From a candidate division WOR-3 bacterium (GTDB taxonomy: Bacteria; Hydrothermota; Hydrothermia; B15-G9; WFZT01), in NCBI GenBank assembly GCA_027053075.1, contig JALUEE010000047.1:64001-128000 (forward strand): a stretch of DNA of 64,000 nt, given 5' to 3'. The notes below the pieces were generated by a model that worked only from the letters and a program-made list of their open reading frames with translations, did no database searches and was not told where the DNA came from. Both the position numbers and the translations under genes were made by a program. Positions 1 through 64,000 of this stretch are shown here, piece by piece (positions within the stretch are counted from its first letter, which is position 1; each line of letters starts with the position of its first letter).

Positions 1-2
1 AC

Positions 3-851
3 TGGCTTTACAGAATGTCAGGCATCGGAGCTTATCGGGACTTCCTCTTAAGAGAGCACCCTTTTTCCTATTTTGCATGGATAACAAACGGTAATAAAGT
101 ACTTGCACCTGTTGATTCTGTGGTGGGCAGGTTACTCCAGAATAATGGAAATTTCTTTCTAAAAAGTCCAAAGTTCTGGAATCGCTTCCACACCTTTGCT
201 TTCCTTGGGCTGAATAATTATGCACTTCGGGAGCTAAGAAAATGTTCGGCAAATCTTCGGGAGTGTGTGGAATTTTCATATCTTACAGGGGAAGACAACC
301 TAACTGTGGAGATTTTCAGAAGATTCATAGGGCTTGAACGCAAAAAGAAGGGTCTGGTTTTTGGATACCCACTTGCGTACTGGTATTATATTCAGGGGGA
401 GGCTTCGGAGCCTTTCTTGTTTGTTTCACTCCTCCGTGAAGAAAGTCATTTCAACCATATGGCGGTATCGCCGGCCGGAGCCATAGGTATTGCTCAGCTT
501 ATGCCATTCACAGCTGCAAAACTTTTAGGTAGACGAGTGAAAAGGGATGAGTTACTCGATCCTTATTTCAATATAAGACTTGGGGCAAGATATCTAAACT
601 CTTTAATTGAAAAATACAACGGCCGTCTGATTTTTGCCCTTGCCGCCTACAATGCCGGTCCAAAAAGGGTGGATGCCTGGATAAAAAAGTATTCCCAATC
701 CGGCATCGCGGAGGACCCTTACCTCTTTGTGGAATTTATCCCATTTCGGGAAACAAGAAATTACGTTCGAAGAATAATGAAGGACTACAGGCTTTATAAG
801 CGACTTTATAACTCATACCAAAAAGAATTGCTTGACCGTCAGGCTTCGTAG
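3..851 (+). CDS. Soluble lytic transglycosylase (Slt domain), 5' end outside window
   Basis: SLT motifs REESHFN, AIGIAQLMPFTA, AAYNAGP and IPFRETRNYV; frame is open from the window edge. Confidence 0.9.
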   Translation, partial: WLYRMSGIGAYRDFLLREHPFSYFAWITNGNKVLAPVDSVVGRLLQNNGNFFLKSPKFWNRFHTFAFLGLNNYALRELRKCSANLRECVEFSYLTGEDNLTVEIFRRFIGLERKKKGLVFGYPLAYWYYIQGEASEPFLFVSLLREESHFNHMAVSPAGAIGIAQLMPFTAAKLLGRRVKRDELLDPYFNIRLGARYLNSLIEKYNGRLIFALAAYNAGPKRVDAWIKKYSQSGIAEDPYLFVEFIPFRETRNYVRRIMKDYRLYKRLYNSYQKELLDRQAS

Positions 852-867
852 TTATACCCTTAAAAAT

Positions 868-1218
868 ATGCAGGTGGAAAAACTCTACTGGAAAATATCA
901 GAGGTAGCGGAGATTGTGGGGGTTCGTCCTGAGCAGCTTCGGTACTGGGAAAAAGAGCATGGACTCTTGCATCCTTTGAGGAAGGGGGGCAAGAGAAGGT
1001 ATACGCGGAAAGATATTCAGATCGCCCTGATGATAAAGGCTCTTCAGGACAATGGGGAAGACCTGAGAAGGATCAGTTATCAGCTCAGACACCATAATAA
1101 TTCGGAATTTTTTAACAAGGCTTTAAAAACCTTTTTAAAGTCAATCCAGCAGGATGTCAGGAAACTTCTTGAGGAAGTGAGAAAAATCAAGCGGGAATTG
1201 GAAGAGGGGTATAATTGA
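868..1218 (+). CDS. MerR-family transcriptional regulator
   Basis: KLYWKISEVAEIVGV..QLRYWEKE..RRYTRKDI MerR HTH; ATG at 868 preferred over the ORF-track start at 832. Confidence 0.85.
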   Translation: MQVEKLYWKISEVAEIVGVRPEQLRYWEKEHGLLHPLRKGGKRRYTRKDIQIALMIKALQDNGEDLRRISYQLRHHNNSEFFNKALKTFLKSIQQDVRKLLEEVRKIKRELEEGYN

Positions 1219-1958
1219 AATACATTATTCTGGGCGCAATACAGGGATTAACTGAATTTCTCCCCATATCGTCATCCGGGCATCTCGTGGTATTTGAGCA
1301 TTTTCTCAACGTTCATTTTCCGGGCATTACCTTTGAGGTATTCTTGCACCTTGCCACCCTCACTGCTGTGGTTATATATCTGTGGAAGGACGTTATAGAT
1401 ATTTTTCATTTCAGAAAATACTCCTTCTGGGAACAGCCAATAGTTTTAATCATAATTGGAACCATTCCAGCAGGCATAGTGGGACTTTTGTTTAATGACA
1501 GGATAGAAACATTTTTCGTGACCATAAAATGGGTGAGATATTTCTTCATCTTGAATAGTTTCATCTTGCTCACATCCATGTGGTCAAAGGGGGGACGCGA
1601 GAAAATAACCCCCTGGGATGCTCTTCTAATTGGAATCGGTCAATCTCTTGCGATTTTACCGGGTATCTCGCGCTCTGGCACTACTATAACAGTTGCGTTG
1701 CTTCTTGGCATAGCACCGAGGAAGGCCTTTTCATTTTCCTTCCTTCTATCTCTTGCTGCCATATCCGGTGCCGCAGTGCTAAAGCTTAAGGGGATTGAAC
1801 ACTTTGCTCTAACGACAGGCTATCTTACAGGATTTATCTCAGCCTTAATTTTTGGTCTAATTGCTATAATCGTGCTGAAAAGAGTCGTGCTTGTCAGGAA
1901 ACTCCATTACTTCGGATATTACACCCTTGCACTGGGAATAATTCTTTTATTCTTTTAG
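1215..1958 (+). CDS. uppP: Undecaprenyl-diphosphate phosphatase
   Basis: GLTEFLPISSSGHL and PGISRSGTT BacA motifs; multiple TM segments. Confidence 0.95.
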   Translation: MKYIILGAIQGLTEFLPISSSGHLVVFEHFLNVHFPGITFEVFLHLATLTAVVIYLWKDVIDIFHFRKYSFWEQPIVLIIIGTIPAGIVGLLFNDRIETFFVTIKWVRYFFILNSFILLTSMWSKGGREKITPWDALLIGIGQSLAILPGISRSGTTITVALLLGIAPRKAFSFSFLLSLAAISGAAVLKLKGIEHFALTTGYLTGFISALIFGLIAIIVLKRVVLVRKLHYFGYYTLALGIILLFF

Positions 1959-2281
1959 GAGTGATCACTGGGGGCCTATCTCCATATCTATTCCTGCGTA
2001 AATTGTGGTAAGTCCATGTTTCCACGCTAACCTCGATGTTCATCTGGATGTGTAAAAATTTTTAAAGAAGCCCGGGTATATTTCTAAAAGTGGAAATCAC
2101 AACAATCGTGATTCAAATTAATTGAAGGCCAGTTGGGTTTTCATCGAACTTTGTCTGATTTAACATTAAGACTAAAACTGGAAAATGGCGGAATAAAAGA
2201 GATAAATTGGCCTTTTCACTTGATATTACTTTTGAAAGATTTTATACTTCTCATACTAAAACTCAAGAAGGAGGATAGAAA

Positions 2282-2494
2282 ATGGGACTCAAAGTAACAA
2301 TTGATCCAGATCTTTGTGTGGGAGATTCCATCTGTGTGGACCTCGTACCTGACGTATTTGAAATGGGCGATGATGGTATCGCTTATGTGAAGCAGGGCAT
2401 GGAGTGCACAGGCGACAGAGAGGATGTGCAGGACGCAGCAGATCAGTGCCCCAGCGGAGCAATCATAATCGAAGAGTCAGAAGATTGTAAGTAA
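2282..2494 (+). CDS. Single-cluster ferredoxin
   Basis: CVGDSIC...CPSGAI; strong SD GGAGG; promoter TTGATA-17-TATACT at 2220-2248. Confidence 0.9.
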   Translation: MGLKVTIDPDLCVGDSICVDLVPDVFEMGDDGIAYVKQGMECTGDREDVQDAADQCPSGAIIIEESEDCK

Positions 2495-2519
2495 GAATAA
2501 ATGTGGTTAATTTGATTAT

Positions 2520-2556
2520 GGGGGCGATGGCGAAGCCATCGCCCCCCATTTTTTTC
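2520..2556 (+). terminator. Rho-independent terminator
   Basis: 12-bp stem GGGGGCGATGGC-GAA-GCCATCGCCCCC followed by a T-tract. Confidence 0.9.
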
Positions 2557-2561
2557 TTCTA

Positions 2562-2798
2562 AAAAATGGCCGCAGGAGACCTGTACAGTGGATCAGAAGA
2601 GTCAAGACCCTGCCACATGTATGGCATACTCTTACCGTCGTGATAAAAGGCCAAAGGATTCAGGGATTCCTGGATGGAAAGAAATATATAGACTTTAGAG
2701 CTCGTTCTCCCATTTCAGGCAAAATTGGACTGTGGTCAAAGGCAGATTCTTATGTGTATTTCGACGATTTCACCGTGGAGACTGAAGAAGGTAAATAG
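2562..2798 (+). pseudogene. 5'-truncated remnant of a ConA/DUF1080-like beta-sandwich protein
   Basis: Frame reads KNGRRRPVQW..WHTLTVVIKGQRIQGFLDGKKYIDF..GKIGLWSKADSYVYFDDFTVE*; no start between the in-frame stop at 2508 and the fragment. Confidence 0.65.
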
Positions 2799-2803
2799 AA
2801 ACT

Positions 2804-4504
2804 CTACTCAAAGTATCGTTCGATAATCTTCTTCGCAATGGGAGCAACGTGGCTGCCGTGCTCACCGTGCTCCACTACAACGGTGACGACTATCTGTGGA
2901 TCGTCATATGGGGCAAAGGCTGTAAATAATGCGTGATCCTTTCCGTGCGGATTCTGGGATGTTCCTGTTTTACCGGCAAAAATCACCTTATCTGAGCGTG
3001 AGGCATAGGCAGTCCCACCCGGTTTATTGACCACCATCCACATGCCCTTTTTGATAACGTGAAAAACCGATGAATCCACTTTCCATCGCAAAGTATCCCC
3101 AGGAATATAGTCTGCATCCTCAACGCTCTTTAAAACATGTGGGCGTGGCAAAACTCCATTACTGGCAATGAGGGCTGTCAGTGTGGCAATTTTTAGTGGA
3201 GTTAAAAGAATCTCTCCCTGTCCAATGGCGAGATTCAGGACATTTCCCGGTCCGAAACCGTTGGCACCGTACCTTTCTTTGTACCAGCTACTGTCAGGCA
3301 CAAAGCTGGGAATCTCTCCCGGTAGGTCTATACCGACCTTCCCTCCTATCCCGTACTTTTTTAGCATTTTCAGGAATCTTCCAAATCCTATTCTCAAGCC
3401 CAGCTGGTAGAAATACACATCACATGAGTGCTGAATCGCCTGGGGAAGATTGAGAGAGCCGTGACCGGGTTTAAACCAGCATGACCAGACCCTCCTTCCG
3501 AATCTGTAGTACCCCGGGCAGCTGAAGACCGTGTTTTCACTAACAGCACCAGCTTCGAGGGCGAACATGGCGGATACAGGCTTAAATGTCGAGCCCGGCG
3601 GATACAGACCTGATATTGCTCTATCAAGCAATGGTTTTGTCTTATCAGACACAAGCTTCTGCCAGAGTTTGTAGGAAATCCCGGCCGAAAGCTGGTTGGC
3701 ATCAAAGGATGGTTTTGAATAGAGGGCAAGAATACCACCTGTTTTAATGTTTAAAACAACAACCGCCCCGGCACCGTAATCTTTCATCAGGGAATCTATG
3801 TACAGTTCAAGCGGGGCATCAATGGTGAGTGTAATGTCTTTACCATCAACTGGCTTGATGGGTGGTATTGGGTCCTCTTTGATTAGCTGACCTGTAACGT
3901 CCACCATAAAATACCGGGTACCAAATTTGCCCCTCAAAAATCGGTTGTAGAATTTTTCCACACCGCGCTTTCCGATTGTCTCTCCAACCTTCAGCGTACT
4001 ATCCCTCTCGATCTCCGTCTGTGTAACCTCTCCAGTGTATCCCGTAACATGGGCCAGCACCCTGGGATAGTGATAATACCTCACCGGAATAGTCCCCACC
4101 ACGAAGTAGGGGAACCTGTCTCTTTCCTCTTCGAGCCTGGTGATTTCTTTAAAATCAAGGTCTTTTATAACAGGATATTGCAGTAACTTCCGGTAGAGAC
4201 TGTCTACATTGGTTTTTAGTCCGATTATTTCGAGGAGGTTCTTTAGCTCCGATTTTTTAAGACCATTTTTGAGAATATAAACTGCGAACCCTGGCCGCCA
4301 ATCTGCGAGAACCACTCCATTTCTGTCGAGAATTCGACCTCTTTTGTAAGGAATTCTGATGGACTTGAGGAAATTCTTTTGAGCCCAGCTTGTAAATTCC
4401 TCATGTCTTACAATCTGGATATCGTACAATCGGCCGAGGAGAACAAAAAACACAAAGATCACAAGCGAGAAAACGATGAGCCTTCTTATCTTTTCTGTAC
4501 CCAT
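2804..4504 (-). CDS. mrdA: Penicillin-binding protein 2
   Basis: N-terminal TM; YPPGSTFK (SxxK), SCD and GKTGT motifs; downstream of mreBCD. Confidence 0.95.
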   Translation of the reverse strand: MGTEKIRRLIVFSLVIFVFFVLLGRLYDIQIVRHEEFTSWAQKNFLKSIRIPYKRGRILDRNGVVLADWRPGFAVYILKNGLKKSELKNLLEIIGLKTNVDSLYRKLLQYPVIKDLDFKEITRLEEERDRFPYFVVGTIPVRYYHYPRVLAHVTGYTGEVTQTEIERDSTLKVGETIGKRGVEKFYNRFLRGKFGTRYFMVDVTGQLIKEDPIPPIKPVDGKDITLTIDAPLELYIDSLMKDYGAGAVVVLNIKTGGILALYSKPSFDANQLSAGISYKLWQKLVSDKTKPLLDRAISGLYPPGSTFKPVSAMFALEAGAVSENTVFSCPGYYRFGRRVWSCWFKPGHGSLNLPQAIQHSCDVYFYQLGLRIGFGRFLKMLKKYGIGGKVGIDLPGEIPSFVPDSSWYKERYGANGFGPGNVLNLAIGQGEILLTPLKIATLTALIASNGVLPRPHVLKSVEDADYIPGDTLRWKVDSSVFHVIKKGMWMVVNKPGGTAYASRSDKVIFAGKTGTSQNPHGKDHALFTAFAPYDDPQIVVTVVVEHGEHGSHVAPIAKKIIERYFE

Positions 4505-4917
4505 AATTCGACCAGAACCGAAAAGATAACCGTCAATAGGATCGCCCTGAAGTACAAGAGCGAGAGAGCAAGACCATTGACATAAAGGTAAACAGCGTAA
4601 TAAACAACGATGCTCACAGTGAATAGAATAATCTTGGGCAGGACCAGGGCAATATTTACAAAGTTACGATAAATGATGAAAATGAGTCCAAAAAGTGTGA
4701 AAGTGAATGGAGATACCCAGGGAATATCCAGATACAATCCATCTCTTAAAATACCAGCTGTAAGGGCGAGCGGACCAACATAATCATCAGCAATGTGCAA
4801 AATCAGGGGTAGTAGAAAAATTAAAACCGGGTCTGGCAGCCAGATATACGTTACTTTGGCCCTTATGGCCGATGAGACCAGCAAAAGTATAAGCAGTGTC
4901 CATTTTTTCGCGTTCAT
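4486..4917 (-). CDS. mreD: Rod shape-determining protein MreD (divergent)
   Basis: Hydrophobic 143 aa between mreC and mrdA; call rests mainly on synteny. Confidence 0.7.
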   Translation of the reverse strand: MNAKKWTLLILLLVSSAIRAKVTYIWLPDPVLIFLLPLILHIADDYVGPLALTAGILRDGLYLDIPWVSPFTFTLFGLIFIIYRNFVNIALVLPKIILFTVSIVVYYAVYLYVNGLALSLLYFRAILLTVIFSVLVELWVQKR

Positions 4918-5627
4918 TTCACAATCCCGAATATGCCTGTTGATGAAAAATCCCAGAAGGGTCTGACTTTAATCCTGAAGAAAAACTGGTCCTCGGAGGA
5001 ATTTTTTACCTCATCAACAACTCCTGCAGGAATTCCACCTTTTATTATGCCAATGCCTGATGTAATGAGAGTATCACCTTCTCTTACATCTGCCCATTTG
5101 GGGACATACAAAAGATGGGGAGTGCTACCACCTGCAAGCACTCCGAGCACACCGCTCCTCTTGTCCGCAACTCCCACCCTGAAATTCTCGTTATAGAGGC
5201 TCATCACAAAAGAGAGCCTGTCAGTTGTATAGTAAACCTTTCCAACCAGATTTCCTCTGTAAACAACGGGTAAGCCATATCTGACACCTGAATTTTTCCC
5301 CTTATCGAGCGTAATTTTTTGCACCTTTCCAAAGGGGTCAAAATAAAGCGCCTTGGCGAGGATATAGGTGGTATCAAGTCCGTTTTTCCAGATTCCATAA
5401 AGCCTTTTTCTCTTCTCTTCACTCAGCTCTCCCATGGAAAGGAGCAAGAGCTCATTAAGCTTCTCATACTGTGAGCGCATGAATGTCAATTCTTCCACAA
5501 ACTTCTCGGCCTTCAAAACCGGGATATAGACCGAGTCCGCAAGGATTGTGTGGAAAATAGTTTTAATAGGTTTGATGAAGAACAAAAGGGAAACGAGCAG
5601 GTAAATCAGGTAACTTTTTTTCATCAA
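4914..5627 (-). CDS. mreC: Rod shape-determining protein MreC
   Basis: ITLDKGKNSGV..GNLVGKV..VREGDTLITSG; follows mreB. Confidence 0.9.
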   Translation of the reverse strand: MMKKSYLIYLLVSLLFFIKPIKTIFHTILADSVYIPVLKAEKFVEELTFMRSQYEKLNELLLLSMGELSEEKRKRLYGIWKNGLDTTYILAKALYFDPFGKVQKITLDKGKNSGVRYGLPVVYRGNLVGKVYYTTDRLSFVMSLYNENFRVGVADKRSGVLGVLAGGSTPHLLYVPKWADVREGDTLITSGIGIIKGGIPAGVVDEVKNSSEDQFFFRIKVRPFWDFSSTGIFGIVK

Positions 5628-6676
5628 ATAGAAATGAGTTTATGTGGTTTCAATAGGACCTTCTCATATTTCTCCAGGTTTTCAAGGATTTTACCTGCAC
5701 CCAGTGCAACGCAATCCAGTGGATTGTCCACTGTTTTAACGTAGAGGTTGGTCTCCTCCCTGATCAGCTCATCAAGCCCCTTGATAAGTGAGCCACCACC
5801 TGTCAGGTAGATTCCGCGATCAATAATATCCGAAACCAATTCTGGTGGCGTTTTCTCAAGTGCATTTTTAACCGCATCTACAATCTGGTTCACCGGGCTC
5901 TTTAAGGCCTCTCTAATCTCGGCTGATGAAATTTCGATAGTTTTCGGATTTCCTGAAACAAGATCGCGTCCCTTGACCTCCATTTTGGTCTCCTCGATCA
6001 GTGGGAAAACGTTTCCTATCTCTTTTTTCACATTTTCTGCCGTTTGTTCACCAATGATGACACGGTACTTTTCACGGACATAGTTGATAATCGCCTCATC
6101 CATCTCATCACCAGCGATACGGATGGATGTGTTTGTAACTATTCCAGAAAGGGCGATCACAGCGATTTCCGTGGTCCCCCCGCCAATGTCCACAATCATA
6201 TTACCTGTGGGCTCATCAATGGGTAGCCCGATTCCCACGGCCGCTGCAACAGGCTCGGACACGAGAAGCACCTCTCTTGCCCCCGCATTTTCAGCAGAAT
6301 CTTTAACTGCGCGACGCTCCACCTCTGTAATTCCAGATGGGACAGCAATCAAAACCTTGGGCCTGATAATAAGGTTTTTCTTAAGCACCCTTGTTAGCAT
6401 GCTATAGAGCATTTCCTGAACAAGTTCGAAGTCCGCAATTACCCCGTCCTTCATGGGTCTTTTGGCAAGGATGTTGCCAGGGGTCTTTCCAAGCATCCTT
6501 TTTGCCTCTTCTCCAATAGCAAGCGCCTTTCCTGTAGTCTTATCCACAGCAACGACTGAAGGCTCCCTTAAAACTATTCCTCTGCCTTTAACGTAAATCA
6601 GGGTGTGCGCGGTCCCGAGGTCAACGGCCACCTCACTCCCCCAGCCTTTGAAAATCTTTGAAAACAGTCCGCTCAT
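5624..6676 (-). CDS. mreB: Rod shape-determining protein MreB
   Basis: DLGTA, EPSVVA, DIGGGTTE and LTGGG actin-like motifs. Confidence 0.97.
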   Translation of the reverse strand: MSGLFSKIFKGWGSEVAVDLGTAHTLIYVKGRGIVLREPSVVAVDKTTGKALAIGEEAKRMLGKTPGNILAKRPMKDGVIADFELVQEMLYSMLTRVLKKNLIIRPKVLIAVPSGITEVERRAVKDSAENAGAREVLLVSEPVAAAVGIGLPIDEPTGNMIVDIGGGTTEIAVIALSGIVTNTSIRIAGDEMDEAIINYVREKYRVIIGEQTAENVKKEIGNVFPLIEETKMEVKGRDLVSGNPKTIEISSAEIREALKSPVNQIVDAVKNALEKTPPELVSDIIDRGIYLTGGGSLIKGLDELIREETNLYVKTVDNPLDCVALGAGKILENLEKYEKVLLKPHKLISI

Positions 6677-9210
6677 TTCTTTAGCTCCTCTTTGAGTTTG
6701 TAAATTAATTCTAAAGCTTCACGGGGTGAAAGCGTATCCGGGTCCACCCCTTTCAATATCTCCACTATTCTTGATTCCTTCTCACTCTCCTCACGCTTGA
6801 AGATATCAAGCTGAAGGGTCTCTTCGCGTGCCTTTACTTTAAGGGATTTTCTTCCCTTTTCAAGGTCTTTTAGAATCTCCTTTGCACGCCTGATCACAGG
6901 CCCCGGAATCCCAGCCAGCTTCGCCACATGAATTCCATAACTTCTATCGGATTCACCAGGAATAAGCTTCCTCAAGAAGATTATCTCGTCGCCCCATTCT
7001 TTTACAGCAATGGTAAAGTTTCTCACACCTTTGAGTTTTCTCCCCAGAATGGAAAGTTCGTGATAATGTGTGGCAAAAAGTGTTTTCGCACCCACAAAAT
7101 CTGCGATGTATTCAACAACTGCCCACGCTATTGCGAGTCCATCGAATGTGGATGTGCCGCGGCCCACCTCGTCAAGAATAATGAGACTCCTGTTTGTGGC
7201 ATTATGGAGTATCTGGGCTGTTTCTATCATCTCGGCCATGAATGTGGAAATTCCGCGCGCAAGGTCGTCAGAGGCCCCAATTCGGGAGAAAACCCTGTCC
7301 ACAAGCCCAATCTTTGCACTCGCAGCCGGGACAAATGACCCGATGTGTGCCATTATCGTGATAATCGCCACCTGCCTCAGGTAGGTTGATTTTCCGGACA
7401 TATTGGGTCCAGTGATGATAAAAACCCGGTTTTCGGAGAGGTCCATAAATGTGTCATTCGGGACAAATGTCTCGCCCTTAAGCCCCACTTCCACTATGGG
7501 ATGCCTTCCATCCTTAATCTCAATTCTGCCATCTTCTTTTATTTCTGGCATAACATAACGTCTCTTAATGGCCACGTCTGCAAGCGATGTTATGAGGTCA
7601 ATTTCCGCAATTTTTTCTGCAATTCTCTTTATCTCAAAGGATTTCTCAAGCACTCGCTGGCGAAGCTGTTTCACGATCTCATTTTCCAGTCTGATCGACC
7701 GCTCCTCTGCTCCGAGAATCTTATCCTCTAATTCCTTCAACTCCTCGGTTATAAACCTCTCTGCATTGGTGAGTGTCTGCTTTCTGATGTAATCCTGCGG
7801 TACAAGATGGAGATTGGATTTAGTGACCTCGATGTAGTAACCAAAAACTGAATTATAGCCAATCCTCAGGTTCTGAATACCGGTTCGCGCCCTCTCGCGT
7901 CGTTCGAGCTCAAGGAGTTTATCCTTACCGTGCCTGCTTATGTCTCTTAATTCATCGAGTTCGGGATTCACCCCATCCCTCACAACCCCGCCGAGATTGA
8001 AATTCACCGGTGGATCGTCAACAATGGTCCTGAGTATTTCCCTGTCGATTCCCTCAATATCCGGAAATGTGACAAGTTCTTTCCATTCTTCATATTCACC
8101 AAGAAGGGCCTCAAGCTGTGGCACAAAGGATAAAGATTTTGCAAAGCGAACGAGCTCGCGTGGATTTGTCTTGTTGGCCGAAATCCGCCCAAGTTGCCTT
8201 TCAATATCAGAAATGTCTGATAAAACCTCCTGGATTTTCTTAAGGAGCGACTGATTTTGAACAAGATGATTAACGCGAGTGAGTCTTACTAAAATATCTC
8301 CTTTGGAGAGGAATGGAGATAGAAGAGACTCTTTTAATCTCCTTGAGCCCATGGGGGTTTTGCAGTGGTCAAGAACCTCAAACAGGGTCAATCCTTCAGT
8401 ATCCGGCCTGATCTTTTCAACAATCTCGAGGTTTTTAATGGTCTGGGGGTCGATGTACATGAAGTTTGAAAGCCTGAGTTTTTTAATTCCCCTGATGTGC
8501 TCAAGCATCCCGGGTTTCTTCTCGCGCAGGTATGAAACAAGAGCCCCGGCAGCCCTCACTGCAAACTCTGAATCCTCAAGCTCAAATGCATCCAGCCTCG
8601 AGGTATTGAAAAAGGACTTAATTTCATCACGTGCTTTGAAAAGGTCAAACTCATATGGGTCTCGCGATGTCAGATTCTCAAGTGGCAGTTCCATTTCTTC
8701 CTCTACCAGTACCTCAGTTGCACCAATTCTTTCAAGCTCTGTAAGCGCACGCTCAAGGTTATCTTCAAAAACGAAAAAATCGCCTGTCGTGATGTCACAG
8801 TAAGCGACTCCAGCCCTCTCTTTATCCGTGTAAAGTGCAGCAATGTAGTTGTGTGATTTATCCTCAAGAAGTGTAGGTGAGAATACGGTGCCCGGAGTTA
8901 TTATCTCGACCACTTTACGTTCCATTAATCCAGAGTTGTTCTCTCCAACCTGCTCGCATATAGCTACTTTATAGCCTTTTTGAAGGAGTTTAGAAATATA
9001 TCCATCGGCTGCTTTTGCCGGGATACCTGCAAGGGGAACCCTTATACCCTTTCCCATGGGCTTGGAGGTGAGAGCAATACCAAGAATCTTTGAGGCTATC
9101 TTTGCATCTTCGTAGAAAAATTCGTAGAAATCGCCCATTCTAAAGAGCAAAAGCTCGTCCTTATGCTCTGCCTTTATCTTCTTGTACTGATTTAAAATGG
9201 GTGTTGACAT
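6673..9210 (-). CDS. mutS: DNA mismatch repair protein MutS
   Basis: GDFYEFF, TGPNMSGKST, STFMAEM, DEVGRGT, ATHYHEL; start placed at MSTPILNQY. Confidence 0.97.
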   Translation of the reverse strand: MSTPILNQYKKIKAEHKDELLLFRMGDFYEFFYEDAKIASKILGIALTSKPMGKGIRVPLAGIPAKAADGYISKLLQKGYKVAICEQVGENNSGLMERKVVEIITPGTVFSPTLLEDKSHNYIAALYTDKERAGVAYCDITTGDFFVFEDNLERALTELERIGATEVLVEEEMELPLENLTSRDPYEFDLFKARDEIKSFFNTSRLDAFELEDSEFAVRAAGALVSYLREKKPGMLEHIRGIKKLRLSNFMYIDPQTIKNLEIVEKIRPDTEGLTLFEVLDHCKTPMGSRRLKESLLSPFLSKGDILVRLTRVNHLVQNQSLLKKIQEVLSDISDIERQLGRISANKTNPRELVRFAKSLSFVPQLEALLGEYEEWKELVTFPDIEGIDREILRTIVDDPPVNFNLGGVVRDGVNPELDELRDISRHGKDKLLELERRERARTGIQNLRIGYNSVFGYYIEVTKSNLHLVPQDYIRKQTLTNAERFITEELKELEDKILGAEERSIRLENEIVKQLRQRVLEKSFEIKRIAEKIAEIDLITSLADVAIKRRYVMPEIKEDGRIEIKDGRHPIVEVGLKGETFVPNDTFMDLSENRVFIITGPNMSGKSTYLRQVAIITIMAHIGSFVPAASAKIGLVDRVFSRIGASDDLARGISTFMAEMIETAQILHNATNRSLIILDEVGRGTSTFDGLAIAWAVVEYIADFVGAKTLFATHYHELSILGRKLKGVRNFTIAVKEWGDEIIFLRKLIPGESDRSYGIHVAKLAGIPGPVIRRAKEILKDLEKGRKSLKVKAREETLQLDIFKREESEKESRIVEILKGVDPDTLSPREALELIYKLKEELKK

Positions 9211-9215
9211 GCGGG

Positions 9216-9731
9216 CTATATTCTCACAACCCTTCGAATTAAGTGTCGGTAGATTAAGTATATACCCAAAATTATCCAAATGTAACCCAAAATCCTGACA
9301 CCGAGAAGGACTTTAGGATTTAAATTATCTGTCAGGACAAGAACAAATGTATTTGGTGAGACCTTAAAACGCTCAACCACTTTTTTGTATCGGGGAATTC
9401 TTTTAAGGTAGGTATAATACCCCTCGTAATCATCGGCCCACCCAAGATTTCCGGACGGTATACTGTTATTAATGTCTGCTATTAAAAGGTTGTCGAATTC
9501 ATCCGTTCTATAAAATGTAAGTTTAAAAACAAACAGTATCCTGTAGGAAATCGAGTCCCTGTCACCGGGGGTGAGATTTGCAGAAACCAGCTTCCCGACA
9601 TACTGTTCATTCGGGAAGAACATTCGAACCTCACTATCACCGTGACGAAAAACCCTGATTGCTCTGAGTGTGTAAATGCCTATGTAAATGAAAACGATAC
9701 CGAGGAGGATGTAAAGGATTCTTTTAAACAA
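9216..9731 (-). CDS. Hypothetical membrane protein (N- and C-terminal TM)
   Basis: 171-aa ORF packed into the operon, with two hydrophobic segments. Confidence 0.7.
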   Translation of the reverse strand: MFKRILYILLGIVFIYIGIYTLRAIRVFRHGDSEVRMFFPNEQYVGKLVSANLTPGDRDSISYRILFVFKLTFYRTDEFDNLLIADINNSIPSGNLGWADDYEGYYTYLKRIPRYKKVVERFKVSPNTFVLVLTDNLNPKVLLGVRILGYIWIILGIYLIYRHLIRRVVRI

Positions 9732-9734
9732 TCT

Positions 9735-10250
9735 CTATTTCTCCCTGGAGAGTGCTTCTACAACCACAAGAGGCACGTCAGCGTCAATTTGCTCACCTGG
9801 TGAGGCATTGACCTCTTTCACTACTCCGTCAAAATCTGCAGTAAACTCATTCTCCATCTTCATGGATTCCACAATAATCAATCCCTGACCCTCTTTTACC
9901 TTATCATCGGGCTTCACAAGTACCTTCACCACCTTTCCGGGCATGGGAGATGTAACAAACTGGACTCCTTCCTCTTTTTTAACAGCTCCACTGGCACTAT
10001 ATTCTTCAGTCTTTTCGCTTAGAATGTAGGCCTGGCCGTCCATCCAGACGTAAAATTTCTCCCTGTCTTTTGCAATATAAACAGTCATTTTACGGCCATC
10101 TTCGAAGAATAAAACATAAACGTGCGGCTGAACCCGCCTGTAGGTGAATTTAAGCTCTGTGCCATTCACCGAAATTTTACGAAGTTCTCCCTCTGTATCA
10201 AAAGTTACGTTAAACTCCTCCTTACCCAAAACGTAAGTGGTCTCTTTCAT
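9735..10250 (-). CDS. Biotin carboxyl carrier subunit of an acyl-CoA carboxylase
   Basis: SPMPGKVVKV..ESMKME biotinylation motif. Confidence 0.92.
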   Translation of the reverse strand: MKETTYVLGKEEFNVTFDTEGELRKISVNGTELKFTYRRVQPHVYVLFFEDGRKMTVYIAKDREKFYVWMDGQAYILSEKTEEYSASGAVKKEEGVQFVTSPMPGKVVKVLVKPDDKVKEGQGLIIVESMKMENEFTADFDGVVKEVNASPGEQIDADVPLVVVEALSREK

Positions 10251-11746
10251 TTCACAATCCTCCAGTTGCCCACAACGAGCCATGGATCAAAGACCTTTTC
10301 CCTTCCATCTGAGGTAATCTTAATCGAAGGAGCGGCCGTCTCCTCATTGGCCTCAATAGCAGCAAAGATCTCTGGTGGAACATCACTTTTTGGCTTCCAT
10401 CCCAGCATGTGGTCAGGAATAAATGTCGTGAATGTGTTCCCCTTGATAAATTCAGGATGCTCGAGGATATCGATAAGGTAGGGGATATTGGTTTTAATGC
10501 CCAAAATTACGTAGTTTTTGAGGGCCTCTATCATACGCCTTCTTGCCTCTTCACGATCACGCCCCCACACAATAAGCTTGGAGAGTATGGGGTCGTAATA
10601 AGGAGGCACTTCTACCCCCGAGTATATACCAGAGTCAACCCTTATTCCCGGTCCTGCTGGCTCACTGACAAAAATGATTTTACCCGGTGAAGGCATGAAA
10701 TCCTTTTCCGGGTCTTCTGCATAAATTCGGCACTCAATTGCATGTCCATGCTGTGAAAGCTCTTCCTGTTTGAATGAAAGTGGATTGCCTTCAGCAATAT
10801 TTATCTGCTCCTTCACAAGGTCTCTACATGTTACCATCTCAGTAATTGGGTGTTCCACCTGAATTCTTGTATTTACCTCAAGGAAGTAAAAATTCCCGTG
10901 CTTATCAAAAAGAAATTCTACCGTGCCGGCACTCTCGTAGCCCACGGTCTTGGCAACCCTGATGGCAGTCTCCCCCATTTCCATCCTCTTCTCCATTGTA
11001 AGGGCACCCGAGGGTGTTTCCTCAATGATCTTCTGGTGCCTCCTCTGAATGGAGCATTCTCTTTCAAAAAGGTGCACATAGTTTCCAAACTTGTCTCCAA
11101 GTATCTGGATTTCTATGTGCCTCGGATTCTCGATGTATTTCTCGATATAAACGGATTCGTCTCCAAATGCAGATTTTGCCTCCCTCTGAGCGGCACTGAT
11201 GGCAGCTTCGAGCTTATCAGGAGAATAAACGATTCTCATGCCCTTTCCACCGCCACCGGCAGCAGCTTTTATCATTACTGGATACCCTATCTTTTCGGCC
11301 TCTTTTTTGTACTCTTCCATGGAGAGCCCGGTGGCGAGCATTCCTGGAATGAGAGGGACTCCCGCATCCACAAGTTTCTGTCGGCTTTCAACCTTATTTC
11401 CAAGTAACCTGATGGTTTCAGGCTTGGGTCCGATGAAAATCAGGCCAGCATCCAGCACAGCCTGAGCAAACTCCGGATTTTCTGCAAGAAAACCGTATCC
11501 GGGATGAATGGCATCCGCCTTGTGCTTCTTTGCGGCACTTATAATTTTTTCAATGTCCAGATAGCTTTTTAAAGGTTCTGGAGGACCAATATACTCCACC
11601 TCATCAGCGTGAATCACGTGGAGGGCATCCTTATCTGCATCAGAATATACGGCTATAGAAATAATACCCAGCTCTTTTAATGCCCTGATTATCCTAACTG
11701 CAATTTCTCCCCTGTTTGCTACGAGGACTTTCTTTATTTTTGCCAT
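10247..11746 (-). CDS. Biotin carboxylase subunit (MCC/PCC/ACC type)
   Basis: ANRGEIA, HPGYGFLAEN, GGGGKGMR, ERECSIQRRHQK, EVNTRIQVEH. Confidence 0.95.
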   Translation of the reverse strand: MAKIKKVLVANRGEIAVRIIRALKELGIISIAVYSDADKDALHVIHADEVEYIGPPEPLKSYLDIEKIISAAKKHKADAIHPGYGFLAENPEFAQAVLDAGLIFIGPKPETIRLLGNKVESRQKLVDAGVPLIPGMLATGLSMEEYKKEAEKIGYPVMIKAAAGGGGKGMRIVYSPDKLEAAISAAQREAKSAFGDESVYIEKYIENPRHIEIQILGDKFGNYVHLFERECSIQRRHQKIIEETPSGALTMEKRMEMGETAIRVAKTVGYESAGTVEFLFDKHGNFYFLEVNTRIQVEHPITEMVTCRDLVKEQINIAEGNPLSFKQEELSQHGHAIECRIYAEDPEKDFMPSPGKIIFVSEPAGPGIRVDSGIYSGVEVPPYYDPILSKLIVWGRDREEARRRMIEALKNYVILGIKTNIPYLIDILEHPEFIKGNTFTTFIPDHMLGWKPKSDVPPEIFAAIEANEETAAPSIKITSDGREKVFDPWLVVGNWRIVK

Positions 11747-12510
11747 CTGGGTCTCCTTTTTTCAAAAAATGCGTTCATTCCTTCCTGCCCCTCCTTCGAA
11801 ACCCTTATTCGGGCTATAACTTCTGATGTGTAGGGAATGGCATCTTTCAAAGACAGTTCCTGGATATTTCTGACGAGTTCCTTACAGACTCTCTGTGCAT
11901 GAGGGGAGGATTTTTTGAGCTCTGAAATAAGCTCTTCACCCCGCTGAAAAAGCTCGTTGTCTTCAACCACCTCATTTAGAAGACCGTATTTGAGAGCTTC
12001 CTCTGCCGTTACCCTTTTACCTGTGAGACAGAGTTCCTTGAGATTTCGCTCCCCCATTCTTTTTAGCAGATAAGGAGAGATGACAGCAGGAACAAGCCCG
12101 AGGGTAACTTCCGTAAGGCCAAATTTCGCCCGTTTGACGGAGATTGCAAAATCTGTGGCAGCGATAAGGCCAACTCCACCGCCAAAGGCATGTCCGTTGA
12201 CAAGAGCAATTGTGGGTGATGGAAAGGTATAAATCTCGTAAAGGAGATATCCGAGCTCAAGTGAGTCCTGGTAATTTTCCTCAAAAGAAAAGTTCTTCAT
12301 TCGTTTCATCCAGTTGAGGTCTGCACCGGCAGAGAAAGACTTTCCTTCACCTGTGAGAACAAGTACCCGGGGTGATGCTTCCCTGCCGCGGGCAAGGGCC
12401 TCGTGGAGTTCCTTTATCATGAGGTCGTTGAAGGCGTTGTGGATTTCCGGGCGGTTTAAAGTTATCCAGAGGACATCGTCTTTTATCTGGTATTTAATGG
12501 TTTCAAACAT
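11734..12510 (-). CDS. Enoyl-CoA hydratase, methylglutaconyl-CoA hydratase (LiuC)-like
   Basis: LNRPEIHNAF, FSAGADLNWM, GGGVGL, EGQEGMNAFFEKRRP. Confidence 0.85.
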   Translation of the reverse strand: MFETIKYQIKDDVLWITLNRPEIHNAFNDLMIKELHEALARGREASPRVLVLTGEGKSFSAGADLNWMKRMKNFSFEENYQDSLELGYLLYEIYTFPSPTIALVNGHAFGGGVGLIAATDFAISVKRAKFGLTEVTLGLVPAVISPYLLKRMGERNLKELCLTGKRVTAEEALKYGLLNEVVEDNELFQRGEELISELKKSSPHAQRVCKELVRNIQELSLKDAIPYTSEVIARIRVSKEGQEGMNAFFEKRRPRWQK

Positions 12511-12518
12511 CCTGCCTT

Positions 12519-12547
12519 ATTTTAAATTCCCACCCTTTATTTTTCAA
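12519..12547 (-). promoter_or_regulatory. sigma70-type promoter TTGAAA-17-TAAAAT for the hydratase/carboxylase/mutS/mre run
   Basis: Read on the minus strand; -10 lies 8 nt before the ATG at 12510. Confidence 0.7.
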
Positions 12548-12555
12548 CCAAGGCA

Positions 12556-12897
12556 GAGCATGCCTGAAAATGTTACCACGCAGAGTAAAAAACTTCCCAA
12601 AGTCAAGTGTACATGATTTTTCTACTCGGCGAAAGGATCCGCTTGAACAACAATAACACTCCCTCCCTTCCTTTGGAAGGGAGGGTTGGGGTGGAATGGG
12701 AAAATAAGGTTCCAAACATTTTCAGAATTTTCGCTGTTTTAAATATGGGAAGACGTAAATCCCCATTCTCCCCTGGCCCCTCCTTCCTCAGAGGAAGGAG
12801 GGGGAAAATTCCGTAATTAGTCCACGACAGGGATTGTGAGTAGATACTAAGGGGGACAACGTTGTTACCAAAGTCCAGTTTTTCTCGAAACAGGCTT
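12556..12897. mobile_element. Composite/degenerate MITE with two internal hairpins; a second element end starts at 12907
   Basis: Ends GAGCATGCCTGAAAA / CGAAACAGGCTT; flanked by ACCAAGGCA (12547-55) and TCCAAGGCA (12898-906); hairpins at 12661-85 and 12777-803. Confidence 0.65.
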
Positions 12898-13036
12898 TCC
12901 AAGGCAGAGCATGCCATAAATTGTGCTTTCCGTCTTATGGTTTGAATAGAGTTATATTTTGGACGGAACATTTTTCGAAAGGTAAAGCTTACGTTTTATT
13001 ATTGAAGGTTTTGGGCATAAATGCTACAATATAACC

Positions 13037-15640
13037 GTGCTTATTTTCAAAATTTTAGCGTATATCTTCATCACCCAGCAGCCAGGAGCAATAGAGGGGC
13101 ACGTTTACGATGCAGTAAGCGGTCAGGGATTACCATATGCAAACGTCATAATCGAAGGCACAAAATTAGGTGCCGCCACCGATGTTAATGGATTCTACAC
13201 CATCATTAATGTTCCTCCCGGTAAATATCGGGTAAAAGCCTCCATTCTTGGCTACAAAGAAAAGACCGTTGAGGTAACACTGGGTCCTGGTGAAATCAAA
13301 AAGGTTGATTTTTATCTCCCCGAAGCTATTGTTCGGCTAAAAAAAGAGGTCGTGGTGGTTGGCAAAAAGCCTTTGATAGAGAAGGAGGTCTCATCAACCA
13401 AGACTATCATTGAAAGGAAAGACCTCGAGGCCATGACTGTGGAAAATGTGAGAGAAGTTCTACAGAAGCAGGCTGGCGTTAGTGGACTCGGCACAGACAT
13501 TCACATTCGTGGTTCACGAAGCAACGAGATGACAATGTATGTTGATGGAGTGCCCATAAAAGACCCACTATCGGGAAACGCTTTTGGCCTGTACCTTCCC
13601 ACAAGGTTTCTGAAGAGCTACGAGGTTATTTTTGGTGGTATAAGTGCCGAGTATGGAAACGTCACAGCAGGTGTCATCCGTGCTGAAATTAGAGAGGGCA
13701 CGAGCAGATTTCATTTTGGCGTATCCCACAAAAGGGACAACTTTGGATTTTTAAACTATTTTGGTTACGATGAGTATGGTTTCTACTTTGAGGGACCAGT
13801 AAGGCTTAAAAAAATCCGAAATATCAGATATTTTGCCTCTTTTAACTCCTCTTTTTCAAACACATATCTCCCCCACACCCATGATCTTTACAGCAGTGTG
13901 TATGGCACAGATAAACTTTCACCAAAGGAAGAAAATAACCTCGCCGGGGTCATAAAAGTTACCTGGAAACCGCGGGAGAATTTCAAGCTCTTTTACAATT
14001 TTACAAAGTCAGTGGAAATAAATCAGGGATATTTTTATTCTCTCGCTGATTATCCTTTTGCTCATGGATTCCCCACGAAATACATGTATTACCTTGACCA
14101 CTATCCAGTTTTCACCCGCGATGCCAATGAGTCAGTCCTCGGTGTTCACTACGTACCCAATCTGAGAAACATCATTGACATGCGTATAGCGAGATTCTTC
14201 ACCAATTTCCACCTTGACGTGCAGGGGAAAAAGTGGAACAAATACGTGGCTCTGGGTGATTTTGACCCGCCTTATGGCTATTATGACCACGGTGATGCAC
14301 CCTATTGGCATGACCACTATGCCGAATCCTATGTTCTGAGACTCGATTTTACCCGCCAGCAGACACCTGTATGGCGGATGAAAACAGGATTTTTAATGAA
14401 CTATTCCAATGTTCAGTGGATCGATATTCAGTATCCCTGGCTTGCTGGACCCTCTGGTCTGGGTTTGAACTACGATATTTACAAGGCCCACACGACAAGG
14501 GGCGGGATTTATATTCAAAACAATATCCATTTTGCGGGTATGATAGCTGCGCTGGGGATGAGGCTCGACTTCTGGGTTCCCGGTAATTACATTGAGAAAG
14601 GCGTCAAAAAGGCCCTTTCCAGAATTGATATTCATCCCACAGTCAAGGCTCAGTATGAAAGTTATCTCTCATCCATGAAACTTCCGTTCACGCATTATCA
14701 TTTTAAGGCTCATCTAAACCCGAGGATCGGAGTTTCCTTCCCTGTCACCGAGAGAACAAAATTCCACTTTTCCTACACCCATTCATCGAAGATTCCGGAT
14801 TTCAAATACGTCTATTCCAAGCTTGGAAGGAGAGCTACCTCGACTTACACCCTTGTGGGTAATCCCAATCTCAAGCCGACTGTTACGGTACAGTATGAAC
14901 TCGGACTCGAGCACCTTTTGACTGAAAGGGTAAAGTTCAGTTCTGTGGCCTATTACAAAGACATTTTCAACTACCCCACTGCTGTGCGGGTACCCGGTAT
15001 TCCACCAAATCCAGACTTCTGGATGTATCTCAACTCGGATTACGCACGTGCTTTTGGACTTGAGAATGGAGTTCGTGGAGACATCACAGACCACATCTCT
15101 GCATCTGTAACTTTGACTCTTTCACAGGCCACAGGAAAGGCCTCCACCTCTGAGGATGTCTACTGGCGTAGAGGCGAGGAAAGTCTCAAGGAGTGGCACC
15201 TTAAGTGGTCACGACCATTTAAATTATTCGCAAATATAACTTACCGGACACATCGAACTCCGGTGACTTTGTGGAGGATAAGGATTCCGAGTAACTTCAT
15301 GTTTTCTATCTCCTGGTCTCTCCAGTCAGGTGTTAGATACACACCGGTGGATAGCCTTGGAAACAGAGGTAGTTTTAATTCTAAACTTGGTCCCATGTGG
15401 AATAGAGTTGACATAAAAATTCGTAAATATTTCAGGACGCGCGCCGGCAGATTTAAAATTGAACTCGAGGGCAAGAATATCTTTAATTCGAAACTGGTTC
15501 GTTACGTAAATCCGCTAACAGGAAGAGCTTATGAGCCAGGTGATCCCATACCACGCGGGTTCAAGGAGATTGACCTCAACACACCCGCAAGGTTTATGGC
15601 ACCGAGAGAGATTAAATTGGGGGTATCTTACGAATGGTGA
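13037..15640 (+). CDS. TonB-dependent receptor with N-terminal carboxypeptidase-regulatory-like domain
   Basis: GAATDVNGFYTIINVPPG; plug HIRGSR..YVDGVP; GNPNLKP; C-terminal beta-signal GVSYEW. Confidence 0.92.
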   Translation: MLIFKILAYIFITQQPGAIEGHVYDAVSGQGLPYANVIIEGTKLGAATDVNGFYTIINVPPGKYRVKASILGYKEKTVEVTLGPGEIKKVDFYLPEAIVRLKKEVVVVGKKPLIEKEVSSTKTIIERKDLEAMTVENVREVLQKQAGVSGLGTDIHIRGSRSNEMTMYVDGVPIKDPLSGNAFGLYLPTRFLKSYEVIFGGISAEYGNVTAGVIRAEIREGTSRFHFGVSHKRDNFGFLNYFGYDEYGFYFEGPVRLKKIRNIRYFASFNSSFSNTYLPHTHDLYSSVYGTDKLSPKEENNLAGVIKVTWKPRENFKLFYNFTKSVEINQGYFYSLADYPFAHGFPTKYMYYLDHYPVFTRDANESVLGVHYVPNLRNIIDMRIARFFTNFHLDVQGKKWNKYVALGDFDPPYGYYDHGDAPYWHDHYAESYVLRLDFTRQQTPVWRMKTGFLMNYSNVQWIDIQYPWLAGPSGLGLNYDIYKAHTTRGGIYIQNNIHFAGMIAALGMRLDFWVPGNYIEKGVKKALSRIDIHPTVKAQYESYLSSMKLPFTHYHFKAHLNPRIGVSFPVTERTKFHFSYTHSSKIPDFKYVYSKLGRRATSTYTLVGNPNLKPTVTVQYELGLEHLLTERVKFSSVAYYKDIFNYPTAVRVPGIPPNPDFWMYLNSDYARAFGLENGVRGDITDHISASVTLTLSQATGKASTSEDVYWRRGEESLKEWHLKWSRPFKLFANITYRTHRTPVTLWRIRIPSNFMFSISWSLQSGVRYTPVDSLGNRGSFNSKLGPMWNRVDIKIRKYFRTRAGRFKIELEGKNIFNSKLVRYVNPLTGRAYEPGDPIPRGFKEIDLNTPARFMAPREIKLGVSYEW

Positions 15641-16578
15641 AAAAATTGTTTTTAATCCTTATACTCGCATCTGGCCTTATGGCTGATGGTATATTTGAAA
15701 GTCTTGGGGGACAAAAAGTTGGAACGACCTCTATGGTTTTCCTGAAGATAGGAATCGGCACAAGAGCTACTGGTATGGGAGGAACCTTCGTGGGTGTGGC
15801 CGATGACCCATCCACGTTTTTCTGGAATCCAGGTGGTGTACCAAATCTTGGAAATTCCGCCTACGTTTCCTTTACGGCTTTACCCGACAACGTAAACATG
15901 ACATTTATCTCGGCCTCCAGGAATCTTGGCCTCTGGGGATACGCAGGAGTATTTTTAATTGGGCTTGATGCCGGATACATGGAGGAGACCGACGAGTACC
16001 ATCCCTTTGGGACTGGCCGGTACTTTCACTTCGGTGACTATCTTCTTGGTGTGAACTACTCTAAAAAAGTCACGGATAGATTTTCTTTTGGGATGAATGT
16101 AAAAGGTTTCATGGAGGAGTTTTATGGTCTGAAATCCTATGGATTCGCAATGGATATGGGGACTTTTTATCTGGTGGGTTACAGGGATATAAGGATTGGG
16201 GTGTCCCTTTCAAATCTCGGGCCGGATATCAAACCCGGTGGAGACGGAGAAAATTACCTGAGTTTCCCTGTCCCGATCGTGTATAGAATGGGGGTATCTG
16301 GATTGATTTTAAACAATTTGAGGGGCTCTTTTGAGCTCGACAAGCCTTCTGATAATGTTGAAACCCTGAAAATGGGAGCAGAATTTATTGTGAATAAGAA
16401 CGTCTCTCTTTACAGTGGAATGAAGCTTAATGCCCGCCAACCTCAGGGAAAGTTACCAATTGCCGGACTTTCGTTTGGCTTTGATGCACATCTTAAAATG
16501 TTTAAACTGGGCTATTCTGCCTCAGATATGGGAGTTCTTGGAGTAGTTCACAGATTTTCACTGGAAGTTCAGAAATGA
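15634..16578 (+). CDS. PorV/PorQ-family outer-membrane protein
   Basis: FLKIGIGTRATGMGG..ADDPSTFFWNPGG..HRFSL. Confidence 0.88.
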   Translation: MVKKLFLILILASGLMADGIFESLGGQKVGTTSMVFLKIGIGTRATGMGGTFVGVADDPSTFFWNPGGVPNLGNSAYVSFTALPDNVNMTFISASRNLGLWGYAGVFLIGLDAGYMEETDEYHPFGTGRYFHFGDYLLGVNYSKKVTDRFSFGMNVKGFMEEFYGLKSYGFAMDMGTFYLVGYRDIRIGVSLSNLGPDIKPGGDGENYLSFPVPIVYRMGVSGLILNNLRGSFELDKPSDNVETLKMGAEFIVNKNVSLYSGMKLNARQPQGKLPIAGLSFGFDAHLKMFKLGYSASDMGVLGVVHRFSLEVQK

Positions 16579-17483
16579 AAAAATTCTTGCTTATAGGCAT
16601 AATCATATTGCTTGCGGGATGCGGTAAAAAGTATCCAATACCACCGGAGCCAACGACTGGTGGGCTTCCGCCTCTTGGAAGTTATGTGCAGGATGTTAAC
16701 TGGCCGGGAAGCAGTATAAATTTCCATGATATAAAGGATGTAATCGTAGGAAAAGACGGATTTATCTATGTCTTAGATGGAGAGACTGCTTACAGACTCT
16801 TAATCACGGGAGAGGTGGTTGGTCAGATAAATATTCCTCCCCGAATGGAGGCAATGGCGCAGGATGACCAGCGTAATTTATATTTCGCGGGGATGGATTC
16901 AAGTGTCTACAGATATTCGAGAAGCGGGGTGTGGGATACAATAAGAGTGCCAGATTCACTTGCGAATATTACCGGCATAACTGTTGGTGAGCAAATAGTT
17001 GTTTCGGACACTTTAAAAGACCTCGTTATCGCATTTTTGCCTGATTCTGCAATTGATACAGTGGCGGTGTTTGGAAGCGGAGCTCTGTTTGTGGATAATC
17101 CACTCGATCTATGGCTTGACCCTATGGATAGGGTTCTTACTGTCTCTTACAACCACAACTGGGTTGAGGCCTTCCCTCTGGATAGCTTGCAGCCATTTTT
17201 ACACCTTGGAGGAGACAATCCAGAAGGGGATACCACAGAGGGGACATTCCGGATGCCTGTTGATGTTGTATCCGATGATTCGTCCTACATTTACGTGGCA
17301 GATAGTTTCAGGGTCCAGAAGTTTGATTTTGCGGGAAATTTTGTAACTGATGTTAGATTTGAAGATTTGAGACCCATCTCTGTGGCTGTTACAGATGATG
17401 GTAAATATCTAATTGTGGCATTCAGGGACCAGCTATACAAATTCGAGCGCTTCGACGGCCTTCAGCAGGGTGGAGGAAGCTAA
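16575..17483 (+). CDS. NHL-repeat beta-propeller lipoprotein
   Basis: Lipobox LLAGC; FRMPVDVVSDDSSYIYVADS..RVQKFD. Confidence 0.8.
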   Translation: MKKFLLIGIIILLAGCGKKYPIPPEPTTGGLPPLGSYVQDVNWPGSSINFHDIKDVIVGKDGFIYVLDGETAYRLLITGEVVGQINIPPRMEAMAQDDQRNLYFAGMDSSVYRYSRSGVWDTIRVPDSLANITGITVGEQIVVSDTLKDLVIAFLPDSAIDTVAVFGSGALFVDNPLDLWLDPMDRVLTVSYNHNWVEAFPLDSLQPFLHLGGDNPEGDTTEGTFRMPVDVVSDDSSYIYVADSFRVQKFDFAGNFVTDVRFEDLRPISVAVTDDGKYLIVAFRDQLYKFERFDGLQQGGGS

Positions 17484-17645
17484 AGACAATAAACCCAAAT
17501 TGGGCTCCACAAAATCAAAACTATCACACAATGTGTCAAGATTAAACAATAGCACTGCCCGGTACTTACAAATCAAGACACCTTCAAGCTTGTTTAAAAA
17601 ATCTTAAATTTTAGTAAACTCCAATGGCCCTTTTTAATCTCACTT

Positions 17646-17769
17646 GAGCCTGTTCGAAAAATTACAAAACCTTTGAATTTTAATGAAAAATTTGCCCCCC
17701 ACCTTATTCCTCCCCCCACGCACTTTGTGCGTGGGGGGAGGATAGGAGGGGGAATTTTCGAACGAGCTC
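17646..17769. mobile_element. Intact 124-bp MITE
   Basis: TIRs GAGCCTGTTCGAAAA / TTTTCGAACGAGCTC; GC-rich internal hairpin; 9-bp TSD ATCTCACTT / ACCTCACTT. Confidence 0.85.
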
Positions 17770-17946
17770 ACCTCACTTATAACCGAAGGTCAGTTGGTAA
17801 CTTCCATTCCTTCCTCAGGGGAAGGTGGGGATCTCAATACCTGTTATATCCTAATTTTTAACGAATCCATCAATTTTCTTCTCACTCTATTAACCTCTGC
17901 GAAAGGATAACCAGGGTGTGATATTTTCAGATAGGCTTTTACCCCC

Positions 17947-17991
17947 TTGACAATTTTCGAGATATAAACGAATATTTGAATAGACAAATAT
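17947..17991 (+). promoter_or_regulatory. Promoter (TTGACA -35) with overlapping 7-6-7 inverted repeat, candidate ArsR operator
   Basis: ATATTTG-AATAGA-CAAATAT at 17972-17991, upstream of the SPW and ArsR genes. Confidence 0.55.
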
Positions 17992-18020
17992 ATCATGAAC
18001 CTTAAAAAGGAGGTGTAATT

Positions 18021-18344
18021 ATGTGGCAAGATTGGGTCAATGTCATACTTGGTATCTGGCTTATTATTGCAGGGTTTATACCCTCAATCACAGCCAGTAA
18101 GGGCGCATCTCTCTGGAACGACCTGATTGTGGGAATCATCGTCCTGATCCTTGCGGCGTGGGTTGCGAAATCCAGATGGCCTGAGTGGATCAATGTAATC
18201 CTTGGTATCTGGTTAATTATTGCGGCCTTCATCCCTTCCATAGTGGCAAGCAAATCCGGGAACATGTGGAATGACATCATTGTCGGTATTCTGATCGTGA
18301 TCTTCGGAATCTGGGCAGCACTGATGAAACCGTCGCAGGCGTAA
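18021..18344 (+). CDS. SPW-repeat integral membrane protein
   Basis: Two 51-aa repeats (W[V/I]NVILGIWLIIA..WND.IVGI); strong SD AAGGAGGT. Confidence 0.85.
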   Translation: MWQDWVNVILGIWLIIAGFIPSITASKGASLWNDLIVGIIVLILAAWVAKSRWPEWINVILGIWLIIAAFIPSIVASKSGNMWNDIIVGILIVIFGIWAALMKPSQA

Positions 18345-18354
18345 TAGAAAACCG

Positions 18355-18381
18355 GTGGGGGCGAGCGAAGCTCGCCCCCAC
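18355..18381 (+). terminator. GC hairpin (terminator or processing stem)
   Basis: GTGGGGGCGAGC-GAA-GCTCGCCCCCAC; no T-tract follows. Confidence 0.55.
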
Positions 18382-18396
18382 TCAAAAATCTCAAAA

Positions 18397-18696
18397 ATGA
18401 AAGGAATAACATACACCGAAGATCAAAAAACAATTGAGCTTTACACCAAAGCCCTCGGGCAAATAACAAGATTAAAGATTCTCAAATTTATAGCAAGGGA
18501 GTACAAATCAGTTAATGAAATTTCAAAGGAACTTGGACTTTCCCATTCTGTTTGTTCTGCCCACCTTGGTGTCCTCTGGAGGGCGGGGTTGGTTAAGAAA
18601 AGAAGAGTAAAGAATTTTTCCTACTACAAATTCAATCCTGAAAAGCTACAAGAGATTCAGGAGGCTATCCGAGAATTTATAATGGGGGAAGGTTAA
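18397..18696 (+). CDS. ArsR/SmtB-family transcriptional regulator
   Basis: KALGQITRLKILKFI..SVNEISKELGLSHSVCSAHLGVLWRAGLV. Confidence 0.88.
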   Translation: MKGITYTEDQKTIELYTKALGQITRLKILKFIAREYKSVNEISKELGLSHSVCSAHLGVLWRAGLVKKRRVKNFSYYKFNPEKLQEIQEAIREFIMGEG

Positions 18697-18770
18697 CCCT
18701 CAGCTAATTCCTAATATATTTTCTTTGTAACTTGACAAAAATGGGGGATTGTGGTTTTATGATTTTAAAT

Positions 18771-18797
18771 GGGGGCGAGGCCTTCGGCCTCGCCCCC
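18771..18797 (-). terminator. Terminator between convergent arsR and slyD genes
   Basis: 12-bp stem GGGGGCGAGGCC-TTC-GGCCTCGCCCCC. Confidence 0.75.
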
Positions 18798-18808
18798 AAA
18801 TTTATTCT

Positions 18809-19279
18809 TTACTGATGAACGTGTCCGTGCTCGATCTCTTCTGGTGTAGCGTCTCTTACATCCACAACCTTAACATGAAAATGCAGGGTCTCACCTGCAA
18901 GCGGATGATTGAAATCAACAACTACAGATTCGTCTTTGATCTCTTTGATATAGAATGGGACACTGTGACCCTCTCCAAAATCCGCATAGAATTTCATCCC
19001 GACTTCAATGGGATTATCTCCAAAAGCAGATTTTGGAATCTCCTGAATGGCATTCTCGTCAATTTTACCGTAAGCATCTTCAGGAGGTATTGTTATATCC
19101 TTCTCTTCGCCAACTTCCATGCCTTCCATGCCCTTTTCAAGGCCTGGAATGAGCTGTCCAGCTCCGTGGAGATAAACAATAGGGTCACCCGTATTGTCAT
19201 CTACCACCTCTCCTGAGTCGAGCTTGAGCGTGTACTCAAGGCTCACTACCTTATTTTTTTCGACTTTCTTGTCTGACAT
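18809..19279 (-). CDS. slyD: FKBP-type peptidyl-prolyl isomerase SlyD
   Basis: YLHGAGQLIPGLE, DFNHPLAGETLHF, ATPEEIEHGHVH. Confidence 0.95.
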   Translation of the reverse strand: MSDKKVEKNKVVSLEYTLKLDSGEVVDDNTGDPIVYLHGAGQLIPGLEKGMEGMEVGEEKDITIPPEDAYGKIDENAIQEIPKSAFGDNPIEVGMKFYADFGEGHSVPFYIKEIKDESVVVDFNHPLAGETLHFHVKVVDVRDATPEEIEHGHVHQ

Positions 19280-19313
19280 TACAAACTCCTCCTTAAATAA
19301 AAGTTACCCCCTG

Positions 19314-19342
19314 ACTATAATCCCACCTCTGTTAAAAGTCAA
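19314..19342 (-). promoter_or_regulatory. slyD promoter TTGACT-17-TATAGT
   Basis: Near-consensus boxes on the minus strand upstream of the SD. Confidence 0.75.
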
Positions 19343-19350
19343 ATCACAGA

Positions 19351-19472
19351 GAGCTTGTTCGAAAAAATTAAAAAGTTATTAGATTTATAAAATGAATTTC
19401 CCCACCTTTCTCCTTTCCCCACGCACGAAATGCGTGGGGGAAGTTGGGAAGGGGGAATTTCCAAACACTCTC
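19351..19472. mobile_element. MITE copy (122 bp)
   Basis: GAGCTTGTTCGAAAA ... TTTCCAAACACTCTC; internal hairpin; TSD AATCACAGA / TATCACAGA. Confidence 0.8.
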
Positions 19473-19847
19473 TATCACAGAGCATCCTGCACAAAAATTA
19501 GGTCTTCATATAATCTTGATTTGTGGGGCGAGAAATATAAATTTTCCCGGCTACCAAAACACTACCTGGGATACAGAGAAATGACATTTCGATTGAAAAA
19601 TTTAAAATAAAAGCCTCCGCCGGATTTTACCTGCAAATTGGGAGAAAGGGACCTATGAATTTTTGATGAAAATTTAAATGAAGCCCCTCTCCTGTATCCT
19701 CTCCCCGCAAACAAATTTATGCGGGGAGAGGATCATTTTGCGTTTGAAAATATTCGAACAGGTTAAGGCCAAACTAACACAGAGAGAAGAACACATCCCT
19801 CTTGGAAATCAAAAATCTAAATTTCCTACCAAGTCCAAGTATCTTTA

Positions 19848-20188
19848 ATTCCCCCCTCCTATCCCTGACGTCACCCACGAATTTCTGGATAATAACACCT
19901 TATCCCTTGCCACGTCTTCAAAAAGGTGTACTACGCTCAATATTTGAACACTCTCTTTATACGGTATAAACGAATATATCCTTTCGGTAAAATTGCTGAT
20001 TTAGTGCGAAAAATCGAATTTCTCGCCCAGATTGCATTGTATAAATATACATGGCAAGCAAAAACATGGGTGATGTCAGGTCAGCCTCCTATCCTCCCCC
20101 CACGCACTTCGTGCGTGGGGGGAGGAATAAGGTGGGGGGCAAATTTTTCATTGAAAATCAAAGGTTTTGAAATTTTTCGAACAGGCTC
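19848..20188. mobile_element. MITE copy lacking one TIR, interrupted by a second element
   Basis: 20085-20188 is near the reverse complement of the 17646 copy and 19848-64 is its continuation; exact TSD GTATCTTTA at 19839-47 and 20189-97. Confidence 0.8.
19865..20084. mobile_element. Nested 220-bp non-autonomous element of a second family
   Basis: Ends CTGACGTCACCCA / TGGGTGATGTCAG(GTCAG); 10-bp TSD CCTCCTATCC at 19855-64 and 20085-94. Confidence 0.75.
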
Positions 20189-20233
20189 GTATCTTTATGG
20201 TCTTTTGCGTCGGATGGAATTAAAATTTTGGGT

Positions 20234-20710
20234 ATGAAAAGAGAATATCCGGAAATGCCCATCGTATCTGTTGGAGGTCTCGTTGTAATGGGTAACATGT
20301 TTCTTCTCACAAAAAGAGCGAAAGAACCGCTGAAAGATGTTTGGACTTTACCGGGTGGTGCCGTAGAGTTGGGTGAGAGACTTCCGGACGCTATAGTTCG
20401 TGAAATTAAAGAAGAGTGCCAGATTCAGGCACGGCCAATTGGAATTATTGAAGTGTTTGAGCAAATTTTTAGAGACGATAAAGGGAGAGTCAAATTTCAC
20501 TATGTAATTGTGGATTTCCTCCTCGAATACGAAAGTGGAATAGCAAAGGCCTCATCGGACACCGCCGAGCTAAAATGGCTCACATTGGAAGAGCTTGGAA
20601 AATATAATCCTCCGGCAAGGGCAGTCAGTGTAATAAAGCGTGGTCTTGAGGTTTATAAAAAGCTCAGGGCTCAACCTGAGGCAATTTTACCGTTAATAAA
20701 AACCGACTGA
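20234..20710 (+). CDS. NUDIX hydrolase (ADP-ribose pyrophosphatase-like)
   Basis: Nudix box PGGAVELGERLPDAIVREIKEEC; REYPEMPIVSVG N-terminus. Confidence 0.9.
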   Translation: MKREYPEMPIVSVGGLVVMGNMFLLTKRAKEPLKDVWTLPGGAVELGERLPDAIVREIKEECQIQARPIGIIEVFEQIFRDDKGRVKFHYVIVDFLLEYESGIAKASSDTAELKWLTLEELGKYNPPARAVSVIKRGLEVYKKLRAQPEAILPLIKTD

Positions 20711-22107
20711 ATTTTGAATTCTGGTGAGGCCCTATCAAGGACCACAAAGTCCGCAACATAGCCGTCTTTCAGCGCCCCCTTAAGGTCCTCCTCAAAGGAA
20801 AAATAAGCACCGGCAGTTGTATAAAGACGCAGAGCCTCTTCAAAACTGATAGGATCAATGGGATGATAGAGAGCCCCTCTAATCCCGTACTGAGGTGACG
20901 GTGGCATGGCATCAGAGCCGAAGGCAACTTTTATGCCAAGTGACAACATTTTTTTAAATGGATTATTGAGCTTCCAGAGTCTATCGCCGAGATACTCACG
21001 GTACATTCCATCCTCCCCTCCCCATCTTTCCACAAAATTAGGCTGGGATGATATCAAAATCCCCATGCTCTTTGCAAGTTTCAGGTCCACCTCTTCTGGA
21101 AACTCAAAATGCTCAATCCTGTGCCTTAAATAGTTCCCGCCTTCGAGGGCATTTTTAAAGGCTTCAAGAGATGTTCTTATTGCCCGGGTACCGATAGCAT
21201 GAATAAGGAGCTGAATGCCATTTTCCTGAGCTCTTTTAATAAGATTCTCAAGTTCTTCTCGTGTCTTCAAAAGTTTTCCACTGTGTTTCTCCCCTACGTA
21301 ATTTTCGAAAAAGGCAGCAGTTTTCCCGCCAACCGAGCCATCTGTAAAAATTTTAACTCCACCTATTCGCAAGACCGTGTTGCCAAACCCACTTCGTATA
21401 CCAAGCTTTATCAGGTTTTCAAGGTCATTTTCATAAAAGTTAAAATAGACACGAATCTTTAGGAGTCCTGCATCGTTGAGCTCTTCATAGGCGCGAAATG
21501 CCGTTACATTGCCAAACTCGTGAACTGAAGTAATCCCCAGGTCTATCATCTCCTCCTGGGCTGTGAGAATTGCAAGTTTAATTTCCTCAAATTCTGGTGG
21601 AAAGTATTCGTTGATTTTCAGAGGAACTTCCTCAAGGAGCAGACCGGATTTTGAATCAACGCCCGGAGTTTTTCGGGGCAAAAGCTTTAGTGCGGCTGAG
21701 TTGGCAATCGCAATGTGGCCACATACTCGCCTCAAAATCACAGGGGTGTCACCGGTAACGTTATCCATATCTTTTTTTGTTATAAATCTTTTCTCATCCC
21801 ATGTGCTCTGGTCAAATTCTTCGAAAATAATTGGGGGCCTGTAGTTGCCACTTTTTACAACGGCTTCAATAAATTCAAGAGCGTCTTTAATGCTCTTCGT
21901 TTCCTTCAAGTTTGGCCTCGATATAAAAAGCCCATACTGCCATAGATGTGTGTGTGCATCAATAAATCCCGGGATCACCACGTCGAATACTTTCGCATCA
22001 CCAGGCAGGGTTTCACTTCTCTCCAGCAATCCGTGATTAATTGTGAAACCTACGTCATCAACAAATTTGCCGTCTATGAATGCCTTTTTTGCAATAAAAG
22101 CTTTCAT
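20671..22107 (-). CDS. Amidohydrolase (YtcJ-like, amidohydrolase_3)
   Basis: PGFIDAHTH, KIFTDGSVG, HAIG, HRIEH, FGSD. Confidence 0.9.
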   Translation of the reverse strand: MKAFIAKKAFIDGKFVDDVGFTINHGLLERSETLPGDAKVFDVVIPGFIDAHTHLWQYGLFISRPNLKETKSIKDALEFIEAVVKSGNYRPPIIFEEFDQSTWDEKRFITKKDMDNVTGDTPVILRRVCGHIAIANSAALKLLPRKTPGVDSKSGLLLEEVPLKINEYFPPEFEEIKLAILTAQEEMIDLGITSVHEFGNVTAFRAYEELNDAGLLKIRVYFNFYENDLENLIKLGIRSGFGNTVLRIGGVKIFTDGSVGGKTAAFFENYVGEKHSGKLLKTREELENLIKRAQENGIQLLIHAIGTRAIRTSLEAFKNALEGGNYLRHRIEHFEFPEEVDLKLAKSMGILISSQPNFVERWGGEDGMYREYLGDRLWKLNNPFKKMLSLGIKVAFGSDAMPPSPQYGIRGALYHPIDPISFEEALRLYTTAGAYFSFEEDLKGALKDGYVADFVVLDRASPEFKIQSVFINGKIASG

Positions 22108-22901
22108 CCTGAAAGGTAGTTTATGGGGTTAACTGGCTTTCCATTTTTCCAGATTTCATAGTGCAAATGGGGACCCGTGGAGAGGCCAGTATTTCCAACA
22201 AGTCCGATAAGATCACCTTTTTTCACGATGTCACCGGGTTTGACAAGCACCTTAGAAAGGTGGCCATAAACGGTTTTATAAATGTCTCCATGTGAAATAA
22301 CGACCATGTTGCCAAATCTTTTGCTGTAGGTGACTTTTACAACGATTCCATTTGCAGGCGAGATTATGGGAGTTCCGGTCTGGGCAGCTATGTCAACTCC
22401 TCTGTGAGAGGCCGTGAAGCCCCTCGTAATGTAGCCTTTTACAGGCATTCCATAAGGGGTGTAAACATTTGCCTTCTCAGCCTTAATAATTTCCTGCTCG
22501 ACAGGATTTGTAGCCTTAACATCCACTGTATTGGCTTTTTGCGCCTTCTTTGAAGGTTTTGAGTTAATCTTTGCGGCCAGCTTTTCGATGTCAAAGGGCG
22601 GTGGCGCGTTTTGCACACCGAGCATGTTTTCCACCTTCTTCCGAAATTGTGACAATTCCTCCAGTTTTTTCTCGAGAACCACTACCTTTTCATTCTCTTC
22701 CCTGAGCCTTTTGTTTTCATTAATTAAGGCGTGCAATCTCCGTTCGGTTTTGACATATCTGTAGTGAGTGTAAAAAGCGGCACCAACAATGATGAGAATC
22801 ACTATTCCGGTGACAATAAAAAGTTTCATCAACCATGAGGGAATAAAACGGTTGATGACCTTATTTTTGGACACAATTATTATTTCGTAACCCTTTTTCA
22901 T
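22104..22901 (-). CDS. M23-family metallopeptidase with TM and coiled coil
   Basis: HRGVD, YGHL, TGPHLHYE. Confidence 0.92.
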   Translation of the reverse strand: MKKGYEIIIVSKNKVINRFIPSWLMKLFIVTGIVILIIVGAAFYTHYRYVKTERRLHALINENKRLREENEKVVVLEKKLEELSQFRKKVENMLGVQNAPPPFDIEKLAAKINSKPSKKAQKANTVDVKATNPVEQEIIKAEKANVYTPYGMPVKGYITRGFTASHRGVDIAAQTGTPIISPANGIVVKVTYSKRFGNMVVISHGDIYKTVYGHLSKVLVKPGDIVKKGDLIGLVGNTGLSTGPHLHYEIWKNGKPVNPINYLSG

Positions 22902-22933
22902 TGCTTAAATGGTAATTTGGGCAGAGGGAACGT

Positions 22934-23869
22934 TCAAAGAATTTTCTTACGGTAGCCCCTTAGAAATTCCTCCGCCTTCATAATTCTTTTCCCCTGAGGC
23001 TGTATCTCGAGTATTTCAACCATAAAATCGAGGGCCTCTACAAGCAGTCTACCCCCTGAGACGTGCATTTTGCCTGGCTCTCCCCCCTGCTCTTCTGCCA
23101 CTTTTGCCCTGATGAGCTTCGCCATCAGAGGACCAAATTGATCCTTCGCACCGGGCCTGGTGGAGAGTGCATTTATCTTACACTTTACTTTTTCTGCTTT
23201 ATCATCCCAGCTGATCCAGAGCTCTTCGCGCATAATCTTTTTCGCATAGCTTGGCTCGCCGGACTGGGGCACCGGTTTCAGCTCTCCACTCAATATCCGC
23301 GGTATACTTGAGAGAGTAAGATGAGCACCAACCCTGGCAAGTCTCTCCATAAGTTCCGTCTTAATCTCCGTATCTCCGATCTCGACTTTTTCCTGGGAGA
23401 TGATGGGACCGGTATCAAGTCCCTCGTCCATTACCATCAAGCTTACTCCTGTTTCTTTCTGGCAATCCATCATGGCGCGCTCGATGGGTGCGGCACCGCG
23501 GTACCTGGGCAAAAGCGATGGATGGATGTTTAGCGGATATATATCAGGTAATTCAAGCAGTTTTTTTCTTAAAATTTTTCCATAATCTGCGAGAATTATA
23601 AAATGAGGCATATATCTTCTGAGAGTGTCAATAAAAGCTTCGTCGTTGGGATTCTCTGGCTGGAAAACATCAATACCCGCATCTCTGGCAATGATTTTAA
23701 CTTCCGGGTCCTTTAATTTTCTTCCCCTACCCTTGGGTCGTGGTGGGAGCGTGACCACGGCCTTAAAAGGCAAGCCGTGTGACAGAAGCTCCTTGAAAAC
23801 GAGGGTTGCAAAGTCACCGGAGCCGAAAAAGATGAAGTTTAGCCCATGGAATGGCGCTGTTGACTCCAT
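22934..23869 (-). CDS. fmt: Methionyl-tRNA formyltransferase
   Basis: NIHPSLLPRYRGAAPI, MDEGLDTG. Confidence 0.95.
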   Translation of the reverse strand: MESTAPFHGLNFIFFGSGDFATLVFKELLSHGLPFKAVVTLPPRPKGRGRKLKDPEVKIIARDAGIDVFQPENPNDEAFIDTLRRYMPHFIILADYGKILRKKLLELPDIYPLNIHPSLLPRYRGAAPIERAMMDCQKETGVSLMVMDEGLDTGPIISQEKVEIGDTEIKTELMERLARVGAHLTLSSIPRILSGELKPVPQSGEPSYAKKIMREELWISWDDKAEKVKCKINALSTRPGAKDQFGPLMAKLIRAKVAEEQGGEPGKMHVSGGRLLVEALDFMVEILEIQPQGKRIMKAEEFLRGYRKKIL

Positions 23870-24369
23870 TCTCTTAGAAGTTCTACCCGTTCCTCTGGCG
23901 GGAGATGATCAATGAAGAGTACACCATCAAGGTGGTCAAGCTCATGTTGAATAACTCTCGCAAAGAGCTCATCTGCCTCAAATTCCCTTTCTACAAGCTT
24001 TTTTCGCCTCAGGATCAGGGTCTTCACAACAATTTTCCTGGGTCTCGTCACATTGGCATACAATCCAGGAATTGAAAGGCACCCTTCTTCAAATTCACTC
24101 TCTCCATAGGTTTCGACAATCTGCGGGTTTATAAAAACCATGGGCTTTTTGGCAATTTCGAGGTATTCGGCATCCACCACAAATAAACGGATGGATTTTC
24201 CGACCTGAGGAGCGGCAAGGCCAATACCATTGGCCATCTTCATGGTAACTTCCATCTTCCTGGCCAGATTGATAATTTCATCATTGAGGTCTTCGATGGG
24301 CCTGGCCTTTTCCCGAAGGACCTTATCTCCCAGGATTCTAATGGGTAAAACGTCTTTCTTCTCACTCAT
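23839..24369 (-). CDS. def: Peptide deformylase
   Basis: GIGLAAPQVG, EGCLSIP, QHELDHL. Confidence 0.97.
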   Translation of the reverse strand: MSEKKDVLPIRILGDKVLREKARPIEDLNDEIINLARKMEVTMKMANGIGLAAPQVGKSIRLFVVDAEYLEIAKKPMVFINPQIVETYGESEFEEGCLSIPGLYANVTRPRKIVVKTLILRRKKLVEREFEADELFARVIQHELDHLDGVLFIDHLPPEERVELLREWSQQRHSMG

Positions 24370-24728
24370 TTCTTCTCATCAGCCTTCTTCTTTTCTTCGG
24401 TTTCAGGATTTAAAACACCTCTGATGGCTGACTTATCCACCTTTATCACAGTGTTTTGTGCTACTTTAAGGCTAACTACGTTGTTATCAATTTTTTGCAC
24501 TGTTCCGATTATTCCGCCGCTGGTAATCACGCGATCGCCCTTTTTAAGGGCATTTAGCATAGCCTTCCTCTTTTTCTCCGCCCTCGACTGTGGATAAATG
24601 AGAAGAAGGTAAAAGATCACAAAAATGAAGATGAGTGGCAGAAGGGCCTTCATCAGGTCACCGCCACTCTGTTGTTGCTGCGCCATTAATGGAGCTGCCA
24701 TTATAAAAATTAGACTTAGTTTTTTCAT
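24366..24728 (-). CDS. yajC: Preprotein translocase subunit YajC
   Basis: FYLLLIYPQ..LKKGDRVITSGGIIG. Confidence 0.93.
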   Translation of the reverse strand: MKKLSLIFIMAAPLMAQQQQSGGDLMKALLPLIFIFVIFYLLLIYPQSRAEKKRKAMLNALKKGDRVITSGGIIGTVQKIDNNVVSLKVAQNTVIKVDKSAIRGVLNPETEEKKKADEKK

Positions 24729-24742
24729 ATCTCCTCTCCTTT

Positions 24743-27532
24743 TTAAAATTCCTGTCCTATTGTTAAAGTCTGGAGCCAGCCTCCTGTAAAGCTCCTTAAA
24801 TCTGTAGGTCTTGCAACATTGTACATCAACGTGCCTATACCGAGATTAAGCCTTATGCTGAAGCCGATATCGGCTTTAAGGTCGTTTAGTTTAAAGCCCC
24901 CCTCATCACTTGTGAAGGGCTGGAATTGCTTCGAATTCTGCCACGCAGCTCCAAAGTCCATAAACAGGGCTCCCCTGATCATATCGAGCTCAATGGGCAG
25001 TGGAAATGACATTTTTAGCACATCTATAAAAGGCACTCTCAGCTCAAAGTTGGTGAGGAAAACGTGCGTTCCGTAAAAGCTATAGTAATCGTACCCACGC
25101 AGTGTCCCGGGACCACCGAGATAAAAGTAAAGAGGATTCTTTCCAGAAGATGCTCCATAGACGACCCTCGTGGCGAAAGTTGACCTTCGGGTAATTCTCA
25201 AGTAATTTCTGAAGTCCAGAAAGGCAAGCTGGTAACCCTGAGTTTTGTGGTAAACATTATCGTATTCCAGATGATATCTGGTGCCTGAAAGTGGTCCAAG
25301 ATAAGTGTATAGTGCGTTATCAAATGTAAAACCAAGATAAGCATTGAGTGGCCAGATAGTTCCCCAGTCAACAGGGTAATCGTAGGGATAAAGGTAGTGA
25401 TAATAGTAGATTCTCTCCAATCCCAGCCCGGCCTCCAATCTTTTAAACTTGTCAAATGGATACTGAATCTCCCCCATCAATCCATTTGTCTTGAAAATAT
25501 AAAACTCCGAGTTTGAAATCACCGAATAGCTCCAGTACTGGTAAAAGGAGAGACCAAGGTCAGTTCTTTTTGGAAGATAGAGATAGTCAAGCTCAAAATC
25601 TGAGTTGGATATGTCTTTTGTAAGGTCTGAGTAGAAAATAAACCTGTTGTCCCCGAGCTCATCGGATATGGAAATGGCAAACATACCGTTGAGGCCAAAT
25701 CCTGTTGAATACTGAACAACACCGGTGACCCAGTCGGCGGTAAAATATACCTTGTAATTTTCCTCTTCAGCAGAGTTTACCGTGCTCAAATCTATTTTCT
25801 TAAACGGTACCTCGCTCAACGTAACAGATTCAAGAGAATCAAGAGGGTCTTTTAACACAAATATATCCCACCCGTTGTTCCACAAAAGAGAGAAGGTGAG
25901 CTTGTCGTGTTTTTTGGACCAGTCTGGTGTTTTGATCCCGGTTATGTAATTTGTGACAAGCTGGGTCTGGCCGGTTTTCAAGTTGTACAAAACGAGGTTA
26001 AAGGAATTGTTATGATTGGCAACAAATGTTATTAGCGTATCATCCACAAATTGAGGAAAGGATATATTCCCATAGTAGGGCGTTAATTTAGAGATTTTCC
26101 CATCATGGTAAACGAAAACGGCATAACTGCCGTAGTAGAAGTTGGCGCTATCAGATATATTGTTTCTGTCAGATACAAAGATTATTTCCTTCCCGTCGGG
26201 AGAGAAATCCGGGTCATGGTCGTCAAACCTATCGTCCATTAATTTCTCCATGCTATCGCTTGTGAGGTCATAAACGTAGATGTCAGACTTGCCATCCATT
26301 AGCCCCGTAAAGACGAGTTTTTTACCATCCGGTGACCATCTGGGTTTATAAATGGCATCGAGTCCTGTTTTAATGGTTCTCTCTATCTTTTTGTTGTAGA
26401 CATTCAGGATGTGGATGACATCGCCTTTTGTAGAACGGGCTGAAAATACAATTCTGGTGCCATCCGGTGAAAAATCGAGGCCCGGCTTCAGAAGATGAAT
26501 GTTTTCGAGGGAAGGTGTCTTCTCAGCTGTGAGGAGTTTTCTAATCCTTTTACCGGTTGCGACTGAATAGAGGTAAATGCTCGAATAGCCTCCCCTATCA
26601 GACACCGCAGCAACCAGGCTCCCATCAGGAGAGATTGTAGAAGCGATGTTAAAATAGCTCCCCTCATCTTCGTGATGGGTGATCTGCTTACCCCTCCAGG
26701 GAATTTCGATATTTTTCACGTCAGGGTAGTAAAGCTTCTTCAAATAGAGCATAAACTGCCGATCAAATTCCTTTAGTGGCATATTAAAGGTCTTTTTAAC
26801 CGCACTCTCGAGACTTCCATTGAATTTTATAGAGTGGAAGAACTGGCCTATCTTTTTCTGGCCAAACATATCATTTATAAATCTGTAAATTGCCTGTCCT
26901 TCTTTGTAGTCAATATATCCGTACACATTGCTCAGTTTCTCGATGGTCAGAATTTTATCGTTAATCACAAGGTCTTTTATGTATATATCTGCTTCTTTAT
27001 CCCATCCCTGAGAGAGGTATTCGGCCATGCCCTCCATTACCCATAAGGGTATGCGAAAGGATGAGGCTGTAGAAATAGGACTTTTCATACCTTTAAAAAG
27101 AATGTTGTACTGAAAAACGTGCACAAGCTCGTGGGCGAGCACGTGACGAAAATCATCATAAGAGCCTGTAAATGGAACCACAACTCGATTTTTAAAGACC
27201 TCGGTGAATCCTCCAACTCCTTCCTCAATCAAACTGAGAATTACATTGGTCTGCTCAAAATCGTTCTGACATCTGTAAATGATGACAGGAGTTTTATCCT
27301 CTATATTGACTTTAAGGATGCCCTCGTATTTTTTGAAATATTCTTCGAGAACTGCTCCTGCAAACCGGGCGAGGTGCTCCTCTCCCTCGTAGTTGTAAAT
27401 TTTAAAGTGCCTGGTTTCCAGCACCTTCCAGTGGAAATTCTTGTACTGTACTTTGTTTTTGCCAAAGTTATAGTATTGAGAGGAAAGGAAGCTGAAACTC
27501 AGTAAAAGAAGGGGGAAAAGTTTCTTTGACAT
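24743..27532 (-). CDS. Omp85/BamA-like barrel with N-terminal HExxH metallopeptidase-like domain and PD40 propeller
   Basis: FGKNKVQY, HELVH..EGMAEY, SPDG repeats, LRGY, terminal F. Confidence 0.85.
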   Translation of the reverse strand: MSKKLFPLLLLSFSFLSSQYYNFGKNKVQYKNFHWKVLETRHFKIYNYEGEEHLARFAGAVLEEYFKKYEGILKVNIEDKTPVIIYRCQNDFEQTNVILSLIEEGVGGFTEVFKNRVVVPFTGSYDDFRHVLAHELVHVFQYNILFKGMKSPISTASSFRIPLWVMEGMAEYLSQGWDKEADIYIKDLVINDKILTIEKLSNVYGYIDYKEGQAIYRFINDMFGQKKIGQFFHSIKFNGSLESAVKKTFNMPLKEFDRQFMLYLKKLYYPDVKNIEIPWRGKQITHHEDEGSYFNIASTISPDGSLVAAVSDRGGYSSIYLYSVATGKRIRKLLTAEKTPSLENIHLLKPGLDFSPDGTRIVFSARSTKGDVIHILNVYNKKIERTIKTGLDAIYKPRWSPDGKKLVFTGLMDGKSDIYVYDLTSDSMEKLMDDRFDDHDPDFSPDGKEIIFVSDRNNISDSANFYYGSYAVFVYHDGKISKLTPYYGNISFPQFVDDTLITFVANHNNSFNLVLYNLKTGQTQLVTNYITGIKTPDWSKKHDKLTFSLLWNNGWDIFVLKDPLDSLESVTLSEVPFKKIDLSTVNSAEEENYKVYFTADWVTGVVQYSTGFGLNGMFAISISDELGDNRFIFYSDLTKDISNSDFELDYLYLPKRTDLGLSFYQYWSYSVISNSEFYIFKTNGLMGEIQYPFDKFKRLEAGLGLERIYYYHYLYPYDYPVDWGTIWPLNAYLGFTFDNALYTYLGPLSGTRYHLEYDNVYHKTQGYQLAFLDFRNYLRITRRSTFATRVVYGASSGKNPLYFYLGGPGTLRGYDYYSFYGTHVFLTNFELRVPFIDVLKMSFPLPIELDMIRGALFMDFGAAWQNSKQFQPFTSDEGGFKLNDLKADIGFSIRLNLGIGTLMYNVARPTDLRSFTGGWLQTLTIGQEF

Positions 27533-27533
27533 A

Positions 27534-28442
27534 TTAATCGTACAGAGCAGTATCAGGGATTATGTATTTGATGGGGTTAACGGGTCTGCCCATGACGCGA
27601 ACTTCATAATGGAGGTGAGGGCCAGTTGAGCGGCCCGTATTCCCTACATAGCCTATGATCTGGCCTCTCCGGACAAACTGGCCCTGTCGCACGGCCGCAC
27701 GGCTACAATGACCATACCTTGTGGTAACTCCATAACCGTGGTCAATCTCAATCATCAATCCGTAACCTCGAACCCATCTTACGGTTTTAACAATGCCATC
27801 CGCAGGTGCCACAATTGGTGTGCCAACAGGGGCAGAAATATCTATTCCATCATGATGCTTGATCTTACCTGTGAAGGGGTCGCGTCTAAAACCAAATGGG
27901 GATGTTAGGATTCCACTTGTTGGATAAATAGAAGGGGTATGCTTTCTCAATCTCTCGTCTCGGGCAAGCTTGGTGTGAATACGAGATAGGCTCTTCAGCT
28001 CAAAATCGGAATATTTGAGCATCCTGTTTAACTCGGTATCAATATTGAAAAGTTCTTTATCGAGTGTATCCTTTGGAATATCAAGATTACCACCGATACC
28101 CATCTGTTTCTGGGCAGGTGGAATAAGAGGGAGTTCCGCCACGGTCCTGATCTTGTTGTCCCATTCGTAAATAGAATCAATCCTGTGCTGGATCATGGCC
28201 ACCTTTGTCTTCATGGCATTGAGTGCCTGCTTGAGCTTCGCATTCTCCGCCTCAAGCTTAACCTGTTTATGGTAATCTACCTCAAACTTTACGTATCTGT
28301 AAGTAGCATAGCTAACAGCACCAAACAACAGGACAAGACCTGCGAGAAATAGCTTGATTTTGGCTGTTGTAAACTTGATTTCACGTGGTAAAGAATGGGA
28401 ATCCTGTGGTATGATTTTTATGTCGTATTTCACTCTTTTCAT
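27534..28442 (-). CDS. M23-family metallopeptidase
   Basis: RRDPFTG, HDGID, TGPHLHYE; N-terminal TM and coiled coil. Confidence 0.92.
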   Translation of the reverse strand: MKRVKYDIKIIPQDSHSLPREIKFTTAKIKLFLAGLVLLFGAVSYATYRYVKFEVDYHKQVKLEAENAKLKQALNAMKTKVAMIQHRIDSIYEWDNKIRTVAELPLIPPAQKQMGIGGNLDIPKDTLDKELFNIDTELNRMLKYSDFELKSLSRIHTKLARDERLRKHTPSIYPTSGILTSPFGFRRDPFTGKIKHHDGIDISAPVGTPIVAPADGIVKTVRWVRGYGLMIEIDHGYGVTTRYGHCSRAAVRQGQFVRRGQIIGYVGNTGRSTGPHLHYEVRVMGRPVNPIKYIIPDTALYD

Positions 28443-28461
28443 GGCGGAAAACTCAACCTTT

Positions 28462-28490
28462 AATATAAATTCGCGAATTTATAATGTCAA
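28462..28490 (-). promoter_or_regulatory. Promoter TTGACA-17-TATATT
   Basis: Consensus -35 on the minus strand upstream of the ATG at 28442. Confidence 0.8.
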
Positions 28491-28499
28491 GCAACGATT

Positions 28500-28612
28500 G
28501 AGCTTATTCCCCCACCTTTTCCTCCCCCACTCACAAAGTGAGTGGGGGAGGAAAAGGTGGGGGCAAATTTTTCATTGAAAATCAAAGGTTTTGAAATTTT
28601 TCGGACAGGCTC
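28500..28612. mobile_element. MITE copy (113 bp)
   Basis: GAGCTTATTC ... TTTTCGGACAGGCTC; exact 10-bp TSD AGCAACGATT at 28490-99 and 28613-22; right half nearly identical to 20132-20188. Confidence 0.88.
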
Positions 28613-28844
28613 AGCAACGATTGGGGGTGAATGGAAATTGTTATCCACTTACTGGTCTCCTTCACCCACTTTGTGGGTATAGGACAAAACTTTCGAGAGG
28701 AATTTCCTTCAAAAGCCGACAATTTTTCTCAGCAATGAGTTAGAACCGAATGTGTCGAAAGGAAATACACATACCGTTTCCAAAAAGAGCAGTTCATCCA
28801 TAATCATGTTGCTCTGACGGGGAATTTGGATAAAAATTAAATGC

Positions 28845-31800
28845 ATGTCGCTTAAAGATTTTTATCCTATAAATCAGGGGCGTATATTTAACATCCATGG
28901 CATCATCTTCCATATCCCCGAGGATATAGTGAGTGCCTGGGACGTGGGGAAGATGCCCACAGTTGACGATATCGGGATAAGGATTCCCTGGAAAGTTGAG
29001 CTTCCCAAAAAAGAGAGATTTGAATACTTTGTAGTTATCGGTGCCAATGGGGGCTGGCCCCTTTCCCACCAGGCACGACTCCTTGTAAGATTCGATGATA
29101 AATACCGAAGACTCCCCATTTCTCCCATAAATAGACACTTTGCTCTTTTTGGTGAGATGCAGTATCGAGGACTCTGGATTCAGGCTGTGCCCGTGGGATT
29201 TGCATTTAAAGAGTTAGAAATTATAGGTCTTCAGGCAGAGCCAAACATGGGGCTACTTGCCGGAGTATTGGTCAGAAAACTACCTGAATTCAAAGAAAAG
29301 TTCGTGGAGAATTTTTTCAAAACGAGGAGTTTCTACTGTGCAGGGGATGTAAAGCCCATAACAATGGAAAAAATAGGTGTAGGTAGATGGGCAGCTGAGA
29401 TTGAGGTCCCAGATGCTGAACACGCAGAGCTCGAAATCGGGGTGGTATCAAAGAGTTCGGGTATCCTCTTGATAGATGGAAACTTGACCGGAGCAGTCAT
29501 TGATGGCACTGCGGGCTATCAGGCCATTGAGCCCGGAAAGAGGCATTTTGTTGAGGTAGAGGTTGAAGGTGAGGTCATAAAGGCCTCTTTGGTCATTTAT
29601 CCCGATGGTTACCTCAAAGAGCTTGAGAGATGGGCAGAGAGAAGGCTTAAATATATGCTGAAGGGTGTGCCTCGTACTCCGATAATCAGGCTTATCTCCC
29701 AATCTCACATAGATGTCGCATGGCTCTGGACCAAGGCAGAGACGAGAAAGAAGATAGCACGAACCGTTTCGCGCGGCATAGAGATCGCCCGGAGATTCCA
29801 CGAGTTTCCATTCGTTCAAAGCTCCCCGGGTATGATTAACTGGATCAAGCACGATTACCCCAAAACATTTTCAACGTTAAAGAAAGCTACAGAGGAGAAA
29901 TTTTTCGAGCCGGTTGGGGCAATGTGGGTGGAGCCAGATGTGAATATTCCCTCAGGAGAATCGCTGGTCAGGCAGATTGAATATGGTCTCAAATTCTGGA
30001 AGGAGGAATTTGGCACGAAGGTTAGTGTTGACTGGCTTCTGGATTCTTTCGGCTATCCCTGGACACTGCCAATGATATACAAAAAATTTGGCATAAAGGC
30101 GATGATGACGGCAAAGCTCACGTGGTTTGACACCAACCGGTTCCCATTTGACGTTTTCAGGTGGAGGGCACCAGACGGCTCAGAGGTCATCGTCCAGCAT
30201 GCGAGATTGTGCCAGTACGGGCTTGGCAAATGCTTTGCCGAATTTGACAGCTTCTGCGAAGATTATATCATCCACAATCCACTTGACCCCGAGCTTGCGG
30301 GTAAGATTTTTGACGATTCATTTGAATTTGAAGAAAGGGAGGAGATTCCTGAGGCTGAGCCCCCTGCTATGATTCTCTTTGGAGAGAGTGATGGTGGCGG
30401 AGGCCCAACCCTCGAGCAGGCAATGGTGAGTAAAAAGGCCATTGCAACAGGAAGGTTTACGGGTGGTGGTGCAAAGGAATACTTTGATGAGCTATGGGAA
30501 AGATTCCGTGATTTACTTCCTGTCTGGAATGACGAGATTTATCTTGAAACCCACAGAGGAATTTACAGCCGCGGCAGAGAGGTCAAAGACCTTCTCAAAA
30601 AGAACGAAATCGAGGCCTACAGGGCTGAGGTAGCGCTTGCCATGGCTGGAATAACGGACTTTCAGGATGAGCTCGATGCTGCATGGAAAAAGCTTTTAAT
30701 CAATCATTTTCACGATATTGCCTGTGCCACTGATTCGCGGGAAGCGTACGATGAATCTGTTGAAGAATTGAAAGAGACTCTTGATACATTTAAGTTTGTT
30801 GAAAAACAGGCCATCGGCCATTTGAGAGGTGGAAGGTTGGGGGTGCTCAACTATCTCCCCTGGGAGCGCACTGAGCCTGTGAAAATTGGTGGGAAATTGA
30901 AGTACGTGAAAGTTCCTCCTCTATCTGTCGGTAAAGGCGAGCCCGTTGAGCCACCACCGGACTTTGATTTTGAGCTCGGTTTCAAGGAATGGAAGATTCA
31001 TTCGATTTTATACCGCGGTCGCGAGCTTCTACGGGCACCTCTTGAGTTTGAGCTTTTCCGGGATGAGCACAAAGGAGCTTGGACATGGAATATTGACCCT
31101 GAGTATGAGCTCAATCCCCTGGCCGTGGAATTTGTTAATCTGAATGTGCACAAGGAGCAGAATAGGATTGTCTATCGCTACTCTTACAAGCTCGGCCAGG
31201 ATTCGCGCGGTATGATTATTATTACAAATGTAAAGGGTAGAAAATGGCTTGACCTCGATATAGTGCTCGATTGGCATGAGGACTTTACCATTCTTAAATT
31301 AGGATTTCCCTTTAATATCGAGTCAGAAGGGGCCAATTGTGGCATTCCTTATGGGATCAAATTCAGACCCTTCAAGCCAACCTCCAGCCTTCAGCGTGCG
31401 AAGTGGGAAGTGCCTGTCAAACGTTTCGCAGATGTTAGTGATGGTAAGTTTGGGGTTTCCATTTTTACATTTTCCAACTATGGATTTGATTTCAAGAAGG
31501 GCTATCCACGGGTAACGCTTGTGAGAACTGCCCCTGTTTGGCCATACCCGGAGCTTGACTATGGTGAGATTCGAATGAAGTTTGCCATCTATCCGCATGA
31601 GGGGGATTATGTACAGGGCGACGTGGAAAGGACTTACCGTGAATTTATCCACCCACTGCGAGAAATATTCTACCGTGAAGACATCTCCCTGCTTGAGGTA
31701 TCACCCTCACCATTGGTAAGTGATTCCATTCGTTTGATGGGGGATGGTCAGGTGGAGGTACGTCTTTTTAATCCATCGAGCAAAAGTATCGAGGCAAGAG

Positions 31801-31883
31801 TTTCGACGCAGGAAATGGAGAGGGAAACGCGTGTAAGGGGATATAGCCTTACTGAAGTTTACATCAAAAACCCGCAGTTATAA
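28845..31883 (+). CDS. GH38 alpha-mannosidase with long N-terminal extension
   Basis: SHIDVAWLW, WVEPDVNIPSGESLVRQ, WLLDSFGY, DGGGGPT, YLETHRG, HFHDI. Confidence 0.92.
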   Translation: MSLKDFYPINQGRIFNIHGIIFHIPEDIVSAWDVGKMPTVDDIGIRIPWKVELPKKERFEYFVVIGANGGWPLSHQARLLVRFDDKYRRLPISPINRHFALFGEMQYRGLWIQAVPVGFAFKELEIIGLQAEPNMGLLAGVLVRKLPEFKEKFVENFFKTRSFYCAGDVKPITMEKIGVGRWAAEIEVPDAEHAELEIGVVSKSSGILLIDGNLTGAVIDGTAGYQAIEPGKRHFVEVEVEGEVIKASLVIYPDGYLKELERWAERRLKYMLKGVPRTPIIRLISQSHIDVAWLWTKAETRKKIARTVSRGIEIARRFHEFPFVQSSPGMINWIKHDYPKTFSTLKKATEEKFFEPVGAMWVEPDVNIPSGESLVRQIEYGLKFWKEEFGTKVSVDWLLDSFGYPWTLPMIYKKFGIKAMMTAKLTWFDTNRFPFDVFRWRAPDGSEVIVQHARLCQYGLGKCFAEFDSFCEDYIIHNPLDPELAGKIFDDSFEFEEREEIPEAEPPAMILFGESDGGGGPTLEQAMVSKKAIATGRFTGGGAKEYFDELWERFRDLLPVWNDEIYLETHRGIYSRGREVKDLLKKNEIEAYRAEVALAMAGITDFQDELDAAWKKLLINHFHDIACATDSREAYDESVEELKETLDTFKFVEKQAIGHLRGGRLGVLNYLPWERTEPVKIGGKLKYVKVPPLSVGKGEPVEPPPDFDFELGFKEWKIHSILYRGRELLRAPLEFELFRDEHKGAWTWNIDPEYELNPLAVEFVNLNVHKEQNRIVYRYSYKLGQDSRGMIIITNVKGRKWLDLDIVLDWHEDFTILKLGFPFNIESEGANCGIPYGIKFRPFKPTSSLQRAKWEVPVKRFADVSDGKFGVSIFTFSNYGFDFKKGYPRVTLVRTAPVWPYPELDYGEIRMKFAIYPHEGDYVQGDVERTYREFIHPLREIFYREDISLLEVSPSPLVSDSIRLMGDGQVEVRLFNPSSKSIEARVSTQEMERETRVRGYSLTEVYIKNPQL

Positions 31884-32003
31884 TTTCGACCTGAAGTTGT
31901 AAAGCTTGATTCCTTGATGGTATTTAATATGCGTTGTAAAATTTTATCGATGATTTTTAATAAATAGTTCTTTGAATCAAAAATTCTCAAGGAGGCATAA
32001 TAT

Positions 32004-33650
32004 ATGAAGGGTAAAAAAAGAACGTGGGTGGTGTTAGCCTTGATTTTTGCTGGGGGCTTGCTCCACTCTGCAAGTGTTAAGGGGGTCAAACTAATTCCAC
32101 CTTACAACAGTCTTGACCTCCTCAATACGAAAAATGTCCCTCCGATTACAGTGGACCACAGCAAGATCAAGGCACTGCAAAAACCTTTTGCCACCGGGCC
32201 TGATGTAACTAAGGCATGCCTGCAGTGTCATTCACAGGCTGCAAAACAGGTGATGCATACATACCACTGGACATGGCTCACAAAGGACAAAGACGGTCAC
32301 TATCGTGGAAAGGGCTTCTTTATCAACAACTTTTGTATTTCAATTCTCTCTAACGAACCACGATGCACAAGCTGTCACGCTGGGTACGGATGGAAGGACA
32401 AGAACTTTGATTTCAAAAACGAGAACAATGTGGACTGTCTCGTTTGTCACGACCAAACTGGGAAATATAAGAAATTCCCTGCTGGTGCTGGACATCCTGT
32501 TTATAAACCCAAGGTGTTCCTCGGCAAAAAGTGGCTTCCACCTGATCTTTCCTACATTGCTCAGCACGTAGGCTTACCGGGAAGAAGGAACTGCGGAGCA
32601 TGCCATTTCTACGGTGGTGGTGGGGACAATGTGAAGCATGGCGACCTCTCCTCTGACCTTCTCAATCCGACGAAGGATATAGATGTTCACATGGATGCAA
32701 AGGGACTGAATTTCTCCTGTACAAAGTGCCACACCACCCATCAGCACATGGTTGCCGGCAGATACTATGAGAGATCAGCGGGAATCGAGCACAGATTGGC
32801 TCTGCCCAAGCCAACAAAGAACATGCTCGGATGCGAGAATTGTCACGGGACAAGACCCCACAAGATCAGGATTCTGAATAACCATACCACCAAGGTTGCA
32901 TGCCAGACCTGCCACATTCCGTATTTTGCTAAAAAGAGAAAGACCAACCTGTGGTGGGATTGGTCCACTGCTGGGAAATTCGATGCTCAGGGGCACAAGA
33001 TTCATAAGCACGATTCTGAAGGCTATCCAACTTATAAGACCGAAAAGGGAACCCTCGTGTGGGCAAGAATGGTTAAGCCCATCTACATGTGGTACAACGG
33101 TAACTTTGAGTATGGCTACATAGGAGAGAAGATCGATTCACTGTGGATCGAGGTTAATATGGGAGATTCTGTAGTTAAAGCTGTATATATAAATAAGCCC
33201 CTTGGAAGTCCAAAAGACCCCAATTCCAAGATTTATCCCTTCAAGGCACATTTCTCTAAGCAGCCTTACGATCCTGTTCAAAACATACTCGTGGTTCCTC
33301 ATCTCTTTGGGCCTAAAGGGTCTGGCGCATTCTGGGCCGATTTCGACTGGAAGAAGGCTATCGAAACCGGAATGAAGTATGCCGGCCTCCCATGGAGCGG
33401 AAAGTACGGATTTATCAAAACAGTACAGTTCTATACAATCTCACACCAGGTGTCACCCAAGGAAAAGGCTCTCAAATGCGCTGACTGTCACGTAAAGAAC
33501 GGACGACTTGCTTACGTGCAGGGTATTTACATGCCTGGAAGAGACAGATTCAAGCTCATCGAAATTCTCGGATGGCTTGCAGTGTTCGCAACTCTCGTAG
33601 GTGTTGTCATACATGGTGGAATTCGTCTGTTTTCCAAAAGGGGGGAATAA
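32004..33650 (+). CDS. Octaheme c-type cytochrome, tetrathionate reductase (Otr) family
   Basis: 8 CxxCH motifs, INNFC, CHFYGGGGDNVKHGD; signal peptide and C-terminal TM. Confidence 0.93.
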   Translation: MKGKKRTWVVLALIFAGGLLHSASVKGVKLIPPYNSLDLLNTKNVPPITVDHSKIKALQKPFATGPDVTKACLQCHSQAAKQVMHTYHWTWLTKDKDGHYRGKGFFINNFCISILSNEPRCTSCHAGYGWKDKNFDFKNENNVDCLVCHDQTGKYKKFPAGAGHPVYKPKVFLGKKWLPPDLSYIAQHVGLPGRRNCGACHFYGGGGDNVKHGDLSSDLLNPTKDIDVHMDAKGLNFSCTKCHTTHQHMVAGRYYERSAGIEHRLALPKPTKNMLGCENCHGTRPHKIRILNNHTTKVACQTCHIPYFAKKRKTNLWWDWSTAGKFDAQGHKIHKHDSEGYPTYKTEKGTLVWARMVKPIYMWYNGNFEYGYIGEKIDSLWIEVNMGDSVVKAVYINKPLGSPKDPNSKIYPFKAHFSKQPYDPVQNILVVPHLFGPKGSGAFWADFDWKKAIETGMKYAGLPWSGKYGFIKTVQFYTISHQVSPKEKALKCADCHVKNGRLAYVQGIYMPGRDRFKLIEILGWLAVFATLVGVVIHGGIRLFSKRGE

Positions 33651-33653
33651 AAA

Positions 33654-34250
33654 ATGAAAAAGGTCTATCTTTATAGAATTTTTGAAAGGCTCTGGCATTG
33701 TATCCAGGCAATTTCCATAATAATGCTCATTCTTACCGGATTTGAGGTGCACGGAACCTGGCACATCTTTGGATTCAGAGAGGCCCATTATCTGCACGAG
33801 ATTTTCGGTTGGACACTTGTTATAAACACAATCTTTGGACTTTTCTGGTGGATCACCATAGGACAGTGGAAACAGCTATTCCGCAAGGACAGGATAGAGG
33901 AATTCAAGGCAGTAATCAGATTTTACACATACGGAATCTTTAAGGGTGAGCCTCATCCTGGTGAGAAAACACCCGAGAACAAGTACAACCCGCTCCAGAG
34001 AATTACCTATTTAGGAATAGTGTTCTTCCTTGTTCCGTATCAGGTAGTGATGGGAGTACTCTATTACTTTGCTCCTGATTTACCGAAGATCGGGCTACAT
34101 TGGGGTGTAAGGACAATTGCTGCGCTTCATCTGATCGGGGCATTCCTGTTCCTTGCCTTTGTAATAGCACACATTTACCTTGCAACGACCGGCCATACGA
34201 TTTTCTCTTACATAAAGGGGATAATTACTGGCTGGGAAGAAGTGGAATAG
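33654..34250 (+). CDS. Cytochrome b membrane subunit (PhsC/Ni-hydrogenase cyt b-like)
   Basis: ERLWH, LTGFEVH, KYNPLQRITY, HL..HIYLATTG. Confidence 0.9.
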   Translation: MKKVYLYRIFERLWHCIQAISIIMLILTGFEVHGTWHIFGFREAHYLHEIFGWTLVINTIFGLFWWITIGQWKQLFRKDRIEEFKAVIRFYTYGIFKGEPHPGEKTPENKYNPLQRITYLGIVFFLVPYQVVMGVLYYFAPDLPKIGLHWGVRTIAALHLIGAFLFLAFVIAHIYLATTGHTIFSYIKGIITGWEEVE

Positions 34251-34260
34251 ATTTTAGTGA

Positions 34261-34293
34261 GGGGGCGGCGCCCTTCGGGCGCCGCCCCCTTTA
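34261..34293 (+). terminator. Rho-independent terminator
   Basis: 13-bp stem GGGGGCGGCGCCC-TTC-GGGCGCCGCCCCC followed by TTTAT. Confidence 0.8.
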
Positions 34294-34335
34294 TCCTCCT
34301 TGATTCCAACCATCCTGCTAATTTAAAATCCCATT

Positions 34336-35040
34336 ATGCAAACGGTCTATATCCTCATCGGCCTCCCAGGCTCCGGTAAAACCACATACGCTAAGGAGCT
34401 CATAGAAAAAGACCCAGAAAACACACTCAGAATCTCCATGGACGACATCCTTCAGATGGTAAGCTTCTACAGATTTATCAGAGACAATGCCCCTTTATAC
34501 CACGAATTCGAATCCTCGATTTACATAACGGCCCTCGTGCGGGGTTTTAACGTGGTCGTTGATCGTACCAATGTTGATAGGGAAACAAGAAAAAGATTCA
34601 TCCTACCTGCGGTGAAAGTTCGCGAATTAGCCAACCTCATTTTCTCAGAGTGGCAGGAGGAGAGGATGAGCCTCTTTCGCGAGCCAGATGAGATAATAAT
34701 CAAGAAATTATTTGAGAAACTGGAATTTGATGAGACATCTTTAGAACATGCCATCAAAGAGGAGTTTAGAAAATTCTATATTCAATCGCAGATGCCATCA
34801 CTATTTGGGGAACAAAAAGATTTTTACACGCATCTGAAAAGGGTTAAGAATCTCAAGATTGTCGGCGTCTTTTTTGACCTACCGATAGAAACCTGTATCA
34901 AAAGGCGTGTTGAAGACCCGGATGTGGTAAGAAGAGGTGAGGGAATAAACTGGGAAGAGGTGATATTAAGACTCGCTGGGAAATTAGAGGAGCCAGAGAT
35001 GTGTGAGGGATTCGACGAGCTCATAAGAATTAAGGAATAG
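34336..35040 (+). CDS. P-loop kinase (AAA_33 / polynucleotide kinase-like) with helical insertion
   Basis: GLPGSGKTT, ISMDDI, VVVDRTN, ETCIKR, EEP..EGFD. Confidence 0.8.
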   Translation: MQTVYILIGLPGSGKTTYAKELIEKDPENTLRISMDDILQMVSFYRFIRDNAPLYHEFESSIYITALVRGFNVVVDRTNVDRETRKRFILPAVKVRELANLIFSEWQEERMSLFREPDEIIIKKLFEKLEFDETSLEHAIKEEFRKFYIQSQMPSLFGEQKDFYTHLKRVKNLKIVGVFFDLPIETCIKRRVEDPDVVRRGEGINWEEVILRLAGKLEEPEMCEGFDELIRIKE

Positions 35041-35097
35041 GCCTCTTAAATTATTCAGATTTGGAAAATAAAGGTTGAGCCAATACATTTTATCCCA

Positions 35098-35197
35098 GAG
35101 ACTGTTCGAGAATTTTTATAGATTTACGAGAGGAATACCCCCCACCTCATCCTCCCCCCGCATAAATTTGATTGCGGGGGGAGGCAAGGAGATGGGT
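35098..35197. repeat. Degenerate MITE copy (one end plus hairpin)
   Basis: GAGACTGTTCGAGAA then CCTCCCCCCGCA...TGCGGGGGGAGG; no second TIR or TSD seen. Confidence 0.6.
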
Positions 35198-35323
35198 TAC
35201 TTCTGCCAAAATCGATCTTCCTTCCACAAATTTTATCGACAATAAGAGATCATAAAAGCAAATTTTTGGAAAATTCCAGACCTTCAAAATCTCGCATGGG
35301 GGCAATATTATTTTCAATCCTCT

Positions 35324-36310
35324 ATGAACCTCTTGAGGAAGCTTAAAAAAGGTATATTTATCGGGATTGTGCTGTGGGTGGCAGCTGCTTTTGTTATCTT
35401 CATTTTTACATACTCAGAAGAGACGCTTCGTAGTCTAAAATCCATCCGAGTTGAGTATTTCTTTCTCACGCTCATCCTTTACATCACAAGCCTCCTCGTG
35501 GATTCGTACAAATTCAAAATGATTATAAAAGGCATGACCGGCAAGGACCTGACCCTCGGATACGTCCTGGAAGTTTTTCTTGTGGGCTTCTTTTTCTCTG
35601 CTTCCACTCCTTTTCAGGGAGGCGGATTTGCCTTCCAGATGTACCTTCTATCGAGGAAAGGGGTAAGTGCAGGAGAATCTTCGGCTGCTATCACTTTGAA
35701 GGGTATGACAAACTTTCTCTTTTTGCTCCTCCTTGCACCATTTCTTGTCTATAGTCTCGGCATCTCCTGGGCATATAAACCTCTGAAAGTTGTTATCCCT
35801 GCTGTCGCTGCCATAGTTGCCTTTATCTTCATTTTTGCCAGATGGCCGATCTTGATTAGAAAATGGAGGAAATACAGGATTGTGGCCTGGTTTTTAAAGG
35901 AACTCGAGATTTTCAACGAATCTTTCGGTTCCCTCATCAGCCTTAGAAGATGGCGAATGTTGTTGGTCATATCTGTTCTAACCATGATTTCCGTGCCACT
36001 CCATCTTTTAATGGTTCCGGCCATCTTCTACGGAATCGGTGTTAAGGTTCCCATTCTCAAAGCAATTACCCTGCACATTCTCACACAGGTTCTATTCATT
36101 TACAGCCCTACACCGGGGGCTTCAGGTGTAATGGAACTCGGAGCTGCATTTGTATTCTCAAGCATCTGTCCTAAGCCGCTTCTTGGAATTTACACTGTGA
36201 TCTGGCGCTTCTTCACATACTATCTGAGTGCTTTTATCGGTGGCATTCTGGCTGTTAAAAACTTTAAATTCTTAATTGAGGAGTACGAGGAGACCCATGA
36301 TAAATTTTGA
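35324..36310 (+). CDS. Lysylphosphatidylglycerol-synthase-TM / flippase-like membrane protein
   Basis: TPFQGGG, PTPGASGVME, IWRFFTYY; many TM segments. Confidence 0.85.
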   Translation: MNLLRKLKKGIFIGIVLWVAAAFVIFIFTYSEETLRSLKSIRVEYFFLTLILYITSLLVDSYKFKMIIKGMTGKDLTLGYVLEVFLVGFFFSASTPFQGGGFAFQMYLLSRKGVSAGESSAAITLKGMTNFLFLLLLAPFLVYSLGISWAYKPLKVVIPAVAAIVAFIFIFARWPILIRKWRKYRIVAWFLKELEIFNESFGSLISLRRWRMLLVISVLTMISVPLHLLMVPAIFYGIGVKVPILKAITLHILTQVLFIYSPTPGASGVMELGAAFVFSSICPKPLLGIYTVIWRFFTYYLSAFIGGILAVKNFKFLIEEYEETHDKF

Positions 36311-36995
36311 CCGTTATAAAATAATGAAACTCACGAAGGTGGAATCTACTAACGATGAGGTGCTGAATTTGCTACTTTCGGGGGTAAACCCACCGGTTGT
36401 GGTTACAGCAGAGGAGCAAACAGGTGGAAGAGGAAGAGCCGGACATAAATGGCTCTCAAAGCCGGGAGGTCTCTATTTTTCACTCGGCATGCGCTCTAAA
36501 GGTCTTGAAACTGATTCAAAACTCATCGTTCTTGCATCGCTACCTGTTGTTGAAACCCTCAGATATTTTGGACTGAACCCGCGGATAAAGATTCCCAATG
36601 ACGTTTACATCGGGGATAAGAAAATTTCTGGAATTTTAGGTGAGAGAAAATCGGATTTTCTTATTATAGGGGTCGGAATAAATGTTAACCAGGACAGCTT
36701 CCCCGATGAGATAAAACACCTTGCAACCTCGATGTTCATTGAGACAGGTAAGGTTTTTGATAGAAACAATGTCCTTTACACATTCTTGAAGGAGTTCAAC
36801 CGATTGATAGATTCACCCGACCTGGCTTATGATAGATGGGTGAAATATGTAAGTGTGATTGGTAAAAAGGCTCGCTTTACATACAAAGGGAAGTCCTTGA
36901 TCTGCGAAATAAAAGCTATCGATAAGGACCTGAATCTCGAGACAGACATGGGAAAGTTTAACATCTATGAAATTTTTGGATTTGAGGAACTATGA
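36297..36995 (+). CDS. birA: Biotin-protein ligase (no N-terminal HTH)
   Basis: STND, QTGGRGRAGHKW, KIPND, KKISGIL, GVGIN. Confidence 0.92.
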   Translation: MINFDRYKIMKLTKVESTNDEVLNLLLSGVNPPVVVTAEEQTGGRGRAGHKWLSKPGGLYFSLGMRSKGLETDSKLIVLASLPVVETLRYFGLNPRIKIPNDVYIGDKKISGILGERKSDFLIIGVGINVNQDSFPDEIKHLATSMFIETGKVFDRNNVLYTFLKEFNRLIDSPDLAYDRWVKYVSVIGKKARFTYKGKSLICEIKAIDKDLNLETDMGKFNIYEIFGFEEL

Positions 36996-37738
36996 TTGCA
37001 GTTGTTGATGCCGGAAATTCCACCGTGAATGTCGGGCTTGTTGAAAATGGTAGGGTGATTTTTAAAACCTTTATTGAGACAAAAAAGGTGCACAAGGGAC
37101 TTGACCTACCCCAAAAATTTCAGCCAGAAGTTGCAATTTTCTCATCTGTGGTGCCTGAAATAAATGATGTGCTCACGGATTCATTGAAAAAATGGACAGG
37201 TAAAGACCCTATACAACTTACATATAAAACCGCAACGGGTGTTAAAATTCTTTATCGGAATCCCTCAGAATTAGGTGCGGACAGGATAACCCATGCTTAT
37301 TTCATTAAAAAGTTCGTAAAAGAGCCTTCGGTGGTGGTGGATATTGGAACGGCGATAACCATCGATTTCATTGGTGGGGATGGTACCTTCGCTGGGGGTG
37401 CCATTCTTGCCTCCCCTGAGACAATTTTGCATGGACTTGCTCAAAAGACCTCAAAGTTAAAGGAGATTGACCTCTCAATGTGGCCTCAAACATTCATTGG
37501 GAGAAGCACATCTGAGTGTCTTCGTATAGGACTTCTCCACGGCACCGTGGGCTCAATACTTTATATCACCGAGAGTATTGAGAATGAGGTTGAGATGGAC
37601 GTTAAAAAATTCCTTACAGGGGGAGGTGGGGAACGGTTTAAGGAAAAGCTCGTGGATTTTCATTATAATCCTGACCTGAACCTTTTGGGGCTTGCTGCTG
37701 CCCTTGAGGAAATCCAGAAAACGGAGAGGAAATTATGA
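36992..37738 (+). CDS. coaX: Type III pantothenate kinase
   Basis: VDAGNS, SSVVP, LGADR, VDIGTAITID, GGAI, TGGG. Confidence 0.93.
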   Translation: MIAVVDAGNSTVNVGLVENGRVIFKTFIETKKVHKGLDLPQKFQPEVAIFSSVVPEINDVLTDSLKKWTGKDPIQLTYKTATGVKILYRNPSELGADRITHAYFIKKFVKEPSVVVDIGTAITIDFIGGDGTFAGGAILASPETILHGLAQKTSKLKEIDLSMWPQTFIGRSTSECLRIGLLHGTVGSILYITESIENEVEMDVKKFLTGGGGERFKEKLVDFHYNPDLNLLGLAAALEEIQKTERKL

Positions 37739-38451
37739 AAGACCTTGATATGCCACCAAATGCAATAAAAATACTTGATAAAGGCTTTGTCGCTCTTCTT
37801 GATCACATGGGGGATGACACAACTATTGTCAACGCTGCTCGTGTGAGCTTTGGCAAAAGGGTGGATAAGATGTCGGAAAAGGATGAGAAGCTTATTCGGT
37901 ACCTTTTGAAAAACCGGCACACCTCCCCATTCGAGCACGTTCAATTCCAGTTTCACATAAAATGTCCTCTATTTGTCCGCAGCCAGTGGCACCGGCACAG
38001 GACTTGGAGTTACAACGAAATTAGCTCCCGATACACCGAAGTAAAGGAAGAATTCTACGTCCCTGCTATGTTTAGAAAACAATCCCCATCCAACAAGCAG
38101 GCCTCTATTGAGGAGCCGGCTGATGAGTATTGCTTTAATGTCTATGAAGGTAAGGAAACTCCCACGGTTGAGGCCTATATCGAGTCGTGCAAACTGTCTG
38201 TGAAGCAGTACAGGGAGCTCCTCAAAGCCGGGGTCGCAAGGGAGCTTGCAAGGGCAGTCCTGCCGCAGGCCATGTACACTCAATTTTACGGCACGGTTGA
38301 CCTCCACAACCTGCTCCATTTTATCGAGCTCAGAATACATCCCCACGCACAGTGGGAAATTCAGCAGTATGCAAAGGCCCTTTTAGAGCTCATAACCCCT
38401 ATTGTTCCGGTTACCGTTAAAATCTGGAAAGAGCTTAAAGGGATGGATTAA
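37735..38451 (+). CDS. thyX: FAD-dependent thymidylate synthase
   Basis: HTSPFEH, RHRTWSYNEISSRY, HAQWEI. Confidence 0.97.
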   Translation: MKDLDMPPNAIKILDKGFVALLDHMGDDTTIVNAARVSFGKRVDKMSEKDEKLIRYLLKNRHTSPFEHVQFQFHIKCPLFVRSQWHRHRTWSYNEISSRYTEVKEEFYVPAMFRKQSPSNKQASIEEPADEYCFNVYEGKETPTVEAYIESCKLSVKQYRELLKAGVARELARAVLPQAMYTQFYGTVDLHNLLHFIELRIHPHAQWEIQQYAKALLELITPIVPVTVKIWKELKGMD

Positions 38452-38453
38452 AA

Positions 38454-38843
38454 ATGAAGAAATTGTTACTCTACCTTGCATTTACACTGCCATTGCTGGC
38501 AGGAAGTAAAATCACGGTCAAGGTTGATTCACTCACATACGTTGTGGCACTCGACACGATGAAAACAACCCCAAACGGAATGGTCCCTGTTATCTCAATC
38601 GTAAAGGCTTTAAACCTTCCAGACAGTACCAGATACAGATTTGTGGGAGATGATGGATATCACCCGGAGAAAGATATTCCGTATAGCAAACTCAAATACG
38701 GTTTTATCAATCCAGAGACCAGAAATTTGAAATGGACTTCAGAAGCTGATCTCACAAAGTGCTACAACGTGAAGAAAGTAAAAATAATTCAGGTGGTAAG
38801 ATATCCAAATAAAAACAACACACAGAAATTCCATCGAGAATGA
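38454..38843 (+). CDS. Hypothetical secreted protein
   Basis: Signal peptide MKKLLLYLAFTLPLLA; abuts thyX. Confidence 0.65.
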   Translation: MKKLLLYLAFTLPLLAGSKITVKVDSLTYVVALDTMKTTPNGMVPVISIVKALNLPDSTRYRFVGDDGYHPEKDIPYSKLKYGFINPETRNLKWTSEADLTKCYNVKKVKIIQVVRYPNKNNTQKFHRE

Positions 38844-38964
38844 CCATTAAAAAAGTAATCAAGCAAGTCAACTTGTTGATTGCAAAAGTACACTTTCCTG
38901 ACTGAAATCATATAGAAACATTCAAGATCCTCCACTTTTTGATCCCGTTTTTTGTTTGATATGC

Positions 38965-39027
38965 AAGTGTGTTTGAAAAATTTCAATTTTAAGGGAAATT
39001 TAAGGGGGACATTTTCAAACGACGTTC
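38965..39027. mobile_element. Internally deleted 63-bp MITE
   Basis: AAGTGTGTTTGAAAA / TTTTCAAACGACGTTC; TSD TTTGATATGC (38955-64) / TTTGATATGT (39028-37). Confidence 0.7.
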
Positions 39028-39036
39028 TTTGATATG

Positions 39037-39093
39037 TTGAAAAACTACACTTTTGTTACTATAATATGTAAAAATGTGAGAAAAATACACATT
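39037..39093 (+). promoter_or_regulatory. Promoter TTGAAA-17-TATAAT with candidate operator repeats
   Basis: AAAANTACACWTT at 38884, 39041 and 39081; inverted repeat AATGTG-N9-CACATT at 39073-93. Confidence 0.7.
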
Positions 39094-39106
39094 GAGGTGA
39101 TATAAA

Positions 39107-39448
39107 ATGAACAGAAAATTTAAAGGACTTGCAGACGTAAGGAAAAGGAAAGGTTATACTCAGGAACAGGTGGCAAAATTCCTGGGTATTGATCGCAGCA
39201 CCCTTTCAAGGATTGAAAAAGGGGAAGTAAAAAGAATTCCTTTGTCCTACTTGTTTAAACTTTCAGAGCTTTATAACACTTCTATAAAAGAGCTACTTGA
39301 AATTCTCTATCCCGAAGCTACCAGAAGTCCAAAATTTATGTTTAGAAAAAATTTGCCTTTGAGCACTGATGAGAAAGAAAAGCTGAAGGCCGTGGAAGAG
39401 ATCATCAATAACTTTATTTTTCTCAAAGAAATTCTTGAAGAAGAGTGA
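39107..39448 (+). CDS. XRE-family HTH regulator
   Basis: RKRKGYTQEQVAKFLGIDRSTLSRIEKG. Confidence 0.92.
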   Translation: MNRKFKGLADVRKRKGYTQEQVAKFLGIDRSTLSRIEKGEVKRIPLSYLFKLSELYNTSIKELLEILYPEATRSPKFMFRKNLPLSTDEKEKLKAVEEIINNFIFLKEILEEE

Positions 39449-40206
39449 TGTTAAGAAGATACACAAAACTTGAAATTCGTGAGAAAGTTGACGATATAAA
39501 GCAAGTGTTGAAGTTGGATTCCTGCTATGGAAGCATGAAAAAGCTCAGACAAGCTCTTGAAAGTAATGACTACATTCTCCTTTTCTATCCATTTCATAGA
39601 GAATCGTTTTCAGGTGCCTCATTCCTGGCAAATTCATTGAAAGTGATAGTTATAAACTCTTCCCAATCTCTTGGACGTCAACATTACACTTTAGCTCACG
39701 AACTCGGACACATTGTACTTGGACACGGAGATACGAGTGATGAGATTAATATAGATATTTCCAGCTCCAGAGAAAAGGAGGCAGATAGATTCGCTGCTGA
39801 ATTCTTGCTACCAGAGAGCTGCATCCGTCCATATTTGGTTAAGTTTCAACACAACTTTTTCAATGCTGTAATGCTTATCTATAAAATTTCACAGAATTTT
39901 GAAGTTAGTTTCGAATTTGCACATTACCGAGTAAAAGAATACATCAAGTTTAAAGACACTGAAGAACTTTCCATAAGAAACATAAAAGTGACGAAATTGG
40001 CCGAGTTGCTCAATGGCAATCTCGATATCTACAGGCCTACCGGGGAAAAGTATCTGAGTAGGGAATTATACCTTAATCTTGCCCTTGAAGCCCTGGAAAA
40101 AGAAAAAATCAGCATAGGTAGATTTTTTGAGCTTTTAAATGCACTAAAAAAATTTGACGAACATTTTGATCCTGATGAATTTTATAACCAGGTTAGAGTT
40201 AAGTAA
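39445..40206 (+). CDS. ImmA/IrrE-family (COG2856) Zn metallopeptidase
   Basis: RQHYTLAHELGH, EKEADRFAAEFLLP. Confidence 0.92.
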   Translation: MMLRRYTKLEIREKVDDIKQVLKLDSCYGSMKKLRQALESNDYILLFYPFHRESFSGASFLANSLKVIVINSSQSLGRQHYTLAHELGHIVLGHGDTSDEINIDISSSREKEADRFAAEFLLPESCIRPYLVKFQHNFFNAVMLIYKISQNFEVSFEFAHYRVKEYIKFKDTEELSIRNIKVTKLAELLNGNLDIYRPTGEKYLSRELYLNLALEALEKEKISIGRFFELLNALKKFDEHFDPDEFYNQVRVK

Positions 40207-40717
40207 ATATACGTTTTTCTGTGACAATACCGTCCTTTCAAATTTCGCAAGTGTCCAAGAAATTGATCTTTTATGCCACATACTTTCTCATGTGGAAAAT
40301 GCATATACAACGAATCTTGTAATGAATGAGTTTAACCGACGATTCTATGAAATAAGCATTCCATGTTTAGAGGTCAAGCGAGTACAATCCAAAATTGTTC
40401 AAAATTTGCAGAGAATTGAACCTTATAGGAGGCTTGGGCAAGGTGAACTATCTCTATTTGTTTTAGCTAAATCACCAGAAACCACATTTATAATTCTTAC
40501 AGATGATCGAATGGCAAGAAAATTATTTGAAAAAGAGGGCTTTCAGGTTCATGTCACCGTTTTCTTGCTCGTTCTTGCTGTATGTTTCGAAATAATCCCT
40601 ACAAAAATCGCATTTCAGATACTTGAGGACATGATTGACAAAGGCTACTATTTCAAATTCAAAGGAGAACAAGACGGTTTGTTAAAGAAAATTGAGGATA
40701 TTTGTGGTGAAAAGTAA
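40175..40717 (+). CDS. PIN-domain protein (DUF3368-like)
   Basis: CDNTVLSNF, VMNE, LGQGE, ILTDDRMARK; start uncertain (40154 or 40175). Confidence 0.8.
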   Translation: MNFITRLELSKYTFFCDNTVLSNFASVQEIDLLCHILSHVENAYTTNLVMNEFNRRFYEISIPCLEVKRVQSKIVQNLQRIEPYRRLGQGELSLFVLAKSPETTFIILTDDRMARKLFEKEGFQVHVTVFLLVLAVCFEIIPTKIAFQILEDMIDKGYYFKFKGEQDGLLKKIEDICGEK

Positions 40718-40757
40718 TGTCAAATCGAAAAATATGCCTTATCGTATCGTCTTCTTT

Positions 40758-42371
40758 TCACACCTTATATCTGTAGGGGCATTGGAGGCAGCGGGATGCC
40801 TCTCTTTTTGCATCCTCCAGTGAAAATTCTTTATCTACAACGATAAATGAGCTCTTCCTCTTATCTGGATGCTCCTGCTCGATTTTTACAGGAGTATAAA
40901 TCTCTGGCCTTTTATCGAGCTTCTTCGGCTTTACATAGTATTCAAAGCTAAAGACCCAGTTGATGAAGCTTTTAACAGGTCCATCGTATTTCCTTATTAT
41001 TTTCTCGGCGAGCTTTCTTCCCCTTGCGATTGCTTCAACCACCAGAGGGGCACCTCGAATGACGTAAACATTTTCACCCCTAATATTTTCAAGGAGACGT
41101 CTCTCAGCACCCTGGCCAATTGCCACAATTACCGAGTCTCCGCGGGAAACCGGTGTTTCAACAGACTCGTCAAATTCAGGATTGAATCTGCCGCTTTCAT
41201 CAAACACACTCACACACTTCTTGGTATGAACCTCTATCTTTCCGTCCTTTGAAACCAATCGTTTCACACCAAGCTCTCCGTGGAAAACAACCCCCTCCTC
41301 AAGTGCCTCCTCAATCTCCTTATCATCTGCAGGAAGTCTCTCCGGTGACTTCAGGTCTGTTTTCTCGAGAGAAACGATTGTGACCTTCTTTGCTCCAAGT
41401 CTCAGTGAAACACGCGCAGAGTCTATTGCAACATCTCCACCACCAATTACAATTACCTCATCACCGATGTCTGGCTTATCCCCCTTATTAACCCGGAAAA
41501 GAAAATCGAGGCTCGTATAAACCCTCTCGAGGTCTTCCCCCTCAACACCGAGTCTTCTTGCCGCATAATCACCGATAGACACGATAACGACATCGTACTC
41601 TTTAGAAAGCTCATCCACAGTGTAATCCCGACCTAATTCAACGCCCGTTTTAAACTCGATTCCCTCGTCGATCAACCTCTGTACTTCTTTCTTAGTAATG
41701 TGTTTCGGCAGCCTGTAATCAGGGACTCCATACCTCATCATCCCACCGGGCTCAGGTTCCCTTTCATAAACTGTGACACGGAACCCTGCCTGTCTCAGAT
41801 AATGGGCAGCCGAAAGGCCTGCAGGCCCGCCCCCGACGACCGCAACTCCTACATTTCTTTCATTCTTCGGGGGCTTAAATTCGAGCTTTCCATATGTAGA
41901 TGCAGCCCGCTTGAGATGCTTGATATGGACAGGCTCGTCATATCGCCTCCTCGAACACGCCTTCTCGCAGGGGGCGGGGCAAAGGTATCCAAGAACTCCG
42001 GGGAAAGGTGCCTTCTTAGCGATTAATTCGAGGGCATCGTCAAACCTGCCCTCCCGGATAAGCTGGATATAGCCAGCCACATCAATATCAGCGGGACATG
42101 CCCGCCTGCAGGGAGGCTTTTGATAAATGGGCCCCTTATAAGCATCAAGGAGATTGAGAAACCAGATAGTGAGGTACCCGATAACAACAGAAATAAATGC
42201 GGGGCTCATGCCCTTGTAAACTTTGGTGAAAAAGTAAATGCTCGGGTATGTAATGGCTATAAAAAACAATCCGGACCCGATTCTGCCCCGGTATAGCTGG
42301 CCAAATCCGGGCAGAAAAAATGAAATCCAGAAAGCTATCTTTCTCTTCTTTTCCTCTCTTTTAAGCTCCAT
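40758..42371 (-). CDS. GltD/DsrL-like FAD/NAD(P)/Fe-S oxidoreductase with N-terminal membrane domain
   Basis: TM segment, then PCRRACP..CPAPCEKAC, GGGPAG, GGGDVA, C-terminal EASRCLQC. Confidence 0.88.
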   Translation of the reverse strand: MELKREEKKRKIAFWISFFLPGFGQLYRGRIGSGLFFIAITYPSIYFFTKVYKGMSPAFISVVIGYLTIWFLNLLDAYKGPIYQKPPCRRACPADIDVAGYIQLIREGRFDDALELIAKKAPFPGVLGYLCPAPCEKACSRRRYDEPVHIKHLKRAASTYGKLEFKPPKNERNVGVAVVGGGPAGLSAAHYLRQAGFRVTVYEREPEPGGMMRYGVPDYRLPKHITKKEVQRLIDEGIEFKTGVELGRDYTVDELSKEYDVVIVSIGDYAARRLGVEGEDLERVYTSLDFLFRVNKGDKPDIGDEVIVIGGGDVAIDSARVSLRLGAKKVTIVSLEKTDLKSPERLPADDKEIEEALEEGVVFHGELGVKRLVSKDGKIEVHTKKCVSVFDESGRFNPEFDESVETPVSRGDSVIVAIGQGAERRLLENIRGENVYVIRGAPLVVEAIARGRKLAEKIIRKYDGPVKSFINWVFSFEYYVKPKKLDKRPEIYTPVKIEQEHPDKRKSSFIVVDKEFSLEDAKREASRCLQCPYRYKV

Positions 42372-42372
42372 T

Positions 42373-43728
42373 TTAGAAGACAACTGTCGCCTTGAGCATC
42401 ACTCCGCTAAATTCAGGCTCATACCTGCAGATTCCACCTGAACACACAAAATCTCCTCTCATCGAACCCACAATGAGATCGAGGCTTAAATTATTGAATA
42501 TCTGCCCCTTAAACTCAACGTTTGACCACCTGTTACGCAGATCCCCCACTCTATTCTGGACAGTAAAGATGACCCCATAATTCTCTCCCAATCCGATGCT
42601 GAAAGCCACATCCCTGTCCGTGTAATGCTTCCCATCGTCTATCCTTTTCCTGTTTTTAAAAGAAATCTCGAGGCTATAAGTACCCATCTGCCAGCCATAA
42701 TCAAATTCTGGCTCGATTTCCTCTCTCCTTCCAACTCCAATTGCAATCTGACCATTTGTGAGTTTTAGATAGCCTAAATCAACCTCCCCATAGTGAGTTT
42801 CATCCTGAAACTGATTCTGCCAGAAGACTTCATTCATATCACTCTTCTTGCCGTAATAACCCGTCGAGTACAGCCGGGAAAGCGAGAGATTGGCTGTGTA
42901 GAAGTCCGAAGGGGCAAAGTTTAAAGTTAGCGCCGCTGCCCTTTCGTCCATTGCCTCATTCAGGTAAATCCCGGATTTATTCAATGTCGGGGGAATGCCA
43001 TAATCTTTCCCGAAGAGCCAGTAATCACGAAATTCCGCCACAGCTCCAAAATTCTCTCGGGAATAGGAAATAGACAAATAATCCGCGAAGCCCTGCTTTT
43101 CCATCTGGAGGATTTTATTAAAACCAGACCTCATTCCAAATTCAAAATACATGGCAAGGGAGCCTTTCCCGAGGATGGTTCTCAGTGAATAATAGTCAGT
43201 CTTCGTGTTATCTTTCGCTCTTGCCTCAAGTACGCTTCCTCCTACTTTCACGCCCTTCATGAAGTTAAAAAGTGCATCTGAGCCGAAGAGGAGGCTTGTG
43301 GAATCTGGCTGAAGCTGATGGTCAATATAAACCTTTGAAATTCCGCCAAATGCTTTGACTATGCCAGCAGGGCCAGCTACCTCCATGTAAAGACCGTTTA
43401 TGAACCTGTCCATCTTCAGGACTTCATCCTTTGCCGCATAGAGGATTAATCCGCGTCCGAAGGTAATATAAGAAGAGCCGACTCTAAGCAATACGTGCTG
43501 ATTGTGGGTTTCGGCATATCCTTTGAGAACACCAAGTCTTTCCTGAAAAGCCATGGTGGTCTCCGGGTGGAAATAGGAATAGTTGAGTCCAAGTGAAAAA
43601 TTTCCCTGCCAGGCACCGATATCAGTTTCCTCGATAATTCTGACGCCATCTGATTTATAAAACCTCGTCTCGATTCCACTGGAAAGCGATAAATTTAAGC
43701 TCATCAGCACAATTACGAAAATATTCAT
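42373..43728 (-). CDS. Outer-membrane beta-barrel, DUF6029-like
   Basis: FGRGLIL, alternating beta pattern, C-terminal CSGGICRYEPEFSG and terminal F. Confidence 0.7.
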   Translation of the reverse strand: MNIFVIVLMSLNLSLSSGIETRFYKSDGVRIIEETDIGAWQGNFSLGLNYSYFHPETTMAFQERLGVLKGYAETHNQHVLLRVGSSYITFGRGLILYAAKDEVLKMDRFINGLYMEVAGPAGIVKAFGGISKVYIDHQLQPDSTSLLFGSDALFNFMKGVKVGGSVLEARAKDNTKTDYYSLRTILGKGSLAMYFEFGMRSGFNKILQMEKQGFADYLSISYSRENFGAVAEFRDYWLFGKDYGIPPTLNKSGIYLNEAMDERAAALTLNFAPSDFYTANLSLSRLYSTGYYGKKSDMNEVFWQNQFQDETHYGEVDLGYLKLTNGQIAIGVGRREEIEPEFDYGWQMGTYSLEISFKNRKRIDDGKHYTDRDVAFSIGLGENYGVIFTVQNRVGDLRNRWSNVEFKGQIFNNLSLDLIVGSMRGDFVCSGGICRYEPEFSGVMLKATVVF

Positions 43729-44831
43729 TTTCCTGCCTCCACTGTTAATCTGAAGGAGTCTCTTACCGTGGAATCCGTAAGGGACCAGACCTTGATCCAG
43801 ACTAATCCCGATGGGGCTGTAGAGTCGGAATGGTAAAATTCTACCTGATAAGTGCTATCAATCTCGCCTGCTGCAACTGTGTCTATGGTGTGAAGGAATG
43901 GCAGGCAATAATTGCCGCACAGACTCACAAGCCAGATTGAATCGAGAGAATCCCGGTCAACACTGAGGTAAAAAGTATCGTCAACAGATTGGTTGTTACG
44001 AATGTATATCCTCGTTGCCACCTGGAGTTCTTGAGGGACAGAGAGGACCGAATCAGCTGTATAAACATCCACAGGTTGCACAGCTGACGAGGCAAGGTCA
44101 TCGAGGGCTATCTTTGCAACATCAACGACTTCCTTTGTATTATTATCCTGGAGAAAAACCACGAAATCGACACTGTCTGGATTTATGGCATGGGGAATTT
44201 CGAATGCAAAAGCGGATGAATCTCCACTCATCCCTTCAGCACCACCTACCATATCACGGAGGAGATAGTTGTAAAGCGTATCACCGTTGGGAGCCTGATA
44301 ATGAATCCCTGATTCAACCATAGCCACCCTGATTTTTGCTCCATCAAAGGTGGTATCAACACTAACATAAAGAGTTCCAGACCGAGTAGCAGTGTTATAG
44401 ACCCCACTCAGGTTAAGAACTTTTCTGTAATCCCTGTTATGCAATTCCTGAATCTTTGCTCCCCACGAAGGTGCTCCTGAGGTTCCTGTGTAGCTTGCCA
44501 CTCCGTTGAACACGAGATATGGAGTACCTGGATTGGTGGAACCGTAATAGTAAACTATTCTCGCATTGATATCCTCAGAATCTGCGAGATAGAAGGGGTC
44601 GTTGGGATCAGGAACTCCTATGTGATAGTTGATAAGGTAGAGGTTGGAATCAGCCTGCATGAGGGAATCTATAATTTCTTCAGCTTCGGGACAGTGGACG
44701 CAGGCATCGTTGGAGAAGAGTTCGATGAGAACAGGGGCGGAGCCGCCTGTTTGCGGAGCAAACAGGCGGCTCCGCTTTATACATCCTCCCATTAAAATTA
44801 CTATCAATAGCACAAACGATAATCTTCTCAT
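43725..44831 (-). CDS. Omp28-related thioredoxin-fold lipoprotein
   Basis: Lipobox MGGC; ELFSNDACVHC; DPFY; GTPYLVFNG; VVFLQD. Confidence 0.85.
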   Translation of the reverse strand: MRRLSFVLLIVILMGGCIKRSRLFAPQTGGSAPVLIELFSNDACVHCPEAEEIIDSLMQADSNLYLINYHIGVPDPNDPFYLADSEDINARIVYYYGSTNPGTPYLVFNGVASYTGTSGAPSWGAKIQELHNRDYRKVLNLSGVYNTATRSGTLYVSVDTTFDGAKIRVAMVESGIHYQAPNGDTLYNYLLRDMVGGAEGMSGDSSAFAFEIPHAINPDSVDFVVFLQDNNTKEVVDVAKIALDDLASSAVQPVDVYTADSVLSVPQELQVATRIYIRNNQSVDDTFYLSVDRDSLDSIWLVSLCGNYCLPFLHTIDTVAAGEIDSTYQVEFYHSDSTAPSGLVWIKVWSLTDSTVRDSFRLTVEAGK

Positions 44832-46621
44832 TTCACTATCACAAACCTGTAACTTTTATCTCCTGACCTCAAGAAGTAAACACCAACACCGAGATCACTC
44901 AGCCTTATCTCAAGTCTATTGCTACCAGCCCTAACAGTTCTCTCAAAGGATTTCCTCAACCTCCCTGACGCATCAAAGATGGCAAAATTCATCCTTCCGT
45001 TAATGGGTGAGTAAACGTTCATTTTTAGAACGTTTGAAACTATTCCATTTAACTCAATTTTACCCTGGATGCGTGGCGAAATTCTCTCCTGAACATCCGT
45101 ATATGGACCCACAAGTACATCATCAATGTACCAGCCCTCACGATTGACACTCGAATCTGTTACAAGCCTGAACCTGAATTTGGTAACCATACCAGCTATG
45201 TCGTTGAGATTTATATTTTCAGCTCCCCACAGATGGAACCCAGAAAAACTCTCAAGACTAACCCATTTATTACCCTCGAAAATCTCAACAAATCCGTTGT
45301 CTCCACTTCCAAGCTGATAGTAGTGGAAAAACAGAAAAAATCCGTGTGAAGGGACAACAATCCATGGGGACTCGAGATAAGAATCAGTGTTTCCTGGATA
45401 CGTATGAGTAGAATCGTCACTCGAATACCAGCTGTGACGGGGGCTGTGACTTTTACGAGTTGTTATATGCCAGCAATCATTGGTTCCTCCGTGTGTCCAC
45501 TCACCCACACCGTTTTCCACATTGTCAAAGAATCCGGGATGGTTTGTGACCTTAAAAGGTATGGAATCAACAAATGTATCCTGGTTTGCGGTCATAGAGA
45601 GATGTAACCATGTCATATAATTGTCCGGTGTATTGGGTGACACCTGAATGGTGAAGGGTGTTGGGCACTCGCCCTGTGAAAAGACAGGAAGCGTATCAAG
45701 AGTGGTGTTTGCTGAAGTGATAGTCAGGTAGGGATCACTTGTCGAGAGAGTCGCCGAAATTCCGGTTAAAGTCACTTTCCCGGTATTCTGAAGTGTCACA
45801 TACATGTCAACTGTCTCACCAGGCTGTGCTACATTATTGTTGTTACCACCCGTCTGATCAGATAGACGATATTTGAGATATTGAAGGCCCACCCCCGGAA
45901 ATAGCCATTGAGTTTCTGCCTGATAAACGCTTTTCGTTGCATAATTCTGGACAAACACCACAACCTGACAGTTGTTTTCATTCCAGCGGGGGTCAATGGT
46001 AAATTCAGCAGTATCATAAATTGTCTGATTTGGGGGCACATCTATCGCTTTACCGGTAGCATTAGGGATCATATCTCTCATTACCTGATTATGAATGTCC
46101 TCACCATTAGGAGCCTGGTAATAGAGATTAGACTCGGTGATAACATAGAATAGACGAAGATTGCTATGAGTGGAGTCTGATTCGTTAGAAATCTGAGTGT
46201 AAACAAAGCCGGTATTTTTGGTCGAATCATACTGAACCTGCATATTGATTCCTATGGACGTGGGTTTATTCAGCTCTGATTGAATATAGGTTGGCCAGGG
46301 ACCAGACTGATAGCCTCCATCTACTGTCCCATCAATCCACAGATGAGGTGTGTAATCAGCCCCATAAAAGTTGATTCGTGCAGAATTCTCATCTGGATTG
46401 GCAGCATAAAACGGATCAGACCTACTTGGCCACCAAGCATGGTACCTTACGACAACAAGCTGGTCAGGAAACTGGTCTAATAAAGCGTCAAGAGCATAAT
46501 TGGCACTTGCGCAGCCAGGACATGCAGTGTTCGTGATAAGCTCCCCCAGCACCTTTCTCTGAACTGCCCAAATACTTGCGGGGAGCAACATGATGAGCAT
46601 GATTACGACAATCTTTTTCAT
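44828..46621 (-). CDS. Omp28-related protein with Ig/MAM-like domains and T9SS C-terminal sorting domain
   Basis: ELITNTACPGC, YHAWWP..DPFY, GWYIDDV; CTD IFDASGR..GVYFL..RFVIVK. Confidence 0.85.
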   Translation of the reverse strand: MKKIVVIMLIMLLPASIWAVQRKVLGELITNTACPGCASANYALDALLDQFPDQLVVVRYHAWWPSRSDPFYAANPDENSARINFYGADYTPHLWIDGTVDGGYQSGPWPTYIQSELNKPTSIGINMQVQYDSTKNTGFVYTQISNESDSTHSNLRLFYVITESNLYYQAPNGEDIHNQVMRDMIPNATGKAIDVPPNQTIYDTAEFTIDPRWNENNCQVVVFVQNYATKSVYQAETQWLFPGVGLQYLKYRLSDQTGGNNNNVAQPGETVDMYVTLQNTGKVTLTGISATLSTSDPYLTITSANTTLDTLPVFSQGECPTPFTIQVSPNTPDNYMTWLHLSMTANQDTFVDSIPFKVTNHPGFFDNVENGVGEWTHGGTNDCWHITTRKSHSPRHSWYSSDDSTHTYPGNTDSYLESPWIVVPSHGFFLFFHYYQLGSGDNGFVEIFEGNKWVSLESFSGFHLWGAENINLNDIAGMVTKFRFRLVTDSSVNREGWYIDDVLVGPYTDVQERISPRIQGKIELNGIVSNVLKMNVYSPINGRMNFAIFDASGRLRKSFERTVRAGSNRLEIRLSDLGVGVYFLRSGDKSYRFVIVK

Positions 46622-46624
46622 AAG

Positions 46625-47116
46625 CTACTTGCCTCCTTTAAATTTAACACCACATTTTTCAAGAACTTCCCTAACATCGTTCTTTTCTTTCGGCTTATAA
46701 CCAACCCTGAAATATATGACTTTTCCCGTTGTATCCACAACATAGAGGGTTGGTAAGGCCATAACCTTGTACATTAACTTAACCTTTTTCTGCGAATCGA
46801 GGAGTACAGGAAATTTCCAGCCCCGGGATTTTACCATGCTCTTAACGCGTGATATCTTGGATGGATTGTCCTCGTTGATAGAAATTAGATAGAAAAGTGT
46901 ATCGGGTGAGGAGAGCCACAATTCCTGCAGTTCTTTTAGCGCGCGTCCACAAGACCTGCACCAGGTAGCCCAAAAATCTATGACAACTGGCTTAGTTTTA
47001 TATAGTTTACTCAAGGTATAGGTTTTGCCCTGAAGACTTTTTAGGGTAAAATCAGGCGCTGCCTGCTCTGCATATAGACCTGTTACAAGCAAAGCAAAAA
47101 TTAAGTACTTCATCAT
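46625..47116 (-). CDS. TlpA-family thiol:disulfide oxidoreductase
   Basis: Signal peptide, APDFTL, DFWATWCRSC, ALPT. Confidence 0.92.
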   Translation of the reverse strand: MMKYLIFALLVTGLYAEQAAPDFTLKSLQGKTYTLSKLYKTKPVVIDFWATWCRSCGRALKELQELWLSSPDTLFYLISINEDNPSKISRVKSMVKSRGWKFPVLLDSQKKVKLMYKVMALPTLYVVDTTGKVIYFRVGYKPKEKNDVREVLEKCGVKFKGGK

Positions 47117-47283
47117 TGCCTCCACTGATAGAATACGCCCATTCTAATAAAAATACAGTGTTTTTTCAAGAAGCAATCAGGTCCGCCGGTGGAACTTCCC
47201 AAAACGAATGGAGATTTTTTCCATCTTCTCAGATTTGACAGTAAGAGAAAGTTGCGAGAAAATATTTCAAAAACAAAGGAGAT

Positions 47284-48846
47284 GTGAAAGTGGCGAGACT
47301 GTTCGAATATCAGGGAAAAGAGATTTTAAGACAGGTAGGAATCAAAACTCCGAGAGGCAAGGTTGTAAAAACACCGGAAGAAGCTCTTGATGCTTTCGAG
47401 GAAATCGGTGGTCCTGTGGTAATTAAGATTCAGGTATGGACCACAGGTAGAGCGGGAATCGGCGGAGTGAGATTTGCAGATACAGCAGAAGAAGTTAAAT
47501 CTATTGCCGGAGAGTTGCTGGGTCTCAAAGTTGGAGAGTTTGAAGTCAATGAGCTGCTTGTTGAGGAAAAACTGGATATCGAGAGGGAATTTTTCGCCGG
47601 GATTGTTATTAATGACGCAGATAAGTCACCGGTGGTGATCTTTAGCTCCGTTGGAGGCACCGGCATTGAAGAAATAGCCCGTGAACATCCAGATAAGGTA
47701 GCAAGCCACACAGTTGATGTGGTAAGAGGGTTTCATTCATATCATGGTAGAGAACTCGCCAAAAGGGCTGGGATCAATGGCAAACTAATCGTCAAAGTTG
47801 GAAATGTGCTGGCCAATCTTTATAGGGCCATGAAGCTTTATGATGCAAGGTCTGTGGAAATCAATCCTCTGGTATTGACAAAAGATGGAGAACTTTATGC
47901 AGCTGACTGTCATATAGTCGTGGACGATTACGCAGTTTATAGACACCCCGAATTAGGAATAGAGATTGCGAGAGAATTTTCACGCCCGGCAACTGAACTT
48001 GAGAAAATTGCGTATAAGGTAGAAAAGGATGACTACAGGGGCACTTTCTATTTCTTCCAGATGGTTAAGGACGTTCCACCTGATGGAAAGCACATAGGCT
48101 TTCACGGTGCCGGAGGTGGTGGCTCTATGATGTCCATGGATGCTGTCTTAAAGGCAGGTTTCAAACCTGCAAATTTCACCGATACCAGTGGAAATCCACC
48201 TGCATCAAAGGTTTACAGGGCAGCAATGATTATTCTCTCCCAGCCCAATATAGTCGGATATTTTGCCTCAGGTTCAGGAGTTGCTTCACAGGAGCAGGTC
48301 AACTCAGCTCGTGGTTTTGTAAAAGCATTCCTTGAAGATGATCTGGATATCCCGGCTGTCCTGAGACTCGGGGGAAACCTCGAAGAGAAGGCCATAGAGA
48401 TACTTGAAACGTATTTAGAAGACCTGCCTGTTAAAGTTGAAGGATATGGTAAAGACGATTCCGCAGATTTTTGTGCAGAACGGCTTAAGGCACTTGTCAA
48501 AGAAAATGGGAGGAAGTTACATCAAGTAAGGCCGTTAAAAGAATTTGTTCCACCTGAGAACTCATACAAGATAGAGACACTGACGGGAAGTATTTACATT
48601 GACCACGAAGCATGTAACAAATGTGAATCCAAGGCATGTATTCCTGCCTGTCCCAAAGATGTACTCAAACTGGAAAATGGTGTTCCCGTACTAAACCTCG
48701 ATCCTGAGGAGGTAAAGAAGGGTAAATGCACAGAATGTCTTGCCTGCGAAATAGCCTGTAAATTTGAAGGAAAAGGTGCTCTTTACATCCATTTACCAAT
48801 TCCGGGGTTAAAAGAATACAGGGAGAAAATCTCGAGGGAATCTTAA
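47284..48846 (+). CDS. Succinyl-CoA synthetase beta-like ATP-grasp subunit fused to a C-terminal ferredoxin domain
   Basis: LFEYQGK, GRAGIGG, EINPL, RLGGN; CNKCESKACIPACP..CTECLACEIAC. Confidence 0.85.
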   Translation: MKVARLFEYQGKEILRQVGIKTPRGKVVKTPEEALDAFEEIGGPVVIKIQVWTTGRAGIGGVRFADTAEEVKSIAGELLGLKVGEFEVNELLVEEKLDIEREFFAGIVINDADKSPVVIFSSVGGTGIEEIAREHPDKVASHTVDVVRGFHSYHGRELAKRAGINGKLIVKVGNVLANLYRAMKLYDARSVEINPLVLTKDGELYAADCHIVVDDYAVYRHPELGIEIAREFSRPATELEKIAYKVEKDDYRGTFYFFQMVKDVPPDGKHIGFHGAGGGGSMMSMDAVLKAGFKPANFTDTSGNPPASKVYRAAMIILSQPNIVGYFASGSGVASQEQVNSARGFVKAFLEDDLDIPAVLRLGGNLEEKAIEILETYLEDLPVKVEGYGKDDSADFCAERLKALVKENGRKLHQVRPLKEFVPPENSYKIETLTGSIYIDHEACNKCESKACIPACPKDVLKLENGVPVLNLDPEEVKKGKCTECLACEIACKFEGKGALYIHLPIPGLKEYREKISRES

Positions 48847-51263
48847 CCTTTTCTCTGGAATAATTTACGAAGGCTCCAGCGACTGTGCCCGTTGGTCCGG
48901 TGGTAATACGAATAGTAGTATCTTTTATACTCCCTGTAGCGGTAACCTGAGGCATTAATTGAGAAGAAGTTTAAAACTATTCCAAGGACCTTTGCATCAA
49001 CTCTTTCAAATAATTCGATAGACCTTTTAAGCATTTTTGTGCTTGTCCATCTGTGTCTTGCCACAAGGATCACGCCATCCACAAGGGTACTGAGCTCTAT
49101 TGAATCCGTAACGGGCATAAGTGGGGCACTGTCTATCACCACATACTCATACCTCCCCCTCATCTCCTCTATCACCCTCCTCATCCTCACACTTCCCAAT
49201 AACTCCGATGGATTCGGCGGTATATGCCCACTCACCAAAACATCCAACCCCTCCACCTCACTCCCCCTTATCACTACCCCCAGCTCCGCCTCTCCTACTA
49301 TCACCTCCGTTAACCCAGGCTCCCTCTCCATACCAAATATCTTATGCACCATCGGCCTCCTCAAATCCGCATCCACCAACAACACCCTCTTCCCCATCTG
49401 CGCCATCACTATCCCTAAATTCGACGCCACCGTAGTCTTACCCTCCCCCGCTCCACTACTCGTCACCAATATCACCCTCACCTCCTCCCCAGCTCCACTA
49501 AACCTTATGTTCGTCCTTATCCCCTTGAACGCCTCCGCCGTCGGCGACATCGCATCATACTGCGTCACCAACCTCTCCCTTACATCCTTACCTCCCATCT
49601 CCGGCACTGACCCTATCACCGGCACCCCCAGTACACTCTCCACCTCCTCCGGACCCCTCACACTCGTATCCATGTACTCCTCCACAAACGCCAAACCTAA
49701 CCCCAACATCAATCCCAGTATTATCCCCAATATTATGTTCAACCTCTTCCTCGGCTTCACAGGACTCACCGGCGGATACGCAGGGTCTATTATCTTCGCA
49801 TCCGACGTCTGCTTCGCCGCAGCTATCCTCGCCTCCTCCAACTTCGATAACAACATCGAATACACCGCCCTACCAGCATCCACCTTCCTCTGTAACTCCG
49901 CTAACCTCACCTCATGCCCCGGCAATCCCTTTAACTTCCTGTCCTCCTCCTCTATCAACCTGTTCAACGCCTTTAACTTCCCCTCCAACGCACTTATCTG
50001 CGTCTGCGACTCTATTATCCCCCCCACTATCTTCTGAAATATCGGGTCCGCTACACTCGGCCCCTCCTTCACTATCTTCCCTATCGCCTCCCTCAACTGC
50101 TCCCTCGTCGCCTCTATCTGCCTCTCCACCTGCACCACATCCGGATGTGACTCCGTATACTCCTCCAATAACTTCGCCCTCTCCAACTCCAACTCCGTTA
50201 ACTTACTCTTCAACTCCTGTATGTATGGATTCGAACTCAACTCCGGTAATGACGCTATCCTCTTGTACTTCCCATACTCCCCCCTGCTCGAACTCGCCTG
50301 CCTCCTCAAATTCTCCAGCTGTATCTTCAACGACGCTATCTGGGTCTCTACATCGCTCTTCTCCGCCTCAAGAGAGCTTATGTTAGATATCAAATTCTTC
50401 GCGGTCTCATCCAGGAGGAATATACCTGTTTTTTCCTTGAAATCCTTGAGTTCATTCTCGGATTTTCTTAGCTCGGCCTCGACCTTCTTCAGCTGTTCTT
50501 CGATAAACTCTTTGGTTTTCAGAGCGTCCTCTTTCCCCAGATACAACGTGTATCTCACGTACTCCTCCGCCACCGCATTGGCAATCCTGGCAGATGAATC
50601 AGGCGAGTGCGTTCTTACCTTAATTTCAGCAAGATTGGTATTACCATACTGTTTGACTTTGATCTTCGATGCAAAGGATTTTGCCATAGAGTAAGGATGT
50701 TTCACTTTGAATTTAAATCCATTCCCGAGACCAGCTCCAAGAAGCCTAAATGAGAAATCCTTTGTTTTAAAAACTTTCCCAACCTCACCCTCGCCAATGA
50801 GTTCCCCGGAAGCCTTAAAAACTTTAAATCTCTGGTTATCTTTGAATTCTACCCTATAAACACCTGTAGCGGGACTGAGAGACGAGGAAGTGGAATCAAC
50901 GGCCACTCCTCTGGGAAACTTTAAATTCATTCCCAGCCTCGCAAGCACACGACTATTTATGCTCCTCGATTTTATGATCTTTATCTGGGTAGCAATTGGG
51001 TCATAGATGTAAGCTGGTTCTGGAGAAACTTCGGGAACAACGGTTACAAAAGTTTTTGAGATCGAAAGAGAGACTATAGAGGTGGCCTCATAAGTGGGCT
51101 TAGAGAATTCGTTAAAAAGAATTACACCAGTAATTACCGCCAGAAGGGTGAGGAAAATTGTTTTCCATCTACGGACAAGAACATCTAAAATATCACTGAG
51201 GGTTATCTCATCATAAAGGTCTCCATCAAGGGAAATATTACTTTTTCCGTTTCCGGAATACAT
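48843..51263 (-). CDS. Wzc-type polysaccharide co-polymerase / tyrosine autokinase (copy 2)
   Basis: Two TMs, coiled coil, GEGKTT, VDADLRRP, IDSAP, Tyr-rich tail. Confidence 0.93.
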   Translation of the reverse strand: MYSGNGKSNISLDGDLYDEITLSDILDVLVRRWKTIFLTLLAVITGVILFNEFSKPTYEATSIVSLSISKTFVTVVPEVSPEPAYIYDPIATQIKIIKSRSINSRVLARLGMNLKFPRGVAVDSTSSSLSPATGVYRVEFKDNQRFKVFKASGELIGEGEVGKVFKTKDFSFRLLGAGLGNGFKFKVKHPYSMAKSFASKIKVKQYGNTNLAEIKVRTHSPDSSARIANAVAEEYVRYTLYLGKEDALKTKEFIEEQLKKVEAELRKSENELKDFKEKTGIFLLDETAKNLISNISSLEAEKSDVETQIASLKIQLENLRRQASSSRGEYGKYKRIASLPELSSNPYIQELKSKLTELELERAKLLEEYTESHPDVVQVERQIEATREQLREAIGKIVKEGPSVADPIFQKIVGGIIESQTQISALEGKLKALNRLIEEEDRKLKGLPGHEVRLAELQRKVDAGRAVYSMLLSKLEEARIAAAKQTSDAKIIDPAYPPVSPVKPRKRLNIILGIILGLMLGLGLAFVEEYMDTSVRGPEEVESVLGVPVIGSVPEMGGKDVRERLVTQYDAMSPTAEAFKGIRTNIRFSGAGEEVRVILVTSSGAGEGKTTVASNLGIVMAQMGKRVLLVDADLRRPMVHKIFGMEREPGLTEVIVGEAELGVVIRGSEVEGLDVLVSGHIPPNPSELLGSVRMRRVIEEMRGRYEYVVIDSAPLMPVTDSIELSTLVDGVILVARHRWTSTKMLKRSIELFERVDAKVLGIVLNFFSINASGYRYREYKRYYYSYYHRTNGHSRWSLRKLFQRKG
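49105..50584. repeat. 1480-bp direct repeat, copy A (partner 51533-53012)
   Basis: Ungapped match at offset 2428. Confidence 0.97.
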
Positions 51264-53697
51264 TCAAAAGTTTCTCCCAAAGTGAGGACTTTTTCTTGTG
51301 ACCATCACCGTAATAGTAGTGGTAATAGTGATAGTAACGGTATTTCCCGTACTTTCCATATTTGTAATAATAGTACCTCCTCCTGAGGTTTATACCGTTG
51401 TAAACCACGCCAATCAATTTTCCACCGAACCTCCTGAGTTGCTCAACAGCTCTTTTTAGGACTTCTCTATCAGTTATTCCATCTCTAACAACCATGATAA
51501 CACCATCCACAACCGGACTTAGTTCCATGGTGTCCGTAACGGGCATAAGGGGGGCACTGTCTATCACCACATACTCATACCTCCCCCTCATCTCCTCTAT
51601 CACCCTCCTCATCCTCACACTTCCCAATAACTCCGATGGATTCGGCGGTATATGCCCACTCACCAAAACATCCAACCCCTCCACCTCACTCCCCCTTATC
51701 ACTACCCCCAGCTCCGCCTCTCCTACTATCACCTCCGTTAACCCAGGCTCCCTCTCCATACCAAATATCTTATGCACCATCGGCCTCCTCAAATCCGCAT
51801 CCACCAACAACACCCTCTTCCCCATCTGCGCCATCACTATCCCTAAATTCGACGCCACCGTAGTCTTACCCTCCCCCGCTCCACTACTCGTCACCAATAT
51901 CACCCTCACCTCCTCCCCAGCTCCACTAAACCTTATGTTCGTCCTTATCCCCTTGAACGCCTCCGCAGTCGGTGACATCGCATCATACTGCGTCACCAAC
52001 CTCTCCCTCACATCCTTACCTCCCATCTCTGGCACCGACCCTATCACCGGCACACCAAGTACACTCTCTACCTCCTCCGGTCCCCTCACACTCGTATCCA
52101 TGTACTCCTCCACAAACGCCAAACCTAACCCCAACATCAATCCCAATATTATCCCCAATATTATGTTCAACCTCTTCCTCGGCTTCACCGGACTCACCGG
52201 CGGATACGCAGGGTCTATTATCTTCGCATCCGACGTCTGCTTCGCCGCCGCTATCCTCGCTTCCTCTAATTTTGATAACAACATCGAATACACCGCTCTT
52301 CCCGCATCCACCTTTCTCTGTAATTCCGCTAACCTCACCTCATGTCCCGGCAACCCCTTTAACTTCCTGTCCTCCTCCTCTATTAACCTGTTTAATGCCT
52401 TCAACTTCCCCTCCAACGCACTTATCTGCGTCTGCGACTCTATTATACCCCCCACTATCTTCTGAAATATCGGGTCCGATACACTCGGCCCCTCCTTCAC
52501 TATCTTCCCTATCGCCTCCCTCAACTGCTCCCTCGTCGCCTCTATCTGCCTCTCCACCTGCACCACATCCGGATGTGACTCCGTATACTCCTCCAATAAC
52601 TTCGCCCTCTCCAACTCCAACTCCGTTAACTTACTCTTCAACTCCTGTATGTATGGATTCGAACTCAACTCCGGTAATGACGCTATCCTCTTGTACTTCC
52701 CATACTCCCCCCTGCTCGAACTCGCCTGCCTCCTCAAATTCTCCAGCTGTATCTTCAACGACGCTATCTGGGTCTCTACATCGCTCTTCTCCGCCTCAAG
52801 AGAGCTTATGTTAGATATCAAATTCTTCGCGGTCTCATCCAGGAGGAATATACCTGTTTTTTCCTTGAAATCCTTGAGTTCATTCTCGGATTTTCTTAGC
52901 TCAGCCTCGACCTTTTTCAGCTGTTCTTCGATAAACTCTTTGGTCTTCAGTGCATCCTCTTTCCCCAGATACAACGTGTACCTCACGTACTCCTCCGCCA
53001 CAGCATTGGCAAGGTCAGCGGCCTTTTTAGGTGATGTTGAGCGCATCTTTATTATAGCGAGATCCGTCTTTCCCTTCTGCATCACCTTTATTCGACGGCT
53101 GAATCCCTGGGCGACTCTGTAGGGTAAAAGGACTGAAAAAGTAAATGAATCGGGATGCTTCTTCAAAAATTTCTTTGAAAAGCCAACGATTCTAAATCTA
53201 ATTCCATCAGTTGAAAAAACCTCACCTATCTTGCCGGTTCCTATTTTTTTATTGTCCGAGGAATAAACTACTAACTGGTCATTACCTATAAATTTTACCC
53301 TGTACTCCCCAGTCTCAGGCGCAATTGCCGACCATGTGGAATCTACCTTGACTCCTTCAGGAAATCTCAGGTTTATCCCATACTTGGCCACCACATTTCT
53401 TGCTATGGTCTTGGATTTTATGATTTCGATCTGACTTTGCACAGGGTCCACTGAGCGTGCGGTAGGTGATATTTCTGGAAGCACTGACACAGATGTCTCT
53501 TTAATTGCCAGCTTAACCATAGAAGAGGCTTCGTAAACCGGTGTGGAAAGGTAAGATATGACCACCGCGATAACGGTTACAAAAACTGTAACCACAACGA
53601 TTGTTTTTAGCCTTCTCAGGATAACATCTATGATATCCCCAAGACTTATTTCTTCTTCCTGAAATCCGTTATTCTGCACCTCATTATTTAATTCCAT
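51238..53697 (-). CDS. Wzc-type polysaccharide co-polymerase / tyrosine autokinase (copy 1)
   Basis: Same motifs as copy 2; tail YYYYKYGKYGKYRYYHYYHYYY. Confidence 0.93.
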   Translation of the reverse strand: MELNNEVQNNGFQEEEISLGDIIDVILRRLKTIVVVTVFVTVIAVVISYLSTPVYEASSMVKLAIKETSVSVLPEISPTARSVDPVQSQIEIIKSKTIARNVVAKYGINLRFPEGVKVDSTWSAIAPETGEYRVKFIGNDQLVVYSSDNKKIGTGKIGEVFSTDGIRFRIVGFSKKFLKKHPDSFTFSVLLPYRVAQGFSRRIKVMQKGKTDLAIIKMRSTSPKKAADLANAVAEEYVRYTLYLGKEDALKTKEFIEEQLKKVEAELRKSENELKDFKEKTGIFLLDETAKNLISNISSLEAEKSDVETQIASLKIQLENLRRQASSSRGEYGKYKRIASLPELSSNPYIQELKSKLTELELERAKLLEEYTESHPDVVQVERQIEATREQLREAIGKIVKEGPSVSDPIFQKIVGGIIESQTQISALEGKLKALNRLIEEEDRKLKGLPGHEVRLAELQRKVDAGRAVYSMLLSKLEEARIAAAKQTSDAKIIDPAYPPVSPVKPRKRLNIILGIILGLMLGLGLAFVEEYMDTSVRGPEEVESVLGVPVIGSVPEMGGKDVRERLVTQYDAMSPTAEAFKGIRTNIRFSGAGEEVRVILVTSSGAGEGKTTVASNLGIVMAQMGKRVLLVDADLRRPMVHKIFGMEREPGLTEVIVGEAELGVVIRGSEVEGLDVLVSGHIPPNPSELLGSVRMRRVIEEMRGRYEYVVIDSAPLMPVTDTMELSPVVDGVIMVVRDGITDREVLKRAVEQLRRFGGKLIGVVYNGINLRRRYYYYKYGKYGKYRYYHYYHYYYGDGHKKKSSLWEKLLNVFRKRKK
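51533..53012. repeat. 1480-bp direct repeat, copy B
   Basis: Ungapped match to 49105-50584. Confidence 0.97.
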
Positions 53698-53751
53698 CGG
53701 ACAATCCTCCTGACTTATATTGCTTTATTATTTCATAGACAAAACAAGTGG

Positions 53752-56700
53752 TCAATGTTTTCTTCTTCGTCTTCCCCGAGTCCTTTTCCGGGGCTTTTGC
53801 GCGACTGTTTCCACCTGCTGAACAGGTGTCACAGTCGTTGTTGTAGGTGCAGCAGGCTTTGCCACTGTAACGTTCCTCTCTCTGTATCTCTTGGGCATCT
53901 TTGGAACCTCAATACGGAATATCTTCATCACAGTCTCATTTCTTATGCGCATGAGCATATCTTCAAACATCCTGAAACTTTCTTGCTTATACTCCACCAC
54001 AGGGTCCTTCTGCCCGTAAGCTCTAAGGAAGATGCCCTCTTTCAACATATCAAGGGAATAAAGATGCTCTCTCCACGCCGTATCAAGGGTTGTAAGGAGC
54101 ACGATGCGCTCGATCTCGCGCATCCTCTCGTCCCCAAAGGCTTCCTCTCGCTCTTCGTATAGCTTTCTCACCTGCTCAAGCACAAAATCTCTAATTTCAT
54201 CCTTGTTCTCAAATCTGGATATTTCGCTAAAATCTGCCAGAAACAGAAATCTCAGGTCTTCCTTGAGTCCCTCTAAATCCCATTCATCTGGTGTGTCACC
54301 CTTCAAATATTCCTCGAGTTTCTCCTCTACTATATCCACCACAAATTCATCGAGTATTTTGTTCTTCAGGTTTTCCCCATCCAGGATACGATTTCTGAGC
54401 CCGTAAATCACTTCTCTCTGCTGATTCATCACGTCGTCAAACTCGAGGAGCCTTTTCCTGATCTCAAAATTTTGCATCTCCACACGTTTTTGTGCACTTT
54501 CGAGCGCCCTGGTTACGAGCTTCGACTCAATCGGGCCCTCATCTGATTTACCCCACCTCTCCATCAGATCCATCACTTTATCCGAGCCAAACAGTCTCAG
54601 CAAATCATCCTCGAGAGAGAGGAAAAATCGAGATGCTCCGGGATCACCCTGACGACCCGATCTTCCTCTAAGCTGATTATCAATCCTCCGCGATTCGTGT
54701 CTTTCAGTCCCGATTACATAAAGTCCACAAGGCACACCTTCCTCAATGCACTTTTTAGGGTCCATTGGGCATGTAATGCCAGGTCTTGGATTTTTCGTAT
54801 TAATAGCACATTCGGGCTGGGGAAATTCCATCACTACGTGGTCACGCTGCTTGAGCCTCTCATCATACTTGTATAGCCCTGAGATCAGAACTACAGAACC
54901 TGGTTTCTTAAGACTTGTGAGAATTTTCTCAACTATCTGGTCAACCGTATTATTCTCATCAGGTCTCATGCTGATGTAAGTGTACCTTATGTCATTCTTC
55001 TCAAAAAGATACTGGAGGTTTGGAATATCCCCATCAGTTTCGGGGATGACAAGAACCGATTTTCCCTGACTCACGTACTCTTTAATCTTTTTGAGTCTTT
55101 CCTCGTGCACAAGGTCATAGGCTTTTACCACGCCGGGGCCGAGCTTGATGTCTGTACCACGCCCTGCCATGTTGGTCGCAATGGTAACAGCCCCTCTCTG
55201 TCCAGCGCGAGCAACAATATGCGCCTCACGCTCGTGATGCTTTGCGTTCAATACCTGATGTGGTATCTTCCTCCTCTGCAGAAGTCTCGATAGGAGTTCG
55301 GAAACCTCCACAGAGGTTGTACCGACAAGTATAGGTCTCCCTTTCTCATGCCATTTTACAATTTCATTAATGACTGCATCGTACTTCTCTTTTTTGGTCT
55401 TGAAAATAAGGTCAGGAAAATCAACCCTTCTTACGGGTTTATTCGTGGGAATAGAAACCACATCTAATTTGTAAATCTCCCAGAACTCAGCCGCCTCAGT
55501 AGCAGCAGTTCCAGTCATTCCGGCAAGTTTCTCATACATCCTGAAGTAGTTCTGAATGGTAATCGTGGCAAGGGTCTGCGTCTCCGCCTGAATCTTCACG
55601 CCTTCCTTTGCTTCAACCGCTTCATGAAGCCCGTCAGACCATCTTCTTCCGTGCATCAGCCTGCCTGTGAACTCGTCCACAATAATGACCTTACCATCCA
55701 TCACCACATAATCCACATCCTTCTCAAAAAGAGTATAAGCCTTGAGAAGCTGATTTATGGCATGAATCTGATCAGTCTTTTGAGCATACTCCCTGTAAAT
55801 TCTCTCTTTCTCGTAAAATTTCTCTCTTGCGTTGAGATCAGTCCTCTTATCAATCTCTGCTATCTCGATGGAGAGGTCCGGGAGTGTAAAAAGGTCTTTC
55901 CTCTTTTTCTGAATCTCATTTCTTCCCTTTTCTGTAATATCCACACTGTTTGATTTCTCATCGACAACGTAGTAAAGCTCCTCCTCATACTCTTTAATTT
56001 TCTTATCTTTCATGAGCTCCAGCTCTATCTTGTCGACCAGTTTCATCAAACCCGGCTGCTGGAGAAGTTTAAAGAGTTTCTTGGACTTGGGAGCTCCGCG
56101 TTTTGCAAGTAAAATTTTCAGTGCTGCCTCCCTCTCTTTGCCTTCTTTCAAAAGTCTTTCTGCTTCTGAAAGGAGACGGGTGACGATTAAAGTTTGCTTC
56201 CTTACGATATCGGCCACGATGGGTTTAACGTCTTTGTATTGATCAACAGACGAATGTTCCACAGGGCCTGAAATGATAAGAGGAGTCCTTGCCTCGTCAA
56301 TAAGAATGGAGTCCACCTCATCGATGATCGCATAAAAATGTCCTCTCTGCACCCTGTGCTCTGGCTGATAGACCATATTGTCACGGAGATAATCAAACCC
56401 AAACTCGTTGTTTGTCCCGTAGGTAATATCTTTTTCATACTCTGGTTTTCTCTGCTCGGGTGTCATACCAGCCTGAATCACACCCACGGATAGGCCAAGA
56501 GACTCGTAAACTGGCCTCATCCATTCGCGGTCCCTTCGGGCAAGGTAGTCATTCACCGTAACAAGATGCACGCCCACGGGCTTTTCCTTGGTTCGCCCAA
56601 TAAGCGCATTAAGGTAAAGAGGCATGGTGGCAACGAGTGTTTTACCTTCACCTGTAGCCATCTCCGCGATCTTACCCTGATGCAGAACTATCGCACCAAT

Positions 56701-57003
56701 CAGCTGAACGTCGAAGGGAATCATATTCCACTCTATGACCTCTCCTGTAACCTCCCACCTTTTTCCGACGAGTCTGCGGCACGCCTCTTTAACAAGGGCA
56801 AAAGCCTCAGGAAGAACCTCGTCCGGATCCTCTCCCTCTCTCAACCTATGCTCAAAATCTTCGGTTTTCTTCAGCAGGTCTTCATCTTTGAGCCCTTTGT
56901 AGCCCTTGTAAATTTCATTTATCTCATCAACAATTGGCCATAGCTTTTTAATAACACGCTCATTTCGAGAACCAACAACTTTCTCGAGAAGGGTTTTGAA
57001 CAT
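53752..57003 (-). CDS. secA: Preprotein translocase ATPase SecA
   Basis: MATGEGKT, DEVDSILIDEARTPLIISG, TNMAGRGTDI, GTERHESRRIDNQLRGRSGRQGD. Confidence 0.98.
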   Translation of the reverse strand: MFKTLLEKVVGSRNERVIKKLWPIVDEINEIYKGYKGLKDEDLLKKTEDFEHRLREGEDPDEVLPEAFALVKEACRRLVGKRWEVTGEVIEWNMIPFDVQLIGAIVLHQGKIAEMATGEGKTLVATMPLYLNALIGRTKEKPVGVHLVTVNDYLARRDREWMRPVYESLGLSVGVIQAGMTPEQRKPEYEKDITYGTNNEFGFDYLRDNMVYQPEHRVQRGHFYAIIDEVDSILIDEARTPLIISGPVEHSSVDQYKDVKPIVADIVRKQTLIVTRLLSEAERLLKEGKEREAALKILLAKRGAPKSKKLFKLLQQPGLMKLVDKIELELMKDKKIKEYEEELYYVVDEKSNSVDITEKGRNEIQKKRKDLFTLPDLSIEIAEIDKRTDLNAREKFYEKERIYREYAQKTDQIHAINQLLKAYTLFEKDVDYVVMDGKVIIVDEFTGRLMHGRRWSDGLHEAVEAKEGVKIQAETQTLATITIQNYFRMYEKLAGMTGTAATEAAEFWEIYKLDVVSIPTNKPVRRVDFPDLIFKTKKEKYDAVINEIVKWHEKGRPILVGTTSVEVSELLSRLLQRRKIPHQVLNAKHHEREAHIVARAGQRGAVTIATNMAGRGTDIKLGPGVVKAYDLVHEERLKKIKEYVSQGKSVLVIPETDGDIPNLQYLFEKNDIRYTYISMRPDENNTVDQIVEKILTSLKKPGSVVLISGLYKYDERLKQRDHVVMEFPQPECAINTKNPRPGITCPMDPKKCIEEGVPCGLYVIGTERHESRRIDNQLRGRSGRQGDPGASRFFLSLEDDLLRLFGSDKVMDLMERWGKSDEGPIESKLVTRALESAQKRVEMQNFEIRKRLLEFDDVMNQQREVIYGLRNRILDGENLKNKILDEFVVDIVEEKLEEYLKGDTPDEWDLEGLKEDLRFLFLADFSEISRFENKDEIRDFVLEQVRKLYEEREEAFGDERMREIERIVLLTTLDTAWREHLYSLDMLKEGIFLRAYGQKDPVVEYKQESFRMFEDMLMRIRNETVMKIFRIEVPKMPKRYRERNVTVAKPAAPTTTTVTPVQQVETVAQKPRKRTRGRRRRKH

Positions 57004-57074
57004 CTTTAGAATCGCCTCCTTGTCACATTAATTTTGAAAGATAAGAATTTTAGTCCTTCAATGCAAGGTTTATT

Positions 57075-57872
57075 CTACTTTTTCTTCTGTTGTCCCGCCT
57101 CCTGCTCCTCAAACTGTTTGATAGAAGATTTAAAAGAAACAAGCCAGTCGTCAACCTTGACGCTGTCAGGCAACACAAACTTTGTTGTATCAACCTTTGT
57201 CGTATCTATTGAAACCACTTCCTGTATAATCTTGCCTTTGGCATCCACAAGCTTTATTGGCAGGTTATTCCAGACATACAATTTCGCCTGGACCTGCCCG
57301 GTTGAATCGTCCTTAATTTCGTAAATGTCACAGTTTAATCCGAGAATCTTCTCCTGTCCCACAGGCTTCAGGTTCTTGATAAAATCTTTGATTACAAGGC
57401 CCGTGGCTTCGGAATTTTTAAGTGCGTCTTTCTCCTGTGGAAGGCTGCTGATTAGGTGAGTTTTCGTGGCTTCACTTAGCTTACTCGAAACGATAATTTT
57501 TCTCATCTTTTCGATAACTCCCTCTGGATCGTTGGGGATTTTTGTTCCTCTCTTCGCCTGAAAATCAACGGAATAGATGTACTCAGGAGTGACCATAGAA
57601 AGTGCTCTTGTCTCAACATTTTGACCGTTGTAATTCATCCTCGTTATGGTGTACCGAGCCTCCCGGGCTCCGTAATTATCAATATATATATCCTGCTCCA
57701 CAGAGATACCCGGGTGTATCTCTGATTTACTCACAATTGTTGCCTTTTCGAAAGTGTAAATTTTGCCACTTTTCTTTAAGGCCCCTTTGGCCTGGGTCTT
57801 TGATTTTCCCTGATTACAGGAAACTCCTGCAAGTATTATCAATGCCAGAATCGGCACCATTGCTTTTTTCAT
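57075..57872 (-). CDS. Hypothetical lipoprotein (DUF4412-like)
   Basis: Lipobox AGVSC; GQEKILGLNCDIY motif. Confidence 0.65.
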   Translation of the reverse strand: MKKAMVPILALIILAGVSCNQGKSKTQAKGALKKSGKIYTFEKATIVSKSEIHPGISVEQDIYIDNYGAREARYTITRMNYNGQNVETRALSMVTPEYIYSVDFQAKRGTKIPNDPEGVIEKMRKIIVSSKLSEATKTHLISSLPQEKDALKNSEATGLVIKDFIKNLKPVGQEKILGLNCDIYEIKDDSTGQVQAKLYVWNNLPIKLVDAKGKIIQEVVSIDTTKVDTTKFVLPDSVKVDDWLVSFKSSIKQFEEQEAGQQKKK

Positions 57873-57926
57873 GAAGAATTACCTCCAGATGTTTTTGTCA
57901 AATATAAACCACAGGGGAGTTGCAAA

Positions 57927-58754
57927 TCAAATTTTCTCTAAATACTTCTTACGAAGCTCCTTTATCCTGTGGCGGTTTTTGAGAAAACGCGGAACCGAGG
58001 GCAGTATCTTACCCTCAAAATGCTCAATGACCTCCCTGTCTTCCCACCTGCGCTCAATATAAAACCAATTAATCTTTATCTCTCCATCCACTACCTCGAA
58101 CCTTCCCTTGCTGCCACAAACGGCACATTCAACGGTATCCTTATCCACAAACCGAAACATGTTCTGACCGCAGGAGGGACATACCTTTTCGTATACCGCT
58201 CCCTCACCTTCTACAATTAGCCTTCCAGCCTGATGTGCCCTCTTGATAACATCCTCGTCAAATAATACTTCTCCAGGCCCCTGACCGTACGCAATAAACT
58301 GGTCCACGATCCTGAATCCCAGCGAAAGCAAAAAGACTGCCATCTGCGGCAAAGTAAAGGCTTCCCAATCCTTTACCCCGGCAACACCGATAGCAACAGC
58401 AGGTTTTCCACTGTTTGGTCTCCCTATTCCGTACATGTAGGCCATGCCTCTATCGAGCAGCATTTTAAGGATTCCCGGAACGCCAAGAATGTATGTGGGT
58501 GACCCGAGAACCAGGGCATCATGCTCACTTATGAGTCTATAAATTTTCATTGCATCATCCCTGTCGCTAAATATGCACTCTGAGTGCTTTATCACACAGT
58601 TTATACAACCTTCGCACGGATCAATCCTGTAGTCTGTTAATCTTATAAAATTTATCTCTGCTCCTCTCTCCCAGGCACCCATCAGAGCCTCTTTAACAAG
58701 GAGCTCAGTATTGCCAAACCTCCTTGCACTTACTGATATACCAAGAACTTTCAC
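57927..58754 (-). CDS. Iron-sulfur flavoprotein / flavodoxin-like with C-terminal Zn ribbon
   Basis: SARRFGNT, CEGCINC..C, GSPTY; CPSC..CAVC. Confidence 0.88.
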   Translation of the reverse strand: MKVLGISVSARRFGNTELLVKEALMGAWERGAEINFIRLTDYRIDPCEGCINCVIKHSECIFSDRDDAMKIYRLISEHDALVLGSPTYILGVPGILKMLLDRGMAYMYGIGRPNSGKPAVAIGVAGVKDWEAFTLPQMAVFLLSLGFRIVDQFIAYGQGPGEVLFDEDVIKRAHQAGRLIVEGEGAVYEKVCPSCGQNMFRFVDKDTVECAVCGSKGRFEVVDGEIKINWFYIERRWEDREVIEHFEGKILPSVPRFLKNRHRIKELRKKYLEKI

Positions 58755-59713
58755 TCTTCACCTCTCTTCAAAATTCTTAATTTCTTTGGACGCGACAATT
58801 TTTCGTCCATCTTATAGACCGTTCTGTAGGATTTCCTGACAAACCACGGCCAGTCCTGGCCGCTTTTATACCATTTCTTTAACCACTCGAGTGTTGCATC
58901 CTCATTTGTATTCCCGCTTCCTATGGTCAATCCTTCCACTTCATACTCTGGATTCTCTCTTATCTTCTCAAGTGTTTGAATCTGCAGCCATTTCGCAATT
59001 ATAGCCGCAAGACGGGTTTCAAGATAAACATCCTCTGATTTGGTGGCAATTACTACCTCCGCCCCCTGGCTTTTAAGTTCACCTGTAAATTCCCGTAATT
59101 CATCGGAAACCCCATAATCGTCAATTACAATTCTTGATTTTTTGGCCTCGATTCTCGAAGGGAAAATCCTTTTTAAAACCCTGATGTAGGTCACGTTAAG
59201 AAGCTCGTTTATATTAAATTCATCGATGTCATCCGGGCTGATCCGCTCCTCGATGTAGAAAAACTTACCGTCCATAATTGCCTCTAATTCGCCGTAAATC
59301 TGGTTCCAGAACTCCACTCCGTGTTTCCTTTTTGTATCTGTATTGCCGACAATACTTTCGAGTGTTTTGAAACGACTCTTGTGGAAAACAACACCCACCA
59401 CGTGGAGATACCCGAAAATTTCGCCCTTACCAGTCTCATCAAGTCCCACACACCATGTTTTTGTGGGAGGTTTGTAAATGTGTCCAACAATTTTTTCGAT
59501 TTTCTCAATAACTTCTCTAACCTCATCGTCATTGGAGGGAGTAGCGTACATCGTGCCGCTTGTGTAATATGTGATGTAACAGTCTTTTAGCTTAAAACGC
59601 CAGACTTCAAATGGGGCCTTTGTTTCAATTTGCTCTGCACCGCTTTTTACGAGTATATCCTTAATTCGAGAAGCTTTATCTTCGTCTATGTTTTTCCAGG
59701 TTCTACCTCTCAT
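58751..59713 (-). CDS. Ribonuclease HIII-like (TBP-like N-domain plus RNase H2 fold)
   Basis: N-terminal ITYYTSGT; VGLDETGKGE, IDDYG, KSED, AAIIAK. Confidence 0.78.
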   Translation of the reverse strand: MRGRTWKNIDEDKASRIKDILVKSGAEQIETKAPFEVWRFKLKDCYITYYTSGTMYATPSNDDEVREVIEKIEKIVGHIYKPPTKTWCVGLDETGKGEIFGYLHVVGVVFHKSRFKTLESIVGNTDTKRKHGVEFWNQIYGELEAIMDGKFFYIEERISPDDIDEFNINELLNVTYIRVLKRIFPSRIEAKKSRIVIDDYGVSDELREFTGELKSQGAEVVIATKSEDVYLETRLAAIIAKWLQIQTLEKIRENPEYEVEGLTIGSGNTNEDATLEWLKKWYKSGQDWPWFVRKSYRTVYKMDEKLSRPKKLRILKRGEE

Positions 59714-62700
59714 TCTTCTTCAAGGAGGGAGCCAAGGAGTTCATCAACGACCTCTCTCATATCCGCCTGGCGTTTTTCATACCTGACAGTAGAATTCAGA
59801 TACATAAGAAATTCGTCCGTCCTTTCTTTAAAGGCCTTATCCGCAATATTAAGCACTTTAGTATCATATTTTCCTGATTGCATCATCTCTCTGAGTAAAT
59901 CTTCCAGATCCCCAGCAGTTCTCTGGGGCTTCTTAATTATGTTGTTCTCAATCTCGTCTGCCACTCCAATTATCCTGGCACCAAGAGATATCTGGCCTCC
60001 AGCGAGCTTTTGGGGAAATCCTGAGCCATCTATTCTTTCGTGGTGTTCTTTAACCCATCTTGGTATACTACCCCCACAGGGCAAGCCAAGGTTTTTCAGC
60101 AAATCAAATCCGAAAATCGGGTGTTTTTCATAGTACTCCCAATCCAAAGAATCCTTTTCCATTGTTTCAGGGGGTCTTATAAGGAAAGATGAGGGTATCT
60201 TTATCTTACCTATATCATGCAGTATCGCACCTGTTACAAGACACAATCTATCTGAACTCTGGATAAAATCATCTTCGGAAAATCCATCTCTCTCCATCAC
60301 CTCCAGCATCTTTTTAACAATAATTGCCACATTAATACTGTGTCTGGCAACAATCGGTGATTTCTCAGCAATTATATTGAGCAACATTGTAATAAGCCCG
60401 ATAATTGCCCTATTTCTCGAAAGCTGTTTCTTATAAATTTCAGACACATCGTGTCCAATAACAATGTACTCATGTGAATCCCCTACTTTAATTTTCTTAA
60501 CCACAAGCTTCAGCCAAGTCTCTTCGCCTCTCAAATCTACAGTTACAATATCCGTCCCCTCTTCCTCTTCTTCCAGATCAAACAGGGCCTCAATACTTTC
60601 TTTATCCTTCTCCTTAACAGCTTCGTGCAGGATATTTATAACGTCTTCACCCTCAAGCTCTTTCCGCTGAAATAAATTTTTTGCCTGGTTATTTGCAATA
60701 ATTATCCTGTGGTCCTCATTAGTAAGAATAAAAATGTCTTTTGAGCGTTTGTAAAATTCTTCAAAAAGCCTTTCAACTTCACTGGCAGCAAGTGCTTTAT
60801 GAAAAGTTTCCACATGCTCAGCAACTGTCTTGGCCAGATGTTGAAATACATTCTCAACTTCTTCCTTTATAGGATCATCTTCAAGAACAGAAATAGCCTG
60901 AACAAATCTATGAAATTCACCTTCCCCCTTAGCGAGCATTACTATGACGCCGATATTCTCTCCTGTTTCCACAAGGGAGTGAATAGGGATTCTCAACGCC
61001 CACTCAAATTTCTTTTGTCTCAGAGCTTCAGCTTCCTGTATCTCATTAATATTGATAAGAAGAACATCATTTGAAGAAGCTCCAAAACCATTGAGAATCT
61101 CAACAAATTTACATAGTCCATCCACAGATTCAAGATTACTGCTTATCTGACAATAACGATGATCCGTTTCAGGATCAGAGGGTACAGCAATCATACCATC
61201 TGAGAAATTTAGACGATCAACGAGTTTCTCGAGAACGTAATCATAAAACCTGTATGTAGATTCCCAAGGATGTTTATCCCAATGAGTCCCAATGGTCTCT
61301 GCTAACTCCACACTCGCCTCAAGTATTTTCCTTAAGTAAAAGTTTCTCAGTTCATTCAGTTTTTCCTTCGTCCTATCCTCGAAAATCCAGACATAAACTG
61401 ATATATTAAATATGTTTACGGGAATACCTGAGATAATCAGGTACTTTTCCTCTCCGATTGGGAGTCTAATCCACTTATCCAATCTTGCCGGACGGTTGTT
61501 TCTGATATACTCAAAGACTTTATCCACAACTTTCTGGTTGTCCCTCAAGCCCGGGATAATTTCTAAATGAGCATCCTGGACCTCGTCAATCGGGACGTTA
61601 AAAATCTTCCCAAACTTCTCATTAACATAAAGAATTTCCCCCTCACGGTCTACAGCGGCCACTCCAGCATCACCATGTGACAGGCTAAGCTCGTCTGCAA
61701 GGTTCTCAATATATTTCTCAGGAGACAGAATTGAAAGTTCTATCAGGTCTCTCAAACTTTTTGCAAAAAATTTGATCATATACCTTTCCTGAACGTCCAA
61801 AATATCAGGTCTGTCTGCACATAGGACACCATAAGTTGTTTCCCTTAGACCTTTGAGAAACTCTGTTATACTATATAGAGTTTTCGCTGTTTCTATATCG
61901 TCAAAGTTTCTGTAGAGACTTAAAAAATTCTCGGCTTTGTAACCGTCAATACATTTCTTCTTTTCCTTATCGCTGGCTTTAAAGCCGTAGATAATTCTGC
62001 TCTTATAATCGCCGTTTACCGTTCTATGAACAAAAATAAATGGGATTTCGTCTTCAAACTTCCAATGGCGAGCGATATAAAAAGGCACAAAAAGCAAACT
62101 CCTTAGATTTAAAATCCCGGAGAATTTTTTCAAAATTTCCGTAAGAGGGACCAAAAACTCACCTTTAGACTGAGCCCCAAATGACTGGAGCTCCTCTATT
62201 AGATTGTTAAGCTTTTCAAAAAGCTCCTCCGCTTCAGATGTAAAAGGCTCATGGAAAACGATAATAAAACCATCTCTCTTATTGTCTGCCCGAATCCTCG
62301 GAATAATCGAGACTGATCTTTGCAAAACAGTACCGTCTGGCAGGGCAATCTTTATCCCCCTGGTCGTCATGTACCCACCACTAAAAAGCTCTTGACTATC
62401 AAAGCCTGGAGCAATTTCTCTCAAAAATTCATGGACGTTTAGATTTAAAATCTCTTCAAGAGTGTATTTATTTTGCAGAAAATTCAAAAGCAAGTCGTTG
62501 GCATAAACTATTTTCTCTTCATCATCGACTATTAAAATCCCCAATCCCATAGATTCATAATCCTTAAGATCCTCTCTCTGCCTGTTTTTAATTCTCTCTC
62601 GCGTAAGCTTCACCATTTTTTCCAGAATTCGAGATTTCACCTTTTCCATCACATCTATGTTAAACTCAGGAACTACGTAAACATCAGGGATGTCATGTAT

Positions 62701-62934
62701 GGGAAGACCATCCTTGCTCACCACCACAACAACAAAATTGGGCTCCTCTCTGACACTCAGGCTATTTATTTTATCCAGCTTTTCGAGAAATTTATCCTTA
62801 TCGAGAACAATAATTCCTGCTTTGTTTTTATCTATGAACGTATCAAAGTCGGCTGGTCGTATATGGGGAAAAACTTCTTTGATAATTCTTTCGTACTCTT
62901 CCTTTTTTGAATTGGTCTCAACGAGAAATCTCAA
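59710..62934 (-). CDS. Multi-PAS sensor with HD-GYP phosphodiesterase domain
   Basis: Three PAS starts (IVYAN, ILYVN, IIIAN); HSINVA, LHDIGK, HHERIDGSGFP, IIGVAD. Confidence 0.88.
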   Translation of the reverse strand: MRFLVETNSKKEEYERIIKEVFPHIRPADFDTFIDKNKAGIIVLDKDKFLEKLDKINSLSVREEPNFVVVVVSKDGLPIHDIPDVYVVPEFNIDVMEKVKSRILEKMVKLTRERIKNRQREDLKDYESMGLGILIVDDEEKIVYANDLLLNFLQNKYTLEEILNLNVHEFLREIAPGFDSQELFSGGYMTTRGIKIALPDGTVLQRSVSIIPRIRADNKRDGFIIVFHEPFTSEAEELFEKLNNLIEELQSFGAQSKGEFLVPLTEILKKFSGILNLRSLLFVPFYIARHWKFEDEIPFIFVHRTVNGDYKSRIIYGFKASDKEKKKCIDGYKAENFLSLYRNFDDIETAKTLYSITEFLKGLRETTYGVLCADRPDILDVQERYMIKFFAKSLRDLIELSILSPEKYIENLADELSLSHGDAGVAAVDREGEILYVNEKFGKIFNVPIDEVQDAHLEIIPGLRDNQKVVDKVFEYIRNNRPARLDKWIRLPIGEEKYLIISGIPVNIFNISVYVWIFEDRTKEKLNELRNFYLRKILEASVELAETIGTHWDKHPWESTYRFYDYVLEKLVDRLNFSDGMIAVPSDPETDHRYCQISSNLESVDGLCKFVEILNGFGASSNDVLLININEIQEAEALRQKKFEWALRIPIHSLVETGENIGVIVMLAKGEGEFHRFVQAISVLEDDPIKEEVENVFQHLAKTVAEHVETFHKALAASEVERLFEEFYKRSKDIFILTNEDHRIIIANNQAKNLFQRKELEGEDVINILHEAVKEKDKESIEALFDLEEEEEGTDIVTVDLRGEETWLKLVVKKIKVGDSHEYIVIGHDVSEIYKKQLSRNRAIIGLITMLLNIIAEKSPIVARHSINVAIIVKKMLEVMERDGFSEDDFIQSSDRLCLVTGAILHDIGKIKIPSSFLIRPPETMEKDSLDWEYYEKHPIFGFDLLKNLGLPCGGSIPRWVKEHHERIDGSGFPQKLAGGQISLGARIIGVADEIENNIIKKPQRTAGDLEDLLREMMQSGKYDTKVLNIADKAFKERTDEFLMYLNSTVRYEKRQADMREVVDELLGSLLEEE

Positions 62935-62962
62935 ACCCTTTCAGCTCCCAGCTTTTTAAAAC

Positions 62963-62991
62963 AATTTAAAACTTTTTTACTCCCACGTCAA
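62963..62991 (-). promoter_or_regulatory. Promoter TTGACG-17-TAAATT
   Basis: Minus strand, upstream of the HD-GYP gene. Confidence 0.7.
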
Positions 62992-63000
62992 GCAAATGTC

Positions 63001-63123
63001 GAGCATGTTCGAAAATGTTGCCCCATCCTATTCTCCCCCATGCACAAAATTGGATCGAGTAGGAGATAGATGATGGGAATTCCTTTTAATTTCTAAATAA
63101 ATTGAAATTTTTCGAACACACCC
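63001..63123. mobile_element. Degenerate MITE copy (123 bp)
   Basis: GAGCATGTTCGAAAA / TTTTCGAACACACCC; TSD AGCAAATGTC / AGCAATTGTT. Confidence 0.78.
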
Positions 63124-63137
63124 AGCAATTGTTCCCA

Positions 63138-63800
63138 CTAAAATTCGCGCGTGAGTTTAACAAATCCCCTCAAAAGCCTTTCTGAAGATTCGGAACGCCA
63201 CCTCTCAGGGTGCCATTGGACTGCAATAACTTTGAATTCAGGATTTTCAATTCCCTCAATAATTTCGTCTTTAAGAGAATACGCTGAAACAGTTAAGCTT
63301 TCACCCGGTTTTTTAACACTCTCATGGTGGTGACTGTTTACCTCGATAATCTCCTCGCCAATGATACTATAGAGCATGGTATTCTTCACAATCCGGACCT
63401 TGTGCACCTTGTCCTTGCCCTCTTTGTCAGTGTGATCACCGGTAATAGCGCCAAATTCGTCTATATCCTGCCAGAGAGAACCGCGGAAAAATACATTGAT
63501 CAACTGCATCCCTCTGCAGATACCGAGAACGGGTATCTTCTCCTTTAAGGCTTCATCCAGGGCAAAGAACTCGAAATCATCCCGGGCATCAGAGACCTCT
63601 TCTGTCCTCAGGTTTTCCTCTCCGTATCTCCTCGCGTTGAGGTCACCACCACCTGAGAGTATCAGGGCATCGATGGATACACCAAGGTCCCTCTTTTCAC
63701 TCAGAGGGACAGGCTCGGCCACTTCTTCTACCCACTTAAAATAATTCTTATACTTTCCTGTTACCTCACGACTATCCGGGACTGTAATACCTATTCGCAT
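63138..63800 (-). CDS. Gamma-glutamyl-GABA hydrolase family glutamine amidotransferase (peptidase C26)
   Basis: LSGGGD, GICRGMQ, VNSHHH, QWHPE. Confidence 0.92.
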   Translation of the reverse strand: MRIGITVPDSREVTGKYKNYFKWVEEVAEPVPLSEKRDLGVSIDALILSGGGDLNARRYGEENLRTEEVSDARDDFEFFALDEALKEKIPVLGICRGMQLINVFFRGSLWQDIDEFGAITGDHTDKEGKDKVHKVRIVKNTMLYSIIGEEIIEVNSHHHESVKKPGESLTVSAYSLKDEIIEGIENPEFKVIAVQWHPERWRSESSERLLRGFVKLTREF

Positions 63801-63917
63801 GATGCATTAATATAATTTTCCTGGTATGTCATTTCCACCCCTTCCGGGTTTGCCTCGGAATACTGCCTTATTCCCCGCGCATTTTTACGTGAGAAAATTA
63901 CTCTCAAAAATCGGATA

Positions 63918-63931
63918 ATTCGAACAGGCCC
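63918..63931. repeat. MITE terminal remnant
   Basis: ATTCGAACAGGCCC resembles the family right end. Confidence 0.55.
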
Positions 63932-63939
63932 AAGTTTTG

Positions 63940-63993
63940 TTGTCCATTTAAACGGACAGGTTTATAATCGTGAACCAAATTCAGCAGGGAGGT
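63940..63993 (+). promoter_or_regulatory. Promoter TTGTCC-17-TATAAT and SD (GGAGGT) for a gene starting past the window end
   Basis: Boxes at 63940-45 and 63963-68. Confidence 0.75.
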
Positions 63994-64000
63994 GTAGAAT

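Follow-up and report, generated by a model that had tools for sequence, protein, structure and literature searches.

The window, a 64,000-nucleotide stretch of genomic DNA to which all plain positions below refer, contains repeats that are MITEs of a 1,061-bp IS5-family insertion sequence. The family inserts with a T|TGAC register beside predicted sigma-70 promoters, the last base of its 9-10-bp target duplication being the first T of the TTGAC(A) hexamer and the element junction lying 8-9 bp from this -35 hexamer; on balance, the transposase itself is likely to read the hexamer beside its cut site.

The MITEs are about 124 bp long, are bounded by the TIR GAGCCTGTTCGAAAA and lie between target duplications of 9-10 bp. 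Within the 64-kb window this TIR was found 13 times at up to 3 mismatches (2.47 expected), a count reached by 0 of 100 shuffles; the whole genome (G000, 2.44 Mb) contains 312 element ends at up to 2 mismatches, 243 non-overlapping MITE loci (nhmmer), 23 full copies that can be aligned, and 54 paired elements with 9-10-bp target duplications. The copies (63-128 bp) are ORF-free, share their TIR with the 1,061-bp IS of the congener G004, and carry a strong central G/C hairpin as well as an A/T-rich stretch 10-20 bp inside the element end. Both orientations occur among inserted MITEs (12 vs 8), and the duplicated 9-mers have no consensus.

Counted outward from the 312 ends, TTGA begins at position 9 in 49 cases and at position 10 in 25, compared with 0-7 ends at each other outward position from 1 to 60 and about two per control position. 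TTGAC is found at these two positions in 31 and 16 ends (0-3 elsewhere), and the reverse-complement control TCAA gave no peak around the same ends. TTGA is in exact register on one side in 33 of the 54 paired elements, while ten shifted registers gave 0-6, and the congener G004 shows the register at positions 9, 10 and 11 in 21, 7 and 6 of 82 ends.

A -10 box lies 16-18 bp beyond TTGA in 55 of 74 in-register flanks. When these flanks were aligned on TTGA with a 17-bp spacer, the -10 region has T in 60, A in 54 and the last T in 50 of them, and the hexamer has C at position 5 in 47 and A at position 6 in 42. The flanking boxes are therefore predicted promoters with the full sigma-70 profile (TTGACA, 17 bp, TATAAT), as judged from consensus, spacing and a sigma A with a canonical-looking region 4.2. 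Upstream of a co-oriented gene are 52 of the 74 occupied TTGA sites, according to the crude map of a custom gene caller that also underlies the occupancy counts given below. The 238 ends that lack TTGA nevertheless include 14 good -10 boxes, located 32-34 positions outward, where about 2.5 would be expected. The original prediction of a MITE family that inserts into mutually unrelated target sequences, at a fixed position abutting sigma70 -35 boxes, is borne out genome-wide by TIRs, target duplications, copy number, the sharp peak at positions 9/10, and the predicted promoter profile of the aligned flanks.

Within the window, all nine loci from which that prediction was drawn have the geometry described for them, i.e. 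the target ends on the first T of the stated hexamer and the stated -10 box is found at 17-18 bp from it. The intact 124-bp MITE (17646..17769, plus strand; nhmmer 137.5 bits) has GAGCCTGTTCGAAAA and its complement as TIRs, a central G/C hairpin, and a target duplication at 17637-17645 and 17770-17778 (8/9 identical); beside it is a predicted weak promoter on the minus strand (TTAAAA, 17632-17637; TAAAAT, 17608-17613; spacing 18 bp), and the insertion is also present in G004. A 122-bp MITE (19351..19472, plus), with a target duplication at 19342-19350 and 19473-19481 (8/9 identical), adjoins a predicted minus-strand promoter with TTGACT at 19337-19342 and TATAGT at 19314-19319. The 113-bp MITE at 28500..28612 (minus), likewise found in G004, has a perfect 10-bp duplication, AGCAACGATT (28490-28499 and 28613-28622), next to a putative minus-strand promoter (TTGACA, 28485-28490; TATATT, 28462-28467). 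For the 123-bp MITE at 63001..63123 (plus), the duplication at 62991-63000 and 63124-63133 is 8/10 identical and the candidate promoter is again on the minus strand (TTGACG, 62986-62991; TAAATT, 62963-62968). A 63-bp deletion derivative with both TIRs kept (38965..39027, plus) has the target duplication TTTGATATG(C/T), whose promoter-side copy at 39028-39037 leads into a predicted plus-strand promoter (TTGAAA, 39037-39042; TATAAT, 39060-39065).

The remaining copies are less complete. A composite copy with a truncated far TIR (19847..20188, minus; target 20189-20197) harbors another small element, unrelated to the MITE and about 216-226 bp long, which is nested next to the MITE hairpin at approximately 19865-20080; the composite copy is 94% identical over 342 columns to a complete 350-bp composite elsewhere in the genome (G000:C29:12345-12694), and is followed by ATGGTC (20197-20202) where the -35 would be and by TAAAAT (20221-20226). 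Single degenerate termini were found at 12556..12570 (plus; GAGCATGCCTGAAAA, 3 mismatches, one end defined; target 12547-12555) with a predicted minus-strand promoter (TTGAAA, 12542-12547; TAAAAT, 12519-12524), at 63917..63931 (minus; GGGCCTGTTCGAATT, the element running leftwards; target 63932-63940) with a predicted plus-strand promoter (TTGTCC, 63940-63945; TATAAT, 63963-63968), and at 17922..17938 (minus; ATATTTTCAGATAGGCTT-like; target 17939-17947) with plus-strand TTGACA at 17947-17952 and a weak -10. A further degenerate copy (35098..35208, plus) has no promoter-like hexamer at the one end inspected.

The window also contains an empty target site at 47227..47235 (plus), where TCTCAGATT is followed by TGACAG, forming TTGACA at 47235-47240; G004 holds a 124-bp MITE exactly at this site, between two copies of TCTCAGATT. 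Seven of 19 paired G004 elements have such an empty site in G000, each with a single target copy, as anticipated when a search for empty sites in related genomes was proposed; four insertions are shared, and eight were without a call either way.

The transposase-bearing element with the same ends, which the original prediction had also suggested seeking, is intact in G004 and represented by degenerate copies only in G000. This 1,061-bp IS (G004:C168:4933-5993) has the TIRs of the MITEs, a 10-bp duplication and a 309-aa ORF; it adjoins TTGACA, and the corresponding G000 site is empty. The ORF matches PF01609 (DDE_Tnp_1; E 5e-11; 43.1 bits, cut-off 23) and, as its best NCBIfam match, NF033579 (IS5_2; E 7e-30) with 104.4 bits, which is below the cut-off of 140; a weak match to PF13737 (26.3 bits, cut-off 28.1) was also obtained. 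Residues D112, D188, E246, Y239, R242 and K253 are invariant in 12 transposase sequences, with the spacing Y-2-R-3-E-6-K that is the defining mark of the IS5 family, and relatives carry the source label 'IS5-like element ISAae1 / ISTth7 family transposase'. The predicted driver is an IS5-family DDE transposase of the ISAae1/ISTth7 clade. The original prediction's parallel with Mutator-like elements (IS256/ISLre2/TnGBS) is not supported for the driver, as the best Pfam and NCBIfam matches are IS5 and IS4 models; no Mutator, IS256 or ISLre2 model is listed for the ORF in these scans.

Members of the IS903 subgroup duplicate 9 bp. IS903 itself is about 1.06 kb long, has a single ORF (about 307-309 aa), duplicates 9 bp on insertion and prefers a loose palindromic target, not a promoter box; the G004 driver resembles it in size, ORF and duplication, a likeness from which we claim no close sequence relationship. 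The duplication lengths relevant to subgroup assignment are 9-10 bp in the MITE family and 9 bp in the inspected ISTth7 copies. ISTth7 is listed in Table 2 of PMC6352166 under the IS5 family, ISH1 subgroup, for which an 8-bp duplication is given; the direct repeats of ISTth7 are likewise given as 8 bp, and the accessible text of that paper does not mention a target motif.

The register is common to five independent sets of relatives. The nearest named transposases are those of ISAae1 (38-40% identical to the 309-aa driver) and ISTth7 (about 27%), elements of 1.0-1.06 kb with a 9-bp duplication. ISAae1 on Aquifex ece1 (one copy examined) and 11 of 14 ISTth7 copies on Thermus megaplasmids show the T|TG(A/C)C register, as does the MITE family; their TIR sequences, however, are unlike those of the MITEs, and ISTth7 is found also inside genes. 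TAnnnT was seen by eye at 17-18 bp in five of the 11 in-register ISTth7 sites, in GC-rich Thermus, and the other six have no recognisable -10. An element in a Thermotogaceae MAG lies 9 bp from TTGACA-17-TATAAT, upstream of an apparent tRNA gene (read by eye), and other genomes from the genus and order contain a TIR variant that is in register at 12 of 20 loci, there at outward positions 10-12. The host of the MITE family is a hydrothermal-vent bacterium. In vent metagenomes, the register holds for 6 of 6 elements whose two ends can be seen and for 5 of 12 loci showing a single end; the metagenome contig flanks, read by eye, form no matching duplications, and such contigs are probably chimeric assemblies.

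One strand transfer would join the element after T1 of TTGAC, ahead of T2, and its partner would fall 9-10 bp farther upstream, which would leave the core promoter and the proximal 9-10 bp intact and replace only DNA beyond about -45. The earlier claim that the UP-element region is replaced would thus stand for the DNA beyond about -45, but not for the 9-10 bp that directly precede the -35, which the duplication keeps. The target motif touches the scissile bond, an arrangement commonly seen when a transposase recognises its target itself, but not in tethered systems. In a laboratory derivative of Thermus HB27, an ISTth7 copy lies inside the argonaute coding sequence at CGTGGGCTT|TGACG, a site that lacks TAnnnT 16-18 bp on, and the reference Thermus plasmid holds an empty site at the insertion point; this favours direct TTGAC reading, although the event stands alone, comes from a relative with only about 27% identity, and may have been under positive selection. 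A symmetric transpososome would not usually have a one-sided target such as this, which counts against direct reading. Elements occupy 27 of the 212 intergenic TTGAC sites that have a -10 and 11 of the 447 that have none (odds ratio 5.8, p 7e-7); for intergenic sites that do not precede a gene, the counts are 4 of 33 vs 2 of 247, and a -10 goes with a 3- to 17-fold higher occupancy. Direct reading accounts for this effect only through selection or substrate accessibility: copies may persist mainly where the hexamer is part of a genuine promoter, those landing in genes, operons or leaders being lost, and promoter DNA may be a better transposition substrate. As only decayed transposase copies are present in G000, its MITEs would be immobile unless a helper were supplied.

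The original prediction envisaged guidance by RNA polymerase. In such a scheme a tether would link the transposase to polymerase at the promoter, or else to region 4 of sigma A, the reader of TTGAC, with insertion therefore at the upstream edge of the -35; a -10 would raise polymerase residence time and hence insertion frequency, and the rare insertions at lone TTGAC would reflect transient sigma binding. We hold this to be possible, though less likely than direct reading. It agrees with the higher occupancy of TTGAC sites with a -10, even away from gene starts, with the -10 peak at the right distance at ends without TTGA, with hexamer variants that resemble natural -35 variation, with a one-sided target as expected of an asymmetric external guide, with TAnnnT at five ISTth7 sites in the GC-rich Thermus background, and with the promoter-targeting precedent of TnGBS, ISLre2 and ISKra4 elements as described in the accessible text of PMC3942029. 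The argonaute insertion at T|TGACG in a gene without a -10, and the six ISTth7 sites with none recognisable, argue against guidance. The strand-transfer point would also fall inside the sigma region 4 footprint, at zero distance, whereas the tethered systems known to us insert at a distance from their guide.

Loose targeting, e.g. of AT-rich intergenic DNA, with promoter adjacency arising from selection or exaptation of an insulating hairpin or an upstream A/T tract supplied by the element, is very unlikely. The hairpin and the A/T-rich stretch of the MITE would suit it, as would the near absence of copies in genes (elements occupy 3 of the 4,512 coding TTGAC sites that have no -10), but selection could not attain a single-base register without spread; moreover, the seven insertions polymorphic between G000 and G004 (about 94% identical at one locus) are already in register, the five sets of relatives share it, and one promoter (G000:C18) has been hit twice, with an identical 9-mer duplicated three times. 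An immobile REP- or BoxC-like structural repeat near promoters by chance, for which the central hairpin might speak, is refuted by the empty sites with a single target copy, and has against it the TIRs, the target duplications and the transposase-bearing element with identical ends.

As far as the accessible text of PMC3942029 describes them, TnGBS ICEs, ISLre2 and ISKra4-group elements likewise use DDE transposases, keep a constant spacing from the sigma-A/sigma-70 promoters upstream of which they insert, and spare the core promoter, and those with near-symmetric IRs insert in both orientations, as the MITE family does. Their transposase, however, is prokaryotic Mutator-like and not of the IS5 family; their IR-genome junction lies 13-17 bp upstream of the -35, in contrast to 8-9 bp here; and the duplication overlapping the first T of the hexamer, as well as the large MITE family spawned by the driver, are traits in which the present system differs. 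MITEs derived from IS5-family elements, such as MITEAba12 (PMC6382973), share the ends of their parent IS, as here. A literature search found no paper on -35 targeting by IS5-family elements, and in the searchable literature promoter-targeted transposition in prokaryotes has so far been confined to one superfamily (TnGBS, ISLre2, ISKra4). The present family shows that a second, unrelated superfamily, IS5, has the habit, with a different and tighter geometry, suggesting that the two have converged on insertion sites where genes and core promoters come to no harm.

The register provides free promoter annotation for uncultured thermophiles, since the flanks mark -35 boxes, and the small 309-aa transposase with its defined target motif could become a site-directed insertion tool. 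Ty3 lands at Pol III start sites, also a fixed place at the promoter edge that spares genes, and elements of this type use retrotransposon integrases tethered by transcription factors; the driver described here is an IS5 transposase, for which tethering is only hypothetical. It is conceivable, though we think it unlikely, that an entire clade within the IS5 family finds the upstream promoter edge by docking on the initiation machinery, i.e. on bacterial sigma region 4 at the -35 and, conditionally, on the archaeal TATA/BRE complex; promoter homing of the Ty3 kind would then have its counterpart in prokaryotes. The family has enough copies to be of consequence for its host, as the occupancy of intergenic TTGAC sites with a -10 indicates, and each insertion swaps all DNA beyond about -45, the region used by activators and UP elements. 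If docking is true, it would have put elements at about 1/8 of the consensus-like promoters of G000, and upstream regulation could be rewired there.

The intact MITE at window positions 17646-17769 is a non-autonomous repeat of 124 bp that has a G/C hairpin at its center and is bounded by the terminal inverted repeats (TIRs) GAGCCTGTTCGAAAA ... TTTTCGAACGAGCTC. With up to three mismatches allowed, the window (positions 64001-128000 of contig C47) contains 13 matches to the TIR, where 2.47 are expected; none of 100 shuffles reached 13. From the whole 2.44-Mb genome assembly (G000), 23 full-length copies gave a clean alignment, and the search profile built from these copies produced 361 matches in G000, representing 243 non-overlapping MITE loci. 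A total of 312 TIR ends with at most two mismatches were found in the assembly (64 exact, 85 with one mismatch and 163 with two), and pairing of ends yielded 54 elements with a flanking duplication of 9 bp or, less often, 10 bp. The majority of the paired elements are about 124 bp in size; the remaining size classes are about 300 bp, about 350-375 bp, and 470 bp, and in the 350-bp class a further small element is nested in the 124-bp MITE, beside the hairpin.

The nested element, e.g. at window 19865-20080 within the MITE at 19847-20188, is non-coding, about 216-226 bp long and bounded by its own inverted ends (CTGACGTCACCCAYG-like); it occupies the same insertion point in several MITE copies, which gives rise to the 350-bp class, and it is missing in the orthologue of G000:C16:4133-4484 in a congener genome (G004). 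A MITE copy outside the window (C14:7052-8919; locus L137, G000:C14:6950-9020) contains a 1.7-kb IS110-family element inside its central hairpin, with a 431-aa ORF matching PF01548 and PF02371 (E about 1e-23), and the same IS110-family element adjoins other G/C hairpins, e.g. at G000:C98:11473-13289. Other repeats in the window comprise a 1.5-kb direct repeat (49068-50584 and 51496-53012; self-BLAST, at least 85% identity), with an overlapping 300-nt pair (48969-49268 and 51397-51696) that is 81% identical without gaps; the 1.5-kb repeat probably represents two paralogous genes in tandem. The small ORF that directly follows the TTGACA at 17947 contains a 65-nt direct repeat (18024-18088 and 18177-18241; 77% identical), apparently a duplicated membrane-helix module.

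The original prediction placed the MITEs directly adjacent to the -35 boxes of sigma-70 promoters; the geometry proposed was exact at every locus listed, and the distance peak that it implied is present genome-wide. Counted outward from the element end, TTGA starts at position 9 in 49 ends and at position 10 in 25 ends, i.e. in 74 of the 312 ends, compared with 0-7 at each of the other positions from 1 to 60. The corresponding numbers for TTGAC are 31 and 16, compared with 0-3 at the other positions, and the reverse-complement control TCAA gave no peak (0 at position 9, 3 at position 10, and 0-5 elsewhere; 312 ends each). TTGA was found in exact register on one side in 33 of the 54 paired elements and on both sides in none, and at ten shifted registers it was found in 0-6 elements; the duplicated 9-mers share no consensus. 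The observation is genuine, general and precise, and its interpretation as insertion at the promoter edge is right. For the 124-bp class (30 elements), no orientation bias was detected (12 against 8, with 10 unassigned), and this split indicates insertion in both orientations. In contig C18 (locus L139, G000:C18:4800-5500), a single promoter (TTGAAA-TAATAT-ATG) is preceded by a tandem of two family elements; one 9-mer is present there in three copies (AACTGACGT, AACTGCTAT and AACTGACAT) between and around the elements, which points to two successive insertions at the same -35 box.

In the 74 flanks aligned by TTGA, the hexamer is most often completed by C (47/74) and A (42/74), and a TATAAT-like box is apparent at a 17-bp spacer (T in 60, A in 54, and the last T in 50 of 74). 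A -10 box, defined by at least four of six matches with A2 and T6 required and by a distance of 16-18 bp from the hexamer, was present at 55 of the 74 ends; the background rate at non-coding sites is 11% of 6,086 for TTGA, 23% of 1,019 for TTGAC, and 35% of 412 for TTGACA. A primary sigma factor was identified in the genome by TIGR02393 (370 bits; cut-off, 354), and its region 4.2 helix-turn-helix appears canonical in comparison to the E. coli sequence. On the basis of consensus, spacing and position, the flanking boxes represent putative sigma-70 promoters. A crude test of promoter direction by the next long ORF was weakly discriminating (66%, control 53%), and was replaced by a codon-usage gene map built for this analysis (2,154 genes, 89% coding).

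TIR matches number about 100 in G004, compared with 3-8 in each of four other genomes of the genus; G004 is 94% identical to G000 at the one locus compared. A sample of 41 G004 loci around TIR matches yielded 19 paired elements. For seven of these, the flanks meet in G000 and overlap by one copy of the 9-10-mer, so that the single target copy anticipated for an empty site was found in each case; four of the 19 are occupied in both genomes, and eight were not resolvable. At all seven empty sites, including the one at window 47227-47235, the hexamer in register begins with T (TTGATA, TTCAAA, TTGAAA, TTGACT and, three times, TTGACA), and a reasonable -10 box was judged by inspection to be present at five. 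No contig from four DNA runs spans any of the window's MITE sites in the empty state; these contigs break at repeats.

An autonomous insertion sequence with the same TIRs as the MITEs and a perfect 10-bp duplication is located at G004:C168:4933-5993 (1,061 bp), where it adjoins TTGACA followed by a TATTAT-like box; the site is empty in G000. Its single ORF encodes a predicted transposase of 309 aa with matches to Pfam DDE_Tnp_1 (E 5e-11), to PF13737 (weak), and to NCBIfam IS5_2 (E 7e-30; 104 bits, below the curated cut-off of 140), and 12 aligned relatives all share the catalytic residues D112, D188 and E246 as well as the spacing Y239-R242-E246-K253. Judged by these matches and invariant residues, the driver is an IS5-family element, and not the Mutator-like transposase that had been supposed. 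No intact transposase gene was found in G000; the search gave just two copies, both decayed through stops and internal deletions, of 502 bp (G000:C33:173063-173564, within locus L138, C33:172900-173700; still adjoining TTGACA) and of 673 bp (G000:C75:558-1230); the MITEs have no resident helper in this assembly, which is 95% complete. A transposase-profile scan of genome contigs gave four loci, three of which are cut at contig ends. The transposase clade is rare: an indexed search gave 13 relatives, and a profile run against 1.84 billion representatives gave 847 matches at E <=1e-3, 256 at <=1e-10 and 68 at <=1e-30. Named members of the clade are ISAae1 of Aquifex (38-40% identity) and the more distant ISTth7 of Thermus (about 27%).

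As read from the flanks of related elements, the promoter-edge habit is clade-wide. In a Thermotogaceae MAG, 9 bases separate the element end from TTGACA-17-TATAAT, and an apparent tRNA gene (recognized by eye) lies downstream. For ISAae1 on the Aquifex plasmid ece1, the last T of the duplication AACCAAGGT opens TTTACA, with TATACT 16 bp further. Of 20 loci with a TIR variant, GAGG(C/G)TGTTCGAAAA, in other genomes of the genus and order, 12 have a TTGAC-type hexamer, in one case TTGAAA, at outward positions 10-12; the offset by 1-2 bases is probably due to a different true terminus. On contigs from vent and hot-spring metagenomes, which encode transposases 31-52% identical, TTGAC(A/T) is found at position 9 of at least one end in six of six two-ended elements, and in five of 12 single-end loci, where about half would be expected; the two flanks form no matching duplications by eye, which is probably a result of chimeric assembly of a multi-copy element. 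For ISTth7, TTG(A/C)C starts from the last base of the 9-bp duplication in 11 of 14 non-duplicate copies on six Thermus megaplasmids, an agreement expected by chance in about 0.3% of elements under our assumption of a Thermus genome G+C content of about 69%. Two strains carry ISTth7 in opposite orientations at one shared target, CCTTCCCGT directly followed by TGACC (loci L093 and L106). An insertion sequence of about 1.1 kb in a further genome (locus L058, G009:C162:4369-6520), with similar ends (GAGGCTGTTCGAAAA) and a transposase 31% identical, has no TTGAC at either flank, and may be a clade member that does not have the preference.

The register suggests two points of strand transfer, one of which would separate the first T of the hexamer from the second, with the other located 9-10 bp further upstream. 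The core promoter and the 9-10 bp directly upstream would be kept in place after insertion, and the DNA beyond about -45 would be replaced by the element end. We slightly favor the explanation that the transposase reads the hexamer directly. In self-reading transposases the target motif typically touches the scissile bond, as it does here. Known tethered systems, of which TnGBS is one, insert at a distance from their guide; for TnGBS, PMC3942029 gives 15-17 bp. Direct reading is also supported by an extra ISTth7 copy that interrupts the argonaute gene on the plasmid of a laboratory HB27 derivative (L092, NZ_CP144686.1 23634-24662): its empty site lies inside the argonaute CDS of the reference plasmid (L111, NC_005838.1 22000-26000), and the flank, T followed by TGACG, has no TAnnnT at 16-18 bp. 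An ago::ISTth7 knockout is mentioned in an excerpt of PMC6352166. Similarly, a recognizable -10 box is missing by eye at six of 11 ISTth7 sites, which argues in the same direction.

A transposase tethered to polymerase or sigma, which would then find the hexamer as originally predicted, appears less likely to us; it would account for a preference for sites with a -10 box. TTGAC sites in intergenic DNA upstream of a gene are occupied in 23 of 179 cases with a -10 box versus nine of 200 without (Fisher p 0.005), those in other intergenic DNA in four of 33 versus two of 247 (Fisher p 0.002), and coding sites in six of 219 versus three of 4,512, with all classes resting on the codon-usage gene map. 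Further, counting at outward positions 32-34 gave 14 good -10 boxes among the 238 ends without TTGA, where about 2.5 are expected (p 4e-7). If the hexamer is read directly, the -10 excess would have to stem from insertions having been lost from leaders, small genes and operon spacers, or from promoter DNA being more accessible. A palindromic target was rejected, since the first base of the opposite hexamer is a T in 13 of 35 one-sided cases, near background (by eye), five of these being the end of a neighboring element.

The closest functional analogues of the present MITEs and insertion sequence are TnGBS, ISLre2 and the ISKra4 group, for which sections of PMC3942029 describe Mutator-like transposases and insertion 13-17 bp upstream of sigma-A -35 boxes, and whose authors term promoter targeting an unusual property among prokaryotic transposases. 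The present elements differ from these in both transposase family and distance, and are not members of the group; by descent they are closest to ISAae1 and ISTth7. Within the excerpts of PMC6352166, ISTth7 is assigned to the ISH1 subgroup of the IS5 family with no target motif given and with 8-bp repeats, in contrast to the 9-bp duplications of the copies read here. A search of the open literature returned nothing on ISAae1 and no paper on targeting of -35 boxes by IS5-family elements or MITEs. The elements described here constitute a second transposase superfamily with promoter-edge specificity, with a new register and a large MITE progeny.
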